From: a virus | Taxonomy: Duplodnaviria; Caudoviricetes | Direction: 5' to 3' (one strand) | Length of the DNA: 57,852 nucleotides | IMG/VR virus record: IMGVR_UViG_3300037470_000433 | Span: 1 to 57,852 of that record | Part shown: in pieces, positions 1-57,852 of the stretch | How the letters are laid out: every line of letters starts with the position of its first letter | Numbering within the stretch: the stretch's first letter is position 1 | The notes under the pieces: model-generated | What the model was told of the DNA's origin: nothing | The model's input: the letters and a program-made list of their open reading frames with translations, nothing else | Database searches by the model: none | Translations under genes and position numbers: made by a program

Positions 1-127
1 CGCCAAGGTCGGCGACGAAGTTGAACCGGAGGCCCATCTCATCAACGCGCACCATGTAGTTGCCGATCTGGCCGGAGAATCCGTAGCGCCAGTAGGCGTT
101 GGCCGCGCCCCATTCGGTGAAGCGCCA
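1..127. repeat. 127-bp terminal overlap (copy 1), indicating a circular assembly
   Basis: Bases 1-127 are identical to 57726-57852; the capsid reading frame continues through the junction. Confidence 0.95.
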
Positions 128-913
128 GTTCGAGAGCGTGTTCGGAGTGCTGCCACCGCCGACGCCCTGCTGTCCGCCCAACTTGTCGAGCGACCAGACC
201 GTGTCCATGTCGGACACGAACTCCACGAACGGGCTGGTTTCCTTGAAGGGATTCTCGCCCGCATAACCCTCACGCATGGTCTTGGAGAAGTTGTTCTGCA
301 ACATCTGCGGGACCAGCTTGAACAGCGACGTGGGAGCGGCGGAGGTGTCGAAGTAAATCTCCTCGTCCAGGTTCGTGCCGCCCAGAGTCCACTGGAAAGT
401 GAACGAACTGAGGAGCGCGTTGGCCATGTGGCGATACTTGGCCCAGTAGAGCGCCCGCTTGCGCAGGAAGTTACTGGAGATCGTCGTGGTGGCCGGACGA
501 AGAATCTTGTCAATCACCTGGGCGATGTGCTGCTCAGCCTGGGTGATGTGCATGTCCTGGTCGTAACACAGGAGCGGCGTCGCCCAGGTCTGCTGTTCGG
601 CGTAGTAGGTGAGCCGATCAGCGCCCCATCCGATTTGGTTTTCGGTCGGGTCGCAAGGATTGCCAACGCAGCCGGGGCCGGCGGCATTGACGCGATTCCA
701 CACCTTCGTGGTGTTCGGCCACACGGAGCGGAAGCGGTCCTGGGTGATTTCCACCGGCGTCCCCATCGGGGTCGTGCCAGTAGAGACGTTGAGGATCCAT
801 CCGTCGGTCGGGCGGATGTCCTGCATGATCAACTCGTCGAAGCGAGGAGTTTCGTTGACGAAAAACTGAGGAAAATCGCAAGCAGCGATAATCTGGCCGG
901 CTGGACATGACAT
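1..913 (-). CDS. Major capsid protein, N-terminal part (not in the ORF track because it crosses the contig end)
   Basis: ATG at 913 gives MSCPAGQIIAACDFPQFFVNETPRFDE..., open to base 1 and in frame with ORF 57178..57780 (about 486 aa in total); lies downstream of portal and scaffold; strongly biased codons. Confidence 0.75.
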   Translation of the reverse strand, partial: MSCPAGQIIAACDFPQFFVNETPRFDELIMQDIRPTDGWILNVSTGTTPMGTPVEITQDRFRSVWPNTTKVWNRVNAAGPGCVGNPCDPTENQIGWGADRLTYYAEQQTWATPLLCYDQDMHITQAEQHIAQVIDKILRPATTTISSNFLRKRALYWAKYRHMANALLSSFTFQWTLGGTNLDEEIYFDTSAAPTSLFKLVPQMLQNNFSKTMREGYAGENPFKETSPFVEFVSDMDTVWSLDKLGGQQGVGGGSTPNTLSNWRFTEWGAANAYWRYGFSGQIGNYMVRVDEMGLRFNFVADLG

Positions 914-1072
914 AAAATTTCAGTGCTCCAAAGGTTGTGCGCGTACGTGCGCGCGTTGTTTTACTACGATTGCGACATGAAAAGCTGCCGCGGCATAGCC
1001 TTTGAACAGGGCCTAAACTGGTTGGAACATGGGCTCCCAACTGCCGGAGTAACCGTGGTTACTGAGTAAGAG

Positions 1073-1321
1073 CTATATCGGATTTCCGAGGTCGTCAACC
1101 GGAATTCCAAACTGGGCCGGGGTTTTGCCAAAGCGCTCCCAGCAGTATGTCCTCAAGAACGCGATCTCATACTCTGCCCTCTCGAACGCTGGATCAGGCA
1201 TCCAGAGGGATGATTCAGCGGTCGGCGGTCGCCAGTTCCTGGCGTACGTAGTTGCTGCCGGCAGGATGGCAAAGGACGCCGCTGCCAGCCCCAGCTTTGT
1301 GAAGAACGATCTCCTGGTCAT
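1073..1321 (-). CDS. Small protein with twin-arginine (Tat)-like signal peptide
   Basis: MTRRSFFTKLGLAAASFAILPAA fits S/T-R-R-x-F-L plus a hydrophobic stretch; start overlaps the scaffold stop. Confidence 0.55.
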   Translation of the reverse strand: MTRRSFFTKLGLAAASFAILPAATTYARNWRPPTAESSLWMPDPAFERAEYEIAFLRTYCWERFGKTPAQFGIPVDDLGNPI

Positions 1322-2673
1322 TTTGCAAGCTTGCGAAGGTTGGTGAACAGCGATTGACGGCTGTTCTGAGGCATGCCGCCAGATGCGCCCGGCTGCCGCC
1401 CGCCAAATTCAGGGACAGTGCCTTCGAACTCGGCCAGCTTCTTCGCCAGCGCCGCACTGTTGGCGCGCTCCTTTTCCAGCATGTAGCGCATGCGGCCAAA
1501 AGCGGCGGCGCGGTGACGCACGGCGGCGTGCTTGCGGACGACGGCGGCGCGCTGCTCGGCGGTCAGTTTGGGATCGAGCGGGTCCTGCGTGAACGCCTCA
1601 TCCACGAACTTGTAGCCCTTCTCCAGCCGCGAGTTGGCGTCAGTGTCGCCGTCAATCGGCTTGAAATACTGGCCGATCTTAGGGTCGGCGATGATGTCGT
1701 TGTTGGTCTTTTCCCATGCCTCGGCGGCGGCCTTGCGGGCCTCAGCCGTCTGCGCCTGGGTCTGCGCCTGGGTGGCCTTCGCATGCTCAACGCCATCCTT
1801 TTTGGCCTTCTCCAAGGCGGCGGCCTGGGTGTCATAGAGCTTCCGCAACTCGCGGCGATGATCCATGACATCGTTGGCTGAGCTGCCGTAGAGCTGCTCG
1901 GCGCGCTCGCGGGCCCGGTTGAGCGGCATGTTCACCAGCTCCAACAGGTCCTTGGGCGCCATCTGTCGCTCTGCACCGGTTTCTGGGTCGGCGATGACAA
2001 TCTCGCGCAGCTCCGCCATCGAGCGTGTCCACTGCTGCTCGTAGGGCTGCTGATACTTTTCCACGAACTCCTGCGACTTGGAGTAGTCGAGAAACTGGAT
2101 GTGCTGCTCCAGCTCCTTGTTCCGGGCCTCGATCTTGGACAGACGCTCTATCTCGGATTTCCGAGCTTCAGGGTCGCCGATCAGCTTGCGCAACTCGGAC
2201 ACCTCGGCCTCAGCCTTGGCGGCGCGGGCCTTGTGCTCGTCGGCGAGCTTCCAGGGGTTCACCTTGGTCTTGCGACCGTCCACTTTGGGAGCGGCGGCGG
2301 CAGCGGCCTTGTCATCCGGCGATGGGGCGCTCTCGGGATCAACGTCATCAGCGATGCCGCGCTCATCGGGCTCAGCAGGATCAGCCGGATCATCAGCACC
2401 AGGACGGTCGCCTTCAGGTTGCGCCGGTGCGGCTGGCTCGGCAGCGGGGACCTTACCATCATCTCCGCGCCCCTTGGCTCGCAGATTGGCAAACATCTTC
2501 TCGCGGGCGGTCGGCTCTTTGGGAGCGCCGGCTGCTGGCGCCATTGGCGGAGGAACAACCTTGATCTCCCCTGTGGATGGCGGAACTGCTGATCCAACAC
2601 TGGCCGGACGGGCGGTTGGCGCGGCGGGGGCGGCGGGGGATGCTGGTGCGGGGGCGGCTGCTGGTGAACTCAT
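1318..2673 (-). CDS. Putative capsid scaffolding protein
   Basis: Pro/Ala/Asp-rich disordered N-terminus, coiled-coil body, located between portal and capsid. Confidence 0.6.
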   Translation of the reverse strand: MSSPAAAPAPASPAAPAAPTARPASVGSAVPPSTGEIKVVPPPMAPAAGAPKEPTAREKMFANLRAKGRGDDGKVPAAEPAAPAQPEGDRPGADDPADPAEPDERGIADDVDPESAPSPDDKAAAAAAPKVDGRKTKVNPWKLADEHKARAAKAEAEVSELRKLIGDPEARKSEIERLSKIEARNKELEQHIQFLDYSKSQEFVEKYQQPYEQQWTRSMAELREIVIADPETGAERQMAPKDLLELVNMPLNRARERAEQLYGSSANDVMDHRRELRKLYDTQAAALEKAKKDGVEHAKATQAQTQAQTAEARKAAAEAWEKTNNDIIADPKIGQYFKPIDGDTDANSRLEKGYKFVDEAFTQDPLDPKLTAEQRAAVVRKHAAVRHRAAAFGRMRYMLEKERANSAALAKKLAEFEGTVPEFGGRQPGASGGMPQNSRQSLFTNLRKLAK

Positions 2674-2969
2674 GCTTTGTAATTGAGCTTGTTAAGGTCT
2701 GCTTTGCCTGATGCCGGAGTTGCCGGCTCAGCCAGGTTGATAAGGATGTCCAGGAACTCCTGGGCGCCTTTGATTTTCAAGAAGTAGGCAGCGGCGGCAT
2801 TGCCGTCAATTTCGACGGCGCTGGTCAGCCGGCGCTGATGATGAAGCAATGCAGCGTTGAAGGACCGGCGCAGCGCTGGATTTTGCATCAACTCGCGATG
2901 AGCTTTGCAGGCTGCTGCGCTCTCAAGGAATTCCTGCTTGGGAGTCGGGTTCGTGATCGGTGGGTTCAT
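2670..2969 (-). CDS. Hypothetical protein (head module)
   Basis: 99-aa ORF translationally coupled to the scaffold gene. Confidence 0.6.
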   Translation of the reverse strand: MNPPITNPTPKQEFLESAAACKAHRELMQNPALRRSFNAALLHHQRRLTSAVEIDGNAAAAYFLKIKGAQEFLDILINLAEPATPASGKADLNKLNYKA

Positions 2970-3021
2970 GTTCTACGCTTTATCTGCTAACAGTGTTAGC
3001 ACGTCGGCCAAATCGTGTCCA

Positions 3022-5394
3022 TCACTCTTTGGCTTTCGGCTTTTCCTTGGCCTGCTTGTCTTTGATCTTCGCCTCGGCGGTGGCCTTCTTCTGGGCGAGC
3101 AGAACGTCGCTGGCAGCCTTCACGTCGGCGAGATGCAGCTCCTGCTCCATCTGCTTACGCTCCATCTCCATCTTCGCCTCGAACTCCTGGCGCTTCTGGG
3201 TCTGCTGCATCTCGAACTGCACCTGCCGCTGTGCCGTGCGCTGAGCGTGCGACACCTTCGTGTTCTCAGCCTTGGCATTGGCGGTGATCATCATCGCCTG
3301 AATCTTGGCCTGCGCCTCGGGGTCTTGACCGCCTTGAGCGTTCTCCTGCTGCATCTTCTCCTGCGCCTGCTGGGCCAGCGCCTTGACCAGGTTCATCACC
3401 TTGCCGAGCTGATCGCCGTACTGCTTCACGCGCGCCCGCTCCTCCGGGTCTTGCGCGATCTGCTGGATGTGCTGATCAATGTGCTGCGCCATGTTCTGCA
3501 TGCCCATGATCTGCTCCATCGTTGCGGTGCGCGTCTGCATAGCTTTCTGCACGACCAGCGCCAGCGTGGCCATCAACGTGTCCACATACTCGATGTGGTT
3601 CATGCCGGACTTCATCGCCACCGGCAGGCCCTGCAACAGCGTGCCCGCTGCGAGCTGGGCGTCATGCACGGAATCCGTGATGCGGTTCGGCGACTTGGGC
3701 ACGAGCGAATCGGCACGCGCCGCGTCATCTGTAACCGCAAGGGTTACATCGTGGAGAATCTGGCGCTGCGATTCCGGATCGTAAAGATTACGCATCGTCA
3801 TCAACTGCTCGGAGATGGCCATCTCCAGGGTCTTGTTGCCCGCCCCCATCACGCGCTCCGGCTCTTGTTCCCAACAGTCGCGGTTGTAGAGGACTTTCTC
3901 TGGAACGCCCTGACGCAGGCAGTTCGCCTGGAAGCTGCGGCAATGAGGGTCGCGTGAGTTCTTGATGATGAAGCGCCGGAAAATCTCCCGGTATTCAGGC
4001 TTCTGGTAGAGGTATGCCTGTTGCAAGCCCGCGCTGACCAGGCTGGTGATGGCGTTGGTTTCAGCCATGACCTGGAACTTGGTTTTCTCGACCTGGTTCT
4101 GACCCTGCTGCGGCTGCGTTGTGTAAGACGAAGCGTTCTGTGCGATCAGGTTGGCATTCTCCATCAGCCCCATCTGGGCGAGCTGGCTGTTCACTTGATA
4201 GCGATCCTGGGCCTTGATGAAGTCCACACTGCCGTCAATGAAGCCCCGGTTCACCAGGTCCACTTTGAGGGCGCGCTGCGCTTGATCGGCGTCATTGATG
4301 CGGAAGTAAACCATGAGCTGCTCAAAGAGGGCCTCATTGAATTTGCAGCGCAGCCGATTCTGAAGATGGCAGACCGAGTAGAGAAGGAAGCCGAGAGAGC
4401 GAACCGAGTGATAGCGGAACGGCGCCACCGCTGACAGATCGGCGAACTGCCAGTTGATTATCTCCTCGCGGTGGCTGGCAAAGATGCGCTTGCCTGGGTT
4501 GTAGAGGAACTGGCCCCGGAAATCCACATACGGCTCACCGGTGCGGCGCGATGATGCGGCTGCGCCACCAGCAGCGGCGGGAGTGCTCCACGCGTCCAGA
4601 ATCATGCGGCGATTCCAGCCGGACTGTTTGGGATTGTCGTTCCAGAAGTAGAAGTCGTAGCAGTCAACCGTGGGGACCTGGTCACCCACATAGAATCCAC
4701 CATCCCCTTTGACCCGCTCCTGAATCTTCTCCGGCGACCAAACCTCGGGCCAGTTTGTGCCCATCAGCGTCATGGACTCGCGATCAATCCACTTGATCAG
4801 CGACTTCACCAGCTTCTGATTCCAGCCCGGATCAACGTGCTTGCCACTGGTCAGCTTGATCAGCTCGGGAGCAGTAAGTGATCGGTAAACCGCAAAAAAG
4901 GGCAGGTTGCTCATCGTGAGCAAGGTGTTCGCTGGCACCAGCGCATCCTCAACTCCCATGGAGTCCGGCATCCAGCGATGTGAATCTCTCCAGCCGGCGG
5001 GGGCGATCCCATGCAGGACGTTCTGCGCGAACTTGGACCGGAAGCATTCCATGTATGGGATGGAGCGCTTCATGATCTTGTTGATCTCCTTGGTCACAAT
5101 CTGGCCGTATTGCGCCCGCTTGTGAGGCGCGCCGGCGTCAGTGGTGCAGGTGAAGAAGTTGCCCGGCTTGAGGAATGCCTGGTAGAACTGGCTGCGCGCA
5201 TCGTGGCTGAGGCGCGTGCTCTCCAGGAAGTTGACGTTGACCTCAATGTTGTTCGCTTCGACCTCGGATTCGTCGTAGGGCGGCACGCCATTGAACAGTT
5301 GGTCAATCTGCGCGCGGTTCTGACTGCGGGGGTAATCAGCGAGGCGGAGCTGATAGCAAACTTGCTCGACCTGCTCTGGTTGTTCAAATGTCAT
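3022..5394 (-). CDS. Portal protein
   Basis: 790 aa, helical, long Gln/Ala/Lys-rich coiled-coil C-terminus like P22-type portals; upstream of scaffold and capsid. Confidence 0.7.
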   Translation of the reverse strand: MTFEQPEQVEQVCYQLRLADYPRSQNRAQIDQLFNGVPPYDESEVEANNIEVNVNFLESTRLSHDARSQFYQAFLKPGNFFTCTTDAGAPHKRAQYGQIVTKEINKIMKRSIPYMECFRSKFAQNVLHGIAPAGWRDSHRWMPDSMGVEDALVPANTLLTMSNLPFFAVYRSLTAPELIKLTSGKHVDPGWNQKLVKSLIKWIDRESMTLMGTNWPEVWSPEKIQERVKGDGGFYVGDQVPTVDCYDFYFWNDNPKQSGWNRRMILDAWSTPAAAGGAAASSRRTGEPYVDFRGQFLYNPGKRIFASHREEIINWQFADLSAVAPFRYHSVRSLGFLLYSVCHLQNRLRCKFNEALFEQLMVYFRINDADQAQRALKVDLVNRGFIDGSVDFIKAQDRYQVNSQLAQMGLMENANLIAQNASSYTTQPQQGQNQVEKTKFQVMAETNAITSLVSAGLQQAYLYQKPEYREIFRRFIIKNSRDPHCRSFQANCLRQGVPEKVLYNRDCWEQEPERVMGAGNKTLEMAISEQLMTMRNLYDPESQRQILHDVTLAVTDDAARADSLVPKSPNRITDSVHDAQLAAGTLLQGLPVAMKSGMNHIEYVDTLMATLALVVQKAMQTRTATMEQIMGMQNMAQHIDQHIQQIAQDPEERARVKQYGDQLGKVMNLVKALAQQAQEKMQQENAQGGQDPEAQAKIQAMMITANAKAENTKVSHAQRTAQRQVQFEMQQTQKRQEFEAKMEMERKQMEQELHLADVKAASDVLLAQKKATAEAKIKDKQAKEKPKAKE

Positions 5395-5519
5395 GATTCA
5401 CCTTCCTTGGGCGGCGATTGGCGGCCTGCTCTTTTGGGGTTGCCCACCTGCTGGCGCTTGCCGTTTGGGAAAACATGCCACCGAACGAACCTGATCGCGG
5501 TTAATCGGTTAAACTTCAT
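5391..5519 (-). pseudogene. 42-codon ORF resembling the N-terminus of an HNH/AP2 homing endonuclease (remnant)
   Basis: MKFNRLTAIRFVRWHVFPNGKRQ resembles the 'KFNRLTVI' starts of such nucleases; its stop overlaps the portal ATG. Confidence 0.3.
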
Positions 5520-5559
5520 AACGGTTCTTACATCGGAATTCCGAGATAGGCAATCTTCA

Positions 5560-6651
5560 TCAGATCACCCACTGCTCGCGATCCGCGATCATGAAGTACA
5601 AGTTGAGCCGGTATTTGATGCACTGTTTGCAGATGGCGTGACCGGTTCGCTGCTCGATCATCTGCTCTGGCGTCGTCTGCAAATAGTCCGTCAGCGTGAT
5701 GCGGCGGTCGGCGGTGCAGGCGCAGAGCTGCGTCTTGCCGTCGTGCCGGATGAACGTGAAGATCGAGCCCGCGCCCACCAGGCAGACCGGCGACACTGGG
5801 AACTTCGCATACATCTCCCGCGCCTGATCGGGGGGAATCCGCATGTGTGACAAGGTTTCGACGTAGGTCGGCCCCACCGGCGGCAGCAGGTGATTCCAGT
5901 CTGGACGCCCTTCCTGAACCTCAAACGGCGTCGCCTCCAGGTCTTTGCTGCGGCAATACTGGATCGAGTTCTCCATGCTGATCGCCCGCGCAATCGAGGT
6001 GAAGAAGCCGATCCCTAGGTTCGTGGCATACTCCCGCATCGGCTCGATCTCGTGCTGGTTGTAGTCGTAAACGTGATAGTTCACCAGGATGTTGATCTTG
6101 TTCTCACCCCTGGTGTTGTTGATCTCTGCGACCGTGCGCATGTTCGCCTTCACCTTCTCCACGTTGCCGCCCGCATGGCCGCGCACGTAAACCTCCTGCG
6201 TGAATCCGGACAGGCTGATGATGATCAGGTCGGGATTCGCGTTGAGCACATCCTCGACGTGATGAATGTGGTTCAGATTAGTGGACATCTCTGGATGTAA
6301 GCCGCGTCGGCGAATGGACGCGAGGCATTCAGCCAGCCGGGGATGCAGGAACGGCTCGGAGTTCCCGTAAACAAAGACGATGGCCTCCGGGTTCTCCAGC
6401 TTGATCTTGTCGAGAATCTTCTCCATCAGCTCCGGATCCATAAGGCCGGTCTGGTGCTCATACTTCAACCCCTCGATCTCGCCCATGTTCCCCTTGGTGC
6501 AGGACGGGCACTTCAGGTTGCAAGCGGAGTTGATCTCCAGGAAGTATCGCCAGCTCCGCATGCGGGTGTGCTCCAGCTTGATTGCGCCGTCGCCTTCCAG
6601 GAGCGGGATGGCGGAGTCGTCGTAGGCTTTCTGCATTTCTGGGGTCAGCAT
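5560..6651 (-). CDS. Radical SAM protein with SPASM/Twitch-like C-terminus
   Basis: CNLKCPSC (CxxxCxxC), 'SEPFLHP', C-terminal C...IRHDG...CAC...CKQC. Confidence 0.9.
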   Translation of the reverse strand: MLTPEMQKAYDDSAIPLLEGDGAIKLEHTRMRSWRYFLEINSACNLKCPSCTKGNMGEIEGLKYEHQTGLMDPELMEKILDKIKLENPEAIVFVYGNSEPFLHPRLAECLASIRRRGLHPEMSTNLNHIHHVEDVLNANPDLIIISLSGFTQEVYVRGHAGGNVEKVKANMRTVAEINNTRGENKINILVNYHVYDYNQHEIEPMREYATNLGIGFFTSIARAISMENSIQYCRSKDLEATPFEVQEGRPDWNHLLPPVGPTYVETLSHMRIPPDQAREMYAKFPVSPVCLVGAGSIFTFIRHDGKTQLCACTADRRITLTDYLQTTPEQMIEQRTGHAICKQCIKYRLNLYFMIADREQWVI

Positions 6652-6654
6652 AAT

Positions 6655-7338
6655 TTATGGGCAGTTGAATGGTCCGGACGGGTGGAAGTCTCGCACGCGT
6701 GGGCGACGAGGGCCAGCGCCAAGCCACACCTCGGCCTCGTAGCGCGCCTCGACGGCGTCAATGCCGCCCATGATTGGGATGCGCGGATGACTCTCGATCA
6801 GCGGCTTGGTGTTGATGAAGTCCGAGGTCGCCCACCAGAAGTTGCCGCCCCAGATGTTCTGCGTACCGTCCACCTGGCCGTCCTTCCAGTGGCAGCCAAC
6901 AGAGTCAATGCGCGGACCAAGTGTGGCGACGCAGATGCGCCAGTTCTCCACGAGATGCCGCATCATGCAGTTGCGCCAGCGAGTGGTCATGTCATCGGAG
7001 GCACTGCGCGTCGCACCCTTCGAATGGAAGTAGAGCACCTTCCAACCTTTGTGGCCGGCCATGATCTTCTGAAGGTGCATCAGCGTCCGCAGTTCGGTGC
7101 GGCATTGCAGCCCGTGGTAGATGACGTTCGCCTTTTTCGGGAACACGTAATGGCCGAACAGCTCGCTTTCCTGTCCGCCATTCACTCCGATGTGCAGCTC
7201 GGTGGCCGCTTCAAGCAAGCCGCTGGCTTCCAGTTGCTCCATCTGTTCGTTCACCACGCTGATGGCGTTCGGCAGCATGGCGGGCGGAGTGCCAAGGAGG
7301 AACAGGCAGTGGTAGAAGATGGCGATTGGTGCACTCAT
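6655..7338 (-). CDS. Putative glycosyltransferase-like protein
   Basis: 'VLYFHSKG', 'WRNCM', 'GNFWWA' and 'RYEAEVW' motifs typical of viral GT-like proteins. Confidence 0.55.
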   Translation of the reverse strand: MSAPIAIFYHCLFLLGTPPAMLPNAISVVNEQMEQLEASGLLEAATELHIGVNGGQESELFGHYVFPKKANVIYHGLQCRTELRTLMHLQKIMAGHKGWKVLYFHSKGATRSASDDMTTRWRNCMMRHLVENWRICVATLGPRIDSVGCHWKDGQVDGTQNIWGGNFWWATSDFINTKPLIESHPRIPIMGGIDAVEARYEAEVWLGAGPRRPRVRDFHPSGPFNCP

Positions 7339-8015
7339 GCAGTGTGGTAGAACGGCGGCGCCGTCATGCGGTCGCCGATCAGAAGGTTGCTTTGGTCACC
7401 GTTATGGTAGCCATTCGGTATCTCGTCCCACTTCGCCATGGGATACTCACCAGTCCAGACTACGACCAGCGGTGTCTTGCGCTGGCCGTAAATCCAAGAG
7501 GTAAGACACTTCGGCCCATGTTCGAATGGATAGCGCTGCTCTCGGGATTTAACGATGGTGGGGTACTTCCTCAGCAGGGCGGGCGACATGGCAAACCCAG
7601 TTGTGCGGATATGCGGGTGGACGCCGAACTGGACCGCGCCGCGATTGCCCATCGAGCCGAACAAGGTGTCGCCGTGTCGCTCGCGCGCCTCGGCAAAACG
7701 TCCCAGCCAGCCAACACACTTCAGGTAGGAGCTGCCGCCGAGGAACACCATCAGGTCACTGTCGTAAGTGGCGGCGGCCTTCTGGTACGCGCCGATGTCG
7801 TAGCCAGAGTCGTCATGCGCCAGCAGCTTCAGCCCCGGCAGTGAGCCAAACAGGTACTCAGTCTCTCCGTCGGTTGGGCCGCCGTTGCAGACCACGACCG
7901 TCTCATGATCCACCCCAGGCGGAAAAGCGTGGTAGGTGTTGAGGAAGCGATTGGCCAACTCCAGGTGACCGTCCCTGCCGCCGAGCGGATAGACATAAAC
8001 CACTATGATCTTCAT
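7335..8015 (-). CDS. Putative glycosyltransferase-like protein (paralogue A; start revised to MKIIVVYVYP)
   Basis: 'HDDSGYDIGAY', 'PHIRTTGF', 'RYPFEHG'; paralogous to 8012..8650. Confidence 0.55.
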   Translation of the reverse strand: MKIIVVYVYPLGGRDGHLELANRFLNTYHAFPPGVDHETVVVCNGGPTDGETEYLFGSLPGLKLLAHDDSGYDIGAYQKAAATYDSDLMVFLGGSSYLKCVGWLGRFAEARERHGDTLFGSMGNRGAVQFGVHPHIRTTGFAMSPALLRKYPTIVKSREQRYPFEHGPKCLTSWIYGQRKTPLVVVWTGEYPMAKWDEIPNGYHNGDQSNLLIGDRMTAPPFYHTA

Positions 8016-8650
8016 GCCACTTTGTTCCTCTCGATATGCTGATCCCACACCAGGCTCTGCGTCCGACTGGCGTGCTGCCATTCCTTGCGCGGGTAACACC
8101 CGTCCCAAGTCACCTGGAAAGTTCCCAGCCCCAGCCCTGCAACACAGGCAGTGAAGCCGGTGGCACCATGCTCGAACTCATACCGATTGCCATTGTGAAC
8201 CGGGATCGGGTAGGCCGCCAACAGTTCAGGGGCGCACCAGAACGCTGTGGTGCGAATGTGGGCGCGGGGCTGCTCAAATGCCCAACATCCGTATAATCCA
8301 GGACCGTTTGCCTCATACTCCTGGATGATGCGGTCCAACCACCCGGCGCGGTGGAAATGCACCGGTGCGCCCAGGCAGACCATCAGGTCGCACCTCACCT
8401 CGGCGGCGGCTTTCATGAACGCCCCAACGTCCTTCCCGGTGTTGTCATGCCTCAGAATCTGACATTCCAAGGGGGCGAACCGATTCTCTAATTCGGAATT
8501 CCGAGCTAGGCCGCCGTTCACGACCACGCAAATTTCGTGATCCTCAATCCCCGGTGGGTGCTTCATGTAAGTCTCAACGAACCGGCGCGCCAATGGGTTG
8601 TAGGTCCTGGCAGCTACCAGTGGGTAAACGTAAACCAGGACCACCCTCAC
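8012..8650 (-). CDS. Putative glycosyltransferase-like protein (paralogue B)
   Basis: 'HDNTGKDVGAF', 'AHIRTTAF', 'RYEFEHG'. Confidence 0.55.
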   Translation of the reverse strand: MRVVLVYVYPLVAARTYNPLARRFVETYMKHPPGIEDHEICVVVNGGLARNSELENRFAPLECQILRHDNTGKDVGAFMKAAAEVRCDLMVCLGAPVHFHRAGWLDRIIQEYEANGPGLYGCWAFEQPRAHIRTTAFWCAPELLAAYPIPVHNGNRYEFEHGATGFTACVAGLGLGTFQVTWDGCYPRKEWQHASRTQSLVWDQHIERNKVA

Positions 8651-8985
8651 GCCCGCCAGCCCTCCGGAAGATGGCAGTTTTCAGGGGCGTCCCTGAACAT
8701 TGGCGCAATGTCGCTGTCGGTGTATCCGGCCAGTCCGCAGCCAATCCTGGTGACCTGAAACAGCAGTCCAGGATGGGCGCGAGCATACGCTTTGAAATCC
8801 TCGACATAGGGTTTTATTTCCGGCAGTGGCAGTGTCCTGATGCTTTTATCCTTTGTCGGAATCGCATAGCAATCACCAGTTCTGCCCGCTCCAACCCCGT
8901 AAACAGCGCCGCGCAACATCCTGGCTTCGAGCGCAGCACCCTTGCCGTGACGACCGGCCAGATTGCTTCCAAACACAAAGATCAT
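8647..8985 (-). CDS. Conserved phage protein, FVFGSNxxGxHGxGAA (A1S_2505-like) family
   Basis: MIFVFGSNLAGRHGKGAA…YAIPTK…VTRIGCGLAG. Confidence 0.75.
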   Translation of the reverse strand: MIFVFGSNLAGRHGKGAALEARMLRGAVYGVGAGRTGDCYAIPTKDKSIRTLPLPEIKPYVEDFKAYARAHPGLLFQVTRIGCGLAGYTDSDIAPMFRDAPENCHLPEGWRA

Positions 8986-9695
8986 GGCCTCAGCTCCGCG
9001 ACGATCCAGCACCCTTGCACCTGCTGCAAATCCACGAGCACTTCGTCAGTCATGTGCGCCTTGATGTAGGGCAGCGGAGTGTGAACCTTCAGCTTCAGTG
9101 GGCAGAGGCAGATGTCGCAGACGTTCAGCTTCGCGTCGAAGGTGGTGGACAGCTTGCGATCCTGGAGTCGCTCGATCTGCTTCTTGATCGCTCCCGCCGC
9201 CGGCTTGGTGAACCAGCTCGTGAAGTCGCCGGAGGTGTTCTTGGGACACGCGGCGCAGACCGAGGCGCGCTGCTCGGAAAGCTCTGCCGCGACCGGCGGC
9301 TCACCCGAGTCAATCCACTCGTCGAGCGTCTTGATGCCGGACCAAATCTTACTTGCCACCCCCGCCGCAACATTTACCTGCTTTACGTTTTCGGGCGACG
9401 GGGGCTTTGTTTTTGGGGGCGCAGCTCCTGATGCTCCGCCGTCGAGATAATTCATCCAGCCGTGCTTCAGGCAGATGTTCACGTTGAACTGCTCCACCTC
9501 ATTGGCGACCGCGTCGTAATCCAGCGACCAGCCGTGCTTGGCCACCAGGTCGGGGCGTCCGGAGCGATGCCTGATCAGGTCGCGCACGATGGAATCGAAG
9601 CTGATGAAGTTGCGCGGTCGCCAGTTGGTTTGCGGCTGAATGAATCGAAACCCGTTAGGTATCTGGCTTTGCCGGCTTTTGAGGCGATAAATCAT
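8982..9695 (-). CDS. Hypothetical Cys-rich protein
   Basis: CAACP, CDICLCPLKLK and GCW motifs; coupled to the next gene. Confidence 0.6.
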   Translation of the reverse strand: MIYRLKSRQSQIPNGFRFIQPQTNWRPRNFISFDSIVRDLIRHRSGRPDLVAKHGWSLDYDAVANEVEQFNVNICLKHGWMNYLDGGASGAAPPKTKPPSPENVKQVNVAAGVASKIWSGIKTLDEWIDSGEPPVAAELSEQRASVCAACPKNTSGDFTSWFTKPAAGAIKKQIERLQDRKLSTTFDAKLNVCDICLCPLKLKVHTPLPYIKAHMTDEVLVDLQQVQGCWIVAELRP

Positions 9696-9773
9696 GTCCC
9701 CTTGTAGCCCCTCCCTCAACTTTCCGCAACTTTTTATTGCTTTAGTTAGCCAACGCTGCTAATTGTCCAGGGC

Positions 9774-9998
9774 ATGAGCAAAACCAAAGCCTGTCGCTGT
9801 TGTGGCGGCAGCGGAACAGAACTCGACAACAAAGCCACCGGAGCTGAGATGCGCGCGATGCGCATTTCCAAAGGGATGAGCCTGCGGCAGGTGGGGGCAA
9901 AAATGAAGCTCTGCGCCCCCTACATCTGCGATCTGGAAAAGGGCCACCGCAACTGGACCGAGCCGCTGGTGGCGAAATACCGAAAGGCAGTTCAATGA
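9774..9998 (+). CDS. XRE/Cro-type HTH transcriptional regulator
   Basis: 'MRISKGMSLRQVGAKMKLCAPYICDLEKGHR'; first gene of the divergent arm. Confidence 0.8.
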   Translation: MSKTKACRCCGGSGTELDNKATGAEMRAMRISKGMSLRQVGAKMKLCAPYICDLEKGHRNWTEPLVAKYRKAVQ

Positions 9999-10672
9999 AA
10001 AAGACCAAGGCCAAAAGCCCCAAAACCACCAAAAGCTCCAAACCTCAACCTACGCTGGTTGTGTTCCTGTTGGACCGTAGCGGTTCAATGGCGTCCGTCC
10101 TGGATGAAACCATAGGCGGCTTCAACGGCTACCTGGAGAAGTTGCAGAAGGACGACGACTGCACGATGCGATTTACCATGTCGCAGTTCGACTCCGTTGG
10201 CCACGACCTCATGTGCAAGGCGGTGCCGATGAAAGAGGTGAACAAGCTGACCAGGGTGTCCTACGTTCCCCGGGGCGGAACACCGCTCTACGATGCGATG
10301 GGTCGCGGCATTGCCGCCACCGAGGGAGCATCCGATAAATACAAGGTGCTGTTCGTCACGCTGACCGATGGACAGGAGAACGCCTCAAGCGAGTTCACGC
10401 TGGACGCGCTGCGCGCCCGGATCAAGCAGAAGGAGGATCAGGACAACTGGACCTTCGCCTACATCGGCATGGGCATTGAAGGATTTCATGCCGCGCAGCA
10501 CCTGTCGCAAGGGACCAACTCGGCGAGCAACGTGTTGCACACGAACAAGGCCAACGCCCATGTGGCCTACGCCGCTTTCGCTGGCAAGACCAGGGACTTC
10601 TCCAAGAGCCGGCGAGCTGGCGGGGCTGGTGGAGTGAGCGTAAGCTGCATGTGGGATTCTGAAATCAAATGA
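9995..10672 (+). CDS. von Willebrand A domain protein
   Basis: MIDAS motif LLDRSGSM, GGTPLYDAM, TLTDGQENAS. Confidence 0.9.
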   Translation: MKKTKAKSPKTTKSSKPQPTLVVFLLDRSGSMASVLDETIGGFNGYLEKLQKDDDCTMRFTMSQFDSVGHDLMCKAVPMKEVNKLTRVSYVPRGGTPLYDAMGRGIAATEGASDKYKVLFVTLTDGQENASSEFTLDALRARIKQKEDQDNWTFAYIGMGIEGFHAAQHLSQGTNSASNVLHTNKANAHVAYAAFAGKTRDFSKSRRAGGAGGVSVSCMWDSEIK

Positions 10673-10974
10673 TCTCCCCACTCTCAAACCGGCTCGTCGT
10701 CGAGCGCGTCAAGGTCGAGAAGATCGGCCACATCTTCCTGACCAATCGCATGCAGGACGACAACAACATCGGCGGACCCAAAGAGGTTCGCATTCTGGCG
10801 GTCGGACCTGGGCGACTCACCCGCAAGGGTGTGCGCGTGCCCATCGAGTGCGAGCCGGGCGACCGCGCCATCATTTTCAGCCACACCGCCGGCCCGGAGC
10901 CGATTGGTGACGGGAAGTTCATCATCACTGATGATCAAATCCTGGCTGTCATCCCAAACAAACCAAACACATGA
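10669..10974 (+). CDS. groES: GroES-like co-chaperonin
   Basis: 'ISPLSNRLVV', 'ILAVGPGR', 'PGDRAIIF', 'DQILAVI'. Confidence 0.85.
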   Translation: MISPLSNRLVVERVKVEKIGHIFLTNRMQDDNNIGGPKEVRILAVGPGRLTRKGVRVPIECEPGDRAIIFSHTAGPEPIGDGKFIITDDQILAVIPNKPNT

Positions 10975-11288
10975 AAGTTCTAACTGAAGGCCATCGCTAC
11001 GAGCTGGAAAACTTCGAGGCGAAAGACCAGCCGGGGCAGGTGCTCCAATTCATCGAGAAGAAACCCGACCTGGAAAAAGGCAACGGGGTTCTGTTCACCG
11101 TCACCGACGGCACCACCAACGAGGAGGTCCTCGCCATGCTGGTTGACCGGCTCAACTCACTCCAGGCCAAGTTCCCCTGCCGCGAGAACGCCATCGCCAT
11201 CACCCACATCGAAACCGCGCTGCTATGGCTTGAGAAGCGCACCGCCGACCGCAAAGCGCGAGGCGTTGAAGGTAAACAGCTCAAGTAA
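10971..11288 (+). CDS. Tad1/Acb2-like nucleotide-signal sponge (putative anti-defence)
   Basis: 'GTTNEEVLAMLVDRL…FPCRENAIAITHIETALLWLEKRTADRKARGVEG' matches the Tad1-family C-terminal signature. Confidence 0.7.
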   Translation: MKVLTEGHRYELENFEAKDQPGQVLQFIEKKPDLEKGNGVLFTVTDGTTNEEVLAMLVDRLNSLQAKFPCRENAIAITHIETALLWLEKRTADRKARGVEGKQLK

Positions 11289-11370
11289 CCCAATATCCCA
11301 TCCGCCCCGATCTCCTCTCGCACACGCTCCGGTCCTGGGAAGCCAGGATGACGGATGGGAAACTTAAAAC

Positions 11371-11604
11371 ATGAAAACTGTCAACTGCGGTGGATTCGCA
11401 TTTCCTTGCCCGGGGCAACAGGGTGTGAACCCAGAATCAATGGGCATGTCCTTGCGCGACTGGTTCGCCGGCATGGCGCTGCAAGGCATGCTGTCAGCTA
11501 ACGCGCCAGCGCCTCCTCACATGACTGAGGACAACGTAGATCAGTTGATGGCCAAGGCAGCATACGAGGCTGCTGACGGCATGATCAAGGAGAGGAGCAA
11601 ATGA
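11371..11604 (+). CDS. Conserved small phage protein (GMxLRDxFA family)
   Basis: 'AFP…GMSLRDWFAGMALQG…AYEAADGMI'. Confidence 0.75.
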   Translation: MKTVNCGGFAFPCPGQQGVNPESMGMSLRDWFAGMALQGMLSANAPAPPHMTEDNVDQLMAKAAYEAADGMIKERSK

Positions 11605-11900
11605 TCTCACCACATGAGGAACAATTCAGCCCTCCCGAGCACCCACTTCAAGACGGCTTACACACATTCAAATCCGGCAAGAAGCGCCCTCAGCTCTATG
11701 TGACCGGAGGGGTTATGTGGATGCCTGTCGAAATGCTACACCCAATCATGGTGTTTACATCCGGAAAGCCGCTGATGATCGTCAACGATAAGCACGGGGT
11801 AGATCACGCGTTTATGCGAGCATCAGACATGATTGAGCTGCTACCAAAACGAAAGTCAACCATCGCGGCCATCGCCACCAAACACGGTATCAGCCTATGA
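11601..11900 (+). CDS. Hypothetical protein
   Basis: Start and stop overlap both neighbours. Confidence 0.55.
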   Translation: MISPHEEQFSPPEHPLQDGLHTFKSGKKRPQLYVTGGVMWMPVEMLHPIMVFTSGKPLMIVNDKHGVDHAFMRASDMIELLPKRKSTIAAIATKHGISL

Positions 11901-12298
11901 AACCATCCACCGAATTCGATCAGTATCGCCGCAGTCCGAACAAGCAGTTTACCACCACGCCCGAGGACGGCGCCAACGGGTTCTTCGTCATTCCCATGAG
12001 CAAATCCATCGCCGGGGTCGAGCGCATCGCGCTGTGCATCATCAGCGACGGGAATGAGGACATCCCCTGGGAGCATGTCAGTGCCCGGATTTCCGAGGGG
12101 CGTGGCAATGGCTGGAAGGAGGCCACCCCCGCCTGGGACGAGATGTGCGCCATCAAGGACATCTTTTGGGGGAAGGATGAGGTTGTCATGCAGCTTCACC
12201 CAGCCGAGGATGACTATGTGAACCTTCACCCCCACGTCCTGCATCTGTGGAAGCCGACGCGCTCCATCATCCCGCTACCACCGCTGATATGCGTATGA
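11897..12298 (+). CDS. Conserved phage hypothetical protein
   Basis: 'WEHVS…PAWDEMCAIKDIFW…QLHP…YVNLHPHVLHLW', a widespread phage motif. Confidence 0.75.
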   Translation: MKPSTEFDQYRRSPNKQFTTTPEDGANGFFVIPMSKSIAGVERIALCIISDGNEDIPWEHVSARISEGRGNGWKEATPAWDEMCAIKDIFWGKDEVVMQLHPAEDDYVNLHPHVLHLWKPTRSIIPLPPLICV

Positions 12299-12921
12299 CC
12301 AGGTCCGCGATCATCTTTACCGCACTGCTGGCCGGATGTGTCACCCAGCCCATCGTGACTCCGGAAAAGGTGTCCGTTCCGTCCGGGCTGCCGCCGCTCC
12401 CAATGACGGCAGCCGCCATGCAGACCCGAACGCTGTCAGTCATGAGGAGCTACGACGCTGCCGTCATCGCCAACACGCCCTACTCGGGGCGGGCATCGGT
12501 GGCGCTGGCCTGGGACGCGAGCCCCGACTCTGCGGTGGCCGGGTATCGGCTTTACTACGGCACCGAGTCGGGCAGCTATTCCAACTCGGTCATGGTCGGA
12601 GTTGCCACCCAGGCCACGATTACCGGACTGCTTGAGGGCGTCACCTACTACTTCGCCTGTGTGGCCTATGACGACGCTGGCGCGGAGAGCGACTTCTCCA
12701 ATGAGGTTTCCACCACCACCGGTTTCTACGTTTCCATCCGGACTGCCAACTGGTCCGTTGAAACGTATGGTCAGGCCGGGGCGACCAACCAGTTGCTCCG
12801 GTCCACCAACCTGATTGACTGGGAGGTCGTCAAGGAATTCATCGGCGAGGCTGGTGTGCTCACCAGTGTGATCGAGCCGAACAATCTGAACGCGTGGTAT
12901 CGTGTGGTCGCGGTCCCGTGA
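12295..12921 (+). CDS. Lipoprotein with fibronectin type III domain
   Basis: Lipobox LLAGC; FN3 motif 'LAWDAS…VAGYRLYYG…ITGL…YYFACVAYD…ESDFSNEV'; C-terminal 'RSTNLIDW'. Confidence 0.8.
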   Translation: MTRSAIIFTALLAGCVTQPIVTPEKVSVPSGLPPLPMTAAAMQTRTLSVMRSYDAAVIANTPYSGRASVALAWDASPDSAVAGYRLYYGTESGSYSNSVMVGVATQATITGLLEGVTYYFACVAYDDAGAESDFSNEVSTTTGFYVSIRTANWSVETYGQAGATNQLLRSTNLIDWEVVKEFIGEAGVLTSVIEPNNLNAWYRVVAVP

Positions 12922-12963
12922 TTTCAGTTGTGGAATTGCCGGCAGCGAGTTAAAGATCAACTC

Positions 12964-13380
12964 ATGGCAAACGCCCTGTATTCACTTTTCAAAGAGGCTC
13001 TGCTTTCCCAGTCCCCATCGGTTGACTGGGACACCGACGACATCAAGGTCGCGCTAGTGCGCGGCTACACCTTCAGCCAGACTCATCAATTTCTTTCCGA
13101 CATCACTGGAGGTGGGGGCGGAACCATTGTGGCGACCAGCGCCAACCTGGCGGCGAAGTCAGTCACCAACGGGGTCGCGGACGCAGGGGATGTGACTTTT
13201 ACCGCGGTGGCTGCCGGAGCGGCGTGCGAGCACCTGATCTGTTACATGGACACCACCGTCGCTGCCACATCTCCCTTGATTTTCGCCATTGATACCGCCA
13301 CCGGAATGCCGGTTACTCCTACTGGAGCCGACATAACAGTTCAGTGGGATGGCGGCGCCAATAAAATCTTCTCCCTCTGA
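12964..13380 (+). CDS. Putative virion structural/decoration protein
   Basis: 'ALY…KEALL…DWDTDDIKVALV…G.DITVQW…IFSL', typical of minor tail proteins. Confidence 0.6.
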   Translation: MANALYSLFKEALLSQSPSVDWDTDDIKVALVRGYTFSQTHQFLSDITGGGGGTIVATSANLAAKSVTNGVADAGDVTFTAVAAGAACEHLICYMDTTVAATSPLIFAIDTATGMPVTPTGADITVQWDGGANKIFSL

Positions 13381-13382
13381 TT

Positions 13383-14510
13383 ATGTTCAACATCGCAATC
13401 AATCGGCCCACTCACGGCGCCCGGCTGGAACGCTGGCTGGGAAAGCAGCAGGTCGCCCAAATGTCGGGAGCCATGGCGAAGTGGTACGGCCCCCCGATTG
13501 CCGTGTCAGGAGTTCCTGGCAATGTCTGGGCGCTGCCAGGTGGAGACTTTGGAGGCATCATCAAGAGCGGGCAGTTTATCAACGCGGTGGACTTTGGCTG
13601 GATGAAGCTCAAAGCGCGGCTGCAACGCATGGGTCAGCGCAATCGCCAGCAATGCAATGCGGGGTTCGCGTCGTTGTCCGACTTGATCGCCGAGGCCACG
13701 AGCGGCAAACGCCGGGAGGTGGTATGGAACAAAACCGGCGTCACCGCTGCGGCAAATGGCTCCTGTTCCATCTGGGGGCTGAGCGGAACGCCCGAGGCCG
13801 GGGCTGCCGCTTCCGCCGCCCCGGGAGGCCGGGCGCCCGACAGCACCACCGTTGGGGCGATGCTGGGTCTGGACAACGTCTCCCCGGATACCCGGCATTT
13901 TGTTTTTGGAATTGAGCAGAGCAGCACCCTGGGGACTTCGCTTTTATACGACCGTATTTTTGATGTGGCCAAGACCATGAACTCGACGGCGACCGAGGCG
14001 GTGACCGGAGTGCCAACGCGCTACCAAAGCAATACGGCCACCGACCCCGACTTCGCAGGAGGGAATTTCTGCACGGTTGAAACCGCGACCGTTCTGGCCA
14101 ATACCGCCCATAACTGGGACTCGTGTCTTTACCGAAACCAGGCGGGAACCGACAACCAGACCATGCCGGCCACCGCCGGGATTGCATCAAGCGCGGCCAA
14201 CCGAATTGACCTGGTCCTAGGAGCCTGGCATATGCCGCTTCAATCCGGGGATTACGGGGTGGCTGATCTGGCCCAGATTCAATGCAGCGCCAATGTTGCC
14301 ACCGGCGCCATAAATTTCGTCATCGGCCATCCGCTGGCCTGGATGCCCTGCCCCGTCGCGGGCGTCGGTTGCAGCGTGGATGGCATCAACACCGCCTTCA
14401 ATCTGGTTCGTATCTTTGACGGGGCCTGCCTTTCCATTTTGGATGTGCTGCGCCCCGCCGTCACCTCAAACACGGTCATCAACGGCTCAGCCACGCTGGT
14501 CCATGGCTAA
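13383..14510 (+). CDS. Putative structural protein
   Basis: 375 aa, rich in Gly/Ala/Thr beta-type sequence; in an operon with its neighbours. Confidence 0.5.
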   Translation: MFNIAINRPTHGARLERWLGKQQVAQMSGAMAKWYGPPIAVSGVPGNVWALPGGDFGGIIKSGQFINAVDFGWMKLKARLQRMGQRNRQQCNAGFASLSDLIAEATSGKRREVVWNKTGVTAAANGSCSIWGLSGTPEAGAAASAAPGGRAPDSTTVGAMLGLDNVSPDTRHFVFGIEQSSTLGTSLLYDRIFDVAKTMNSTATEAVTGVPTRYQSNTATDPDFAGGNFCTVETATVLANTAHNWDSCLYRNQAGTDNQTMPATAGIASSAANRIDLVLGAWHMPLQSGDYGVADLAQIQCSANVATGAINFVIGHPLAWMPCPVAGVGCSVDGINTAFNLVRIFDGACLSILDVLRPAVTSNTVINGSATLVHG

Positions 14511-15078
14511 CACCTATCTCAACGGCAGATGGCAGTCGGTCGGCAAACTCCAGTGGGCGCCGACGTTGACGGCCCATGATCCCGACCCGCCGATCACCCT
14601 GGAGGGGGCTGGCGAGACGGTGATCGCTCCTACCTCCATTGCCAGCACGGAAGCATTCGGAAACGCGACTGTCACGACCACTTTAACCATCAGTCCGAGC
14701 GGGATTCCGAGCACGGCGGTCTTTGGGTCGGCCACCGTGCTGACCAGCCAGACGATCACCTGCACCGGGATCGCCAGCACAGCAGCTTTTGGCACGGCAG
14801 ACATCTCCCAAGGCGGGCTCATCGCGCCGACCGGCATTCCGTCCGGGGTTTCATTCGGAACGGCTACCGTGAGCACCACCCCAGCACCCGTTCCTGTCGT
14901 GGATACTACGGATTGCGCCATTTATGGGCTGCGTCCGACCGGGTCCCGAGGGGCGAATGGATCAATTTTTTTACGAGGGGTTTCCGGACGCTCGTCTGGA
15001 CTCGTAAGTATCGGCCAATCTGGCAGTTCTGGAGGACAAAAACGGGTCGGAACTGCGGGTGGAGCGAGCTGTCCGTAA
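14503..15078 (+). CDS. Repeat-containing putative fibre/decoration protein (start revised to MANTYLNG)
   Basis: Four copies of I-x-P-x-G-I-x-S-x-x-x-F-G-x-A-T-V. Confidence 0.55.
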   Translation: MANTYLNGRWQSVGKLQWAPTLTAHDPDPPITLEGAGETVIAPTSIASTEAFGNATVTTTLTISPSGIPSTAVFGSATVLTSQTITCTGIASTAAFGTADISQGGLIAPTGIPSGVSFGTATVSTTPAPVPVVDTTDCAIYGLRPTGSRGANGSIFLRGVSGRSSGLVSIGQSGSSGGQKRVGTAGGASCP

Positions 15079-15220
15079 AAATAACCTTTGACGCCACTGT
15101 GGTGGTGTGAGATAAGACAACCGTGCGCTGCAACCGTAACATTTTGCCCGACTCACGCCCCCCGGCAAAGGGGGCAAAAAAAGCCTTGCAGCGCATTTTT
15201 GAGTCGGGCGATTCATTTAA

Positions 15221-15302
15221 GGCCCCGGATGGTGGTTCAAATCCATCTCCCCCCGCTACTCTGACAGTTTGGGGGGATCGTCCAACGCAAAGGATCGGGG
15301 CC
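15221..15302 (+). ncRNA. Candidate cloverleaf-like small RNA
   Basis: GGCCCCG/CGGGGCC closing stem, GGTGG-TTCAAAT-CCATC T-arm, TCCCCCC/GGGGGGA arm and a third small hairpin. Confidence 0.35.
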
Positions 15303-15604
15303 ACTTTTCCAGCTCGGAATTCCGAGGTAGCCCAAACCAGCAATCGTGAAAAACCATCGCCGCCACAAAAAAGCAAAGCTGCCAGGGTTCTGGCCGGGCA
15401 TGTATGAGGGCAAGACAGCGATTGAGGCTCGGTCCGCAGTCGGGACGAATGTGGCGCCTCACCCCTCTGGCAACAGCTCGCTCGGGATGACCAGCTACCT
15501 GCGCGGCGACAGCAGGGGTCGCGGCTGCATGGGTTGAATTTTAGGTGTAAAGACATAGCCGCCCATTGCGGCAACATGGTCACGTTCAGTGCATAACTGC
15601 GTTT

Positions 15605-15802
15605 GGGTCGGTGAAGTCCCCGGCCCTTTGAAAGCTCAGGCGTTAACCTGAGTCAGGTCGGGCGAAAAACAAAGCCGACCGGGAAAACACGAAATACCGC
15701 CGGTCTTGTGGGGGCTAATTACTCCCAGCGAGACGGCGGCGAGCGATCCAGAAAGCTGGGTCACACCGAGAAACAGCAAGACCCCTCGGTCATCGCCGTC
15801 GT
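15605..15802. ncRNA. Candidate multi-stem structured RNA in the long intergenic region
   Basis: Nested inverted repeats GGTCGG/CCGACC, CTCAGG/CCTGAG, GATCCAG/CTGGGTC, CCGAG/CTCGG, GGCGGCGA/TCGCCGTC with A-rich linkers; no ORF. Confidence 0.35.
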
Positions 15803-16241
15803 CGAGAAAATACGCCTCTAACTAGCGTGCCATGCGTCCCTTCCGTAACCACTCGGATGGGCGGTTTTTACCCTGATCTCAGTCTGATTGTTGTCCGCGG
15901 TCTGGAAGGATGCTTCCCCTTCCCCCACCTCCCACCCCTACCCATTGCACCTGGCGGCAGAGCGCCTTCACTCAGTCTAAGTCACCCACCTGGCACAGAC
16001 CTCAGTCACCTTCCGGGGATTTTTTTAGAATTTTTGTGGATGACGACTTTTCTGGCACTTCGGAGTTCCGAACCACCCATTAGGCCCATCTTCCTATACT
16101 TAGAATTCATGCTCGGCAGGTGGGCGACTTCCAGAATACACACTCGGTAGGTGGGCTCTCAGATTGCAGACGCCGGCTTCGACTCGCGCCCCTCGGGGGC
16201 TGGGGTGCGGGGACGGGTCTTAGTTCAAGAGATTCCTTTCG

Positions 16242-16478
16242 CTACTCAGCGAAGTTGGTGGGCGGCTGGGCGGCGCGGGCCTTAGCCTTGGTCTGCGGTA
16301 ACTTAGTCGTGTCCACTGGCTTAGGCGCGGGCTTCATCCTCAGACGCAGCTTCAACATCTCCAACGCGACGAAACTCTTGGTCAGGGCTGCTAAGTCCTT
16401 ATCCTCCGCATTCGGCGCCGCTTCGGTGATAAGTCTTTGGAGTGCAACGGCTGAATGGTATGGCTGACTGTATCTCAT
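16242..16478 (-). CDS. Hypothetical protein (start revised to MRYSQPY)
   Basis: 78-aa helical, basic ORF divergent from the early genes. Confidence 0.45.
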   Translation of the reverse strand: MRYSQPYHSAVALQRLITEAAPNAEDKDLAALTKSFVALEMLKLRLRMKPAPKPVDTTKLPQTKAKARAAQPPTNFAE

Positions 16479-17135
16479 GGGGTATCCTAGGGGATGTGGG
16501 CGGGGGCGCGCAAGTGGGTGAGTGGCGGCGGGGCTGGGTTTCGGTACATTTCCAAGCTCTGGCATCACAGTCTGCTAAGGGTGTAGGGGTAGCATGGTGC
16601 TATCCCTCACAACACAGAAAGACCTATTATGATGCTGTTACAATACAACATGTTCTCCCTGCCTGAAGTGGTGGGGGGAGTGGACGCAACCAAGGATGAG
16701 CAAGGCAACGTCGGAGCCTTCGATATGGACTCGTGGCACAAATCAATCGGGGGACAGTGGGAACAGGTTCAAGCGGCGATCAAGGCGGCCAAGGAGCAGG
16801 CGGCCAAGGCGGGGTCATGCAAGTAAACGATGCCCGGTTGGCGCTTGAGTCGGCACTGCGCGAATACGAGCGCTGTCACGCCATCTGGATGGAAACCGTG
16901 GTCGGAAGCGAGGCGATGCCGCGCGCCAAGGCTGACAAGGATGAGGCGCGGGAGCGTTACCTTGCCGCGTATCAGGCCATGAATCCTACCCATATTGTAA
17001 TCGGAGGATGATTGCTCATTGTCCCTTGCTTCTCACTAAATGCACCACTACGACGCCAAGCGCCAGCGTGCCAGTATCCGTAAGTCTGGAAAGCCACAAA
17101 CTGAGGCGAAGCATGAACGGAACAAAGGACAAAAC

Positions 17136-17750
17136 ATGAGCACAGAAAACACAAACCAAACAGGCACGGTCAGCACCATTCTGGACGAAACCGTGCAACG
17201 CAACGTGGCCTTGAGCCGCTTCGATTCCACCTTCATGCTGGAATCCGAGACTATCGGCAAGTCCATCCGTAAGACGGTCAGCAAGACCGGTGCGGTGCGC
17301 GTGGACGCCATGAGCAAGAAGGAGCTGGAAGCGCTCACCGGACTCAAGGGCGGTGACCTGCTGGTTCACATGCGCAAGGTCACCGACGGGCTCAAGAGCG
17401 AAATGGCCGCCGGCTTCGCTCGCATGGCCGCGAATGCGGAATGGACGGGTCGCAGCATCACCCTGAACAAAAAGGGCGACACGCTCACCTTCAGCCTGAA
17501 GAAAGTCGGACGTCCGGTGGCCATCGAACAGAAGATGACGCTCACCGACGCAGCCAAGCTGATGGGAATTCCCCAAGGGCGCGAACAAGAGGCGGTCAAA
17601 GCGCTGGTGGACCTCGGGATCATTGATCAACCTGCCGAGAAGCAGGAGGAGCAACCCGAAGGCGAAGCGGCCCCAGACACAAGCAACGGCGAAGTGCGCA
17701 AGGGCGCGCCCGAAGATGGGCTGAACGAGGAAGAAAAGGCCGGCGAGTAA
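17136..17750 (+). CDS. Hypothetical early protein with acidic tail
   Basis: AAAGGAC leader before the ATG at 17136, biased codons, followed by a hairpin. Confidence 0.75.
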   Translation: MSTENTNQTGTVSTILDETVQRNVALSRFDSTFMLESETIGKSIRKTVSKTGAVRVDAMSKKELEALTGLKGGDLLVHMRKVTDGLKSEMAAGFARMAANAEWTGRSITLNKKGDTLTFSLKKVGRPVAIEQKMTLTDAAKLMGIPQGREQEAVKALVDLGIIDQPAEKQEEQPEGEAAPDTSNGEVRKGAPEDGLNEEEKAGE

Positions 17751-17764
17751 ACCCAAAGCGGTTG

Positions 17765-17800
17765 AATCGGGGGCAGCAAGGAGGTTGCCCCCGATTTCCG
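17765..17800 (+). terminator. GC-rich hairpin, probable terminator
   Basis: AATCGGGGGCAGC…GTTGCCCCCGATT right after the stop codon. Confidence 0.5.
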
Positions 17801-17816
17801 CATTTCCACACACTTT

Positions 17817-18056
17817 ATGAAATACATCTGGATAGTCTCTTACTACTACCAATCCCCAGGCGAGAAGCATTCGCTGGAAATGCTGTTCGCCTCACTGGAA
17901 CTGGTCAAACAGTCCATTGAGATGAGCTACTCGAAATGGACGGTCAAGCCGGTCGTTACCGTTGAGCGGGACGACTACATCGCCTTCAGCCCCGCCGACG
18001 GCAGCCTGATCGAAGCCTTCCGCAAACCGGTTAACGAACAGCCCGAACACCTGTGA
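17817..18056 (+). CDS. Hypothetical early protein
   Basis: 79-aa ORF in the co-directional small-gene array. Confidence 0.55.
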   Translation: MKYIWIVSYYYQSPGEKHSLEMLFASLELVKQSIEMSYSKWTVKPVVTVERDDYIAFSPADGSLIEAFRKPVNEQPEHL

Positions 18057-18130
18057 GCCTTAATCGTTCTTGATTCTCACATTCCCAGCTCGGATTTCCG
18101 AGCTTAAACGCACCAAAAAGAAGGACTGAC

Positions 18131-18346
18131 ATGATCACCATCACATTCAAAGTGGACACCAACGAGAACGGCGTCGTCGTTAACACGAACGCCACCGGTA
18201 TCGGCAATCAAGCAGAGGCAGAAATGACCCTGGCCATTGTGGAGGGCGTAAATCTGATTTACGACGTCATCATCAAAGATCGCGGTGGCACGCCCAGATC
18301 AACCATCAACCCGGACAGTCGGATCACTGAGTTAGGACAAGGATAA
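18131..18346 (+). CDS. Hypothetical early protein
   Basis: GAAGGAC leader before the ATG. Confidence 0.6.
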   Translation: MITITFKVDTNENGVVVNTNATGIGNQAEAEMTLAIVEGVNLIYDVIIKDRGGTPRSTINPDSRITELGQG

Positions 18347-18518
18347 CCATGCCAATCACAAAACGAAAAGGCGTCAAAGAGTTCGCCATCGGTTGGGAGA
18401 GGGTATTCATTTACGACCCGGAAACCGATCTGAGCTGGCGCAAAATTCACTTCCGGGTGGCGTTCTGGAGCTGGTTCACCCACTTCGGAATTCGCATCTC
18501 GCCAAAACGGAGGCTGCC

Positions 18519-18977
18519 ATGAGCGAAGCAAAACCCGACCCTGCCGCCATTTTTGGAGCGGCGGAGTCGCTTTATCGAGTCGGCGAGATACGCGCCGGCA
18601 CTCGCAATCGAGACTACAGCTACAGCCCATTGCTGCAAGACTCACTGGTAAACCTGTCCGAAGCCTACCATGGCGGCGACAACTTCATGCGCGAGTGCAT
18701 GCGGGTGGCCACCATGTTTGAACGCTGGGCGTGTGCTCATGTGGATTTCGAGAGGATGGACGAGGTGTGGACTTATTGGTTGCAGGAGGACTTTGGCGAT
18801 TCGGTGTACGACCTGCAAGGCAACGTGACATCACTGGCATCGTTCAAGATTCCGGACTGCCGCAAGGTGGCAGTGGCGATGGGGATGCCGCTGGTGCGGC
18901 GGGCGAGCGTGCCGCCATTGATGTCCGCACAAAGAGCCAGAACCCACACTCCGATGGAGGATGATCCACCATTCTAA
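18519..18977 (+). CDS. Hypothetical protein (start revised to MSEAKPD)
   Basis: GGAGG Shine-Dalgarno upstream; ends in DDPPF. Confidence 0.55.
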   Translation: MSEAKPDPAAIFGAAESLYRVGEIRAGTRNRDYSYSPLLQDSLVNLSEAYHGGDNFMRECMRVATMFERWACAHVDFERMDEVWTYWLQEDFGDSVYDLQGNVTSLASFKIPDCRKVAVAMGMPLVRRASVPPLMSAQRARTHTPMEDDPPF

Positions 18978-19534
18978 CGACATGAAAACACCAAAAGAAC
19001 TGAACGACATCGGCCAGAGAAGCGCTACACCACGTCAGCGTGGAAACTACAATCATGAAACCAATCATCGCATTCGACCGTAAATGGCCCGACACAGGGC
19101 GCGGTGGAGCGGAGGGGCGTTTGACCAAGATGGTGAATCATCACGCGCCCTGGGACGACCTGCTGCGCTGGTGCCCTGTTCGCAAGGCGTGGCTCTACAT
19201 CTCAACCACGCCGCATCAACCAACCGAGCAGGAGATCAACGACCTGGCCCGCATTATTGACCCATCTATTGACTGAATATCGAACTCACCTATCTCGGAA
19301 TTCCGAGCTGGGTGACTTCGGTTGTCATGTCGGCAATCGAGAACAAAAGGACAAAACCGTGAGCAAAACATTCAAACAACCGCCCACCTCCCACCCGTTG
19401 GTGCGCGAGGTAGTCATCAAACTGCGCGACTTCAGGCCGCGCTTCATCGCCAGCTTCCATCTGACGCACTTCTCCACCATGCCGGAGGCGAAGGGCACTG
19501 ATAAAGCGCTGCTGGTTTACCAGAAGGTGAAGCC

Positions 19535-19732
19535 GTGAAATACCAGGTTCAAGTGGTGTGGAATCGAGAGATCAACTGGGTCAATCAGGGAGAACCTGTC
19601 CCTGCTATTGACCACGCCATCAAATACGCCAGGCAGATGGAGAACATGGGAGACGGGGCGTGCGTTAAAAAGGTGCGCATTGTGGATTCAGAGGGCAACA
19701 CCGTCTGGATTTACGGAAAGGCAGTAGAATAA
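19535..19732 (+). CDS. Hypothetical early protein
   Basis: Coupled small ORF. Confidence 0.5.
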   Translation: MKYQVQVVWNREINWVNQGEPVPAIDHAIKYARQMENMGDGACVKKVRIVDSEGNTVWIYGKAVE

Positions 19733-19979
19733 TCACACTCAGGGCGGCTGCGGCTGGCCCTGACTGTGGCGCATCCATGTCGGGTGCGCTTAACAAAAGG
19801 ACAAACATGAACACAGTGACCTCGGCAGCTCCGGCTGCCAACAAAAACCAAATCATGGCCAACGTGCGCCGGTGGCGCCGAGAGCATGGCCTGGAATCCA
19901 AACCCACAAACCGCCGGTTTGTTAACCGCCCCACGTTCACCCATAAAGGTGATCGCGCGGCTATGAGCGGGGGTGGCAA

Positions 19980-20267
19980 GTGAAGAAGCCATGGGAGGGC
20001 AACTGCCAGATAAAAGGGACCTCATTCACATGCAACCACTGCCCAACCAAGGGTGGCCCATACGGGGATGACGTTGTCACCCGGCGCATGGCGAGCAATC
20101 ACATCGTTAAGTATCATCCCGACATCGCCAAGCCGTCGTCGCAGCAGGGGGTGAGCGAGTCGAAGCGGCCTTACACGCCGCGCAAACAGAAGGCCGGCAT
20201 CGGGGTGAACTATTGCCCCGGCTGCGGCTGCAACCTCAACGCCGTGCGGGTGGCTCTGTCATTATGA
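19980..20267 (+). CDS. Small zinc-finger protein
   Basis: CNHC…H…H and a C-terminal YCPGCG. Confidence 0.6.
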   Translation: MKKPWEGNCQIKGTSFTCNHCPTKGGPYGDDVVTRRMASNHIVKYHPDIAKPSSQQGVSESKRPYTPRKQKAGIGVNYCPGCGCNLNAVRVALSL

Positions 20268-20533
20268 GCGCCACCAAGCCAATGCGGGTCACCTGGACTC
20301 AGGATGACGAGTTGCGCTGCGCCATCCTCGCCGGGATGGGCTTTAGCACGAAGTTCATCATGGAGGAGACTGGGCTGACGGCGTGCCAGATCAGCTACCG
20401 CCTGAGAAAGGCGGCCATCAAACGCGCTGACTATCGCAACGGGCAGAGCGCCGTGGCGGAGCGTGTGCTAGGCTACGCCCCAGCCAGCAAACAAGCCATT
20501 CGTGGCATCCTGAAGCTGGAGGTGATCAAATAA
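20264..20533 (+). CDS. Putative HTH DNA-binding protein
   Basis: 'WTQDDE…GFSTKFIMEETGLTACQISYRL'. Confidence 0.55.
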   Translation: MSATKPMRVTWTQDDELRCAILAGMGFSTKFIMEETGLTACQISYRLRKAAIKRADYRNGQSAVAERVLGYAPASKQAIRGILKLEVIK

Positions 20534-20763
20534 TGCGAACCATGAAGCTGGGAGAAATCCTGACTGATGCCCAGATCGAGCGGACGCTGGACATTATCCA
20601 GAGCACCACCCGGCATGACCGCATCGCCAAGCTGAAAGAATACTTCAGCTCGTTCAAGGATGAGCTGGAGAAGAAAGGGGTGCTCCCCGACTACCTGGCG
20701 TATGTCGTCGAGTATTTGCTGGCAAACCAGATCAAAAAAGTCGAAACATATGAGAGAAACTAA
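20533..20763 (+). CDS. Hypothetical protein
   Basis: Coupled 76-aa ORF. Confidence 0.55.
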   Translation: MRTMKLGEILTDAQIERTLDIIQSTTRHDRIAKLKEYFSSFKDELEKKGVLPDYLAYVVEYLLANQIKKVETYERN

Positions 20764-20958
20764 AAGCCTGACCGGTTGAGTCAGGCTTCCATCCCAGCTC
20801 GGATTTCCGAGCTGGGCCTTCCGTGCGGTGCATTTGTGTGCATCGCAGAGAGGGCACAAAACCTCGACCGGCGCGCATCACGCCGGCACCGTCCGGAAAA
20901 GGACAATGATGATAAGGTTAGCCGCAGCCACCTGACAAAAAGGTTCGGAATGTAAAAC

Positions 20959-21390
20959 ATGAACAAAGCAGTACAACTCGGGCTCGAAGCAACCAACAAC
21001 GCACGTCAGAACAACGTCACCTCGACGGCTCAACAGAAGATCGGCTTCATCCTCGATGAGCGCGCCAAGATCAAGTCCTACAGCGACGCCAAGAAGGTCC
21101 AGCAGGAAGCGCTGAGCAAGCTGGCCTTGGAGGTGGTGACATACCAGGACGTGACCGGAGTTGAGCTTCCGACCGCGCCCAATCAGAACCAGGTGACCAT
21201 CATCAAGGCGATTGAGCAGATCAACGCCTCGAATCAGAAGTCGGTGGAGTTCACATCCAAGAGCCACATTGACGGCACCGCCTCCTACGACAAGTCCATC
21301 GCGGCCTGCCAGGAGCGCATCAAGGTGCTGAACGAGGAACTTGCCAAGCTGGCGGTTGACGTGGTCACCGAAGAACAGGTCGTCGGCTAA
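20959..21390 (+). CDS. Coiled-coil hypothetical protein upstream of the Ubl gene
   Basis: Biased codons; internal repeat LSKLALEVVT / LAKLAVDVVT. Confidence 0.7.
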   Translation: MNKAVQLGLEATNNARQNNVTSTAQQKIGFILDERAKIKSYSDAKKVQQEALSKLALEVVTYQDVTGVELPTAPNQNQVTIIKAIEQINASNQKSVEFTSKSHIDGTASYDKSIAACQERIKVLNEELAKLAVDVVTEEQVVG

Positions 21391-21434
21391 TTCGAGCGAC
21401 GAGAAACAAACCAAACACCAAAACAAGGTAACAA

Positions 21435-21746
21435 ATGAACGTAAAAATCAAATACGGCATTGACGAGTTCGACAAGCACACGCTCTCGGACTCGTTCACC
21501 ATCGGTCAGCTCATCCGCGACGATGAAACCCGAGCCTACCTCGGCTACGGCGACAATGTCCGCGCCCTGATCAACGGCGTGGAGCAACCGGAAAGCGCCA
21601 TCGTCCCCGACGGGGCGACGGTGGTCATCGAGACGCGCGCCAACAGCAAGGCGGTGCAGGCCGCGACGGACGAGATGATGGACTCGCTTGAAGAAACCAT
21701 CTGCAAGATCAACGAACTGGTGGGCCTGATCCGCCAGTCCGCTTAA
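21435..21746 (+). CDS. Ubiquitin-like (beta-grasp) protein with C-terminal helical extension
   Basis: Strand-strand-helix pattern 'VKIKYG…TIGQLI…VRALINGV…VPDGATVVIETRANSKA'; adjacent to E2, E1 and JAB genes. Confidence 0.65.
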   Translation: MNVKIKYGIDEFDKHTLSDSFTIGQLIRDDETRAYLGYGDNVRALINGVEQPESAIVPDGATVVIETRANSKAVQAATDEMMDSLEETICKINELVGLIRQSA

Positions 21747-21765
21747 TAATCAGAGTTGGATAACA

Positions 21766-21801
21766 AGCCGGCCCGGGCAACTCCGGGCCGGCTCTTTTTT
21801 T
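21766..21801 (+). terminator. Rho-independent terminator
   Basis: AGCCGGCCCGG-loop-CCGGGCCGGCT followed by a T7 run. Confidence 0.85.
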
Positions 21802-21824
21802 GAACCAATTAAAACAAAGGACTT

Positions 21825-22541
21825 ATGCCACAAGAAATCGAATTCATAATCAAACCAAACGGCCTGTTTCGCAGGCAAATCACGGAAGATGCAATCGACA
21901 TCAACGCAGCGATCATAGATCAGTTCTCCGCCTCAGTGTCGCGGACGGTCAAGAACGCCATCCCCATGAAGGTCGTGGACGAAGGCAACCCATGGCACGC
22001 CTCAGTGGTGGCGATGGCGGGGGGCGTTACCGTTTGGTCATTGCCGCTGACGAAGATCAGTCTCAACACCAACTACCAAACCGCCAACGGAATGGTTTAT
22101 CCGGCATTTGATGATGCCAGGTGCCCGACGCTAGCCATGGAGTGGGTGGCGCCACCAGGCATGGCAATCGTGCTAGGCGTGGCGCTCGACGACTCCTGGC
22201 GTTGCCAGAATCAATACCTGGTGGCGTTCGACGCGAACGGCAGGCAGTACCAAATGCCGCTCAGCAATCTCTACGCGGACTGCCGGCTGTGCAGCGGGAA
22301 GTATTCACAGCGGGCGAGCAGCGCCATTGACGCCCTGAGCGGAGCGCTGACCCAGTTCCGTAGTGGCAACTGGAACAGCGATCTATACAGCTCATCCACT
22401 CGCAACAATACGAGAGCGCTGTTCGGCTTCAAGGTTGAGGAGAAGGGATTCTCGCAGATTGAAGTTAATGACTGGGCAGCGAAATGTAACAAGATCGCGA
22501 ACGAATTCATCTCCGCAAACATCATCAACCACCTCAAGTAA
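21825..22541 (+). CDS. Prokaryotic E2-like ubiquitin-conjugating protein
   Basis: 'YQMPLSNLYADCRLCSG…FRSGNWNSDL' resembles the P-x-x-N-x4-5-(I/L)-C-x-G motif of PRTRC protein B/E2 family D. Confidence 0.6.
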   Translation: MPQEIEFIIKPNGLFRRQITEDAIDINAAIIDQFSASVSRTVKNAIPMKVVDEGNPWHASVVAMAGGVTVWSLPLTKISLNTNYQTANGMVYPAFDDARCPTLAMEWVAPPGMAIVLGVALDDSWRCQNQYLVAFDANGRQYQMPLSNLYADCRLCSGKYSQRASSAIDALSGALTQFRSGNWNSDLYSSSTRNNTRALFGFKVEEKGFSQIEVNDWAAKCNKIANEFISANIINHLK

Positions 22542-22877
22542 ATGAAAACACCCTACGAAATTCTAATGGAGGCACCGCCTGGTCAGAGCGCCACCATTAG
22601 CTTCGATTTGATAAAAAACGAGTGGGACGAGTGCAAGCAGCACTATCCCGTGGTCAACTCATCCGGCGGCGCGTCCGCAAACTCCCTGATCATGGCAGCG
22701 ATCCTGGCCAAGAGCGTGGACATGCGGCGGTTGCTGCTGCGCTCGACGGGTGAACGGGAGGACTTCGTCGCGATCATCAGCGCAGCGCAGCGCCGCCTGA
22801 CTGAAATGACATCGGCCAACCCGCCTGCTGCTGCGATGTATCAGGGCGTGTCCCAAACAATCATCATCCCGATATGA
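22542..22877 (+). CDS. Hypothetical protein within the Ubl operon
   Basis: Coupled to the E2 and E1 genes. Confidence 0.6.
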   Translation: MKTPYEILMEAPPGQSATISFDLIKNEWDECKQHYPVVNSSGGASANSLIMAAILAKSVDMRRLLLRSTGEREDFVAIISAAQRRLTEMTSANPPAAAMYQGVSQTIIIPI

Positions 22878-23566
22878 TCTACATCATAGGATGCGGCGGG
22901 GTGGGCAGTTGGCTGGCGCCGGCCATCTGCCCGCTGGTGGGACCGCAAAACGTCACCCTGATTGACGGCGACACCCTGGAGGAGAAGAACCTGAACCGAC
23001 AGTTGTTCGACTCCTCGCAGATTGGACAGAACAAGGCGGAGGCACTGGCTGAGAAGCATCGGTGCGCCGCCATCGCAGAGTATTACTCTGAATCACTGGT
23101 GCAGCACTACCCAACGGACTGGCTGTTGGTGGGGGTTGACAACCATGCGGGAAGGCGGGCTGCACTTACCACCTGTGACATCTCACAGTGCGGGGCGGTA
23201 TTCGCCGCGAACGAAATGTTCTCCAGCGAGGCGTTCGTTTACCAACCATCCTGGCGGGATGGCCCCAAAGACCCCAGGACCTATTATCCTGAAATCAACA
23301 CTGACGATACCGACGATCCCCGCCGCAGCAGCGTTGGCTGCACCGGAGAGGCCCAGGTTAAGAATCGTCAGCTTATCACCGCCAACATGATGGCGGCAGC
23401 TCTGGGCGCTCACCTGTTTGTGGTGTGGGCGCTGGAGGCGGGCAAGATGTCCAAGGCGGCGCGCGAGCACCTCCCCTTCAAACTGGTGAATAACTTCGCC
23501 GGAAACGAAACCCACAAACTGAGAGTAAGCAGCAAACAAAAGGACATACATGAGAAAGATAATTAG
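22874..23566 (+). CDS. ThiF/E1-like ubiquitin-activating enzyme
   Basis: IIGCGGVGS, LIDGDTLEEKNLNRQLF, GQNKAEAL, VGVDN…R, candidate catalytic Cys in 'VGCTG…QLITAN'. Confidence 0.92.
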   Translation: MIYIIGCGGVGSWLAPAICPLVGPQNVTLIDGDTLEEKNLNRQLFDSSQIGQNKAEALAEKHRCAAIAEYYSESLVQHYPTDWLLVGVDNHAGRRAALTTCDISQCGAVFAANEMFSSEAFVYQPSWRDGPKDPRTYYPEINTDDTDDPRRSSVGCTGEAQVKNRQLITANMMAAALGAHLFVVWALEAGKMSKAAREHLPFKLVNNFAGNETHKLRVSSKQKDIHEKDN

Positions 23567-24398
23567 AACTCTGTCGCGAGCGCAACTGGCCGCGATTCGC
23601 GATCCGGAAATAAGGGAAAACGGCAAGTTCATCGTTATTGACCTGCCGGCACAGGGAGATATGCCAAAGCCAAAACCCTACTGGCTTGGTCGGTGCGAAG
23701 GTTACACCGACAGCATTGAGATGGCGCACCCATACGCCTACTCTGTCGCTTTAGAAATGGGATTAGGCGGAAGGGTGAGTTATGCGCTGGTCGAGGAGGT
23801 CACCGACCCGCCGGAGACTATCAGTGAGCGACGCAAGCTGCGTGATGCGCTCATCGTGCTGGGGCAGTCGCTGTATAGCATGCTGCAAATCGCACCCACC
23901 AATCCCTCCATTCGCGCCCACATAATGGCCAGGATGCGAATTATGCCTCCGGCGGAGTTGGACACGTTCGAAAAGATTATCGAATGGATTGAATGCGAGC
24001 CAATCTCAGGCGGAGCGGGCCACCCCTCCGCTCGGAATGTCGCGGCATTCCATATTGACGCTGAGGCCAGCGAGGATGAGAGGGGGACATGCAGATTCCG
24101 GCGGGTATTGCGCGGCTCTGCCTCTGTGCCGATCACAGCCGCATTCATCGAGGAATGCCTCGAAGATGAGGATGCGGATTTTAGTGAGATACTGGACCTT
24201 GTGGTCAGTAGGATTGACGAGCAGTGCAGGGAGATTGAGTGCGATCAGATGGACGAGGACGCTGATTACTCAGACTTCGAGGCCCTCGACTACGATGGGC
24301 GGGAGTCAGACTTCGACCGCAGCAATGTCGAGCGACAACTCGCCAGGTATCTCAGAGCCCAACTGAACGAGGATCGGCTTCACGAACTCGGACTATAA
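23550..24398 (+). CDS. Hypothetical protein with acidic C-terminus, within the Ubl operon
   Basis: AAAGGAC leader; lies between E1 and JAB. Confidence 0.65.
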   Translation: MRKIIRTLSRAQLAAIRDPEIRENGKFIVIDLPAQGDMPKPKPYWLGRCEGYTDSIEMAHPYAYSVALEMGLGGRVSYALVEEVTDPPETISERRKLRDALIVLGQSLYSMLQIAPTNPSIRAHIMARMRIMPPAELDTFEKIIEWIECEPISGGAGHPSARNVAAFHIDAEASEDERGTCRFRRVLRGSASVPITAAFIEECLEDEDADFSEILDLVVSRIDEQCREIECDQMDEDADYSDFEALDYDGRESDFDRSNVERQLARYLRAQLNEDRLHELGL

Positions 24399-24412
24399 CC
24401 AAACCAAATAAA

Positions 24413-25603
24413 ATGAGCAAAAACACAAAAACATTAACAGAGACAAAGAACATATCCGGACTGCTCCGGCTAACCCTTGAGCATGAAGTGAAAAGCACCA
24501 AGTACGAGTTCGAGTGGAACGGGCCGAAAATCCCGGCGGAGGAGTGGCACAAAATTCTGGCCTTCTTCAAGTGGACCTACGAAACCACCAAGAGCGAATC
24601 GCAGGTCCGGCTGTATGTCAACTGCCGTCCGGAAGTCCGAACCTGGAAGGCGTGGGCATTCCCACAGAAAGCGAACACGGGCATAACCGCGCAGGAGATG
24701 GACACGCCAGAGACGGCCATCCAGCGGGCGCAGTTCAGCGACGCAGACGGCTGGCTGTACTTCGGGACGGTTCATCATCACTGCGCAATGTCGGCGTTCC
24801 AGTCTGGGACCGACCGGAACAACGAGCAGGGCCAGGATGGGCTTCACATCACCGTGGGTCACATTGACAAGCCACATCATGATATTCATGCCCGGCTCTA
24901 CATCGGCGGCAGGGAGCTGACTCCCGACCTGTCGGACTTCTGGGACCTGGGCGACATGGTCAGCAGCTTGCCCCATTGGGTGTGCGGACTGCTGCCAAAA
25001 GGGACGCCGCATAAGCTGGCGCTGTTCCACATGGGCGAGACATGTGCGACGGACTGCGCCTTCCCAGATGAATGGCAGGCCAACCTGATAGCGCCGGCCC
25101 CGACTCCCATCAGCGTAACCGTCAACAACTACACATCGGGCGGTGGCTACTTCCCGGCTTCAACTGGGAGGCACTTCCGAAAAGCGAGCTATCTGCAAAG
25201 GAGCAAGAACAAGCTCCCTTTCGACTTAGGCCGCGCCACCGACGAAATTGAAGGGTGGATTGAGCGGGCCAACGAGGAGAAAAACCAGGACGCCGCACTG
25301 GCGCATCAGCTCGATTGGAAGCTGGAGGATGTTGTTCAGGCGTGCTACGACATATCCGGCAAGCTGCACGATTATGAGATGGAGCTGATGGACATCCTGT
25401 GCCGCAATGACGTCCTGCCCGAGGACTGGATGAAACACGTCGAGCGGCTGATCGAACGCCGCGAGGAGAAGGCGATGGAGCAAGAGGCAGCAGAGGAGGC
25501 CGCCGCGAAGCAGGAGGCTGAAGGCGGCAAGGTTGCCATCGGCGACCAGTACCACGCCGACCAGAAGGCCATCGAGGACATGTACAACGAACGAGGCTGG
25601 TAA
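24413..25603 (+). CDS. JAB/MPN+ metallo-isopeptidase
   Basis: N-terminal Glu ('ESQVRLY'), 'GTVHHHCAMSAFQSGTD' (HxH-x7-S-x2-D) and 'GLHITVGHID'. Confidence 0.85.
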   Translation: MSKNTKTLTETKNISGLLRLTLEHEVKSTKYEFEWNGPKIPAEEWHKILAFFKWTYETTKSESQVRLYVNCRPEVRTWKAWAFPQKANTGITAQEMDTPETAIQRAQFSDADGWLYFGTVHHHCAMSAFQSGTDRNNEQGQDGLHITVGHIDKPHHDIHARLYIGGRELTPDLSDFWDLGDMVSSLPHWVCGLLPKGTPHKLALFHMGETCATDCAFPDEWQANLIAPAPTPISVTVNNYTSGGGYFPASTGRHFRKASYLQRSKNKLPFDLGRATDEIEGWIERANEEKNQDAALAHQLDWKLEDVVQACYDISGKLHDYEMELMDILCRNDVLPEDWMKHVERLIERREEKAMEQEAAEEAAAKQEAEGGKVAIGDQYHADQKAIEDMYNERGW

Positions 25604-25700
25604 ACGGACAGTAACTTCGTAAAATCTGGAACGGGGCGGCGGCGCATGTCCTGCCGAAAACTGGGAGTCCCAGCCCGCCCCGTTCCCTTCACTTAAAATC

Positions 25701-26183
25701 ATGAACAAAGACCCGAGCGTTCACGAAATAACCCCAAGGATGGTGGCTAGATTCGAGGAAAAATTCACCAAGTCGGATGGCTGCTGGGTTTGGAATCGCT
25801 GTAAAAACAAGAACGGTTACGGCTGGTTCAGCACCGGCAAGTACACCAAAGTAAAGGCGCATAGGCTGGCCTGGATAATGGCAAGAGGGACCATCCCTGG
25901 TGGATTGCATGTTTGTCACACATGCGACAACCCGCCGTGCGTAAACCCGGACCACCTGTTCCTAGGAACGCAACTTCAAAACATTCACGACTGTCGCGAC
26001 AAGGGGAGGGTTCCCAAAGGTCAGGGGCGTTCCATGTCCAAGCTGTCAGATGAAAACGTGATTAAAATCCGCCAGCTATACACAGCCGGAGGGATAACAC
26101 AGAGAGAGCTGTCATCCATGTTTGGAGTAGCTCAAGTATCAATCAGCAGAATTGTAACGCAGAAATACTGGAAACACTTATGA
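25701..26183 (+). CDS. HNH homing endonuclease
   Basis: 'GCWVW…GYG…AHRLAW…CHTCDNPPCVNPDHLFLGT' plus C-terminal HTH. Confidence 0.92.
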   Translation: MNKDPSVHEITPRMVARFEEKFTKSDGCWVWNRCKNKNGYGWFSTGKYTKVKAHRLAWIMARGTIPGGLHVCHTCDNPPCVNPDHLFLGTQLQNIHDCRDKGRVPKGQGRSMSKLSDENVIKIRQLYTAGGITQRELSSMFGVAQVSISRIVTQKYWKHL

Positions 26184-27094
26184 GCACAGAAACCACAAAA
26201 GAAAAATCAGTGTCGCTCGTTGAGCGCGAGATGGAATACACCCCATTCGGCGCAACCAGCAACAGCAACATTAAACTCAGCATCTCAATCGTTCGGAGGC
26301 TGATCGCGGTTCCCACCGCCACCGGCAAACTTCCCAGCGACGACGACTGCATCAAGTTCATGATGATGTGTAAAGCAAGGCTTCTAAACCCATTTGAGGC
26401 TGACGCCTTCCTGATCGGATACGACTCCAAGGACGGCCCAAAGTTCAGCCTGATCACGGCGCACCAGGCGTTCCTGAAGCGGGCTGAACTTCACAGCGAG
26501 TATGACGGCATGAAGTCTGGCGTCATCGTGCAGCAGGACGGTAGGCTGGTTGAAAATGAAGGTGACTTCCTGTTGGATGATGACGTCCTGGTTGGAGGCT
26601 GGGCAACGGTTTACTTCAAGAACCGGGCGCACCCCATGACGAAGAAGGTGAACCTGAAACGGTTCAACACCGGGCGCAGCATCTGGGCAAAAGACCCGGC
26701 GGGCATGATCGTAAAATGCGCGGAGGCTGATGCGCTGCGCTCCAGCTTCCCAACGATGCTGGGCGGCATGTATCTCAAAGAGGAGTTGGACGTCCAAGAG
26801 CCGGCCAGGGAGGCAAAGGCGCCCATCTTCAGCGTCGTAACGACCAACCCTCCGCCTCCGCCACCTCGGAAATCCGAAGCAGGAGAATCTCCTGTTGCCA
26901 TCGTTCGCGGATTGTGTGAACAATCCGGTATTGCTGAGTCGGACTTGATCGCTTTCATTAAGGAGATCGGGCTGGCAGATGACAACGATCAATGCTCCAC
27001 CCTTGATGGGACTCACGCCAGCAACGACGCGGCATTGGCCATGATCATTAATAACTGGGACGACATTGTATCCCGCATCATCACAGGAAAATAA
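26180..27094 (+). CDS. bet: Bet/RecT-family single-strand annealing protein
   Basis: 'FMMMCKARLLNPF', 'LVGGWATVYFK', 'W…PAGMIVKCAEADALRSSFP'. Confidence 0.88.
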   Translation: MSTETTKEKSVSLVEREMEYTPFGATSNSNIKLSISIVRRLIAVPTATGKLPSDDDCIKFMMMCKARLLNPFEADAFLIGYDSKDGPKFSLITAHQAFLKRAELHSEYDGMKSGVIVQQDGRLVENEGDFLLDDDVLVGGWATVYFKNRAHPMTKKVNLKRFNTGRSIWAKDPAGMIVKCAEADALRSSFPTMLGGMYLKEELDVQEPAREAKAPIFSVVTTNPPPPPPRKSEAGESPVAIVRGLCEQSGIAESDLIAFIKEIGLADDNDQCSTLDGTHASNDAALAMIINNWDDIVSRIITGK

Positions 27095-27384
27095 TGAACC
27101 CGATCAAGCAATGGATGGCTAAGCGGGCGGCGATTGCGGCCAACCGCAGGGCCGCTGAAGAAGCTGAGCGGCGCGCTCTTTTGGAGCAACGCCGAGCAAT
27201 GCTTAAAAAAGAGATGGATGAAGTTGCGGCTGACCTGGCCAAGGTCGGCCTGGCGGTCATGGAGCGGAAAGTCTCTCAGGAGGATGGCGAGCAGGGGAGG
27301 ATGTATGCCATCAATCCCAGCGGGAGAATCATCAAGATCAACGTCAACTACCGAGGCGGATTCACAATCGAAAAAATACTATGA
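27094..27384 (+). CDS. Hypothetical protein
   Basis: Coupled to both neighbours. Confidence 0.6.
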   Translation: MNPIKQWMAKRAAIAANRRAAEEAERRALLEQRRAMLKKEMDEVAADLAKVGLAVMERKVSQEDGEQGRMYAINPSGRIIKINVNYRGGFTIEKIL

Positions 27385-28508
27385 ACATCGAAGATAAAAC
27401 ATCACGCGGCGTTTTCACGTCCGCGTCCAACGCCCAAGCCGACTCGCTCTGCCAGGGGCGACACACAGCTCAACAGGGCATTCCTGACAGCGACAGCGCC
27501 GACGCCTCGTTCGGTCGGGAGATTCACGCCGCCCTGGCGAGCAACAACCCCGAAGGACTGGACGGCGAGCAGATCAGCATCTACGAGTCCTGCGTCGAGA
27601 TACGCGAGAAGCTGATCCAGGACGTGTTCGGGCTGGACGCTTCCAAAGTGAAGCGCATGGCCGAGCGGCGCTGCTGGGTGGGCGTCCTCGCTGCCGATGG
27701 TAAGACCCGCCTGCCTCACAGCGGCCAGCTCGACTTCCTGGCGCGTCACGGCGCCAAGGGGCTGATCATCGAATACAAGTGCCTTCCGGGCGATCTGCCG
27801 GATGCGCCCAGCAACCTTCAGCTTCGCGACCAGGTGGTGCTGGCGGCTGGCGAGCTGGTGCTCAAGGAAATCACAGTCGCCATCATTCAGCCGCTGGTCA
27901 CGCACCAGCCGGAGATGTGCCTCTACAACGAGGCAACCATCAAGCGCGCCGAAGCGGAAATGTTCCAGCGCGTCCGCAATTCCAACAATCCAACCGCTCC
28001 GCGAACCGCAGGCGAATCGCAGTGCAAGTTCTGCAAGGCGCGCCACGCGTGCCCCGAGCGGGCGCGGCTGCTGGAGGTTTCAACTCCAGTGGCAGTGTCG
28101 TCGCTGGCTGGTGTGGCAGTGGCCGATTGGACGCCAGCGCAACGGGCGCTGTTCTGCGACCGGCTGCCCATGGCGACCAAGTGGCTGGAGGAGTGCAAGA
28201 ACCAGCTCAAGGCCATTCTGGGCTCAGACCCGACCGCCATCCCGGGCTGGGCGCTGGAGCCGGGCACGGTCAAGAGGCCGGTGGTCAAGCCAGAGGAGCT
28301 ACATGCCCGCTTCCTGGCCCTGGGAGGCACGCCAGAGCAGTTTCTCTCCTGCGTGGACGTTGGGAAGGGGGACTTCGAGAAAGCCGTCAGAGCGGCCTCT
28401 GGGCTCAAAGGAAAGGCCCTGGCGGCAAAGGTCAAGGAGCTGCTGGACGGCCTGACCGCAGACAAGCAGGACGCGCCATCGCTGGCGAGGAGGGATCCGC
28501 TGCCATGA
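27381..28508 (+). CDS. Cas4-like PD-(D/E)xK exonuclease (DUF2800-like)
   Basis: SAS…C, G…H, 'GQLDF…IIEYK', 'NLQL', 'QCKFCKARHACP'. Confidence 0.8.
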   Translation: MNIEDKTSRGVFTSASNAQADSLCQGRHTAQQGIPDSDSADASFGREIHAALASNNPEGLDGEQISIYESCVEIREKLIQDVFGLDASKVKRMAERRCWVGVLAADGKTRLPHSGQLDFLARHGAKGLIIEYKCLPGDLPDAPSNLQLRDQVVLAAGELVLKEITVAIIQPLVTHQPEMCLYNEATIKRAEAEMFQRVRNSNNPTAPRTAGESQCKFCKARHACPERARLLEVSTPVAVSSLAGVAVADWTPAQRALFCDRLPMATKWLEECKNQLKAILGSDPTAIPGWALEPGTVKRPVVKPEELHARFLALGGTPEQFLSCVDVGKGDFEKAVRAASGLKGKALAAKVKELLDGLTADKQDAPSLARRDPLP

Positions 28509-28735
28509 TTAAGATCGAAAAAGGGATTCCGATTCCCCCGGTCCAGAGATACGGGAACGGCCTGACCAAGGAACACGAGCTGACAGAGGCGCTCAGGAAA
28601 ATGTCCGTCGGGGACTCGTTCAGATTGGACAAGTACCACCGGGGCACCTGCCATGCAATCGCCTCGTATTACAACCTGCACCTCACCACCAGAACCATCT
28701 CCCCAACTGAGATCAGGGTCTGGCGAACCAAGTAG
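28505..28735 (+). CDS. Small conserved phage protein (true start MIKIEKGIPIP)
   Basis: 'KIEKGIPIP…MSVGDSF…IRVWR' motif. Confidence 0.7.
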   Translation: MIKIEKGIPIPPVQRYGNGLTKEHELTEALRKMSVGDSFRLDKYHRGTCHAIASYYNLHLTTRTISPTEIRVWRTK

Positions 28736-28760
28736 CGACCACCAAACCAAAAGGACAAAC

Positions 28761-29702
28761 ATGAACGAACCAAGACACTTCAACACGGCAGAGATTGACT
28801 GGAAAAAGTCCCGGCTCGATCTTTGCCACGAGCTGGGGATGAACCTCCCTTTGATCAGGGCAATTCAAAACCATGTGTTTGGCCACCCTGGGCCGACACT
28901 TTACTGGTCGCTGCGCTACGGAGGGCTGGCATGGGACGCGGTTGACTGGGAAGCTGAGAGCGACTCGATGATTGCAGAGCGCTTGCAGGTCCAGCCGTTT
29001 GTTGTGCGGCAGTACCGATGCAGAAACTGCAAGCCAGCGCCAACAAGCCTGAAAAACCGCAAGGGTCGGAAAATGGTGATAGACCCAGAGGCACTGGCGA
29101 AGGTTGACTGGGCCAACTACGGCGACACCGAAATCAGCGAGCAGCTCGGAGTTTGCCGTGAGCGCATCCGCCAGCTTCGGATGGAGGCTGGCGTGCAATG
29201 CAGATTCCATCGCTTCTCCCGGATAGGGGCTAAGATCGCAAGGTGGATGCTTGAAAACCGTGATCGAATCAACGGCATGGCAGGGCGCGACATGATCGCA
29301 GTGTGCCCGCACAAAACGCACGACAGCCACATGCGCAAGCTGGTCAGGCAGGCGTGCAGAATCCTGGGGATACAACTGACCTGGGAGAATGCCACCAAGA
29401 AGCACACCTCCAAATACGCGCTGCTCAACTTCAGGCTGCCGAACAGCGTCCTGGCGGATGTGTGGGGAATGAACGCCTCGTGCGTCGCCAACTGTCGCAA
29501 TCAAAACCATCAGCAGCTTTCAGATTGGCGGTTCGGCGGATTCTGCCGCCGGCCCGCTGATCTCCCTGACTTCCAGGAGGCGCTTCACGAGGAAGTTTTC
29601 AAAGCCACCAAGGCTGGGGTGGTTGTGGACATCGAGAACCTTCAGCTCCGTTACGGGGCGATCAGGCTTCAAGAGACTGTTGATCGTGCCTCTGTTAGTT
29701 AA
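28761..29702 (+). CDS. Multi-HTH DNA-binding protein
   Basis: AAAGGAC leader; repeated 'VDW…D…IxExLGV…R' units. Confidence 0.6.
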   Translation: MNEPRHFNTAEIDWKKSRLDLCHELGMNLPLIRAIQNHVFGHPGPTLYWSLRYGGLAWDAVDWEAESDSMIAERLQVQPFVVRQYRCRNCKPAPTSLKNRKGRKMVIDPEALAKVDWANYGDTEISEQLGVCRERIRQLRMEAGVQCRFHRFSRIGAKIARWMLENRDRINGMAGRDMIAVCPHKTHDSHMRKLVRQACRILGIQLTWENATKKHTSKYALLNFRLPNSVLADVWGMNASCVANCRNQNHQQLSDWRFGGFCRRPADLPDFQEALHEEVFKATKAGVVVDIENLQLRYGAIRLQETVDRASVS

Positions 29703-29705
29703 CCA

Positions 29706-29733
29706 TTGACTGTTGGCCGCGTCTGCTTACAAT
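29706..29733 (+). promoter_or_regulatory. Sigma70-like promoter upstream of the ParB-like gene
   Basis: TTGACT-16 nt-TACAAT. Confidence 0.55.
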
Positions 29734-29759
29734 AGCCGGCGCGGCCATTATTATTATTT

Positions 29760-30686
29760 ATGAGCAAACTATTCTTCCTGTCAGACATAAACCCAGATTC
29801 CCCCACCGTTCGCGACACCATCCGGGAGGATGTTGTTGACCAGTATGCCGAGAGCTACCGGCAAAAGCAGCCGATGCCACCCATCGTGGTATTCGCTGAT
29901 CCCAAGGCCAAGAAATACTACCTGGCCGACGGCGCGCATCGCTGTGCGGCAGTCGCCCTGCTGGGGCGCAAGGCGCTGGAGGCTGATGTTTACGAGGGCT
30001 CTTATGCCGACGCCCTGCAATACGCGCTCCGCGCCAACAACACGCATGGGGTGCAGCGATCTCCAGCCGACAAGCGCAAGTGCATCACCGCGGCCATCAA
30101 GCAGTGGCCGGAGGAGCCGAACCTGAGCATCGCCAAGCGCTGCGACGTTGACGACAAGACCGTCAAGGCCGTCCGCGACGAGCTGGAGGCTGCCAAAGTG
30201 GTCGCTCCAGCGCCCATCCGGATCAGCGCCAAGGGCCGGAAAACCCCCGCCACCAGGACCTCTCCAGTTCGGAATTCCGAAGTAGCCGACCCTGTGCCGG
30301 AAGCCTCCCCAGCTCCGGTTGTGGACAAGAACGGCACCCCGATCCCTGAAGGGGTGCAGCAGTATTGGAAGCGGTCCGCTGAAGTAATCGTATTGGGGGC
30401 CCAGATCAACGAAGTCATCAACTCCCTGCGGCATGCCGACAAAGAGAAGGACAGGCTGTTTGCGCAGTGCAATCTCGCTTCAGCGGTCGCTGATCTGGAC
30501 CGGGTGCGCACGACGATTGGATACGCCATGCCATACGCGGTCTGCACGCAATGTGCGGGACATCCAGAGGCACAGCCCAAGGGCGAGTGCCGGCTCTGCA
30601 AGGGGGTTGGGCTGATCAGCAAGTTCTATTGGGATCGGCTCGTGCCCGAAGAAGTGAAGGCCATCATTGCCAAAGGAAAAAAATAA
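29760..30686 (+). CDS. ParB/Srx-domain protein with HTH and C-terminal zinc finger
   Basis: 'PPIVV…YYLADGAHR…ANNTHG'; HTH 'NLSIAKRCDVDDKTVKAVR'; CTQC…CRLCKG. Confidence 0.85.
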   Translation: MSKLFFLSDINPDSPTVRDTIREDVVDQYAESYRQKQPMPPIVVFADPKAKKYYLADGAHRCAAVALLGRKALEADVYEGSYADALQYALRANNTHGVQRSPADKRKCITAAIKQWPEEPNLSIAKRCDVDDKTVKAVRDELEAAKVVAPAPIRISAKGRKTPATRTSPVRNSEVADPVPEASPAPVVDKNGTPIPEGVQQYWKRSAEVIVLGAQINEVINSLRHADKEKDRLFAQCNLASAVADLDRVRTTIGYAMPYAVCTQCAGHPEAQPKGECRLCKGVGLISKFYWDRLVPEEVKAIIAKGKK

Positions 30687-30687
30687 C

Positions 30688-31080
30688 ATGCCAGCCAAGA
30701 AGCCGACGGTTAAACTGGTCTGTGCTGTTTGCCTGCGCCAGTACGAGGTGATGCCCTATCGGGCAAGCATATCGAAATGCTGCTCAAAGTTATGCGCTCA
30801 AAAATACGCCGCCAGGTTCGCGGCTCATATTCAAGAGGCAAAGCGTGGCACAGGAACCAAGCACCGATACGTGAAAAGAGGGGGTCGCCACGAGCACCGA
30901 GTTGTCGCAGAGATGAAGCTGGGCCGACCGCTTGGAGCGGGAGAAGTGGTTCACCACATTGACGGGAACGGCCACAACAACAATCCCGACAATCTTCAAG
31001 TGATGACGCAATCCGAACACATGAGACTGCACCTGCCTGAGATGGCGGAAGCCAAGAGGTCCAAGGGGGAGCGCGTATGA
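30688..31080 (+). CDS. HNH endonuclease with N-terminal Zn ribbon
   Basis: CAVC…CCSKLC; 'HEHRVVAE…EVVHHIDGNGHNNNPDNL'. Confidence 0.9.
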   Translation: MPAKKPTVKLVCAVCLRQYEVMPYRASISKCCSKLCAQKYAARFAAHIQEAKRGTGTKHRYVKRGGRHEHRVVAEMKLGRPLGAGEVVHHIDGNGHNNNPDNLQVMTQSEHMRLHLPEMAEAKRSKGERV

Positions 31081-32732
31081 AGATAACCCCAAGACCATAT
31101 CAAATCGAAGCCCGGCGCTGCGTTCTCGACCAGTGGAAGGAGGTTACATCAACACTTGTCTGCAAGCCGGTTGGAACCGGGAAAACAATTCTGTTCGCCC
31201 TGATCATTGAGGCGATGCGGCCACAGCGAGCCATCGTCATCGCTGAGCGAACAGAGCTGATCTGGCAAGCCAGAGACAAAATTCAGCGCACCACTGGACT
31301 GGAGTGCGGGATCGAGATGGGTGAACTGAGCGTAAATAACGACTCGCTGTTTGGCGCCATGCCGGTGGTTATATCCACCATTCAAACACAGTGCAGCGCG
31401 ATGGGCGACCGAAGGCGCATGTCGAGGTTCAACCCAAAGGACTTTGGGGTAATGGTCATTGACGAGTGCCACCACTCCACAAGCAGGTCCTATCGCGACC
31501 TGATCAACTACTACAAAAGCAACAATCCAGACATCCGGATTGTCGGCGTAACTGCCACCCCAGATCGTGCCGACGAGGAGGCATTGGGGCAGGTGTTCGA
31601 GACGGTGGCTTTCGACTATGAAATCCTGGACGCGATTCACGACGGCTGGCTCGTCCCAGTGGAGCAACAGTTCGTCAGCGTTGGTGGGTTGGACTTCTCG
31701 CAAATGCGGACCACTGCTGGAGACTTAAACGGCGCTGACCTGGCTCAAATCATGGAGTCAGAGCGGAACATGCAGGGCGTTGCCTCCCCTTCGATTGAAA
31801 TTATTGGCGACAAGCGGGCGTTGGCCTTCACGGCGTCAGTAAAACAGGCCGAAACTCTGTCGAACATCTTTAACCGCCACAAGCCTGGGTGTTCAGAGTG
31901 GGTGTGCGGAGCAACCAATAAAGATGTTCGCAAGGAGATGCTTGCCAGGTTCCAGGGGGGCGAAATTCAAATCATGGTCAACTGCAACTGCCTAGCTGAG
32001 GGATTTGATGATCCAGGCGTGGAGGTGATTTTGCAGGCTCGACCAACGAAAAGTCGCAGCCTGTATGCCCAACAAATCGGGCGCGCAATGCGCCCGCTTC
32101 CTGGGATTGTTGACGGGCCCGAGACGCCAGACCTTCGCAAGTCCGCTATTGCTGGAAGCAAAAAGCCGTCATGCCTGATCGTGGACTTCGTCGGCAATAG
32201 TGGCCGCCACAAGTTGATGACCTCTGCTGACATCTTGGGCGGCAAGGTCAGCGACGAGGCGATTGAGCGAGCCATCATCAAGGCTAAGAAGGACGGCGGG
32301 GCGGTCCGCATGTCGGATGCGCTCGATCAGGCCGATGAGGAAATCCGCCAGGAGGCCGAGGAGCGACGCCGCGCCGAGGAAGCTCGCAAGGCGCGGCTGG
32401 TGGCGAAGGTCAACTACTCCGCCCGGTCCGTCAGTCCATTCGACATGCTCCAGATCGCGCCGGTAAAGACGCGAGGCTGGGACAATGGTCGGACCTTGTC
32501 AGAAAAACAGAAAGCCTACCTGCTTCGTCAGGGCGTCAACCCGGACACCATTCCATACGCCCAGGGGCGGCAGCTACTGACAGCAATGTTCAAACGGATG
32601 GACGCCAAGTTGGCCAGCCTAAAACAGTTAAAAGTTCTAGCTCGATATGGATACACAGACGCAACAATGCCGTATGACCAGGCATCTAAGATTTTGGATT
32701 CTCTGGCCAGAAACGGATGGAGGAAGCCATGA
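31077..32732 (+). CDS. Superfamily 2 DExD/H helicase
   Basis: RPYQ, GTGKT, IDECHH, TATP, EGFD, QQIGRAMR. Confidence 0.95.
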   Translation: MKITPRPYQIEARRCVLDQWKEVTSTLVCKPVGTGKTILFALIIEAMRPQRAIVIAERTELIWQARDKIQRTTGLECGIEMGELSVNNDSLFGAMPVVISTIQTQCSAMGDRRRMSRFNPKDFGVMVIDECHHSTSRSYRDLINYYKSNNPDIRIVGVTATPDRADEEALGQVFETVAFDYEILDAIHDGWLVPVEQQFVSVGGLDFSQMRTTAGDLNGADLAQIMESERNMQGVASPSIEIIGDKRALAFTASVKQAETLSNIFNRHKPGCSEWVCGATNKDVRKEMLARFQGGEIQIMVNCNCLAEGFDDPGVEVILQARPTKSRSLYAQQIGRAMRPLPGIVDGPETPDLRKSAIAGSKKPSCLIVDFVGNSGRHKLMTSADILGGKVSDEAIERAIIKAKKDGGAVRMSDALDQADEEIRQEAEERRRAEEARKARLVAKVNYSARSVSPFDMLQIAPVKTRGWDNGRTLSEKQKAYLLRQGVNPDTIPYAQGRQLLTAMFKRMDAKLASLKQLKVLARYGYTDATMPYDQASKILDSLARNGWRKP

Positions 32733-33283
32733 CTAAAACATGCACAAAATGCCACACTGAAAAGAAGATTGATCAATTCGCCGTCAACGCACGATACCCA
32801 CAGGTTGCGTGGTCAAAATCCAAGGGAAGATACCCTAGATGCAGGGATTGCATTAAGTCCGAAAACCAATCCTACTATCAGAAAAACTCCACGACTGTTA
32901 AGTCCAAGGCCGTAGCGTGGCGGGCCAAGAACAGCGCCAGATACTCCGAATACATGAAGGCCAGATACAAAGCCGACAAAGGGAGGTTCAAGGACAAGAT
33001 ACTCCAGAGGGTTTATGGCATCACAATGGAGGATTACAACTTCATGCTGCATCAGCAGGGCTTCGTATGTGCGTGCTGCTTTAGTAAAGATTCAGGGTAT
33101 AAGAGCGGATGCTTCGGCGTGGATCACTGCCACAAGACTGGCAAGGTTCGCGACCTGCTGTGCTCGCGATGCAATCTGACAATCGGCATGATTGAGGACA
33201 ACCCTCACTTGGCGCTAATGATGGCCAGCTACCTTTTCGAGCACGGACATGGACAACAATCACAACTAACACCACAAAACTGA
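32729..33283 (+). CDS. Endonuclease VII-family nuclease (probable homing endonuclease)
   Basis: CTKC…CRDC; 'YGIT…CACC…VDHCHKTGKVRDLLCSRCN'. Confidence 0.9.
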   Translation: MTKTCTKCHTEKKIDQFAVNARYPQVAWSKSKGRYPRCRDCIKSENQSYYQKNSTTVKSKAVAWRAKNSARYSEYMKARYKADKGRFKDKILQRVYGITMEDYNFMLHQQGFVCACCFSKDSGYKSGCFGVDHCHKTGKVRDLLCSRCNLTIGMIEDNPHLALMMASYLFEHGHGQQSQLTPQN

Positions 33284-33286
33284 ATT

Positions 33287-33619
33287 ATGCCTAACATTAT
33301 TACCTGCAAGCTGGATGTCACTTTGATAGACAAAAAGCGCCTGTTCCAAGGTCGTAAGAAGAACCGAAAGGACGTGCTCCCGCAGTATCTGGACCTGGTC
33401 CTGATTCCAACCAGGCCAACACAGTACGGCGACCAGCGCGACGAGCAGACGCACATGGTTTTGCAGTCTGTCACCAAAGAGGAGCGCGACAAGGGCATCA
33501 AGGGCGAAATCCTTGGCAACGCCGTGGAGCGCATTGGCGAGCGGGACCGGAGAGCGCCAGCGGCAGCAGAGCCGACGCATCCCGCAGACGACGGAGAGGA
33601 TTCAGAAATTCCATTCTGA
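33287..33619 (+). CDS. Putative single-stranded DNA-binding protein
   Basis: 'LDVTLIDK…YLD…ILGNA' and an acidic tail ending DSEIPF. Confidence 0.7.
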   Translation: MPNIITCKLDVTLIDKKRLFQGRKKNRKDVLPQYLDLVLIPTRPTQYGDQRDEQTHMVLQSVTKEERDKGIKGEILGNAVERIGERDRRAPAAAEPTHPADDGEDSEIPF

Positions 33620-33622
33620 CCT

Positions 33623-33916
33623 ATGAAACCACGCTTTACCACCAAGGACGAGATCATCGCCCTGATTGATAAATACAAGGCCGAGCACGCGAAGATGTGT
33701 GTCCGCGTTCACGACCTGGAATTCCTGTCGAGCCGGTTGCTGGGCACTTGCGAGCAGCACCGCGTCAGCAGCATCCGCGAACAGGCGGACAAGATTCGCG
33801 CTCAGATAAGCTGGCGCGAGACGAGACTGGGCAATCTGGGCGAGAAGCTGGCCGAGTTCCAGACGCCCCAGTTGCCCGGCGTGGACAACGGCGATGTCAG
33901 CATTCCAAGATCATGA
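33623..33916 (+). CDS. Hypothetical coiled-coil protein
   Basis: 97-aa coupled ORF. Confidence 0.6.
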   Translation: MKPRFTTKDEIIALIDKYKAEHAKMCVRVHDLEFLSSRLLGTCEQHRVSSIREQADKIRAQISWRETRLGNLGEKLAEFQTPQLPGVDNGDVSIPRS

Positions 33917-34758
33917 GCGCCATGCGTAGAGTCTCCAAGGCCAACCCATGTCCAGCGTGCGGCAAGGATTCGTGGTGCATGCTGGGCGTGGACATCGCTC
34001 TCTGCGCTCGTGTGCCCAGCGCTCGCAGCAAGACGTTCGCGGACGGGACGGTGATGTATTTCCACCGCAAGGACGCCAAGCCGCTGCCACTGCCAGCTCG
34101 GAAATCCGAGCCGCCGCCCCCAGTGCTCAATGTCCGGCTCAAGCTGGAGTCCTGGGCGCGGTCCCCATTCAGTATTCGCGACCCCAAGATTCTGGCCGAT
34201 CAGCTTGGGGTATCCGCAGCCGCGCTGCGCACGCTGGGCTGCATCGCCACCGATCAGCACAAGGTATGGGGCTTCCCTATGTATTGCGGTGACGGCAGCC
34301 CGGTGGGCATCCGCATGCGCCACGAGAACGGGCGCAAGTGGGCGCTGCCAGGAAGTCACAATGGCATCTTCCTGCCACAGTGCGAGCCACAGCCAGAGTG
34401 CGTGGTGTGCGAAGGGCCGACCGATTCAGCGGCGGCGCTCACCATGGGCATGTTCGTCATCGGACGGCCCAACTGCTCCGCGTGCGCCACTGACATCGTG
34501 GCCACCGTGAAGCGGCTCAAGATCAAGCGAATCACCATCGTTGCCGACGTGGATCAGGACCGACAGCGGTCAGTCGGCGGCGGGGTGTTTTACAACCCAG
34601 GTCTGGACGGAGCCCGCAGCCTAGCCGCCATCCTGACCATTCCAACTCGCATCGTCACGCTTCCCTGTAAGGACCTGCGGAGCTTCTTGCAGGCCGGCGG
34701 AAGCCTGGCGACCTTTGAATCAATCGCAAATCAACTCGTGTGGAACAAACCAAAATGA
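33913..34758 (+). CDS. Primase-like protein (Zn finger + TOPRIM)
   Basis: CPACGKDSWC; 'VCEGPTD'; 'IVADVD'; 'KDLR'. Confidence 0.8.
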   Translation: MSAMRRVSKANPCPACGKDSWCMLGVDIALCARVPSARSKTFADGTVMYFHRKDAKPLPLPARKSEPPPPVLNVRLKLESWARSPFSIRDPKILADQLGVSAAALRTLGCIATDQHKVWGFPMYCGDGSPVGIRMRHENGRKWALPGSHNGIFLPQCEPQPECVVCEGPTDSAAALTMGMFVIGRPNCSACATDIVATVKRLKIKRITIVADVDQDRQRSVGGGVFYNPGLDGARSLAAILTIPTRIVTLPCKDLRSFLQAGGSLATFESIANQLVWNKPK

Positions 34759-34761
34759 ACT

Positions 34762-35091
34762 ATGCCAACCTGGACCAGAGAGCAACTTGAAGCCTATGAA
34801 AATCGTCGTGCGCCATCGCGTGCCAACCTTAAACGCCCTGCTGAAGCTGTCGTGGCGCGGCCAGCACACCGAGAAGAAAAAAACGCAGGCCGCTATGCTG
34901 TTGTCATTACGAGCTTCCGAGTCAGACTTGCTGACGATGATGCGCTCATCGGGAAATACTTTGTGGATGCGCTCCGCTACGCCGGACTGCTCGCCAGCGA
35001 TGAGGTTGGCGGACTGGATTACCAGGTCCGACAAGCTAAAGTCTCACACAAGTCCGATGAGAGAACTGAAATAACCATTGAACCAATATGA
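34762..35091 (+). CDS. RusA-like Holliday junction resolvase
   Basis: 'LADDDALIGKYFVDALRYAGLLASD…TEITIE'. Confidence 0.65.
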   Translation: MPTWTREQLEAYENRRAPSRANLKRPAEAVVARPAHREEKNAGRYAVVITSFRVRLADDDALIGKYFVDALRYAGLLASDEVGGLDYQVRQAKVSHKSDERTEITIEPI

Positions 35092-35288
35092 AGGCACACG
35101 AAAAACAGGAACTGCTCGCCAAGGCCGCCGACAAGCTGAAGATGGCCTCACACTTCGCCGAATCGTATCGCAAAGAGCCAGCCAGTGCGGCGCAGGCGTC
35201 CACACTCAATAAGCTCGCCAGCGAAGCCAGCGCGGCGGCCATGGAGTATCTGAAGGCGATGACGGCGATCATGCCGCCGAGGGTGTGA
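35088..35288 (+). CDS. Hypothetical protein
   Basis: Last gene of the plus arm; converges on the giant gene. Confidence 0.5.
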   Translation: MKAHEKQELLAKAADKLKMASHFAESYRKEPASAAQASTLNKLASEASAAAMEYLKAMTAIMPPRV

Positions 35289-38200
35289 TTATTCGTCGAA
35301 CTTCGGTAGGATGACGCCTTTGGCGGCCTCCTCCAGCATCAGGTCGAAGTACTCCAGCCGCTGGTAGGCATCATCACCGATGCGGGCGCGCAACGCCTCC
35401 ACGTCCTCATCGGTGAGCTTCGCCCCGTTGACCTTCTTCAAAATCTTGGATCGCGTGAACGCTTCGGTCATGCTTCCGCCGTTCTCCAGCGTCAGCAAAA
35501 CTTCCGACGCCTTCTGCCACGCTTCGTAAAACTCATCAGCCTTCCCGTCCTTCAACGCTTCCACCGCCTTCTTGATCTCCACCCGAAAATCAGCGCGCAC
35601 GTCCGTGTCGCTGAAGTCGCGCACCTCTTTGAACCCTTCGTAGTCCCGCCGCCAGCGCTTGAACGCGTCAATGGATGCGTCGAGATACTGATCGTTCTGC
35701 GACAGTCCCACCCACGACAGCACTGTCCGGATTGCCTTGGTCCCTGGAATCTTGCTGGACGCGAACTTCCCAATGCGATCAAACGTGCTCAGGTCGCGGT
35801 ATTTTCCCGCCTGCTGTCCAAAGTCAATCAGGTCGGTGGTGATGGTGTAGGGGAACGCGGTGCGGGTGACGCTCTCACCAACCCCAAGGATACCCTTCGC
35901 GTTCAGCCCGCGCCAGATGATATACATCGGGCCTGACAGCGTGGCCAGGAACGCCTCCGTCAGAAACTCCATCGGATCGTCCTTCGCTTCCTCCAGCTTC
36001 AATTCCAGCCCTTTGATGCCGCTGAAGAACAGCGACGTGATTCCCACCGTAAGCACACCCTGCGCTGCTGTGCCGAACAAGAAGCGGGCGAGCTGCTCGG
36101 TGGACGTGCGCTTCTCCCACGCGTTACCGCCTTCCAGCCACGCCTCCGACGCCGCCATCAGCACGCGCCGAAATTGATTCAGCTTCATCATTGGATACGA
36201 GTGGAAGCGGAAGATCGAGTTGAACAACCGGTTCGCCCCAAGGCGGCTGCCCTCGGCAATCGCCTTGTTGCCCGACGTAAGGAACGCCGACGCCTTGCGC
36301 TCAAACTGGCCGAGCAAGTCAGGATCGCCCTGCATCAGGCCCATCACTTCATCCTGGTTGAAGCCCATCGCCTTGAACGTCTGCGGCAGCATGCGCTTCT
36401 GCCAGTCGGTCAGGTTGCCGCTGGTGATGTCCTGCGCCGTGATGCGCGCGGCGGCGGCAGCGCCGGCCTCTTGCAGCTCGTTGAACGCCTGCTCGACGAA
36501 GATTTTGGAGATCGCATTGCTGGAGATCTTGAACGCCGAGCGCACTGGCGATTTGGAGTCGTAGGCGAAATCGTAAATGACCCGGTTAACCATGCCCGCC
36601 CGCTCCATCTCGGGGTAGAGCTGCTTGATCTGGGCGAGGCCGCGCAGGTATGCCTTGTAGCCCAGGAACGCTGGCGTCGCACCGGCGATCACTTCTCCCG
36701 GCTGCACGAACAACTGGCCCGACAGCGCCAGGCGCGCCATGAGGTTGCCGATGGTCTGGTTGAAAAGGCGCAACGACGTGCCGCCAACCTGGGTTGACCC
36801 AAAGAATTCCCGACCTGAGTAGTCATCGGTAGGGTGGCCTTGCAGGGACGCGATAAATGCTTGTAGGTCTTTCTGGTAGTTCGCGGGCAGTCCCCGGTTC
36901 AGTCCTTTGACTAGCTCTTTCAGCTTCTCTTGTCCGGCGGGATTGAACGGGAACACTTCGCGAAACGCGACCGCATGGCTGGCGCGCTGCGCAGAACTCT
37001 CAAGGTATCCAAATAGGTCGGAGTGAACGACAGGCTGCCAGTGCCCATTGTGGCGGATGTGTGTAACCACCTTGGGGAAGCGGCGCGAGAAGTCCTGGTT
37101 GAACCGCTCAATGGAAGTGGCGTCAATGCCCGGGGTGTCCAGCATCCCTTTCCACTCCATGAAAAACTCGCGCACGCCGGCAATTGGCAGCTTGTTGATT
37201 CGCGCCAATCCGGCGGTCCACTTCTCCCAAAGGCCAGGAGCTTCCGGCTCTTTGCCTTCTGGCTTGGGGCGTGGTCCGGTGCGGATCACTTCATAAGCCG
37301 CCGCGTTGATGTTGCGCTGAAACAGTCCGCCCGCCTTGAAGCTGGGGACCACGCGCATGAACAATCGCCCGATCTCCAGGTTGGACACCTGTGCAGGAGT
37401 AATCACCTCAGAAGCCTCAATCGGCACGCCGCGCAGCGTTCCCTCCATCGCTCCGACGACGCGCGTCGCCGCCACGAACTTGGCCTCTGGATACGGCTGC
37501 GGCTCGTTCAACCACTTCATGCCTTTCAGATGGCGCGGCGAAACCCGGATTGGGTCAATCTTGCTGAGAAATGCCAGTGTGCGCTGCAAAGGGGACGCCC
37601 TTGCTGGAGCTGGCACTGGCATGCGGTTCCCTCCAGCAGCGCGCTTGGCTGGGTCCAGGTTGGGCGTTAATTCGCCATAGAGCTTCTTTTGCCGGTCAAT
37701 GATCTTCCGGAACGCCTCAGCAGCCTCGATGGCCAGCGGGCTGCCGTGCCGCTCAATGCGATCCACCATCCATGAGTCGTAGCTGGAGCCGAAGTCGCGG
37801 ATCAGGTTCGTGATCGTTGGGCCAGCGCGGCGGCGCAGCGTGGCCGGAAACTGTCCTTCCTCCGGGAAGTTCTGATCGAAAATCTGCTGGGCCTGCTCAA
37901 TGGTTGGGCGAGCGCCATACTTGCGGATGATGCGGTTGCGGACCTTGAAAGCGCCCTCCTTGCTGCGAAGCTCGGCGAGCTGCTTTCCGCCGGCTGCCTG
38001 AGCCTCGCGCTCAGCCTGCTTGCTCCATTCTTCCTTCGACATCTCGCTGAGAGGCCGGGTGTAGCCGACGGCCTGGCTGCGCTCCTGGATGAACTTCTCG
38101 CGGGCGGCGCGTTCTGCATCCGATTCTGCCGGGTTAACAGGCGGAGCACCTCGTAGGCGTCCCGCCACTTCGGGTGGCATGGCTGGCCCTTGCAGCCCAC

Positions 38201-41200
38201 GCACCGTGGTCGGCGCGACGTCCCGCATCTGGGTCAGGTCGCGGACTGGGGCTGTCTTGGCCGGCGGTCCAACAGTGCGAGGACCTTCGGGCGCAAATTG
38301 TGCCAGGCTCTTTTTGACAAAGGCCGCCGCCGTTTGGGATGTTTCGAAGTTTTCATAAATCTCGCTGACCATCCGATCCATCACCTGCTCGGGGGTTAGT
38401 TCGGAATTCCGAGCTGCGATGGCGTCGTAAATCTTGCGGTAGCCGTTGATGACGACTCGTGAATGGTTGGACAACTCCCCGCGCTCCGCTTCATCAGCCA
38501 GGGCTACTAGGGCGTTTTCAACGTCTCCGGGCGAATCAAATATCCCCACCTCGTCCTGAATATGGTCCAGCATGGCGCTGGCCTCGTTGTCGGTCAGCTT
38601 GGCGGCGGTTTCCATCGCCCGCCCGCCCTGAACTTGGGCCACAATGTCCTTTGCTGGGCCCATGAACGACCCGCCTTCACCTTCAATTCCCGCACCGCCC
38701 TGCCCGGAATCTGGGGTATCAACCTCAAAGTCGCCCGGCGCAGGCCCTTCAGGCACAATCTCCCAGTCCCCAATCCGTGCACGGTCGGACGCCTCACGAC
38801 CGAACTGGTCATTGAACTCCGACACCGACTTGAACTGCTGTTTGAACCCCTGGATGGGATCGGTCAGCAGGATGGAGGCAAAGGGGCGGAACTGCTTCAG
38901 GAACGCAGCGTCCAGGACCTGGTGTGGGCGATGGCGCATCCCAGTGCCCAGCGGGGATACCACGCGCTGGACTCCAGCGTCATTGTAGGTGGACAGCAGG
39001 TAGGCCTGGCCCTGCGCGTCAGCGACGGCTACCAGGCGTCGGGAGGCTGATTCCGGGTCAGAGGAGCTACCGCGTGCCCCGTCCCTTAAAATGGCGTACA
39101 GGCGCTTGATGTTGGTCAGGTCAGACCTCTGGATGTTGGTGTAGGGGCTGAACGTGATCAGCTCGTTCCCGAAATCCACGTCGTCCACCGTGACGGTGTT
39201 GCGACTGATGTCGGGACGACCATCGTGCGACTCCTCGATCAGCCGGTTGGCCAGGGCGTCAATCAGAGTGAGGCGGTAGCGGCGCTTGGCGGAGGCGCGC
39301 TTGGCCGTCTCTGTCATTCGGGTGGCTGCCAGCTTGCGCCAGTCAATGGTGGCCTCGCCGGCCTCCTGGGCGGTCGCCATTCGCTCTGAGCGATACTTGG
39401 GGCGGTCCTGATCGTCCTGCGCCGCCGTCGTTGGGTCAACCACTGCCGCCGTGCCGTAGTTGTTCTCCATTCCCAGCGCCCTGCGCCAGGACTCCAGCCG
39501 GGCACCGCTGGCATTCATCAGACTGGACCACACTGAATCCTCCCATGCCTCCCGCAGCTTGGCAGGAGCAACGGCCCGCATGCCCTTACCAGTGAAGGAA
39601 TCAACGAACGCCTGGAAGGTGGGGCGGTTGAACTTGGGCGATGGGAAACGCTCCTTGGCGGCAGCCTCAGCGGCCTGCTCTGGGGTCAGCGGTTTCGCGG
39701 GCGCAGGCTTGGGCTTGCGCGCCGCCATCGGCTTGACTGAGATGTCGCCGCTCAGCACCTCTTGGGCGTTGCGGGTAACGTCGGCTGGCGTCGGCGTGAT
39801 GAACCCAAACGTCTCGGGAGCTTCGCGATCTTCAGGTGCAACCGGCGCATCCACTGAGCCGGAGGCTGGTCCGGTTTTGCTTTGCAGCTCAGGCGGCAGC
39901 TCCTCGCCTTTGGCTTTGGCTCGCATCTCAGCAATGCGGCGCATCTGCTCGGCAATCTCCTGGCCGCGCTTGGACGGACCACCGCGACGGATGGCGGCGG
40001 GGAAGGATTGCTCGTCGTCGCCGGGAGGGCGACTCAAGAAGTAGTCGTCAACGCTTTCCGCCATACGCTCCAGCCATTGCATGGCAGAGACGTTTGCATC
40101 ATCACTCGGAACCCCAGGACCGATAACAGTGCGGCGCGCTCCATTCTCGTCTGTTTCTTCCACCACCTGCCCGGGGTAATCCTGCCGAATCCTTTCAATC
40201 ACTACGGAGTGAATTTTATCGTAGGCTTCATTGAACGCCTCAAACATGGGCTTCAGTCCGATCTGCGTCTGCGGCGCGTCCGGGGTGGTTGCCTTGAAGA
40301 AGTAGTCCTGAAGTTTTTGAACTGCCGACTTGGGGTTGTCATGTACCTCAGTGGTCGTGATCTTCGGCGGGTCGGGCAAGCGCCGCAGCGTGGCGGCCAG
40401 GTCGTAAACCTCCTGCTCGATTGGCTCTGACGGCTTGGCCTTCTTCGCCTGGTCCGGAGTGATCTCGTAAACATTCGGCGTTCCGTTGCCTTTGCCTTGG
40501 GCGCGTTTGCGTGCGGCGGCGGCCTCCTCGCGGCTGAGTGTCACCTCTTGGATGTTGCCGCCGAACCGGGCCGCATATTTCGGGTCAGAAGTCCAGAACG
40601 TGCCGCCAGCGGTGGAGTCATCTGATCCCCGGTAGAGCCGCAGGGTGGCCGGCGCATCCTCCATCTCGATCCCCATCTCGGCTCCGTGCTCAGCCATCCA
40701 TTTGCGTGCCCCCGGATTCTCGTTCACGTCGAGCGGGCGCGGGCCATAGTTATTGCCAGGAGTGCCCTCAATCCACCCGCCAGTGCTGGTCGCCGCCTCC
40801 ACCGCTTCACGCGGGAACTGGACGCGCCCCATCAGGTTGAACATCTCCTTGCTCTCATCCGCCGTCAGGCTCTCCCCCGAGCTGCGCTTGGCACGCAGGG
40901 CCTTGAGCCGACTGCGCATCTTGTTGTTCAGCGAGAGCAGCGCGTTCAGGTCGTCCACGCTCTTGAGTGCGAGCCCGGTCTTGACGGCAGTTGCAACGCC
41001 AGGGTCGTCGGAGCGGCTGGCGATGCGGCCCTCTGGATTGATGATGGCCTGAATGAAGGTGTTCACCTCGGGCACGGCGTTGCCAGGGATGCGCAGGGTC
41101 GCTGAGAAGTCCTGGTCAGCCCGCTTGTCGCGCTCCACGCGCAGGAAGCGCAGCTCGTCCTGGTCGGCATCGCTCAGCACGCCCTCCTGGCTCTTGGCGT

Positions 41201-43178
41201 TCAGCTCGGAAATCCGAGCATCCATGTCCGGGCCGCTGATGGTGTTCAGCCGCTCAGCGCGCTCCTCGGCCTCAATGCGAGCCACGCGCTCCTCGCGCAG
41301 TTTTGCGATGCGCTTCTCGGCGGCGCGGGTCATGACTGCCGGGTCGTCAGACCCAGCCTCCATGCCAGCGGCAATCTTGAGGCCCTCTTTGACGTTCTTC
41401 TCCACCTGATCCAGCGCAGCGAGCTGTTCCTTGCTGGCCTTAGTTCCAAGCGCCTTGCGGATGTCGAAGATGGCGTCCTCGGTGGCCAGCAGAATCTTGG
41501 TGGTGAGCTGACCAGACTTCACCGTGGCCGCCAGCTCAGTGCGAGTGATGCCGCGCATGCGCTGAATCTGCGAGCGAAGCATCTCATGGCCGAGCTGGCG
41601 CTTGCTGAGATTCCCAACTTGAGGCTTTCCGCTGATGTTCCCGGTGTATCGCCAGCCGGCCAGGAACTTCTCGATACCGGTGGCGCTGGAGATGAACTTG
41701 TCAGCAGTCTCGCGTGGCGTCGCCAGATGGATTTGCTCCTCGGACAGGGCCGCCTTGATGTAAGCCTTGCGCTGATCAGGGCTCATGCCCTGCATCTGCA
41801 TCGCCAGCTCAAATGGATTGACCTCCACCTTGCCAGTGATGGTGTTGGCCCTCATGACCTGCCCGGTGAACGGATCATCAGGGTTATCCCCAATGGTGTA
41901 GCTGGACTCCAGCCCCATGCCCACCCGCTCCTGCTCCAGGTAGTCCACATCTTGAGCGCTCAGCCCAGACTCGGACACGTTGCGCAACTGCTGCAACCGT
42001 TGAGCGGACTCGGCATCCAGCTTGTTGTCCTTCTCCATCTGCTGGAGCTGATGGAACTCCTCAGCCACCTTTGCTGGCTCACGAGCTGGCTGGTCAAGCC
42101 GGACTCCTGACAGGTCCTGGGGTTGATCTATCTCGGAATTCCGAGGTCGCCCGGCGGAGGGCATGGCGTTGCGCACCGCGCTGGCGCTGCCGCCCACGAT
42201 GCCACCCACCGCACCGGCGATCAGAACTTCGTTGATGGAATCTTCCAGGCGCTTGCCGGGGTTGTTGTCGTGGCGCTCCAGGATGTCCTGACCCATCTGG
42301 TCAATCATCTCCTCGGGGATTTCATGGCCAGCCTGGATGAACACATCCTTCAGGCGGGCCTTGATGCCGCCGATGCCCTGGCTGCGCAGGATGGATTCAG
42401 CCCCGGTCGCACCAAAGGCCCGCGTGGTCATGGCGGTGATGATGCCGCTCAGGATGGCTCGGGGAGCGGCCTCGGCCACGGAGCGGCCCTCGCCGCGATC
42501 CTGGGCATATTGCTGCGTGCCGCCCAGGAAGCCTGCCGTTCCGGAGGCGATCTTCAGGGCCTGCTCGACATTGCGAGCCCCAGCCGCCGGCAGCATCTGG
42601 TATGGCAGCTCGGCCGCACCACGCGCAGACCCTTCAAGAATCTGATAGGGGACAGTGTTGCCATGAACTGCCTCGTCAGAGATGGCCATGCGGCGTTCTT
42701 TCTCGGCAATCTGTCGCAGCACCGCCTCTGTATTGCTCTGCCAGCCACCCTCTGGGCCGATGAAGTCCACTGCGTCCAGCACCCTGGCAAGGCCGGTGAT
42801 GTCCTGAAGCGATGCAAGGGTCTTGGCTGGCAGGTGGCCCGCCTTGGTGAAGCCGCTGCTTAGAGCGGTGGCTGCCTTGAGGCCGGTGGGGATTTCTGCA
42901 ACTCCTGCCTCCTTGCGGAAGGCTTCCAGGCGAGCATCCTCGGCAGCCTGCTTCTGACCGTAGGGGTCGGCCACTTCCGGATAGGGCGCAAAGTCAGCGC
43001 CGAACACGCCGCGCTCAGTTGGGGCGGCCTCTGGAACTTCGTCCTGGTAAGGCTTCCAGCCAGGCTGGAAAACCCCGGGCTCGATTGGAGCAGCAGGGAG
43101 GGTCGCTTTCGGTTGCTCCACCAGCTCGTAATCGCCCTCCTCCTCGACCAGCTCGTAATCATCCAAATTGATCGGCAT
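35289..43178 (-). CDS. Giant (2629 aa) internal virion / polyvalent-type protein
   Basis: Last gene of the virion operon after two smaller ejection-like proteins; modular, with a repeated (P/S/A)ATLR linker. Confidence 0.65.
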   Translation of the reverse strand: MPINLDDYELVEEEGDYELVEQPKATLPAAPIEPGVFQPGWKPYQDEVPEAAPTERGVFGADFAPYPEVADPYGQKQAAEDARLEAFRKEAGVAEIPTGLKAATALSSGFTKAGHLPAKTLASLQDITGLARVLDAVDFIGPEGGWQSNTEAVLRQIAEKERRMAISDEAVHGNTVPYQILEGSARGAAELPYQMLPAAGARNVEQALKIASGTAGFLGGTQQYAQDRGEGRSVAEAAPRAILSGIITAMTTRAFGATGAESILRSQGIGGIKARLKDVFIQAGHEIPEEMIDQMGQDILERHDNNPGKRLEDSINEVLIAGAVGGIVGGSASAVRNAMPSAGRPRNSEIDQPQDLSGVRLDQPAREPAKVAEEFHQLQQMEKDNKLDAESAQRLQQLRNVSESGLSAQDVDYLEQERVGMGLESSYTIGDNPDDPFTGQVMRANTITGKVEVNPFELAMQMQGMSPDQRKAYIKAALSEEQIHLATPRETADKFISSATGIEKFLAGWRYTGNISGKPQVGNLSKRQLGHEMLRSQIQRMRGITRTELAATVKSGQLTTKILLATEDAIFDIRKALGTKASKEQLAALDQVEKNVKEGLKIAAGMEAGSDDPAVMTRAAEKRIAKLREERVARIEAEERAERLNTISGPDMDARISELNAKSQEGVLSDADQDELRFLRVERDKRADQDFSATLRIPGNAVPEVNTFIQAIINPEGRIASRSDDPGVATAVKTGLALKSVDDLNALLSLNNKMRSRLKALRAKRSSGESLTADESKEMFNLMGRVQFPREAVEAATSTGGWIEGTPGNNYGPRPLDVNENPGARKWMAEHGAEMGIEMEDAPATLRLYRGSDDSTAGGTFWTSDPKYAARFGGNIQEVTLSREEAAAARKRAQGKGNGTPNVYEITPDQAKKAKPSEPIEQEVYDLAATLRRLPDPPKITTTEVHDNPKSAVQKLQDYFFKATTPDAPQTQIGLKPMFEAFNEAYDKIHSVVIERIRQDYPGQVVEETDENGARRTVIGPGVPSDDANVSAMQWLERMAESVDDYFLSRPPGDDEQSFPAAIRRGGPSKRGQEIAEQMRRIAEMRAKAKGEELPPELQSKTGPASGSVDAPVAPEDREAPETFGFITPTPADVTRNAQEVLSGDISVKPMAARKPKPAPAKPLTPEQAAEAAAKERFPSPKFNRPTFQAFVDSFTGKGMRAVAPAKLREAWEDSVWSSLMNASGARLESWRRALGMENNYGTAAVVDPTTAAQDDQDRPKYRSERMATAQEAGEATIDWRKLAATRMTETAKRASAKRRYRLTLIDALANRLIEESHDGRPDISRNTVTVDDVDFGNELITFSPYTNIQRSDLTNIKRLYAILRDGARGSSSDPESASRRLVAVADAQGQAYLLSTYNDAGVQRVVSPLGTGMRHRPHQVLDAAFLKQFRPFASILLTDPIQGFKQQFKSVSEFNDQFGREASDRARIGDWEIVPEGPAPGDFEVDTPDSGQGGAGIEGEGGSFMGPAKDIVAQVQGGRAMETAAKLTDNEASAMLDHIQDEVGIFDSPGDVENALVALADEAERGELSNHSRVVINGYRKIYDAIAARNSELTPEQVMDRMVSEIYENFETSQTAAAFVKKSLAQFAPEGPRTVGPPAKTAPVRDLTQMRDVAPTTVRGLQGPAMPPEVAGRLRGAPPVNPAESDAERAAREKFIQERSQAVGYTRPLSEMSKEEWSKQAEREAQAAGGKQLAELRSKEGAFKVRNRIIRKYGARPTIEQAQQIFDQNFPEEGQFPATLRRRAGPTITNLIRDFGSSYDSWMVDRIERHGSPLAIEAAEAFRKIIDRQKKLYGELTPNLDPAKRAAGGNRMPVPAPARASPLQRTLAFLSKIDPIRVSPRHLKGMKWLNEPQPYPEAKFVAATRVVGAMEGTLRGVPIEASEVITPAQVSNLEIGRLFMRVVPSFKAGGLFQRNINAAAYEVIRTGPRPKPEGKEPEAPGLWEKWTAGLARINKLPIAGVREFFMEWKGMLDTPGIDATSIERFNQDFSRRFPKVVTHIRHNGHWQPVVHSDLFGYLESSAQRASHAVAFREVFPFNPAGQEKLKELVKGLNRGLPANYQKDLQAFIASLQGHPTDDYSGREFFGSTQVGGTSLRLFNQTIGNLMARLALSGQLFVQPGEVIAGATPAFLGYKAYLRGLAQIKQLYPEMERAGMVNRVIYDFAYDSKSPVRSAFKISSNAISKIFVEQAFNELQEAGAAAAARITAQDITSGNLTDWQKRMLPQTFKAMGFNQDEVMGLMQGDPDLLGQFERKASAFLTSGNKAIAEGSRLGANRLFNSIFRFHSYPMMKLNQFRRVLMAASEAWLEGGNAWEKRTSTEQLARFLFGTAAQGVLTVGITSLFFSGIKGLELKLEEAKDDPMEFLTEAFLATLSGPMYIIWRGLNAKGILGVGESVTRTAFPYTITTDLIDFGQQAGKYRDLSTFDRIGKFASSKIPGTKAIRTVLSWVGLSQNDQYLDASIDAFKRWRRDYEGFKEVRDFSDTDVRADFRVEIKKAVEALKDGKADEFYEAWQKASEVLLTLENGGSMTEAFTRSKILKKVNGAKLTDEDVEALRARIGDDAYQRLEYFDLMLEEAAKGVILPKFDE

Positions 43179-43179
43179 C

Positions 43180-44202
43180 TTATTGCTCCTCGTCGGGAAC
43201 GAACTCCCCGTTAATTATGCGCCCAAGCTGGCCGGTGCGCTTGTCGCGAACCGGCTTGCCTTCGTAGTCCTGCAACTTCGGCGCTGGGTCGGAAGTCGGC
43301 TTCGTTGCAGTCATGGCGGCGATCTTGTCCTGAGTTTCGGTGATCTGTTTCATGCGCTGCACATAGGCGGCCTTGAATTGCTTCTGGCCGCCTTTCAACT
43401 CCTTGTCCGGAGTCTGATAAGCGAGCGCGCCCTTCTCATCCTTCTCGTGTGCCAACTCCAACCGATCACGCTTTTTGCGCAGGTCTTTCACCTCTTGCGG
43501 CTCGTCCAATCGGTACACCTTGTTGCCGCGCTCCACGAATCCTGGCATCCCCTCGATTGGCTTGACCTGGGTGTCCTCCTCCATGCTCTTGGGAAGCTGT
43601 ATGAGCTGGCGGGAGCGGGGGCCGGTCTGCCCCCATGCGTAATCCTTGATCGGACTTCCGTCTGGCCCTATGACCTTCTGCAACGATCCGTAATCCGCCC
43701 CAGCCGCCTGTCCGCCAGGCTGCAACATTTCACCATAGGCCGCCGCCGGGATTCCGCCCATCTGCGGGCCGAACTTCCTTGCGGCATTCTGGAATGCCTC
43801 ATTGATGTCCATGCCCCCGGAAGTCAGCGATGCCATCTCTTTTTCGAAGCCTTGCTGCGCTTGGAACTGCTGCGCTGCTTCCTGAGTCTTGAGCCCGACG
43901 ATCTGCTCAGCCTGGTCAAGCTCGCGCCGCTTCAGTCCAAGCTGGGCCTGCTGGTACTGCTCCTTGACGCGCAGCTCCTGCTCGTCGCGCAGCGCCTGCG
44001 ACTGGAGCGCCTGGCTGCGCGCCGATGCCGCCATGCTCGCCTGAGCCATGTCGGCCTGAATCTTCTCGCGCCCAAGCTGCAACTGGTTGGCCGCCTCCCT
44101 GGCAGCCGAGATGATGCTGGCCATGTTGTTGGCGGCGCCGATAAACGCGCTGCCGATTCCAGGCGTTCCCGCGAACCCAGTGAATGATTTAACGGTTGGC
44201 AT
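43180..44202 (-). CDS. Putative internal virion (ejection) protein
   Basis: Gln/Ala-rich coiled coil; position in the operon. Confidence 0.5.
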   Translation of the reverse strand: MPTVKSFTGFAGTPGIGSAFIGAANNMASIISAAREAANQLQLGREKIQADMAQASMAASARSQALQSQALRDEQELRVKEQYQQAQLGLKRRELDQAEQIVGLKTQEAAQQFQAQQGFEKEMASLTSGGMDINEAFQNAARKFGPQMGGIPAAAYGEMLQPGGQAAGADYGSLQKVIGPDGSPIKDYAWGQTGPRSRQLIQLPKSMEEDTQVKPIEGMPGFVERGNKVYRLDEPQEVKDLRKKRDRLELAHEKDEKGALAYQTPDKELKGGQKQFKAAYVQRMKQITETQDKIAAMTATKPTSDPAPKLQDYEGKPVRDKRTGQLGRIINGEFVPDEEQ

Positions 44203-44208
44203 GATGTT

Positions 44209-44775
44209 TTACGACCACTTGTTGGTCTTTCGGAACCCGTAATTCCTAGTGGCCCCTTGCGACCACTGGTTATAGGTTGATCCGGGATCGTTGGTGTCCA
44301 AAACTGCCGCTGAAGCTCTGCCTGCCCTGGCCGCATCCAGCTCTTGCTGCCCCAGCACCGTCGGAACGTAAAGCGACATTGGATTCCATATCTCCGGCAC
44401 GGGCGTGTCAGCGATGGCTTGGGTGAGCCCTTGTGAGCCCTGCTGCTGCATCTGGAGTGAGTTCAGCCCCAGCGCTCGCAGCATTGCACTGTTGGCGTTG
44501 TTCGAGCCGGAAGCTCCAGTCATGATCCCCCGCTCGGCCCCCTGTTGCATGATCTGGTTCAGCACGTCCTGCGGCAGCTCGCCCTCCAGTTGCTGTCCGA
44601 TGTTCTCGCTGCGCTGTCCGACCATGTTGGCGTAGTTCGGCAAGTTGGCCAGATATGGCGCAACCGCCTGACCGGTCATGAACTGGTTTACGCCTGACGC
44701 CAGATCGGAATAAGGGGCGCCGGTTGAGCCAGTGGCTGGCAGTGCTGCGGGCGGAACGTAGTCGAGGTATGCCAT
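44209..44775 (-). CDS. Putative internal virion (ejection) protein
   Basis: Gln/Gly/Ala-rich; position in the operon. Confidence 0.5.
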   Translation of the reverse strand: MAYLDYVPPAALPATGSTGAPYSDLASGVNQFMTGQAVAPYLANLPNYANMVGQRSENIGQQLEGELPQDVLNQIMQQGAERGIMTGASGSNNANSAMLRALGLNSLQMQQQGSQGLTQAIADTPVPEIWNPMSLYVPTVLGQQELDAARAGRASAAVLDTNDPGSTYNQWSQGATRNYGFRKTNKWS

Positions 44776-44785
44776 AAAATTCCTT

Positions 44786-45841
44786 TCAAATTAGACTGCC
44801 GATGCGACGGCGACTTAGCCGTGCGCTTCCGAATGGAGCGAACCCAACGGCCACGCTCTCCTTGCCGATGTAATGCGCCAGCTCGCCGTTGAGTAGCCCA
44901 ATGGCGTGCTCGTGTCGCTCCCGCGCCATCTGCTTGGCGGCCTGGGTGTCCATCTCGTCATACCGCACCGACTGGCATTCCGCAATGATTGCCTGGCGAT
45001 TCTGAATGAGAAGCCAGTCAGTGTCCACCCTGACAGGGATCGGCTCCAGCTTCGCGATGGCAGTCACCTGCACAGTGGTGTCATCCGTTGCTCCTGGAGC
45101 AGCGCAGCATCCGCACGGTAAGTTCGAGAAGTAGTAGCGACGGTAGGAGGCGGTCATCTCGCCCGGCTCCATGGTCAGCAGCAGCACCTCGTCGCCGGTG
45201 TTGGGATCGTGCTGATAGATGCGCACCTGCCCCACCGTGATGTCTTTCTGGATGCCTTGCAGATCGCTCAATGTCATCGCAGTCATAACCGACGGGCTGG
45301 CCAGTGCCAGGAACACGCCAGTCACCTGGTTCTCGTTATCCTGCGAGTAGATGGTCGCTCCATCAGCATCCAGGCCCTGGATCAAGATGCGCTTGCCGAT
45401 GTCTTGAGCGTCAGTGAGGTAAACCGAAATGAACTGCGGTGCGCTGGTCATCTCGGTGAACACGACCGCATTGTTGCGGGAGTATGCCTCCTTGATCTCC
45501 GGCCCAGCGCAGCGGCGGTCAGTCTTGGGCATGCGTCCGTTTCCAAACGACAGATACTCGTAGAACTGGTTCTGGACCGGGATGGGCTTGTTGCAGACAT
45601 TGATCACCTCAAGCCGCGCCACCTCACGCGGCAGAGTGATGTAGGGCTGCGCGCGGCTGACGTTGAACACGATCTCAGCGAACGTGTTGAACCACCCTTC
45701 TTCTCCTGACTCCTTGGCGTAAATGAGCCTTTCTTGTGCTGTATTCACAGCCTCGGCCACGCCATTAACGTCAGATTGGCACAGACCGATCAGCCCTGGA
45801 AGGCGGCTCATTCTCAAATCATATAACCTCAGTCTTTGCAT
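44786..45841 (-). CDS. Putative head-to-tail adaptor / tail tubular protein (start revised to MQRLRLYDL)
   Basis: 'AVNTAQERL…W…ITLPREV', typical of adaptor proteins; position in the tail module. Confidence 0.55.
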   Translation of the reverse strand: MQRLRLYDLRMSRLPGLIGLCQSDVNGVAEAVNTAQERLIYAKESGEEGWFNTFAEIVFNVSRAQPYITLPREVARLEVINVCNKPIPVQNQFYEYLSFGNGRMPKTDRRCAGPEIKEAYSRNNAVVFTEMTSAPQFISVYLTDAQDIGKRILIQGLDADGATIYSQDNENQVTGVFLALASPSVMTAMTLSDLQGIQKDITVGQVRIYQHDPNTGDEVLLLTMEPGEMTASYRRYYFSNLPCGCCAAPGATDDTTVQVTAIAKLEPIPVRVDTDWLLIQNRQAIIAECQSVRYDEMDTQAAKQMARERHEHAIGLLNGELAHYIGKESVAVGFAPFGSARLSRRRIGSLI

Positions 45842-45869
45842 ACGGTTGACACTTTCATTTTGATGGGCG

Positions 45870-46388
45870 ATGTTCCCACTTGTTATGGTATCCAAAACCC
45901 CACCCGAAATACGATTCTGGCGAAAAGTTCAAAAAGGCGACCCATCCGAATGCTGGATTTGGCTCGGCGAGAGGACCATCAAGAACTACGGAAGGTTCAC
46001 TGAGTTTCCGGCGAGAAAGACAAAAACGCGCAGCAAGCCAAGCCCCGAAATGGCCCACAGGCTCGCATGGAAATACACCAACGGCCTGATTCCGTCCGGC
46101 CTTGAATGCTGTCACAAGTGCGACAATCCAGCGTGCGTAAATCCGTCCCACCTTTTCCTTGGAACGCATAAACAGAACATGGAGGACATGGCGCAAAAGG
46201 GCCGCGCAGCCACCCTCAAGGGCGAGCTTCATGGTGAAGCCAAGCTCACAGACAGGGCTGTTGTTGAAATCCGATCCATGTACCGACCGGGGGTTGTGTC
46301 CTACGCCAGGCTGGCTTCCTTGTTCAAGGTGAGTAAAAAGCTGATCCTTCTTGTGGTCCAGCGCAAGGCGTGGAAGCACATCCCGTAA
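45870..46388 (+). CDS. HNH homing endonuclease, antisense to the tail operon
   Basis: 'RFWRKV…ECWIW…AHRLAW…[19 protein letters not shown]'. Confidence 0.92.
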
Positions 46389-46436
46389 GCCAGGCAGCCG
46401 ACTCATGCGCATGTCGTAGAGTCTGAGTTTTTGCAT
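46386..46436 (-). repeat. Orphaned 17-codon duplicate of the adaptor gene 5' end
   Basis: [17 protein letters not shown] here versus [17 protein letters not shown] at 45791-45841. Confidence 0.85.
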
Positions 46437-46451
46437 AAGGTTGTGAGGTGT

Positions 46452-47945
46452 TTATGGGGTGTTGGAAAATGTTCCTTCAATAATTCCAGTCTCGCACCCG
46501 CCGGGCTGCATGGTTGATCCGACAAATATCGGGATCGTGCCACCCGCTGTGTCCGGTAGCGAGAATGGGAAATCGTACGCACCAGGAGGATTGGCGCCTA
46601 CCTGGAAATTGATGACCGTAACGCCGTCAACGTCAACCTGCACGCCGCCAAAGGATGCGTCTCCGTCCCAGTCTATGTGGAGGTTGCAATTACAGCCTGT
46701 TCCGGAGTAGTCCATGCCTCCCACCACCTGCGATTGACCAAAATTACAGTCTCCGTCACCAGCAGACACTAAAAAATAACCGGACTGCGCTGGCACTGGG
46801 CAGGGAAACGCAACCCCCGATCCGTTCTGAGTGCATGATGTCCATGCAAGCTCATCCCAGTTGGGACAATCCGCAGACTCAACTAGCAGCGCAAACTGCT
46901 TGTCACAGCTAATCAGGCCGTTTGAAATGCGCACTGTGAACACCGCCTCCTCAGCCGTGGTCGGAGTTCCTGATATTTCGCCAGTTGACGAATTAAGTGA
47001 GAGGCCATCCGGGAGCGCGCCAGCGATGACAACATATGTGACCGGCTGCGATTCAGCCCCGGCGGCGACCAGCGTTTCAGAATACGCCTCGTCAACCGCT
47101 CCAATCGGCAGAGCTTCGTCGTTCACGATCCCGAAGATTGAAATCGTGATAGCCTTCTCTACGAACGAGCCAGTGCTGTCGGTTGCCCGCAGCAGGAGAG
47201 CATAATCTCCAGGAGTTGTCGGAGTCCCATTCAGGAACAGCGTGTTCGTGTTTTGCGATGGAGTGATCCCGGGAGGCAGATCGCCAGACTGGAACGTGAA
47301 CGTGATTGGCAGATTGGAGGACGACACGCTGATGGATGAGCTGTAACTCGCCCCAGAGCAGATGCGTTCCAGCGGAGCTGGCCCAAAGCAGGATTGATTG
47401 TCCACTGCCAGGGTGCAGGCATACGAGTGCGCTGCCGCGTCTGCTGCGGCCTGTGAGAAGGCTGAGAACAATCCTGCCGGAACTGTGTAGGTGTAGGTCG
47501 AACCATCTGGGCAGGTGAAATCACACGACTGCTGTTGGTTCATGAATACCGGGCGCGGTGTGATGATCGGCGGCTCAGGCGGGGTGGGTGGATCGCCGGG
47601 GTTTGGTGGCACGTTTGGATTGGGCACCACACTCGTGGGCCACTCATTGCCGGTGCACTCGACTGCCTGCTGCGCCGCCAGAAGGTCAGCGTCAGCTTGC
47701 GACACGTTTGAGATCGCAAAACCCAAACAGCCCACCGAATACCACACCGAGCCCAACGGCGGATTTCCGAGCCCGGACGGCGTGAAGCGGCGCGAGATGA
47801 ACAGATCAACATCAGGTGCTTCGCTGGACAGGTTGGCGAACGGGTTCGACGGATTGTTCGGAGACAGTCCGAGAAACTCCGCCCCCGGAGGAGGCGGAGG
47901 GCATTCAATGCAAGGCTTGGCGCATGGAAATGTGGCCACGCCCAA
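46452..47945 (-). CDS. Cys/Pro-rich structural protein with two putative Ig (He_PIG-like) domains
   Basis: 'SGDLPPGI…GTPTTPGDY…ATDS' and 'GALPDGLSLNSSTGEISGTPT'. Confidence 0.7.
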   Translation of the reverse strand: MGVATFPCAKPCIECPPPPPGAEFLGLSPNNPSNPFANLSSEAPDVDLFISRRFTPSGLGNPPLGSVWYSVGCLGFAISNVSQADADLLAAQQAVECTGNEWPTSVVPNPNVPPNPGDPPTPPEPPIITPRPVFMNQQQSCDFTCPDGSTYTYTVPAGLFSAFSQAAADAAAHSYACTLAVDNQSCFGPAPLERICSGASYSSSISVSSSNLPITFTFQSGDLPPGITPSQNTNTLFLNGTPTTPGDYALLLRATDSTGSFVEKAITISIFGIVNDEALPIGAVDEAYSETLVAAGAESQPVTYVVIAGALPDGLSLNSSTGEISGTPTTAEEAVFTVRISNGLISCDKQFALLVESADCPNWDELAWTSCTQNGSGVAFPCPVPAQSGYFLVSAGDGDCNFGQSQVVGGMDYSGTGCNCNLHIDWDGDASFGGVQVDVDGVTVINFQVGANPPGAYDFPFSLPDTAGGTIPIFVGSTMQPGGCETGIIEGTFSNTP

Positions 47946-48038
47946 CCTTTACACCATGAAGGCTCTGTGGTAAAACTAAATTGCCCTCGCGATGTTTGAG
48001 CATCCGAAGGCGCGGCAAACAATCAAAACGACTGACTG

Positions 48039-48548
48039 ATGCAAATCGAGATTACTTCTGAGTACCTGGCCTCTCAAGGTCTTTCACCAACTTTCGCTGA
48101 TCGGTTCTGGGATAAGGTCCTGATTGTGCCTTACGACCGGGGGTGCTGGCTGTGGACGGCGAGCTGTCACGACTTCGGATATGGCCAGATCGGAAAAGGG
48201 GGCCACTTGGGTGCTCCGATAAAATCGCACGTCGCTTCGTGGCTGCTGCATTTCGGCCCAGTGCCGGACGGGATGTGCGTCTGCCACAAGTGCGACAACC
48301 CGCCATGCGTAAACCCAAGCCACCTGTTCCTCGGGACCAGGGCAGAGAATCTTGCGGACATGAGGGCAAAGAAGCGAGGCGCGAGGGGCGAATCTCACGG
48401 CATGAAAAAGCTAACCCAACACCAAGTTGACCGAATGCGCTCATTGCACATTCCGGGCGTAACCACGTACGAATCTATCGGGATAGAGTTCGGCGTGAGC
48501 GGTGAGATGGCGAGCCGAATCATTCGTAATCTTAACTGGCTTCGCTAA
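48039..48548 (+). CDS. HNH homing endonuclease, antisense to the tail operon
   Basis: 'RFWDKV…GCWLW…[19 protein letters not shown]'. Confidence 0.92.
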   Translation: MQIEITSEYLASQGLSPTFADRFWDKVLIVPYDRGCWLWTASCHDFGYGQIGKGGHLGAPIKSHVASWLLHFGPVPDGMCVCHKCDNPPCVNPSHLFLGTRAENLADMRAKKRGARGESHGMKKLTQHQVDRMRSLHIPGVTTYESIGIEFGVSGEMASRIIRNLNWLR

Positions 48549-48553
48549 CACCG

Positions 48554-50350
48554 CTAACAGGTGATGCGATCATACAACTTCCTGCCCAGCTTGGTCGCGT
48601 GCAGGTAAATCCCACGTATGCGGCAAAAACCCTTAACAGTTAACCTAAGCTGGCATTGATAGAACTGGTCGGATGGCCGCCCGGTCGCTGTGGCGCAACT
48701 TGCTGGCGGTTTCGGCATGGTCATCGTGGAAAAATATGACTCCAAGCATGGAGTAAGCGGGTATCCCGCAGGGGCGCTAACGCTCTCGGACGAGTTCTTG
48801 GTCGAGCACTTGTCCCACATGTGGTACAAAATCCAGCACGCCTGGCCGTCGGGTCGAAACTCCAGGAAGAAGTTCACCTTGCCAAAGAGGCGGTCAATCC
48901 ATAGCTCTGCGCCCACCAGCTTCTTCAGGCTCAACTCATCGCCCCAGGTGAACGCCGGCGTCTCGACGATGAACGGGATGCGGCTATCGCCGTTGTCGAA
49001 TCGCTCATGATCTGTCAGCTCCCAAAGCGCGATCTCATTTGCTTCGTTGACAACAGTGGCGAATGCACGCTCGCGACCACCGTAATCTCCGGTGGCCATT
49101 TGCAGGATGCTGAGCCCTTCGTACATGCCCTCCCAGTTCGGCATCTTCTGCTGCGCGAACGAGCTGATCGGAACGAAGTCCAGCGGAATGAGCGCGCGAT
49201 GCACCACGCCTTGCGACCGCTGCTCTGGAAGCGCGGTTTGCAGCAGCCGGTTGTCAAAGTAGATGCCGCTGGAAAATCGAAGCAGCGCCCGGTCGTTGAA
49301 TTGCAGGATGCGCTGCTCGTTGGCGCTGATTGGAATGTTGCCCCACTGGCCGAAGAAGCGCGTGGACTGATTGAGTGAGCGGATGCCCGGCTCCAGCGAC
49401 TGGCCAAAAAGGTCGCCGTTGACCGTTGTCACCGAGCGGTCGTTGACCCAGCCGTTGTCGAGCTGCACCACCGTCATCAGCGGCTGGTTATTGTTGTCGG
49501 CAGCAATCCAGTCGTTGCGGGTGACTGGCACGTTGAGCGCGTAGATCGCCTTGCGCGTGCTGACGAACAGCCGGCCCTGCCCCAGCGCGGCGTCAATGTT
49601 GGCGCTGTGCTTGATGGCGCGAATGAGCGTGCCGTCACTGGAGGGGATGGTGAAGCCGTCACCATCCAGCACCATGGGATTCTCGGTGACGTTCAGGACG
49701 GAATCGGTATTTTCGTAGGCCACCGTTCCGGAAGGTCCGCGCACAATATCCCCCGCGTTGACCTGCCGGTCCTGCGCGTACCAAAGGCGGCCCATGAAAT
49801 AGTCCATCGCCGTGGCGGCGGGAATCTCATTGACCCCAGGAGTGCCGGGCGCGACCGCAGAATTGGTTATACCAAGGGATCGCCGAAGCGTGACACCATC
49901 CCAGATGAACGGCAGGGTGACCCCATCCCCCGCCTGAATCACGAGGAACTGCTCTGCCTGCACAAAGTAGGCATACGGAGCATCGGGCGGATTGAATTGT
50001 GGCGAGTTGGTGGGGAACAGGGCTGTCAGGTCAATCACAGCTCCGGTGGTGGGATAGACCGCGTAAATGTGTCCACCAATGGAGTGAACCTCGTAGGGGT
50101 CGGAGCTGGTCGGTGAGTAGGTGAATTTTCCCTGGAACAATGCTGAGCCGTCATGGATGATGCAAACCGGCTGCCATCCCCAGCGCGGCGTGATGCCGCC
50201 ATCGCGCACGGTTGCATTGTTGAGCCACGCGAGCTGGTTGCGCGGCAAGCCGCCGGGGTTGCGCTCGCTTTGCATCGTGGTGACAGCGATGGAATTCACC
50301 CCGCCAGAGAAGTCGAGCGAGCCATCAGTGATGATTACATCCGATTCCAT
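48554..50350 (-). CDS. Putative tail nozzle / DNA-stabilisation protein (P22 gp10 or tubular B-like)
   Basis: 598 aa, beta-rich; N-terminal 'DFSGGVN…N..VRDG..TPRWG'. Confidence 0.6.
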   Translation of the reverse strand: MESDVIITDGSLDFSGGVNSIAVTTMQSERNPGGLPRNQLAWLNNATVRDGGITPRWGWQPVCIIHDGSALFQGKFTYSPTSSDPYEVHSIGGHIYAVYPTTGAVIDLTALFPTNSPQFNPPDAPYAYFVQAEQFLVIQAGDGVTLPFIWDGVTLRRSLGITNSAVAPGTPGVNEIPAATAMDYFMGRLWYAQDRQVNAGDIVRGPSGTVAYENTDSVLNVTENPMVLDGDGFTIPSSDGTLIRAIKHSANIDAALGQGRLFVSTRKAIYALNVPVTRNDWIAADNNNQPLMTVVQLDNGWVNDRSVTTVNGDLFGQSLEPGIRSLNQSTRFFGQWGNIPISANEQRILQFNDRALLRFSSGIYFDNRLLQTALPEQRSQGVVHRALIPLDFVPISSFAQQKMPNWEGMYEGLSILQMATGDYGGRERAFATVVNEANEIALWELTDHERFDNGDSRIPFIVETPAFTWGDELSLKKLVGAELWIDRLFGKVNFFLEFRPDGQACWILYHMWDKCSTKNSSESVSAPAGYPLTPCLESYFSTMTMPKPPASCATATGRPSDQFYQCQLRLTVKGFCRIRGIYLHATKLGRKLYDRITC

Positions 50351-50394
50351 TGACCCGAAGCTGCTCCACCTGCATCTTCTTTACAAGCTAAACC

Positions 50395-53300
50395 ATGCCT
50401 GACGCATCCGCCCCAGCCGCTCCGTTCATCAAAAAAACCGTCCACAAGTCGTCGGGACGCTTCCTGCGCTACGGCATCTTCTGGCAGCCGCATGTTGACC
50501 CGCTGGCCATGGAACTGGACTGCATCCGCATGGGTGGAAAGTGGATCAAGCAGAACGGCGACGAAGCCGGACTTGGTTTGAAGTATCACTATCGCAAGTT
50601 TCAGGAGCTGGCGTGGCCGTTCAAAATCTGGGAGAAGGGGCCGTTCAAGAACCACTGGGCTGAGGAGTGCCTCGACGCGTACCTGAACTACACCTACATC
50701 GGCGCCATGGGCTGCGCCGGGTGCGTTCGCGGCGACACCAAGCTCCTGAACCCGCTGACGATGGAGGAGCCGACGGTTCGATCCCTGTGCGAGAACAATA
50801 CTCACCCCATCGTAATGACGGCGCTTGGCCCAATCCGGTCTGGGGTGCCGTTCGTAAAGGGGGTCGCCGAGATTTACGAAGTTTCCACCAGCTCAGGAAG
50901 GAAATTCAACGCGACTGCGGAGCACTTGGTTTTGTTGACCACAGGAGTTTTTTGCCACGTCGCTGATCTCCTATGCGGGAGTTCGATTCTAATATCCGAG
51001 CCAAGCCGCCTGGCGTCCACTTGGGAACATGACCCGACAACTCATGCCTTAGATGGTCTGCGTTTTTGGCAAACAACTCCAGATTCTCAATTCGATTGTC
51101 GGCCTTGTTCTTGTTCTTGTGATGAACCACTTCCCGTCGGGTCAGCGGCCTTCCAAGGAAGTTCGACATCACCAGTCGGTGCTCTGGAACGTAGGTCCTC
51201 GCCGGGCGGCGAGCATTCGGATGGCCTGGGCAATACACCAGGACGTAACCATCTTTATCAATCAGACGGCCACCTCGCCACTGGCTATTCCGCTCTGCTG
51301 GAAACGAAGCCGGGAAATTTCGATCAGCGTCGTGCCTTTTCAGGAATGGACGGACGTGACGCTCACCCGCTCCGACCGCACGACATATCTGTTTTATTGA
51401 ACAACCTTCAGCGCTCATCTTCAGAACCAATTCCCGGTTTCTTTCGCAGGCTGAATTCTCACGTTTCATATCCCAGACTATGGGTTGCGCGGGATGTGGT
51501 CACAAGCATAAAACCCGTCGGGGTTGAGAAATTTTACGACTTGCAGGTGCCGTACGCCCATCACTACTACGCTGAAGGGTTCATTCATCACAACAGCGGC
51601 AAGAGCGACAGCTTCGGCGGCAACGTGCTCACCGACTGGTACGCCCACTCATCTTGCACGACGGTCCTGGTATCCTCCACCGACCTGAAAAGCCTGGAGC
51701 TTCGCATCTGGGGTATGATCAAGAAGTATCACAAGGCGGTGAAGTCGGAGCATCCATGGATGCCTGGATACCTGATCGAGGGAAGGCAGATGCTCACGCT
51801 TGACCCAAGGGAGGAATGTGAGGACGGGCGCGACTTCAAGAACGGCATCATCGCGGTCGCCTGTAAGAAGGGGAATCAGTTCGTCGGGCTCGGGCCGCTG
51901 ATCGGAATTCACAACAAGCGGGTGCGTCTGCTGGCGGATGAGTGTTTTCCGGCTGGGACTCCGGTCAACACCACGATGGGGACAATGCCCATTGAGTGGA
52001 TTTGCCCAGGTGACACCGTAATGTCGGCGATTGGACCAAGAAGGGTTACGGCAACTTCAAGAAAGCTGGCGAGATCGCTGGTGCTGGTGTCAATGGCTGA
52101 TGGCAGGCAAATTCGCTGCACCCCTGAGCATCCATTTCTAACTCAGGTAGGCTGGGTGAAAGCTATTGACCTTAACCAGACGCATTACATACCCTGCGTC
52201 AATGAAACATTGCGAATTCTGCAAGAAACCAATGCCGGAAAAGAACAGGCGATTCTGCGGGCTATCCTGCAACGCGAAATGGATGCACAGCCAGCCGGAA
52301 ATCAGGAAGGCGAGAGACGCCAAGATTTCCAAGGCGTTCGTGGAGCTTCACAAGAAGAACCCACACTGGGCGGAGGAAGCCCGGGAGCGCATGACCACAA
52401 ATTCTCCAATGAAGGACCCTGCAAACCGAGCCAAGATGTCAGAAACCTTGAAGCGCATTGGGCACAAACCCTCCATCCGTGGAGGGAACGGCACTGGCCC
52501 AACTGCGGCGGAGAAGATTCTTTGCGAGCGATTCCCCGAAGCGAAGTGGAATTATGCGATCACAACAGGAATGAAGCGTGGCAGCGGATACCCGCAGAGC
52601 TACAAGGTGGACCTCGGGTTTCCGATCATCAGGCTTGGGGTCGAGGCGGACGGGGGTTCGCATTGTTCTTTGGCGAGGAAGATGCAGGACAACAAGAAAG
52701 TGGAATTCCTTCGGGGGCTTGGGTGGGCAGTGTGCAGGTTCTCGAATCAGGACATAATCAACCGGACGGACTGGGTGGTGGATATACTGAAGTCTTTAAT
52801 CTCAGTGTCGAAGGCCACCCAAGCTACTCCGTCAACGGATTGATAGTCCATAACTGCAACCTCATGCCTCGGGCCTTCCTGGATGCCGCCTCCAACCTCA
52901 GCAAGTGCGAGGACTTCAAGCTGGTCGGACTCGGAAACCCGAACGAGACAACCAACGCGCACGGCTTCCTTTGCGAGCCGTCTGCCGAGCTGGGCGGATG
53001 GGAAGGCGGCATTGACCAGACCCCCGGGACCAAGACCTGGAAAACCCGATTCCCGAACGGCATTTGCATCCAGCTTCCCGGCAGCGACTCGCCCAACATG
53101 AAGGCGCCAGAGGGTGAGCCTCCGCCGTTCCCATTCCTGATCACGCGCCAGCAGATGCACGACGATGCCCTGATCTGGGGCAAGGACGACTGGCACTTCA
53201 CGATGATGAACGAGGCCAAGATGCCTCGCGGTCAGGGCAGTCGGCGCGTCCTCACCCGGCAGGCGTGCGTGAAGTTCGGGGCATTCAAAGAGCCGAACTG

Positions 53301-54102
53301 GCGGGACTCGCGCCGAACGAAGATCGCTTTCCTGGACGCAGCCTATCGCGGCGTGGGCGGCGACCGCTGCGTGTTTGGGGAGTTGCAGTTTGGCATGGAG
53401 GCCGAGGCGATCAACGCAGAGAAGCTGCTCACCACGATGATCAGCCAAAAGACCAACGACAACGACGGGCGCACGATCATCGCCCTGATTGACCTGGTAA
53501 CCATCCCGATCAGTTCCGCCCAGGGCGCCGACTCGCCGGAGGACCAGATCGTCAAGTTCGTCATGGAGTCCTGCAACGCCCGGGACATCATTCCAGAGAA
53601 TTTCTACTTCGACGCCGGCATGCGCACGTCACTGGTGACTGCATTCTCGCGCCTTTGGTCGCCACAGGTGCAGTCAGTTGATTGCGGCGCGCGGCCCAGC
53701 GAGGATGCGGTCAGTTCGGAAATCCGAACTAGCTGTCGCGACTACTACTCAAAGTTCGTCACCGAGCTGTGGTTCTCGGTGCGTATGGCGGTGGAATCAG
53801 GCCAGTTTCGCGGCATGACCGAGGAGGCCGCCACCGAGTTCTCCCAGCGCGAGTGGAAGATGGTTTCTGGCAACCGCATTGAGATCGAGTCCAAGGAGGA
53901 CATGAAGCTCAAAACTGGCCGATCTCCGGACTTGGCGGATGCCGTGGCGGTCGGCCTTTACGGGGCGCGCAAGAAGGGTTTCGTCATCAGCAAGCTTGCC
54001 AGGCCGCTGCCGTCCGGAAAGCGCGGCAGCGACTGGCGCGACGAACTCAGAAAAAAGGCCCAGCAGCTTGCGGCGGCTGGGCGGTTGAATTTCAAGGCTT
54101 AG
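50395..54102 (+). CDS. terL: Terminase large subunit precursor with two inteins (about 640 aa after splicing)
   Basis: Spliced Walker A GCAG|SGKS, Walker B LLADE|C, LGNP motif, nuclease 'FLDAAYRGVGGD' and 'GRSPDLADA'. Confidence 0.9.
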   Translation: MPDASAPAAPFIKKTVHKSSGRFLRYGIFWQPHVDPLAMELDCIRMGGKWIKQNGDEAGLGLKYHYRKFQELAWPFKIWEKGPFKNHWAEECLDAYLNYTYIGAMGCAGCVRGDTKLLNPLTMEEPTVRSLCENNTHPIVMTALGPIRSGVPFVKGVAEIYEVSTSSGRKFNATAEHLVLLTTGVFCHVADLLCGSSILISEPSRLASTWEHDPTTHALDGLRFWQTTPDSQFDCRPCSCSCDEPLPVGSAAFQGSSTSPVGALERRSSPGGEHSDGLGNTPGRNHLYQSDGHLATGYSALLETKPGNFDQRRAFSGMDGRDAHPLRPHDISVLLNNLQRSSSEPIPGFFRRLNSHVSYPRLWVARDVVTSIKPVGVEKFYDLQVPYAHHYYAEGFIHHNSGKSDSFGGNVLTDWYAHSSCTTVLVSSTDLKSLELRIWGMIKKYHKAVKSEHPWMPGYLIEGRQMLTLDPREECEDGRDFKNGIIAVACKKGNQFVGLGPLIGIHNKRVRLLADECFPAGTPVNTTMGTMPIEWICPGDTVMSAIGPRRVTATSRKLARSLVLVSMADGRQIRCTPEHPFLTQVGWVKAIDLNQTHYIPCVNETLRILQETNAGKEQAILRAILQREMDAQPAGNQEGERRQDFQGVRGASQEEPTLGGGSPGAHDHKFSNEGPCKPSQDVRNLEAHWAQTLHPWRERHWPNCGGEDSLRAIPRSEVELCDHNRNEAWQRIPAELQGGPRVSDHQAWGRGGRGFALFFGEEDAGQQESGIPSGAWVGSVQVLESGHNQPDGLGGGYTEVFNLSVEGHPSYSVNGLIVHNCNLMPRAFLDAASNLSKCEDFKLVGLGNPNETTNAHGFLCEPSAELGGWEGGIDQTPGTKTWKTRFPNGICIQLPGSDSPNMKAPEGEPPPFPFLITRQQMHDDALIWGKDDWHFTMMNEAKMPRGQGSRRVLTRQACVKFGAFKEPNWRDSRRTKIAFLDAAYRGVGGDRCVFGELQFGMEAEAINAEKLLTTMISQKTNDNDGRTIIALIDLVTIPISSAQGADSPEDQIVKFVMESCNARDIIPENFYFDAGMRTSLVTAFSRLWSPQVQSVDCGARPSEDAVSSEIRTSCRDYYSKFVTELWFSVRMAVESGQFRGMTEEAATEFSQREWKMVSGNRIEIESKEDMKLKTGRSPDLADAVAVGLYGARKKGFVISKLARPLPSGKRGSDWRDELRKKAQQLAAAGRLNFKA
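50722..51594 (+). mobile_element. Intein 1 (291 aa) in the terminase Walker A motif
   Basis: Starts CVRGDT; block B 'ATAEHLVL'; ends 'FYDLQVPYAHHYYAEGFIHHN' followed by Ser. Confidence 0.92.
50906..51469 (-). CDS. HTH-HNH endonuclease nested antisense within intein 1
   Basis: 'WRGGR…DGYV…HPNA…YVPEHRLVM…LGRPL…EVVHHKNKNKADNRIENL'. Confidence 0.85.
   Translation of the reverse strand: MKRENSACERNRELVLKMSAEGCSIKQICRAVGAGERHVRPFLKRHDADRNFPASFPAERNSQWRGGRLIDKDGYVLVYCPGHPNARRPARTYVPEHRLVMSNFLGRPLTRREVVHHKNKNKADNRIENLELFAKNADHLRHELSGHVPKWTPGGLARILESNSRIGDQRRGKKLLWSTKPSAPQSR
51943..52854 (+). mobile_element. Intein 2 (304 aa) after the terminase Walker B Glu
   Basis: Starts CFPAGT; block B 'CTPEHPFLT..GW'; ends 'VFNLSVEGHPSYSVNGLIVHN' followed by Cys. 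Confidence 0.92.
52202..52843 (+). CDS. Vsr/DUF559-like endonuclease nested in the +1 frame within intein 2
   Basis: MKHCEFC…FCGLSC Zn motif; 'PTAAE…YKVDLG…VEADGGSH…QD..K..FLRGLGWAVCRFSN'. Confidence 0.82.
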   Translation: MKHCEFCKKPMPEKNRRFCGLSCNAKWMHSQPEIRKARDAKISKAFVELHKKNPHWAEEARERMTTNSPMKDPANRAKMSETLKRIGHKPSIRGGNGTGPTAAEKILCERFPEAKWNYAITTGMKRGSGYPQSYKVDLGFPIIRLGVEADGGSHCSLARKMQDNKKVEFLRGLGWAVCRFSNQDIINRTDWVVDILKSLISVSKATQATPSTD

Positions 54103-54542
54103 ATCAGCCCGCTGCCGATCTTCTTGACGGCAGTGTTCAGATCACCCTCGGCGCCAACCTTGACGGCGTGCGTCTGAATGGCGTCTTTGACCTTCTGGTC
54201 ATCCAGGTTGTCAATCGCCTGCACGACAGTCTTGAGCAGCAGCTCGTTCGCGGCAGCCTTGTCGTTCTTGCGCTTGGCGAACCATCCGAAGCCCGCAGCA
54301 ACCGCTCCCAGTCCAATCTCCACGAACGGCGAATAAGGATTCATCGACGCAGTAGCTGCATTGACCGCTCCTGCTGTGGCCAGCCCGGTCGTCACCCGAG
54401 GGTCAACGACGTAGTTGGTGGAACTGGATCCGTCCGGATTGACTGTCACCTTCGGGGTCGTGCATCCGGTATAGAGGACTGCGCAGCTCAGGGTGAACCC
54501 AACACAGAATCCAATTACAGCGAGTTTGATCTTGGTTTTCAT
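54099..54542 (-). CDS. Membrane lipoprotein (possible lysis accessory)
   Basis: Basic N-terminus, hydrophobic stretch, 'YTGC', and a second transmembrane segment. Confidence 0.5.
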   Translation of the reverse strand: MKTKIKLAVIGFCVGFTLSCAVLYTGCTTPKVTVNPDGSSSTNYVVDPRVTTGLATAGAVNAATASMNPYSPFVEIGLGAVAAGFGWFAKRKNDKAAANELLLKTVVQAIDNLDDQKVKDAIQTHAVKVGAEGDLNTAVKKIGSGLI

Positions 54543-54558
54543 ATGGCGAAGTCTGCTC

Positions 54559-54960
54559 TTACAACCCCGCCGCGTCAATCGCCTGGCAGGCCCGGTGCAC
54601 CGAGATGGCCCGCAGAATCTGACTGGCGAACGCCAGGGCCTCCTGGTCGTCGCGCCCCTTCACCATCACGCCGCTGGCATTGTTGGCAATCTGTCGGCGC
54701 GTCCATGCCTCATCGTCGTAGCCGGTCAGGATGATGATGGCCACACCCGTAACGGCGTGCTTCAGCCGGGTCAGCGCAACCTCACGATTGGCATCAATTA
54801 ACCCAGGATCGAGAATGATGCCGTCATAATTCACCCGGTGCGCCATGACAATACCTTCGGCCATCGTTGATACGCCATCAATCAGGAGGTGGCCCGCGAG
54901 CTTTTCGCGCACTACCTGGCGGCAATCTGGATCGTCCTCGATATGCAGCACCTTAGCCAT
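54559..54960 (-). CDS. Single-domain response regulator (receiver, CheY-like)
   Basis: 'KVLHIEDD', 'DGIILDPGL' (phospho-Asp), 'IIILTG', 'MVKG'. Confidence 0.85.
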   Translation of the reverse strand: MAKVLHIEDDPDCRQVVREKLAGHLLIDGVSTMAEGIVMAHRVNYDGIILDPGLIDANREVALTRLKHAVTGVAIIILTGYDDEAWTRRQIANNASGVMVKGRDDQEALAFASQILRAISVHRACQAIDAAGL

Positions 54961-55246
54961 GCTTGCGGCGTTGTTTGTCACTGAAAAAATCGTCTATTTT
55001 TTGCAGAATCTTGATCATCTGTGCCTCAGCCTCGGGCGACAATTTGCCCTGAGCCTGGCGCAGCACGTCCTGCGCTACTCTAAGCTCCTCGACGAGCTTC
55101 AACAGCTTGTTGTACTCGTGGCGCGTGACAAAGAACTTCAGGAAGCCAATCACAGCCATGACTATTGCCACAGTGATTCCGCCCACTGTCATCAATAGCC
55201 GGAATCCCCGGCCTAGCTCCTCCGGCGTAATGTCTCCCATTAGCAT
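54953..55246 (-). CDS. Single-transmembrane protein with coiled coil (holin-like)
   Basis: One hydrophobic helix and a charged C-terminus; downstream of the fibre genes. Confidence 0.45.
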   Translation of the reverse strand: MLMGDITPEELGRGFRLLMTVGGITVAIVMAVIGFLKFFVTRHEYNKLLKLVEELRVAQDVLRQAQGKLSPEAEAQMIKILQKIDDFFSDKQRRKHG

Positions 55247-55299
55247 TCTCCGTCATTTGGTGATTTTGCACCCGTCAATCGCACCGTAAATCAGGTGAA

Positions 55300-55482
55300 T
55301 CACCCATCCGCTGCGATTGGCTTCAGCGCCTCAAAGTGAGCGGTCAGGTCTTGAATCGCGGCCTTCACCGCGTCGTGGTCGTTTCGGGTCAGCGCCACCC
55401 GGGAAACCAAGGCGTCAATCTGCTTCAGGTTTTCGAGGGCGGTTTCCGGCGTGAGCGGAGGTCGTGGTGGTGTTATGGCCAT
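55300..55482 (-). CDS. Small hypothetical protein
   Basis: Coupled to the fibre gene. Confidence 0.5.
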   Translation of the reverse strand: MAITPPRPPLTPETALENLKQIDALVSRVALTRNDHDAVKAAIQDLTAHFEALKPIAADG

Positions 55483-56384
55483 GTGGCGATTGCTACGCGC
55501 TTCCAGGTATTGGCGGCGACGCAGACGTAAATAAAGTCAGAGTCCCAAGCAATGTGCCCAGTCGTTCCGGCATCAGCAGCACTGGCTGGCGTCTTTGCCG
55601 TGGCGACGATGAACGTGTCTCCAGTAATCATGACCGCGCCGGCGCTGTCAATTGTCATTCTTACCGTTCCGGTCGCGGTGGTGATGGTTGGCCCGGTGTA
55701 GAAACGATGCTGAGTGACAGCATTCAACACACTTGTTCCGCCACCCCAATCCAAAGTGGTTGATCCAGAAGATGCCGACGAAACTAAAATCGCATTGAAT
55801 GCAGAGGCGGTTGCGTAAGGAGCAAGTGCTATTCGGGCCAGCTTTTGAGTGTTGTTGGTTCGGGTCGTCAAGTTGTTATCCCCACCCAGCGTCAACCCCG
55901 CCGGGGCGCCCCCGTAGCTAATGTCCAGGCCGCCATTGTAGATGTTTGCACCTCCAGACCCAGCGGCTGTCCCAATCCAAAGGCCGTCTTTCACAAAAGT
56001 TGCCGTGCGCTCCCACACGCCAGCCGTTAAGTTGTCCAGCGCAAGTCGGGGCTGCGCTGAAGCCGGTAGCGCCGCATATTGGGTTGGCAACGCATACAGC
56101 CGAAAGCCCGATGACTCGGTAGCCGCGGGAGTGGCGCCCCAGCCCTCGCCTTGCAGAAGCAGGGCCGGCGAGATTTGCTGCGCACCGTTGGCTGCCGCCG
56201 CTGTGTTGATGAACCTCTCCCCAGTCGTCACCGTCGTTCCCAGCGCGCCAAGGTCAATCGTTCGAAGCTGGTTCAGCGATAGAGCTTCGCTCACCGGACT
56301 ACCGCTGGGATCGGTTACGGCCTCAAGCAACTGATCATCAGCCGAGGCCGCTGCGGCTGGAAGTTCTGTAATTTTAATTGCCAT
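55473..56384 (-). CDS. Putative tail fibre/spike protein
   Basis: 'KITELPAA' anchor, 'RMTIDSAG' and C-terminal 'G..G.IAWDSDFIYVCVAANTWKRVAI'. Confidence 0.7.
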   Translation of the reverse strand: MAIKITELPAAAASADDQLLEAVTDPSGSPVSEALSLNQLRTIDLGALGTTVTTGERFINTAAAANGAQQISPALLLQGEGWGATPAATESSGFRLYALPTQYAALPASAQPRLALDNLTAGVWERTATFVKDGLWIGTAAGSGGANIYNGGLDISYGGAPAGLTLGGDNNLTTRTNNTQKLARIALAPYATASAFNAILVSSASSGSTTLDWGGGTSVLNAVTQHRFYTGPTITTATGTVRMTIDSAGAVMITGDTFIVATAKTPASAADAGTTGHIAWDSDFIYVCVAANTWKRVAIATWP

Positions 56385-56386
56385 AA

Positions 56387-56566
56387 CTATTCAATGGTTC
56401 GAAGTTGACCATCCTCAGTGGCGCGCTCGATCTCATCCTCTGTAATCCGAAGGCTTTCAGAGCCCTCTGATATTCTTCCGAGCAGCACTATCTTCAGCGC
56501 CGCAGCGAGCGGAACCCCGAGACAGACAAAGCACTTTGCATCATTCAAAAGTGTTGGGTCAATCAT
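56387..56566 (-). CDS. 59-aa CxxC protein (below the ORF-track cutoff)
   Basis: MIDPTLLNDAKCFVCLGVPL…RITED…RATEDG; coupled to both neighbours. Confidence 0.6.
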   Translation of the reverse strand: MIDPTLLNDAKCFVCLGVPLAAALKIVLLGRISEGSESLRITEDEIERATEDGQLRTIE

Positions 56567-56808
56567 GTGGACGCCTGTGAAATTTTATCAAGCAACGCCA
56601 GTTCCATCATCTCGAACATGCTCATCGGCCCGTTGCACAAATAACATTGGGCGTACGCGAGCAACCCTTGCGGAGTTGCGTCTGCATCAGGGTCCAGATT
56701 CAGAAGAACCCGGCGCTCCTGAGCTAGGGTAATCATCTGCGTAAGCGACAGGTCGCCGTAGCAGGCGTAGCACTGGCCATCGGTAATCAATTCAGCGGGA
56801 GTTGCCAC
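56563..56808 (-). CDS. Small protein with two CxxC repeats
   Basis: ATPAELITDGQCYACYG and ATPQGLLAYAQCYLCNG. Confidence 0.65.
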   Translation of the reverse strand: MATPAELITDGQCYACYGDLSLTQMITLAQERRVLLNLDPDADATPQGLLAYAQCYLCNGPMSMFEMMELALLDKISQAST

Positions 56809-56810
56809 AG

Positions 56811-57101
56811 TTACCCCATCATTTCTTCCATGCCGCCAGACATGGCTTCTTGCATTTCTGCGCCCATTTCCTCGCCGGATTCAAACTCCTCCTCGGCGGC
56901 GTGCGGAACGTATTCCGCCTCCACCTGGTCGTCGTGAACCTTGGCGATTCGGATGGTGCATTCAGTTCCCGGTTCGAGGTCTTTGCCTTCAAAGAAATCA
57001 ATCGGGATGAGGGCGGTGCGAGTTTCTGCGGATGCGGGTGACGCTTCAGCCTCGGGCGCCTCTGCGAAATCCTCACCGTCAGACATGTAATCTTCGGCCA
57101 T
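56811..57101 (-). CDS. Small acidic protein downstream of the capsid gene
   Basis: Very rich in Glu/Asp; AAAGGAC leader. Confidence 0.65.
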   Translation of the reverse strand: MAEDYMSDGEDFAEAPEAEASPASAETRTALIPIDFFEGKDLEPGTECTIRIAKVHDDQVEAEYVPHAAEEEFESGEEMGAEMQEAMSGGMEEMMG

Positions 57102-57177
57102 GGCAGTCCTTTCAGCTTAGGAATGAGGCCGCCCTGGACATGAACAGCCAGGGCGGCCCACCAAACCAACCCACCAA

Positions 57178-57852
57178 TTATTCAGGGACCGGACCAGCTT
57201 CGTCGCCAGTCGGAACGCCATCACCATACAGCCCTTCAGGCGCAGGGCAAGGCGGCAATTCCGAGCTGTAGTTCTGCGTCGGGTAGCCCGGGCTCGTGCT
57301 GCACACGTCAATTTCCGGAATGCAGAACTGCTCACGCTTGTGGAAGTACACCCGCGCAAACTCCGTGTGGAGCGGGCGGACATAGTATTTGAACCACGCC
57401 GCGAAGCGGCCTTTGTTGCGCCACGCGTTGCCGATGACATTGCCTTCAGCGTCAGCGCCGAGGTTGTCCATCTGGAACTGCCACTTGCCACCGAAGTCGC
57501 GGTGACCGAAGGGCATTTCCGCGTTGAGCGGACTCGCATCCGGGACCAGGATTTCCATGGCCTTTTTGTGCCACTGGAAGCTGATCGCGTACTGCGCGAC
57601 GTCGTAGTCGGGATTGACATCACTGCCGATACCCGCCGCCCCACCCGCACCGGTCGTCACGCCGTTGGTAAACGGAAGGACCACCTGGTAGCGATAGCGA
57701 TTGCCATTGCCACTGTTGGCACCGGCGCCAAGGTCGGCGACGAAGTTGAACCGGAGGCCCATCTCATCAACGCGCACCATGTAGTTGCCGATCTGGCCGG
57801 AGAATCCGTAGCGCCAGTAGGCGTTGGCCGCGCCCCATTCGGTGAAGCGCCA
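57178..57852 (-). CDS. Major capsid protein, C-terminal part
   Basis: Continuation of the 913-start frame through the overlap (…NYMVRVDEMGLRFNF…AGPVPE). Confidence 0.75.
   Translation of the reverse strand, partial: WRFTEWGAANAYWRYGFSGQIGNYMVRVDEMGLRFNFVADLGAGANSGNGNRYRYQVVLPFTNGVTTGAGGAAGIGSDVNPDYDVAQYAISFQWHKKAMEILVPDASPLNAEMPFGHRDFGGKWQFQMDNLGADAEGNVIGNAWRNKGRFAAWFKYYVRPLHTEFARVYFHKREQFCIPEIDVCSTSPGYPTQNYSSELPPCPAPEGLYGDGVPTGDEAGPVPE
57726..57852. repeat. 127-bp terminal overlap (copy 2)
   Basis: Identical to 1-127. Confidence 0.95.

Follow-up and report, generated by a model that had tools for sequence, protein, structure and literature searches.

A Genome-Wide Palindrome Array in an Uncultured Phage, with a ParB-Fold Protein as Its Candidate Reader

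Features of the Window

The stretch of DNA analyzed here, called the window throughout, is the record of a complete virus, an uncultured phage of 57.9 kb (IMG/VR IMGVR_UViG_3300037470_000433, positions 1 to 57,852). Spread across it are 15 exact copies of the 12-bp palindrome TCGGAWWTCCGA—a recount confirmed both the number and the positions given in an earlier note on this DNA—and one of the copies lies inside the gene for a ParB-like protein. The sites are listed below with one of the near-sites, the ParB-like gene, and a nearby helicase gene.

1078..1089, site; between genes, 165 bp ahead of where a conserved wrap-around gene (minus strand) starts
2153..2164, site; within 1318-2673 (minus strand, 451 aa), peptide ARKSE; same position occupied in relative G018
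5533..5544, site; intergenic, between 3022-5394 (minus strand) and 5560-6651 (minus strand)
8493..8504, site; within 8012-8650 (minus strand), peptide ARNSE
15314..15325, site; among small ORFs of doubtful status
16060..16071, near-site; one mismatch, centre GT
18090..18101, site; between genes, 30 bp ahead of 18131-18346 (plus strand)
19295..19306, site; codon 13 of ORF 19257-19538 (plus strand), intergenic if the start call is wrong
20793..20816, site with flanks, a 24-bp palindrome; intergenic, the 12-bp copy at 20799
26866..26877, site; RecT gene 26180-27094 (plus strand), Pro-rich C-terminal linker, peptide PRKSE; same position in G017
29760..30686, plus strand, candidate reader protein, 308 aa; predicted ParB/Srx-fold N-domain, HTH, disordered linker, and helical hairpin with a CxxC...CxxC zinc knuckle
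30269..30280, site; ParB-like gene, stretch coding for the disordered linker, residues 170-174 (VRNSE); G017, G018, and G001 have a site at the same place
31077..32732, plus strand, SF2 helicase; co-inherited with the candidate reader gene, an HNH gene (30667-31080) lying between them in the window
34098..34109, site; primase-like gene 33697-34758 (plus strand), ARKSE amid Pro runs; the matching position in G018 holds a site with one mismatch
38401..38412, site; 2629-aa gene (minus strand), peptide ARNSE
41206..41217, site; the 2629-aa gene (minus strand), peptide ARISE
42133..42144, site; the 2629-aa gene (minus strand), peptide PRNSE
53716..53727, site; conserved C-terminal part of an intein-bearing 1235-aa gene, in another frame (SEIR)

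Properties of the Array

None of 100 dinucleotide-preserving shuffles contained an exact copy, and a reversed-pattern control gave no match across the window. With up to two mismatches allowed, 30 sites were observed against 7.7 expected (sd 3.0, shuffle maximum 18); copies with exactly one mismatch number five (12085, 16060, 47759, 52614, and 52931) rather than the three near-matches counted earlier. Ten core positions are without variation in all 15 copies; the centre is AATT in seven, ATTT or AAAT in eight, and TA in none. Gaps between sites range from 927 to 11583 bp, with an average of about one copy per 3.6-4 kb.

Eleven copies lie within ORFs, in genes of both strands, and four (1078, 5533, 18090, and 20799) are intergenic, which agrees with the earlier description of a mostly intragenic array. 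Ten of the eleven share the frame xxT CGG AWW TCC GAx, encoding R-N/K/I-S-E, and one encodes SEIR; leaving out the small and doubtful ORFs around 15314 and 19295 makes the shared-frame count eight of nine. Synonymous codons were shuffled within genes 1000 times with the protein preserved and the intergenic copies left unshuffled. A mean of 4.08 sites remained, and since four of these are the never-shuffled intergenic copies, coding DNA would be expected to hold 0.08 and in fact holds 11; selection acts on the array at the DNA level, as the earlier note had argued.

Both extended palindromes quoted previously (20793-20816 and 53713-53730) are present, and the half-site consensus is about sCYAGC-TCGGA-W. 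In a flank re-pairing test P was 0.07-0.98 in five of six array genomes, so the flank symmetry reflects this shared half-site consensus and not site-specific pairing. Spacing is more even than random in three of five arrays tested, those of relatives G017 (CV 0.44, P 0.0005), G001 (CV 0.40, P 0.006), and G016 (CV 0.38, P 0.0065); evenness is not significant in the window (CV 0.75, P 0.20) or in G018 (P 0.09). We found no published description of such an array in the literature.

The ParB-Like Protein

ParB-fold nucleotide switches have several known roles: ParB acts in partition, Noc in nucleoid occlusion, and KorB in plasmid-wide silencing. The 29760-30686 product had been called ParB-like from the letters alone, and structure prediction bears this out: its AF2 model (pLDDT 89.8) matches Noc 7nfu (E 4.6e-6), ParB 7bm8 and 6sdk, and KorB 8qa8 (E 1.8e-4) in Foldseek, with probability 1.00 to Noc, ParB, KorB, PadC, and sulfiredoxin. 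Noc 7nfu and 7ol9 are the top matches, and the Noc and ParB alignments span about 145-160 columns, beyond the N-domain; directly after that domain come the modelled HTH helices (102-115, 121-128, and 132-144). The protein also matches PHROG 1033 ("ParB-like partition protein") with E 6e-14, and Pfam ParB_N is sub-threshold (E 0.018, 15.5 bits vs. a 26.3 cut-off). The model thus predicts an N-terminal ParB/Srx-fold domain followed by an HTH, and its sole disordered stretch, residues 167-178, is where the site falls.

The conserved residues of the N-domain are R18, D57-G58-x-H60-R61, and N93. The GERRxR arginine patch is absent; D57-G58-x-H60-R61 stands in its place and is invariant in 33 sequences. 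Divergent members of the ParB superfamily use ATP or GTP, according to the available text of a survey (PMC12704722). Modelling of the C-domain (pLDDT 95) gave a helical hairpin with a zinc knuckle; in structure comparisons bearing on a ParB-type dimerisation domain, the best Foldseek E was 1.2, and the best VIA Z (7.9) went to generic helical hairpins. Pfam searches of the protein at E up to 1 gave no replication-initiator family, and neither did the PHROG matches. A search for a methyltransferase found none, and a search confined to tyrosine integrases (PF00589) gave no match. ParA-type ATPases (PF13614 and PF01656) had no match in six frames of the complete record, with 14 of 14 control genomes positive; the ParA absence noticed earlier therefore stands, and a ParABS partition system was rejected for want of its ParA/Walker-type ATPase partner.

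Relatives and the Gene Family

Arrays of this kind occur in 6 of 21 genomes of the phage group, a distribution for which the tree calls for no fewer than three gains or losses. Arrays with a TCGGA-NN-TCCGA core are found in G000 (15-20 sites), G017 (16), G018 (20), and G022 (9); G001 has nine sites of CGGAAWTTCCG, and G016, with eight sites of CAACCGCGGTTG, combines this other motif with another N-terminal domain at the same gene position. The ParB-like gene or its positional equivalent contains a copy in five of the six array genomes, as the earlier note had observed for the window, where the copy covers codons 170-174. By arithmetic from site counts, an in-gene copy would arise by chance with a probability of about 0.12-0.28 in each genome, which comes to roughly 0.004 over three independent lineages.

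Several relatives count against the ParB-like protein as the reader. G022 has an array without an in-gene site, the closest lying 1.1 kb upstream. Four genomes (G004, G013, G014, and G021) have the full-length gene without an array—in part, this is an outcome that the earlier note had named as refuting its reading. G004 and G021 carry one long, genome-unique palindrome in the linker-coding stretch, and G013 and G014 just a 16-bp palindrome elsewhere in the gene.

In the wider family, 45 loci have a full-length gene, and 22 of these genes contain a perfect palindrome whose arms are no shorter than 9 bp; the density is 0.61 per kb inside the gene vs. 0.073 per kb outside. All 25 in-gene palindromes fall at relative position 0.43-0.60 of the gene, the stretch that codes for the linker. 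Family palindromes are long (21-28 bp, arms of 10-12), differ in sequence between lineages, and are single-copy and intragenic in most relatives (one locus, L103, has two palindromes; the others have one). A linker peptide that fits the site is present in 20 of 33 close homologues, in all three frames (17 R[NKI]SE, 2 SEIR, and 1 LGNPS).

As to the suggested covariation of motif and recognition helix, all CGGA-core carriers have the helix D-(K/H)-T-(V/I), and carriers of most other motifs have other helices; however, this link is confounded, because the primary site lies inside the gene and both are inherited together. Two exceptions also speak against the ParB-like protein as the reader: L110 has a D-H-T-V helix yet no array in 21 kb, and L102 has another helix yet a similar CGGA-A-TCCG core. 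On balance, the comparative sequence data support a probable tie between the motif and the ParB-like gene. This tie, the predicted fold, and the lack of ParA are the parts of the earlier interpretation that survive; the replaced GERRxR patch and the four relatives with gene but no array are at odds with it.

Comparison with Known Systems

Plasmid RK2 (IncP) has 12 OB sites on about 60 kb, and IncC is the ParA partner of its KorB protein. The window is similar in having a predicted ParB-fold HTH protein and short palindromes dispersed across a replicon of this size, and KorB 8qa8 is one of the fold matches. According to the available text of PMC11790492, KorB is a ParB-fold HTH protein that reads a short palindrome, and sliding lets it act at a distance; unlike the window system, it has clamp-locking KorA and TrbA, GERR-type CTP binding, and sites near promoters. 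In contrast, the window has no ParA that we could find, a D-G-x-H-R motif, mostly in-gene sites, a predicted zinc-knuckle C-domain, and a phage replicon.

Noc is a ParA-less ParB paralogue that acts chromosome-wide through many dispersed palindromes on the Bacillus chromosome, tethering DNA to the membrane via an N-terminal amphipathic helix. It resembles the window protein in its lack of ParA, in its dispersed palindromes, and as the top fold match; however, it is host-encoded and its sites are much sparser. The B. subtilis spo0J gene contains parS, so palindromic sites and a putative binding site inside the candidate reader's own gene have a counterpart in ParB-parS, but that system requires ParA and has parS clustered near the origin, whereas the window sites are genome-wide. 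In phage lambda, the O-binding ori-lambda lies inside the O gene as a single locus of four iterons and an AT-rich region; as with the window's candidate reader, the sites of an N-terminal DNA-binding domain fall where the gene for that domain codes for a linker, and the gene belongs to a replication module. The window differs in having one palindrome per locus, 15 loci, no AT-rich neighbor, and an unrelated fold; of the traits of a lambda O-type initiator, neither the iteron cluster with adjacent AT-rich region nor, in Pfam and PHROG, homology to initiator families was found.

Cluster O mycobacteriophages, as described in the available text of PMC4351075, carry more than 30 invariant 17-bp dyad repeats genome-wide, about a third of them in genes, with 7-bp arms, a TTCGG core, and a 3-bp spacer that is mostly TTT/AAA; these phages show no obvious sign of being temperate, a gene with a ParB-like domain is present but parAB is not, and the repeats lack an assigned function. 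Many invariant dyad repeats in and between genes are a feature shared with the window, but spacer and arm lengths differ. Corndog has a higher density of sites in its right arm, with 24 of them within 24.8 kb, and gp90 has no site inside, the closest being 135 bp away. BLASTP of gp90 against the window protein gave no similarity (E 3.3), and this value and the differing arm length and spacer speak against common descent. ParB activators of phage thymine dioxygenases (available text of PMC13229309) would be comparable as orphan phage ParB folds acting on phage DNA, if the window protein does so; they have a 5mYOX enzyme as partner and no DNA-binding domain, whereas the window protein has a predicted HTH and no Tet_JBP match was found.

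Proposed Mechanism and Alternatives

From sequence comparison, we consider it probable that the palindromes are docking sites read by the partner-less ParB/Noc/KorB-fold protein 29760-30686. A dimer of this protein would read the two half-sites through its HTH. The primary site would be the linker-coding DNA just past the HTH in the reader's own gene, so newly made protein would meet its site in cis. In the window's lineage, point mutations would have raised the number of sites to about one every 3.6 kb round the chromosome, mostly in coding DNA, in the frame giving the best-tolerated peptide, R-N/K/I-S-E. The N-domain may be a nucleotide-gated switch as in Noc and KorB, and the reader may load at each site and spread locally, with even spacing giving whole-chromosome coverage.

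With somewhat less confidence, we favor the complete reading, in which the phage's own ParB-like protein docks on the array to mark, organize, or silence the whole chromosome, linked to the replication module, and not to drive ParA-dependent partition. The coating, condensing, or shielding of the chromosome suggested in the earlier note would be putative functions. A more specific version is possible but doubtful: a nucleotide-gated clamp would load in cis, its site having been copied to even spacing in several lineages independently, and the loaded clamp would distinguish phage from host DNA for helicase or recombination, or hide it from host silencers or defences.

A live though unlikely alternative is that the same protein is instead a replication initiator or helicase loader, with the in-gene palindrome as origin and the dispersed copies as extra origins or loading/restart sites, although its setting suits that role. 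The gene sits in the replication module, with RecT/exonuclease on one side and helicase/primase-like genes on the other, and gene, helicase, and primase-like gene occur as a set in the relatives, with all three there or all three missing; the helicase start overlaps the gene's stop by 4-7 nt in five of them (G004, G017, G016, G010, and G022), ORF starts being first-in-frame picks. The N-terminal DNA-binding part is swapped between lineages with the C-terminal domain kept, as in modular initiators, and the usual single intragenic palindrome would also fit. However, there is one palindrome rather than iterons, no AT-rich element beside the sites (0.56 in site flanks vs. 0.55 at random positions), and no initiator-family Pfam match; we know of no precedent for 15 to 20 origins in 57 kb. 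Nor did we find a ParB-fold initiator described in the available text of the PMC12704722 survey. Still less probable is that another sequence-specific protein, from phage or host, reads the sites and that the in-gene copy is an operator of the ParB-like gene. The four relatives with gene but no array, the G022 array, and the inseparability of helix and motif from linkage would all allow this, as would the many small window ORFs without a family match; yet among the genomes compared no gene is common to the array genomes and missing from the rest, and the one weak HTH candidate, the neighboring 28653-29702, lacks homologues in all the relatives, even in G017 and G018, which share the motif. A host factor would explain neither three motifs in closely related phages nor the one relative position of the palindrome in 22 of 45 family genes.

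We regard it as very unlikely that the palindromes work as RNA or single-stranded DNA hairpins (mRNA stabilizers, pause sites, or priming signals). The 21-28 bp length of the family palindromes and the placement of three of the four intergenic window copies 16-36 bp past a stop codon are suggestive; against this, pairing alone needs no constancy such as that of the ten invariant core positions, site-specific compensatory flank pairing is missing in five of six genomes, no T-run follows the sites, no terminator was called at them, there is no Rfam match, and genes on either strand contain copies. The reading we credit least makes the copies a miniature mobile element or a repeat taken over from the host, for all that the copy number is high, the sequence identical, and in-frame palindromic elements are known from Rickettsia. 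At site 53716 the aligned protein reads VSSEIR in the window and, among the three relatives G017, G018, and G001, VSAEIQ, VSREIQ, and VSAQIQ, indicating that the site arose by point substitutions in a conserved codon run and not by insertion; this codon-for-codon alignment contradicts the insertion origin of a REP/MITE/RPE-like miniature element. Most site positions differ among G000, G017, and G018 without the need for indels. An abundant host repeat, the earlier note's own counter-hypothesis, did not emerge: in a scan of one genome per prokaryotic species, of at least 120 matches, the 120 listed were all single and from diverse taxa, and the 18-mer form occurs in just two other IMG/VR contigs, with one site each.

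Implications

Many orphan phage members of the ParB superfamily are without an assigned role in the available text of the 2025 survey (PMC12704722), and the word stem "palindrom" is absent from its main text. For one orphan phage ParB-fold family, a concrete DNA target is now proposed, along with a rule for finding others—search the linker-coding part of the ParB-like gene. Relatives form a natural series from one site up to 20 evenly spaced sites, and a possible explanation is suggested for the Cluster O mycobacteriophage repeats, which are found in cultured phages whose laboratory host is harmless. The ten coding copies with R-N/K/I-S-E illustrate how strongly a DNA-level signal shapes phage proteins. 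If the chromosome-marking reading is true, the ParB switch would have been put to a new purpose here, and its evolution would lead from a single site to the whole genome.

Palindrome array in the window

The window carries 15 exact copies of the palindrome TCGGAWWTCCGA, against none in 100 dinucleotide-preserving shuffles and none of the reversed pattern; the claim of an earlier note that this 12-bp element occurs far above chance is thus upheld. Matches with two or fewer mismatches number 30 (7.7 expected). There are five one-mismatch copies rather than the three near-matches counted in that note, and both extended palindromes that it quoted are present as stated. Flank symmetry extends the half-site to approximately sCYAGC-TCGGA-W. 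The record is complete at 57,852 bp, with a 127-bp terminal repeat of the kind that circular assemblies usually show.

Eleven copies lie within ORFs—as called in a rough GC3-based gene list, in which two ORFs holding sites are doubtful—and the remaining 4 of 15 are intergenic, in the non-coding ~7–11% of the genome. As had been described, most copies are therefore inside genes and encode similar peptides: 10 of the 11 share the frame xxT CGG AWW TCC GAx, giving R-N/K/I-S-E, and the encoded peptides are frequently in linkers or flanked by proline runs. Shuffling synonymous codons within genes, with the proteins kept, yields a mean of 0.08 coding sites against the 11 observed; selection acts on the palindromes at the DNA level, and the codon-shuffled comparison suggested earlier bears this out.

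Other features of the window

7335-8108 and 8012-8650, minus strand: overlapping ORFs that both match one gene of the related phage G001 (37% and 41% identity), either tandem paralogues or the result of a mis-called boundary
30667-31080: HNH endonuclease gene, separating the ParB-like and helicase genes only in the window genome; no homologue in any relative, and the flanking genes overlap in five relatives
35289-43178: 2629-aa ORF with three palindromes inside and no Pfam match; counterparts in relatives are 2571–3443 aa and only 25–48% identical
50395-54102: 1235-aa ORF with Hint and intein domains (Intein_splicing in Pfam, E 2e-16); the G001 counterpart, of 686 aa, can be aligned only to the N-terminal part and to residues 817–1233, which means that inteins interrupt the window copy

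Arrays among related phages

A close-pattern search with the ParB-like protein returned a single relative; others were reached through a conserved 536-aa protein, which gave 30 IMG/VR loci (19 records taken whole or to their ends, with G022 added later), and through profile searches. A 20-kb stretch had no Megablast match among cultured-phage records, and the sequencing runs holding the sequence are sediment and soil metagenomes, with no RNA runs among those listed. Palindrome arrays are present in 6 of 21 genomes; the other 15 have none.

Array genomes and their motifs

G000 (the window)
G017: 22-bp form CTACC-core-GGTAG; 16 sites
G018: any two bases in the centre (NN); 20 sites
G022: 7 exact sites and 2 variants
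G001: AGGTY-CGGAAWTTCCG-RACCT, centre one base longer; 9 sites
G016: AGT-CAACCGCGGTTG-ACT; 8 sites

Phylogeny of a 790-aa structural protein groups the four TCGGA genomes in a single clade (support 96/96), with array-less G004 as sister to G001 and with G016 elsewhere; this distribution implies at least three gains or losses of arrays. Most site positions are not shared among the window, G017 and G018. Those held in common are the ParB-like linker site (these three genomes and G001), a RecT linker site (window and G017) and a site in a 451-aa gene (window and G018), and G018 has a one-mismatch copy at the window's position in a primase-like gene. Spacing on the circle is more even than random in G017 (CV 0.44, P 0.0005), G001 (CV 0.40, P 0.006) and G016 (CV 0.38, P 0.0065), and not significantly so in G018 (CV 0.71, P 0.09) or the window (CV 0.75, P 0.20).

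Other repeats were seen in this set. A non-palindromic 10-mer around AAAGGACA(A/G)A occurs in G007, G010, G011, G016 and G020, with 5–8 copies per genome in several, perhaps as a ribosome-binding or promoter-proximal motif common to them; in G021 a GC-rich 10-mer, CGCCGACGCC, is found together with its neighbours in up to 12 copies and is possibly a coding repeat.

The candidate reader protein

29760-30686 (+): ParB-like gene, 308 aa, the candidate reader of the palindromes

The product of this gene has no Pfam match at E 0.01; its ParB_N match in hmmscan is sub-threshold (E 0.018, 15.5 bits against a cut-off of 26.3). A large protein collection lists a precomputed PF02195 for it, at odds with that hmmscan score. 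PHROG 1033, "ParB-like partition protein", matches at E 6e-14, while a sequence-profile search of the PDB gave only weak Srx and ParB matches (E 0.05–0.5); a CdiA match in the same search is probably spurious.

The AlphaFold2 model, built with 33 homologues, is confident (pLDDT 89.8), and Foldseek places its first ~160 residues with Noc (7nfu, E 4.6e-6), ParB (7bm8, 6sdk) and KorB (8qa8). An invariant D-G-x-H-R stands in place of the arginine patch GERRxR. The C-terminal 124 residues are modelled as a helical hairpin and a CxxC...CxxC zinc knuckle; a fold search with this domain found no clear solved relative. The missing match to a ParB-type C-domain does not count as evidence of difference. 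The single disordered stretch of the model covers residues 167–178, and the DNA site, at codons 170–174, falls exactly there.

A six-frame search of the window gave no ParA-type ATPase, in agreement with the earlier reading, and no tyrosine integrase, DNA methyltransferase (three Pfam families) or Tet/JBP dioxygenase (one family).

Link between the ParB-like gene and the motif

The full-length gene is found in array genomes G000, G001, G017, G018 and G022, and the gene at the ParB-like position holds a copy of the genome's own motif in five of the six array genomes, the exception being G022. G016 has a different N-terminal domain and a different motif, yet one motif copy lies inside the gene; like G006, G007, G008 and G010, it has, at the matching genomic position, an N-terminal domain of no known family fused to the C-terminal domain of the ParB-like protein. 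Co-occurrence of motif and gene in relatives holds in part, however, since the full-length gene is also present in array-less G004, G013, G014 and G021. Array-less G004, G021 and G008 carry a genome-unique palindrome of 17–23 bp in the equivalent gene stretch, and G006 and G007 less clear ones of 14 and 19 bp.

With profile searches, 536 relatives were recovered from IMG/VR and 156 from metagenomes; 80 loci were kept from each. Perfect palindromes whose arms reach 9 bp or more occur in 22 of 45 full-length genes from these loci, at 0.61 per kb within the gene and 0.073 per kb outside it, and all 25 intragenic palindromes lie at relative position 0.43–0.60. Their sequences vary widely across lineages. 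Among 33 close homologues in the large protein collection (protein sequences, not DNA), 20 have a site-compatible linker peptide, in all three frames (17, 2 and 1).

Small arrays matching the intragenic copy in profile-search loci

L102: 3 in 8 kb
L103: 3 in 7 kb, 2 of them within the gene
L298: 4 in 19.6 kb
L305: 3 in 21 kb

Whenever the core is CGGA, the recognition helix is D-(K/H)-T-(V/I), and other helices are found in carriers of most other motifs. The covariation that was earlier proposed for checking is seen, with L102 and another profile-search locus, L110, as partial exceptions; it is weaker evidence than it appears, because a primary site inside the gene means that helix and site are co-inherited.

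Clustered repeats were also observed in these loci. The unrelated phage contig L124, which has a ParB-like gene, carries six copies of TTCCC-N5-GGGAA in 270 bp (12523-12795), ~2 kb downstream of that gene; they are clustered, iteron- or centromere-like, and not dispersed. Related contigs L136 (19428-19854) and L143 (11344-11768) have four 14-bp palindromes, CGTTAAATTTAACG, within ~430 bp, and L136 has a variant copy at the end of its ParB-like match.

Alternative readings

The data are less well accounted for by another reader protein, by hairpins, by mobile elements or by a repeat from a host. For a host repeat, a scan of one genome per prokaryotic species gave at least 120 stretches, and all of those listed were single hits; a rare host with multiple copies may still exist. 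We sought a gene confined to array genomes across the relatives and found none, which argues against a different reader. Mobile elements are countered by the site at 53716: in this well-conserved gene the window reads VSSEIR and three relatives VSAEIQ, VSREIQ and VSAQIQ, codon for codon, so this copy was made by substitution and not insertion. Within-site left and right flanks match no better than between-site flanks in five of the six array genomes, which argues for recognition of half-sites by a dimer and against selection for hairpins; Rfam gave no match. A promoter and terminator scan of window 1000-20999 found no sigma-70-like sites at palindromes, and fewer promoter-like sites than in shuffles (2 versus 5.7).

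A less probable alternative is that the candidate reader acts as a replication initiator or helicase loader. The ParB-like gene sits in the replication module and is co-inherited with an SF2 helicase, whose start overlaps its stop in five relatives; such a role is weakened by the lack of iterons and because no AT-rich element adjoins the sites. A predicted complex of the helicase with the reader's C-terminal domain scored 0.01 against a mark of 0.32, which speaks neither for nor against binding.

Comparison with known systems and proposed reading

Noc, and ParB with parS inside spo0J, are among the closest known systems. So are KorB and its OB operators on RK2 (PMC11790492) and the 17-bp repeats that Cluster O mycobacteriophages carry, which are as yet unexplained (PMC4351075). 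Unlike the window, the Cluster O-type phage Corndog has no repeat inside its ParB-like gene, and the product, gp90, does not resemble the window protein. Corndog 45000-69777 holds 24 copies of the 17-bp repeat in 24.8 kb (23 exact; on the top strand, 16 with TTT and 7 with AAA or AAG), most of them in short gaps between leftward genes. Orphan phage members are included in a 2025 survey of the ParB fold which, in its available portion, mentions no cognate-site arrays (PMC12704722). We found no published description of such an array, including in the available portions of PMC4351075, PMC12704722, PMC11790492 and PMC13229309; the Cluster O and ParB-survey supplements may bear on this.

On the best-supported reading, the palindromes are putative docking sites for a ParB-fold protein that the phage itself encodes and that works without a ParA. 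The primary, ancestral site would be the copy in the linker-coding part of the reader gene, and it may later have been multiplied round the chromosome in some lineages. Fold, conserved pocket residues and even spacing suggest that the loaded protein would act as a nucleotide-gated clamp, similar to Noc and KorB, that covers the phage chromosome.

What the first reader, a model, noticed from the sequence alone, without database searches (positions are those of the whole stretch)
50722..51594. Intein whose middle is overprinted by an antisense HNH endonuclease gene
Seen: intein 1 splits the Walker A motif (GCAG|SGKS) and has intact splicing blocks. Its central ~190 codons show no nuclease motif in the intein frame, while the opposite strand encodes a complete HTH-HNH protein (50906..51469). 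Established: intein homing endonucleases are normally in-frame domains. Inference: the endonuclease is a separate antisense gene and the intein frame is kept stop-free across it as a disposable linker. This would be a two-frame homing element that needs its own antisense transcript.
Basis: partly seen in the sequence, partly recalled or inferred. Interest (0 to 1): 0.9.

Follow-up and report, generated by a model that had tools for sequence, protein, structure and literature searches.

The report
Terminase intein carrying antisense HNH gene
A self-splicing protein insert (intein) in this phage's DNA-packaging gene carries its mobility nuclease as a separate gene on the opposite DNA strand. The layout is real and widespread, but the same kind of arrangement is already described for other nuclease types.

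Summary

**The intein.** Intein 1 (50722..51594, 291 aa) splits the Walker A loop of a divergent large terminase. All 17 related terL loci that reach the site lack it and read GCAG|SGKS.

**Fold.** Its two ends fold as a complete Hint splicing domain. Residues 97-248 are predicted disordered.

**The antisense gene.** That middle is the reverse complement of a 187-aa HTH-HNH_3 gene (50906..51469, minus strand).

**Census.** Among 184 loci with relatives of this HNH:
- 80 carry it antisense between Hint lobes in one uninterrupted ORF.
- None has both lobes in separate ORFs.
- All 71 unique copies share one phase.
- Free-standing relatives have 5.1 stops per 100 codons in that frame. The nested copies have none.

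**Selection.** It acts on the HNH frame in the middle and on the intein frame in both lobes.

**Range.** Cultured Pectobacterium phages carry the element with the HNH gene unannotated. The family also sits in P-loops of helicases and AAA ATPases.

**Not shown.** Splicing, HNH expression and cleavage are inferred.

**Novelty.** Antisense LAGLIDADG and Vsr-like nucleases in inteins are in print. My four searches found no antisense HNH version. This scan found the same element before on other DNA, in at least six notes.

The parts
50395..54102 (+). Precursor ORF of the probable large terminase (1235 aa; 641 aa once both inteins are removed)
   Evidence: ORF; extein lengths. Walker A reads GCAG|SGKS and Walker B reads LLADE. 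Intein-less homologues are 628-642 aa. The terminase identity is weak: no Pfam or PHROG hit, a PDB profile hit to Sf6 gp2 at E 0.08, and ESM Atlas nearest clusters named terminase at 0.99.
50722..51594 (+). Intein 1, 291 aa, inserted in the Walker A loop
   Evidence: Boundaries. The site is empty in 17 of 17 related loci that reach it. Pfam Intein_splicing E 2.1e-16. C1, H68, H290 and N291 are invariant in 13 of 13 members.
50722..51009 (+). Intein N-lobe (residues 1-96; holds blocks A and B, named from recall)
   Evidence: AF2 mean pLDDT of the nine 10-residue blocks covering residues 1-90 is 91-98. Foldseek matches mini-intein splicing domains at E 4e-7, TM 0.83-0.88 normalised to the target. 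The intein frame is the conserved frame here: 0.31 against 0.12.
51010..51465 (+). Intein-frame linker (residues 97-248): translated complement of the HNH gene, kept stop-free
   Evidence: pLDDT below 50 throughout. GC3 of the terL frame falls from 0.81 in the exteins to 0.47 over the antisense-ORF span 50906..51469, with single 150-base windows as low as 0.36. Zero stops against 2.46 expected. Intein-frame identity is only 0.195.
51466..51594 (+). Intein C-lobe (residues 249-291, ends HHN)
   Evidence: pLDDT 83-98. The intein frame is conserved at 0.43 against 0.20.
50906..51469 (-). Antisense HTH-HNH endonuclease gene, 187 aa including stop
   Evidence: ORF. Pfam HNH_3 E 9.9e-10. PHROG HNH families down to E 3.6e-26. 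AF2 mean pLDDT 81. 24 invariant columns in 13 members.
51335..51451 (-). N-terminal helix-turn-helix part of the HNH protein (residues 7-45)
   Evidence: Helices 7-10, 12-20, 25-32 and 36-45 with pLDDT 82-95. Pfam HTH_29 E 1.1e-5, below its cut-off.
51035..51268 (-). HNH catalytic core (residues 68-145)
   Evidence: Strand 114-117, strand 130-133 and helix 136-144, with pLDDT mostly 90-96 (one 10-residue block at 75). H97, H117, N125, N129, N136 and H139 are invariant. The best PDB fold match is I-HmuI 1u3e, probability 0.97 but E 0.21.
50906..51009 (.). Zone where the HNH ORF tail (residues about 154-187) overlaps the folded intein N-lobe (residues 62-96)
   Evidence: Coordinates. Here the intein frame is conserved at 0.297 and the HNH frame is not, at 0.147.
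51943..52854 (+). Intein 2 (304 aa) after Walker B, with a 225-aa DUF559/Vsr-like ORF (52166..52843) in the +1 frame: the same phenomenon in the same gene
   Evidence: Boundaries. The site is empty in 17 of 17 relatives. DUF559 E 1.7e-8. Zero stops in the terL frame against 7.47 expected, 0 of 5000 shuffles.

Best explanation
Intein 1 is a contiguous class-1-type Hint intein in the Walker A loop of the phage's probable large terminase. Its homing endonuclease is not an in-frame domain. It is a separate HTH-HNH gene on the opposite strand, occupying the slot between the two splicing lobes.

Shown: the element has three segments.
- N-lobe: the sense frame is under selection.
- Middle: the antisense HNH frame is under selection, and the sense frame is only kept free of stops.
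- C-lobe: the sense frame is under selection.

Inferred:
- terL mRNA is translated straight through the middle as a disordered linker of about 150 aa.
- The two lobes fold together and splice the terminase.
- The HNH protein is made from a minus-strand RNA.
- It nicks or cuts intein-free P-loop alleles, so that repair copies the whole unit in.

The unit has one origin, because all copies share one phase. It has spread through phages of many hosts and between P-loops of unrelated ATPases.
For: Boundaries and empty sites.

Hint fold from the two ends only: residues 1-96 are high-confidence (10-residue block means 91-98 over residues 1-90) and the blocks from residue 251 read 83-98; residues 97-248 are below 50. 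Foldseek matches mini-inteins at E 4e-7.

The HNH gene is real: Pfam HNH_3 is above its cut-off, PHROG HNH families reach E 3.6e-26, AF2 gives mean pLDDT 81, and 24 columns are invariant across 13 members.

Frame-specific selection:
- Middle: HNH frame 0.418 against intein frame 0.195, 78 of 78 pairs.
- Lobes: intein frame 0.31, 0.30 and 0.43 against 0.12, 0.15 and 0.20.
- terL-frame GC3 is 0.81 in the exteins and 0.47 in the middle.

Stop avoidance:
- 13 of 13 members are stop-free, while synonymous shuffles expect 2.5-12.2 stops. P(0) is 0.034 for the window, 0.028 for L034 and 0.001 or less for the other 11.
- Census of 184 loci: 80 have both lobes antisense in one ORF, 0 have both lobes in separate ORFs, and 71 of 71 unique copies share the phase.
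- 97 unique free-standing relatives carry 5.11 stops per 100 codons in the equivalent frame, and only 4 have none. 76 unique nested copies carry none.

Independent translation signals: AGGAG-type Shine-Dalgarno sequences lie 5-8 bases before the HNH ATG in L029, L033, L036, L038 and L040.

Viability: plaque-isolated Pectobacterium phages (Ymer and 7 further records) carry the same layout in the gene next to the portal gene.

Mobility: 17 of 17 close terL relatives lack the element. The family also sits in Terminase_3 and Terminase_6N proteins, and in an AAA_34/Helicase_C_4 (Strawberry-notch-type) helicase, two proteins with a Helicase_C domain, an AAA ATPase and an AAA_25 protein.

Not an assembly artefact: independent runs hold identical pieces that cross both junctions.
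Against: - Nothing here shows splicing, an antisense RNA, HNH protein or cleavage.
- No sigma-70-like promoter was found on either strand of 50300..53000. Only a weak GGGA precedes the window's HNH ATG. This phage rarely uses Shine-Dalgarno sequences, 8 of 44 crude gene starts, so that absence is uninformative.
- The laid contigs showed no intein-free allele in the same samples (contigs only).
- The terminase identity of this host protein rests on weak evidence.
- The HNH fold match to I-HmuI is weak (E 0.21).
- The lobe HMMs and the 'nested' class were built from family members, so zero stops in nested copies is partly by construction. The informative figures are 0 split cases and the free-standing control.
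- The identity comparison used an alignment guided by the HNH protein, which favours that frame.
- One family member (L049, identical to L136) has Gly at +1 after HHN. That does not fit standard splicing.
Confidence: 0.8

Rival explanations
1. The HNH gene is a parasite of the intein rather than its partner. A free-standing HNH gene invaded a mini-intein and homes into HNH-less copies of that intein, or no longer homes at all. On this reading the intein itself gains no mobility from it.
For: Close free-standing relatives of the HNH exist: 97 of 184 loci, and L153 scores 185 with no Hint lobes. The published model for such inteins is secondary invasion by a free-standing endonuclease gene (10.1101/2025.01.02.630785, section 15 read). 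This genome carries other free-standing HNH genes.
Against: All 71 unique copies share one phase, and the lobes always accompany the HNH gene across unrelated host genes. So the two parts travel as one unit. I did not search for HNH-less mini-intein relatives, so this rival is not excluded as the mode of homing.
Confidence: 0.1
2. The HNH protein serves the phage rather than the intein, as a terminase-associated HNH nuclease needed for DNA packaging. Its position inside terL reflects that function.
For: HNH endonuclease genes next to terminase genes are common, and some are needed for packaging (abstracts of PMC3592412 and PMC12967558 seen in the listing).
Against: 17 of 17 close terL relatives lack the intein, and with it the HNH gene nested inside it. 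The same unit sits in helicases and AAA ATPases. The protein has an N-terminal HTH, and its best fold match is a homing endonuclease.
Confidence: 0.05
3. The terminase is made from two pieces by a split intein (a fractured gene), or the insert is removed at the RNA level as an intron. On either reading the open frame across the HNH gene is not used.
For: Fractured genes with a free-standing endonuclease gene between split-intein halves are known (PMC2677866, abstract seen in the listing).
Against: The frame is open in 80 of 80 loci that have both lobes, and free-standing relatives show what neutrality looks like. No Rfam intron family matches at E up to 1. The Hint lobes are conserved in the terL frame.
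Confidence: 0.03
4. The open intein frame over the antisense ORF is chance in a GC-rich genome, and the antisense ORF is spurious or decaying.
For: For the window alone the synonymous-shuffle probability is only 0.034. The genome has about 58% GC and many spurious long ORFs.
Against: Members with 37-45% GC are also stop-free, with 5-12 stops expected. The HNH frame is conserved in 78 of 78 pairs. Pfam, PHROG and AF2 support the protein.
Confidence: 0.02

Closest known systems
Non-canonical inteins with an antisense homing-endonuclease ORF: Synechocystis DnaX and Chloroflexus SpoVR-like inteins (Gorbalenya 1998 and Gogarten 2002, as cited in 10.1101/2025.01.02.630785), and actinobacteriophage inteins with antisense LAGLIDADG or antisense Vsr-like genes (same preprint, sections 8 and 15 read)
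   Same: A contiguous intein holds the endonuclease as a separate ORF on the opposite strand between the splicing lobes. The host frame is kept open. Terminase large subunit is among the hosts. The proposed origin is invasion of an intein by a free-standing endonuclease gene.
   Different: The nuclease here is an HTH-HNH_3 protein. That preprint reports HNH only as an in-frame domain (all 5 mentions of HNH read). This family is found far outside actinophages and also outside terminases.
Cyanobacterial dnaX intein with an out-of-frame LAGLIDADG endonuclease (bioRxiv 10.64898/2026.09.14.751524; abstract and section 17 read)
   Same: Selection is frame-specific: low dN/dS in the endonuclease frame and relaxed constraint in the overlapping intein frame. 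Secondary invasion of a mini-intein is proposed.
   Different: Different nuclease family, host gene and organisms. The preprint's text calls the endonuclease frame '+2ORF'.
Mycobacteriophage TerL P-loop inteins TerL1-a and TerL1-b (Kelley et al. 2016, PMC5050341; passages read)
   Same: Inteins inserted in the Walker A P-loop of phage large terminases, one residue apart. This family likewise uses G|[STC]GK and GK|T positions.
   Different: The passages I read mention no antisense or out-of-frame nuclease. The words 'antisense' and 'opposite' have 0 occurrences in that paper.
ShiLan domain: an out-of-frame HNH insertion in a phage DNA methylase (PMC11855218; abstract and passages read)
   Same: A hidden HNH gene in another frame of an insertion that is stop-free in the host frame.
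   Different: That element has no splicing lobes, and its HNH gene is on the same strand. Here a complete Hint domain flanks an antisense HNH gene.
Fractured genes with split inteins and a free-standing endonuclease gene between the halves (Dassa et al. 2009, PMC2677866; abstract seen)
   Same: A free-standing-type endonuclease gene sits between the two intein halves.
   Different: There the host gene is broken into two ORFs. Here it is one ORF in 80 of 80 loci that have both lobes.
I-HmuI, the HNH homing endonuclease of phage SPO1 (PDB 1u3e)
   Same: It is the best structural match of the predicted HNH protein (probability 0.97). Both are HNH proteins with a helix-turn-helix DNA-binding part; the domain make-up of I-HmuI is recalled.
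   Different: The match is weak (E 0.21, TM 0.33). The domain order is reversed (recalled). I-HmuI is intron-encoded, not intein-associated.

Membership tests
Intein (Hint-fold protein-splicing element, class 1 type) | Nucleophilic Cys or Ser at intein position 1 | tested here: met
   C1 is invariant in 13 of 13 aligned members. Most of the wider set also begin with Cys; a few do not, where the model-derived boundary may be off.
Intein (Hint-fold protein-splicing element, class 1 type) | Block B TxxH histidine | tested here: met
   The window reads T-A-E-H, with H68 invariant in 13 of 13. The block name is recalled.
Intein (Hint-fold protein-splicing element, class 1 type) | C-terminal His-Asn followed by Ser, Thr or Cys at +1 | tested here: met
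   The window reads HHN|S. H290 and N291 are invariant in 13 of 13. Most of the 71 unique junctions listed end HN followed by S, T or C. Exceptions there are one KN and two AN endings. L049/L136, examined separately, has Gly at +1.
Intein (Hint-fold protein-splicing element, class 1 type) | Hint fold | tested here: met
   The AF2 lobes score pLDDT above 90. Foldseek matches the Mtu RecA, Mxe GyrA and Npu DnaB intein splicing domains at E 4e-7 to 1e-6; TM normalised to the target is 0.83 (RecA), 0.68 (GyrA) and 0.82 (DnaB), and up to 0.88 for further RecA entries.
Intein (Hint-fold protein-splicing element, class 1 type) | In-frame insertion with a precise empty site in homologues | tested here: met
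   17 of 17 related loci that cover the site are contiguous. Their sequences read GCAG|SGKS or GCAA|SGKS.
Intein (Hint-fold protein-splicing element, class 1 type) | Protein-splicing activity | not testable with these tools
   Inferred only: cultured phages carry the element in the gene next to the portal gene.
HNH (beta-beta-alpha-metal) homing endonuclease, Pfam HNH_3 | Match to the family profile above the curated cut-off | tested here: met
   HNH_3 scores 38.3 bits against a 24.8 cut-off. Twelve PHROG families named HNH endonuclease match.
HNH (beta-beta-alpha-metal) homing endonuclease, Pfam HNH_3 | Conserved His and Asn residues on a strand-strand-helix unit | tested here: met
   H117, N125, N129, N136 and H139 are invariant in 13 of 13. 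The model has strand 114-117, strand 130-133 and helix 136-144. Which residue does what is recalled, not tested.
HNH (beta-beta-alpha-metal) homing endonuclease, Pfam HNH_3 | Fold match to a solved HNH homing endonuclease | tested here: inconclusive
   The top hit is I-HmuI 1u3e at probability 0.97, but E 0.21 and TM 0.33.
HNH (beta-beta-alpha-metal) homing endonuclease, Pfam HNH_3 | Site-specific cleavage of the intein-free allele | not testable with these tools
Non-canonical inteins with an antisense or out-of-frame endonuclease gene | A complete endonuclease ORF in another frame or strand between the splicing lobes of a contiguous intein | tested here: met
   80 of 184 loci with HNH relatives have this layout, and none is split.
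Non-canonical inteins with an antisense or out-of-frame endonuclease gene | Purifying selection on the endonuclease frame, with the host frame only kept open | tested here: met
Non-canonical inteins with an antisense or out-of-frame endonuclease gene | Sporadic distribution pointing to horizontal movement | tested here: met
   Absent from 17 of 17 close terL relatives. Present in unrelated ATPase genes. No tree test was run.
Fractured gene with split intein | Host gene broken into two ORFs around the endonuclease gene | tested here: not met
   The window has a single 1235-aa ORF. 0 of 80 loci with both lobes are split.
Group I or II intron carrying a homing-endonuclease gene | Match to an intron RNA family | tested here: not met
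   No Rfam match at E up to 1 in 50300..53000.
Phage large terminase (TerL) | Match to a terminase profile or structure | tested here: inconclusive
   No Pfam or PHROG match to the exteins or to intein-less homologues. A PDB profile hit to Sf6 gp2 has E 0.08 over 50 residues. The ESM Atlas nearest named clusters are terminase at 0.99. Walker A and Walker B motifs are present.

The most novel reading that the evidence does not exclude
The HNH gene and the Hint lobes form one ancient composite mobile element of single origin. It has kept the same antisense phase through at least 71 distinct copies. It targets Walker A coding DNA as such, which lets it jump between unrelated ATPase genes: several terminase families, helicases and AAA ATPases. 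On this reading the antisense layout is adaptive rather than accidental. It uncouples nuclease expression from late terL expression, and the minus-strand RNA may also damp terL translation.
Probability: 0.25. Interest if true: 0.65.

Novelty: new variant of a known kind. Interest (0 to 1): 0.5.

Why it matters
- **Scope of the layout.** It extends the known set of inteins whose homing nuclease is a separate overlapping gene to the HNH family. Such units can be large, old and widespread rather than rare accidents.
- **Natural experiment in overlapping genes.** About 150 codons are translated in one direction with no constraint except 'no stops', because the opposite strand carries the selected gene.
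- **Annotation.** Gene callers keep the long terL ORF and drop the HNH gene. In GenBank phage Ymer the terminase is named 'hypothetical protein' and the HNH ORF is absent. A scan for Hint lobes flanking an antisense HNH_3 match would correct many records.
- **Intein origins.** It supports the view that inteins acquire nucleases by invasion of free-standing genes.
- **Extein switching.** It offers cultured phages (Pectobacterium phage Ymer and relatives) in which P-loop-directed extein switching could be tested.

Tried and rejected
- **RNA evidence.** No RNA holder was listed among the 20 runs that hold the stretch, so expression could not be examined.
- **Intein-free alleles in the same samples.** I laid contigs of X9, X10, X14 and X15. 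They gave only short low-depth pieces, identical to the window except for one differing letter in one piece. There were no joints, so no co-existing intein-free allele was seen. Contigs cannot show absence.
- **Promoter and terminator scans**. No sigma-70-like site lies near the HNH gene. The terminator-like hits number 5, against 2.6-3.4 expected, which is not meaningful.
- **Shine-Dalgarno before the window's HNH ATG.** Only a weak GGGA is there. This phage rarely uses such sites, 8 of 44 crude starts, so I drew no conclusion.
- **Co-conversion hint.** The window uses AGC for Ser +1, while 12 of 12 intein-less relatives use TCN. Across the family Ser +1 codons are mixed, 17 AGY against 30 TCN. 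I do not count this as evidence.
- **Dual selection in the overlap.** I looked for it in the 35-codon overlap of the HNH tail with the N-lobe and did not find it. HNH-frame identity there is 0.147, close to the 0.124 background.
- **Close relatives of the DUF559 ORF.** None were found in IMG/VR with a single-protein query. I did not follow this with a profile.
- **Terminase identity.** Pfam and PHROG gave nothing for the exteins.
- **Supplementary files.** Those of the papers were not opened. Supplemental Table 1 of 10.1101/2025.01.02.630785 may list inteins relevant to the claim that an antisense HNH is not in print.
Full report
**What is there.** The window is a complete 57,852-base virus record with direct terminal repeats. 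A 1235-aa ORF runs 50395..54102 on the plus strand. A 187-aa ORF lies antisense inside it at 50906..51469.

The long ORF contains two inteins.
- Intein 1 is 50722..51594, 291 aa. It starts CVRGDT and ends HHN, sitting between GCAG and SGKS.
- Intein 2 is 51943..52854, 304 aa. It sits between LLADE and CNLM.

Eighteen related loci were fetched with the C-terminal extein. Seventeen cover both sites and read straight through them. The eighteenth, L021, does not reach them. The 12 relatives whose ORFs I printed are 628-642 aa and read GCAG|SGKS or GCAA|SGKS. The finding's coordinates are therefore exact.

**Both frames, by profile.**
- The precursor matches Pfam Intein_splicing at E 2.1e-16, 60.5 bits against a 35.8 cut-off. 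No nuclease family matches the intein frame.
- The antisense ORF matches HNH_3 at E 9.9e-10, 38.3 bits against 24.8.
- It also matches HTH_29 at E 1.1e-5, below that family's cut-off.
- Twelve PHROG families named HNH endonuclease match it, the best at E 3.6e-26.

**Composition.** GC at the third codon position of the terL frame is 0.81 in the exteins. It falls to 0.47 over the antisense-ORF span 50906..51469, with single windows as low as 0.36. The terL frame is therefore not the selected coding frame there.

**Structure.**
- AlphaFold2 was run on the intein-frame polypeptide with a 13-sequence alignment. The 10-residue block means are 91-98 over residues 1-90 and 83-98 from residue 251, and residues 97-248 are below 50.
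- Foldseek matches the model to mini-intein splicing domains (Mtu RecA, Mxe GyrA, Npu DnaB). E values are 4e-7 to 1e-6; TM normalised to the target is 0.83, 0.68 and 0.82 for those three, and up to 0.88 for further RecA entries. The alignment bridges the disordered middle.
- The antisense protein folds with mean pLDDT 81. It has four short helices at 7-45, a strand-strand-helix unit at 114-144 and a C-terminal helix at 153-170.
- Its best PDB match is the HNH homing endonuclease I-HmuI. The match is weak: probability 0.97, E 0.21.

**A family, not a one-off.** Searching IMG/VR with the HNH protein and then with a two-sequence alignment gave 24 loci.
- Seventeen of them have an antisense open frame of 717-1064 codons (stop to stop) running across the HNH gene.
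- Every one is interrupted at a Walker A loop by C...HN followed by [ST]GK[ST].
- GC content ranges from 0.34 to 0.70.
- After removing near-duplicates, 13 unique members including the window were analysed.
- All share one phase: HNH codon position 1 pairs with intein position 1, position 2 with 3, and position 3 with 2.

**Stop avoidance.** The intein frame has no stop across the antisense open stretch in 13 of 13 members. Synonymous shuffles of the HNH codons expect 2.5-12.2 stops. P(0) is 0.034 for the window, 0.028 for L034 and 0.001 or less for the other 11. Codon-order shuffles give P(0)=0.0012 for the window.

**Which frame is selected.**
- Across 160 ungapped HNH codon columns and 78 pairs, amino-acid identity is 0.418 in the HNH frame. 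It is 0.195 in the intein frame over the same bases. The HNH frame is higher in 78 of 78 pairs.
- Base differences per HNH codon position are 0.47, 0.40 and 0.65. That alignment was guided by the HNH protein, which favours that frame.
- With an alignment guided by the intein frame the pattern reverses in the lobes. Intein-frame identity is 0.31 in the N-lobe before the overlap and 0.43 in the C-lobe. The HNH-frame figures are 0.12 and 0.20.
- In the 35-codon zone where the HNH tail overlaps the N-lobe, the intein frame is at 0.30 and the HNH frame at 0.15.

So the element is partitioned. I see no sign of selection on both frames in the overlap. Some earlier notes of this scan reported dual selection on other windows. 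My measurement on this family does not reproduce that.

**Wider census.** One scan each of genome contigs and metagenome contigs with the 13-member HNH profile gave 160 more loci. I built HMMs of the N-lobe, C-lobe and HNH protein and searched six-frame translations of all 184 loci.

| Class | Loci |
|---|---|
| Both lobes antisense to the HNH gene, in one ORF | 80 |
| Both lobes antisense, in separate ORFs | 0 |
| One lobe, other side off the contig | 4 |
| One lobe only | 3 |
| No lobes (free-standing HNH) | 97 |

- The three 'one lobe only' loci (L049 and its duplicate L136, and L174) are contiguous on inspection.
- The HNH-family score has a median of 208 in nested loci and 108 in free-standing ones.
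- All 71 unique nested copies share the phase. Four of them run off a contig at the N-terminus.
- As a natural control, 97 unique free-standing relatives carry 5.11 stops per 100 codons in the equivalent antisense frame, and only 4 have none. The 76 unique nested copies have none over a mean of 162 codons.
- The zero in nested copies is partly by construction. The informative results are the absence of split cases and the control.

**Hosts and range.**
- Record titles place nested copies in assemblies labelled Opitutae, Planctomycetota, Acidobacteria, Clostridia, Cyanobacteria and Nanoarchaeota. They also occur in an isolate genome, Polaromonas sp. CG9_12.
- Host genes include Terminase_3 and Terminase_6N proteins.
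- They also include an AAA_34/Helicase_C_4 helicase of the Strawberry-notch type, two proteins with a Helicase_C domain, an AAA ATPase and an AAA_25 protein.
- Insertion points are mostly G|[STC]GK[ST]. Seven copies are at GK|T, and a few are in other glycine-rich loops.

**Cultured phages.** tblastn against GenBank phages puts Pectobacterium phages Ymer, Abuela, Sabo, Taid, Pappous, Koroua and Amona, and Dickeya phage Setonix, at the top with 39-41% identity. In Ymer a 754-aa CDS next to the portal gene is annotated 'hypothetical protein'. It reads GFG|CVHPHT...HHN|TGKS and holds a 232-aa HNH ORF on the opposite strand that the record does not annotate. If that gene is the terminase of a plaque-forming phage, its product must be functional. 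This is indirect support for splicing through the linker.

**Expression.** Nothing here shows it.
- AGGAG-type Shine-Dalgarno sequences precede the HNH ATG in L029, L033, L036, L038 and L040. That fits independent translation from a minus-strand RNA.
- The window has only GGGA there. This phage rarely uses such sites, 8 of 44 crude starts.
- No promoter-like site was found.
- In this genome terL is a lone plus-strand gene between minus-strand genes (48554..50350, and 54099..54578 whose stop overlaps the terL stop). Read-through from the right-hand minus-strand genes could supply the antisense RNA. In Ymer all neighbours run with terL, so that cannot be the general route.

**Other checks.**
- No Rfam family matches 50300..53000 at E up to 1, so an intron reading has no support.
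- Independent sediment and soil runs hold low-depth pieces that match the window almost letter for letter (one differing letter in one piece), and some cross both intein-1 junctions. They show no intein-free allele (contigs only).
- The terminase identity of the window's host protein is only weakly supported. There is no Pfam or PHROG hit. A PDB profile hit to Sf6 gp2 has E 0.08. The ESM Atlas nearest named clusters are terminase at 0.99.

**Intein 2.** The same gene holds a second case. A 225-aa DUF559 ORF (E 1.7e-8) lies in the +1 frame of intein 2. The terL frame has 0 stops across it against 7.47 expected, 0 of 5000 shuffles. GC3 follows the DUF559 frame.

**Comparison with what is known.**
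[quoted passage not shown] It cites Gorbalenya 1998 and Gogarten 2002 for earlier antisense LAGLIDADG cases. It lists HNH only as an in-frame domain.
- bioRxiv 10.64898/2026.09.14.751524 (abstract and section 17 read) shows frame-specific selection in the dnaX intein.
- PMC11855218 (abstract and passages read) describes an out-of-frame HNH insertion without splicing lobes.
- PMC5050341 (passages read) describes TerL P-loop inteins and never uses 'antisense' or 'opposite'.
- Four full-text searches found no report of an antisense HNH gene inside an intein. Supplementary files were not seen.

The kind is therefore known. The HNH version, its size and its range across P-loop ATPases appear to be new in print.

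**Earlier findings of this scan.** The scan has met the same element before on other DNA. At least six earlier notes describe a terminase P-loop intein with an antisense HNH gene, and two describe +1-frame nucleases in terminase inteins. I read these after forming my view. They agree on the main point.

**Verdict.** The architecture and the selection pattern are shown. Splicing, antisense expression and homing are inferred.

Noticed in passing
window 51943-52854 (ORF 52166-52843, + strand): Intein 2, placed after Walker B, carries a complete 225-aa DUF559/Vsr-like ORF in the +1 frame. The terL frame has 0 stops across it against 7.47 expected (0 of 5000 shuffles). No close relative turned up in IMG/VR with a single-protein query.
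   Followed up: partly
window 48554-55246: terL is a lone plus-strand gene between minus-strand genes (48554..50350, 54099..54578, 54559..54981, 54953..55246). The stop of 54099..54578 overlaps the terL stop by 4 bases. Minus-strand read-through could therefore run antisense through terL and reach the HNH gene.
   Followed up: no
window 30667-31080 (+) and 32717-33283 (+): Further free-standing nuclease-type genes flank a helicase-like gene (31077..32732). One is a 137-aa HNH protein, 43% identical to the intein's HNH core. The other is a 188-aa ORF that looks like an endonuclease-VII-type protein; that resemblance is recalled and untested.
   Followed up: no
L013 6072-7028, L015 4495-5451, L018 4516-4752: Three related terL loci lack both of the window's inteins. 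They carry an intein at a third site (residue 359 of the C-terminal extein), and its N-lobe is 35-37% identical to the N-lobe of intein 2.
   Followed up: no
L033 617-3805 (- strand): This terminase has the antisense-HNH intein in its P-loop and also a second insert with a LAGLIDADG_3 match (E 1.4e-5).
   Followed up: no
L049 and L136 (identical), around 2860-3700: A family member in an ATPase of an assembly labelled Mycobacterium sp. has Gly, not Ser, Thr or Cys, after the HHN end (HHN|GGKS). That does not fit the standard splicing chemistry.
   Followed up: no
L066 2-6250 (- strand), L054, L060, L053, L206: The same antisense-HNH intein sits in P-loops of proteins that are not terminases. 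L066 (Polaromonas sp. CG9_12) is an AAA_34/Helicase_C_4 (Strawberry-notch-type) helicase. L054 and L060 carry a Helicase_C domain. L053 is an AAA ATPase and L206 an AAA_25 protein.
   Followed up: partly
L046 (GenBank OP748252.2) 1080-3344: In cultured Pectobacterium phage Ymer the intein-bearing gene next to the portal gene is annotated 'hypothetical protein'. The 232-aa antisense HNH ORF (locus 2453..3151) is not annotated.
   Followed up: partly
window 51595-51606 compared with L004-L014: Ser +1 and the second Ser of SGKS use AGC in the window. All 12 intein-less relatives use TCN at +1. This could be a co-conversion or immunity trace, but codon use at +1 is mixed across the family.
   Followed up: partly
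L153 2962-3360: This is a close free-standing relative of the HNH (family score 185) with no Hint lobes. It has stops in the equivalent antisense frame, which shows what the frame looks like without the intein constraint.
   Followed up: partly
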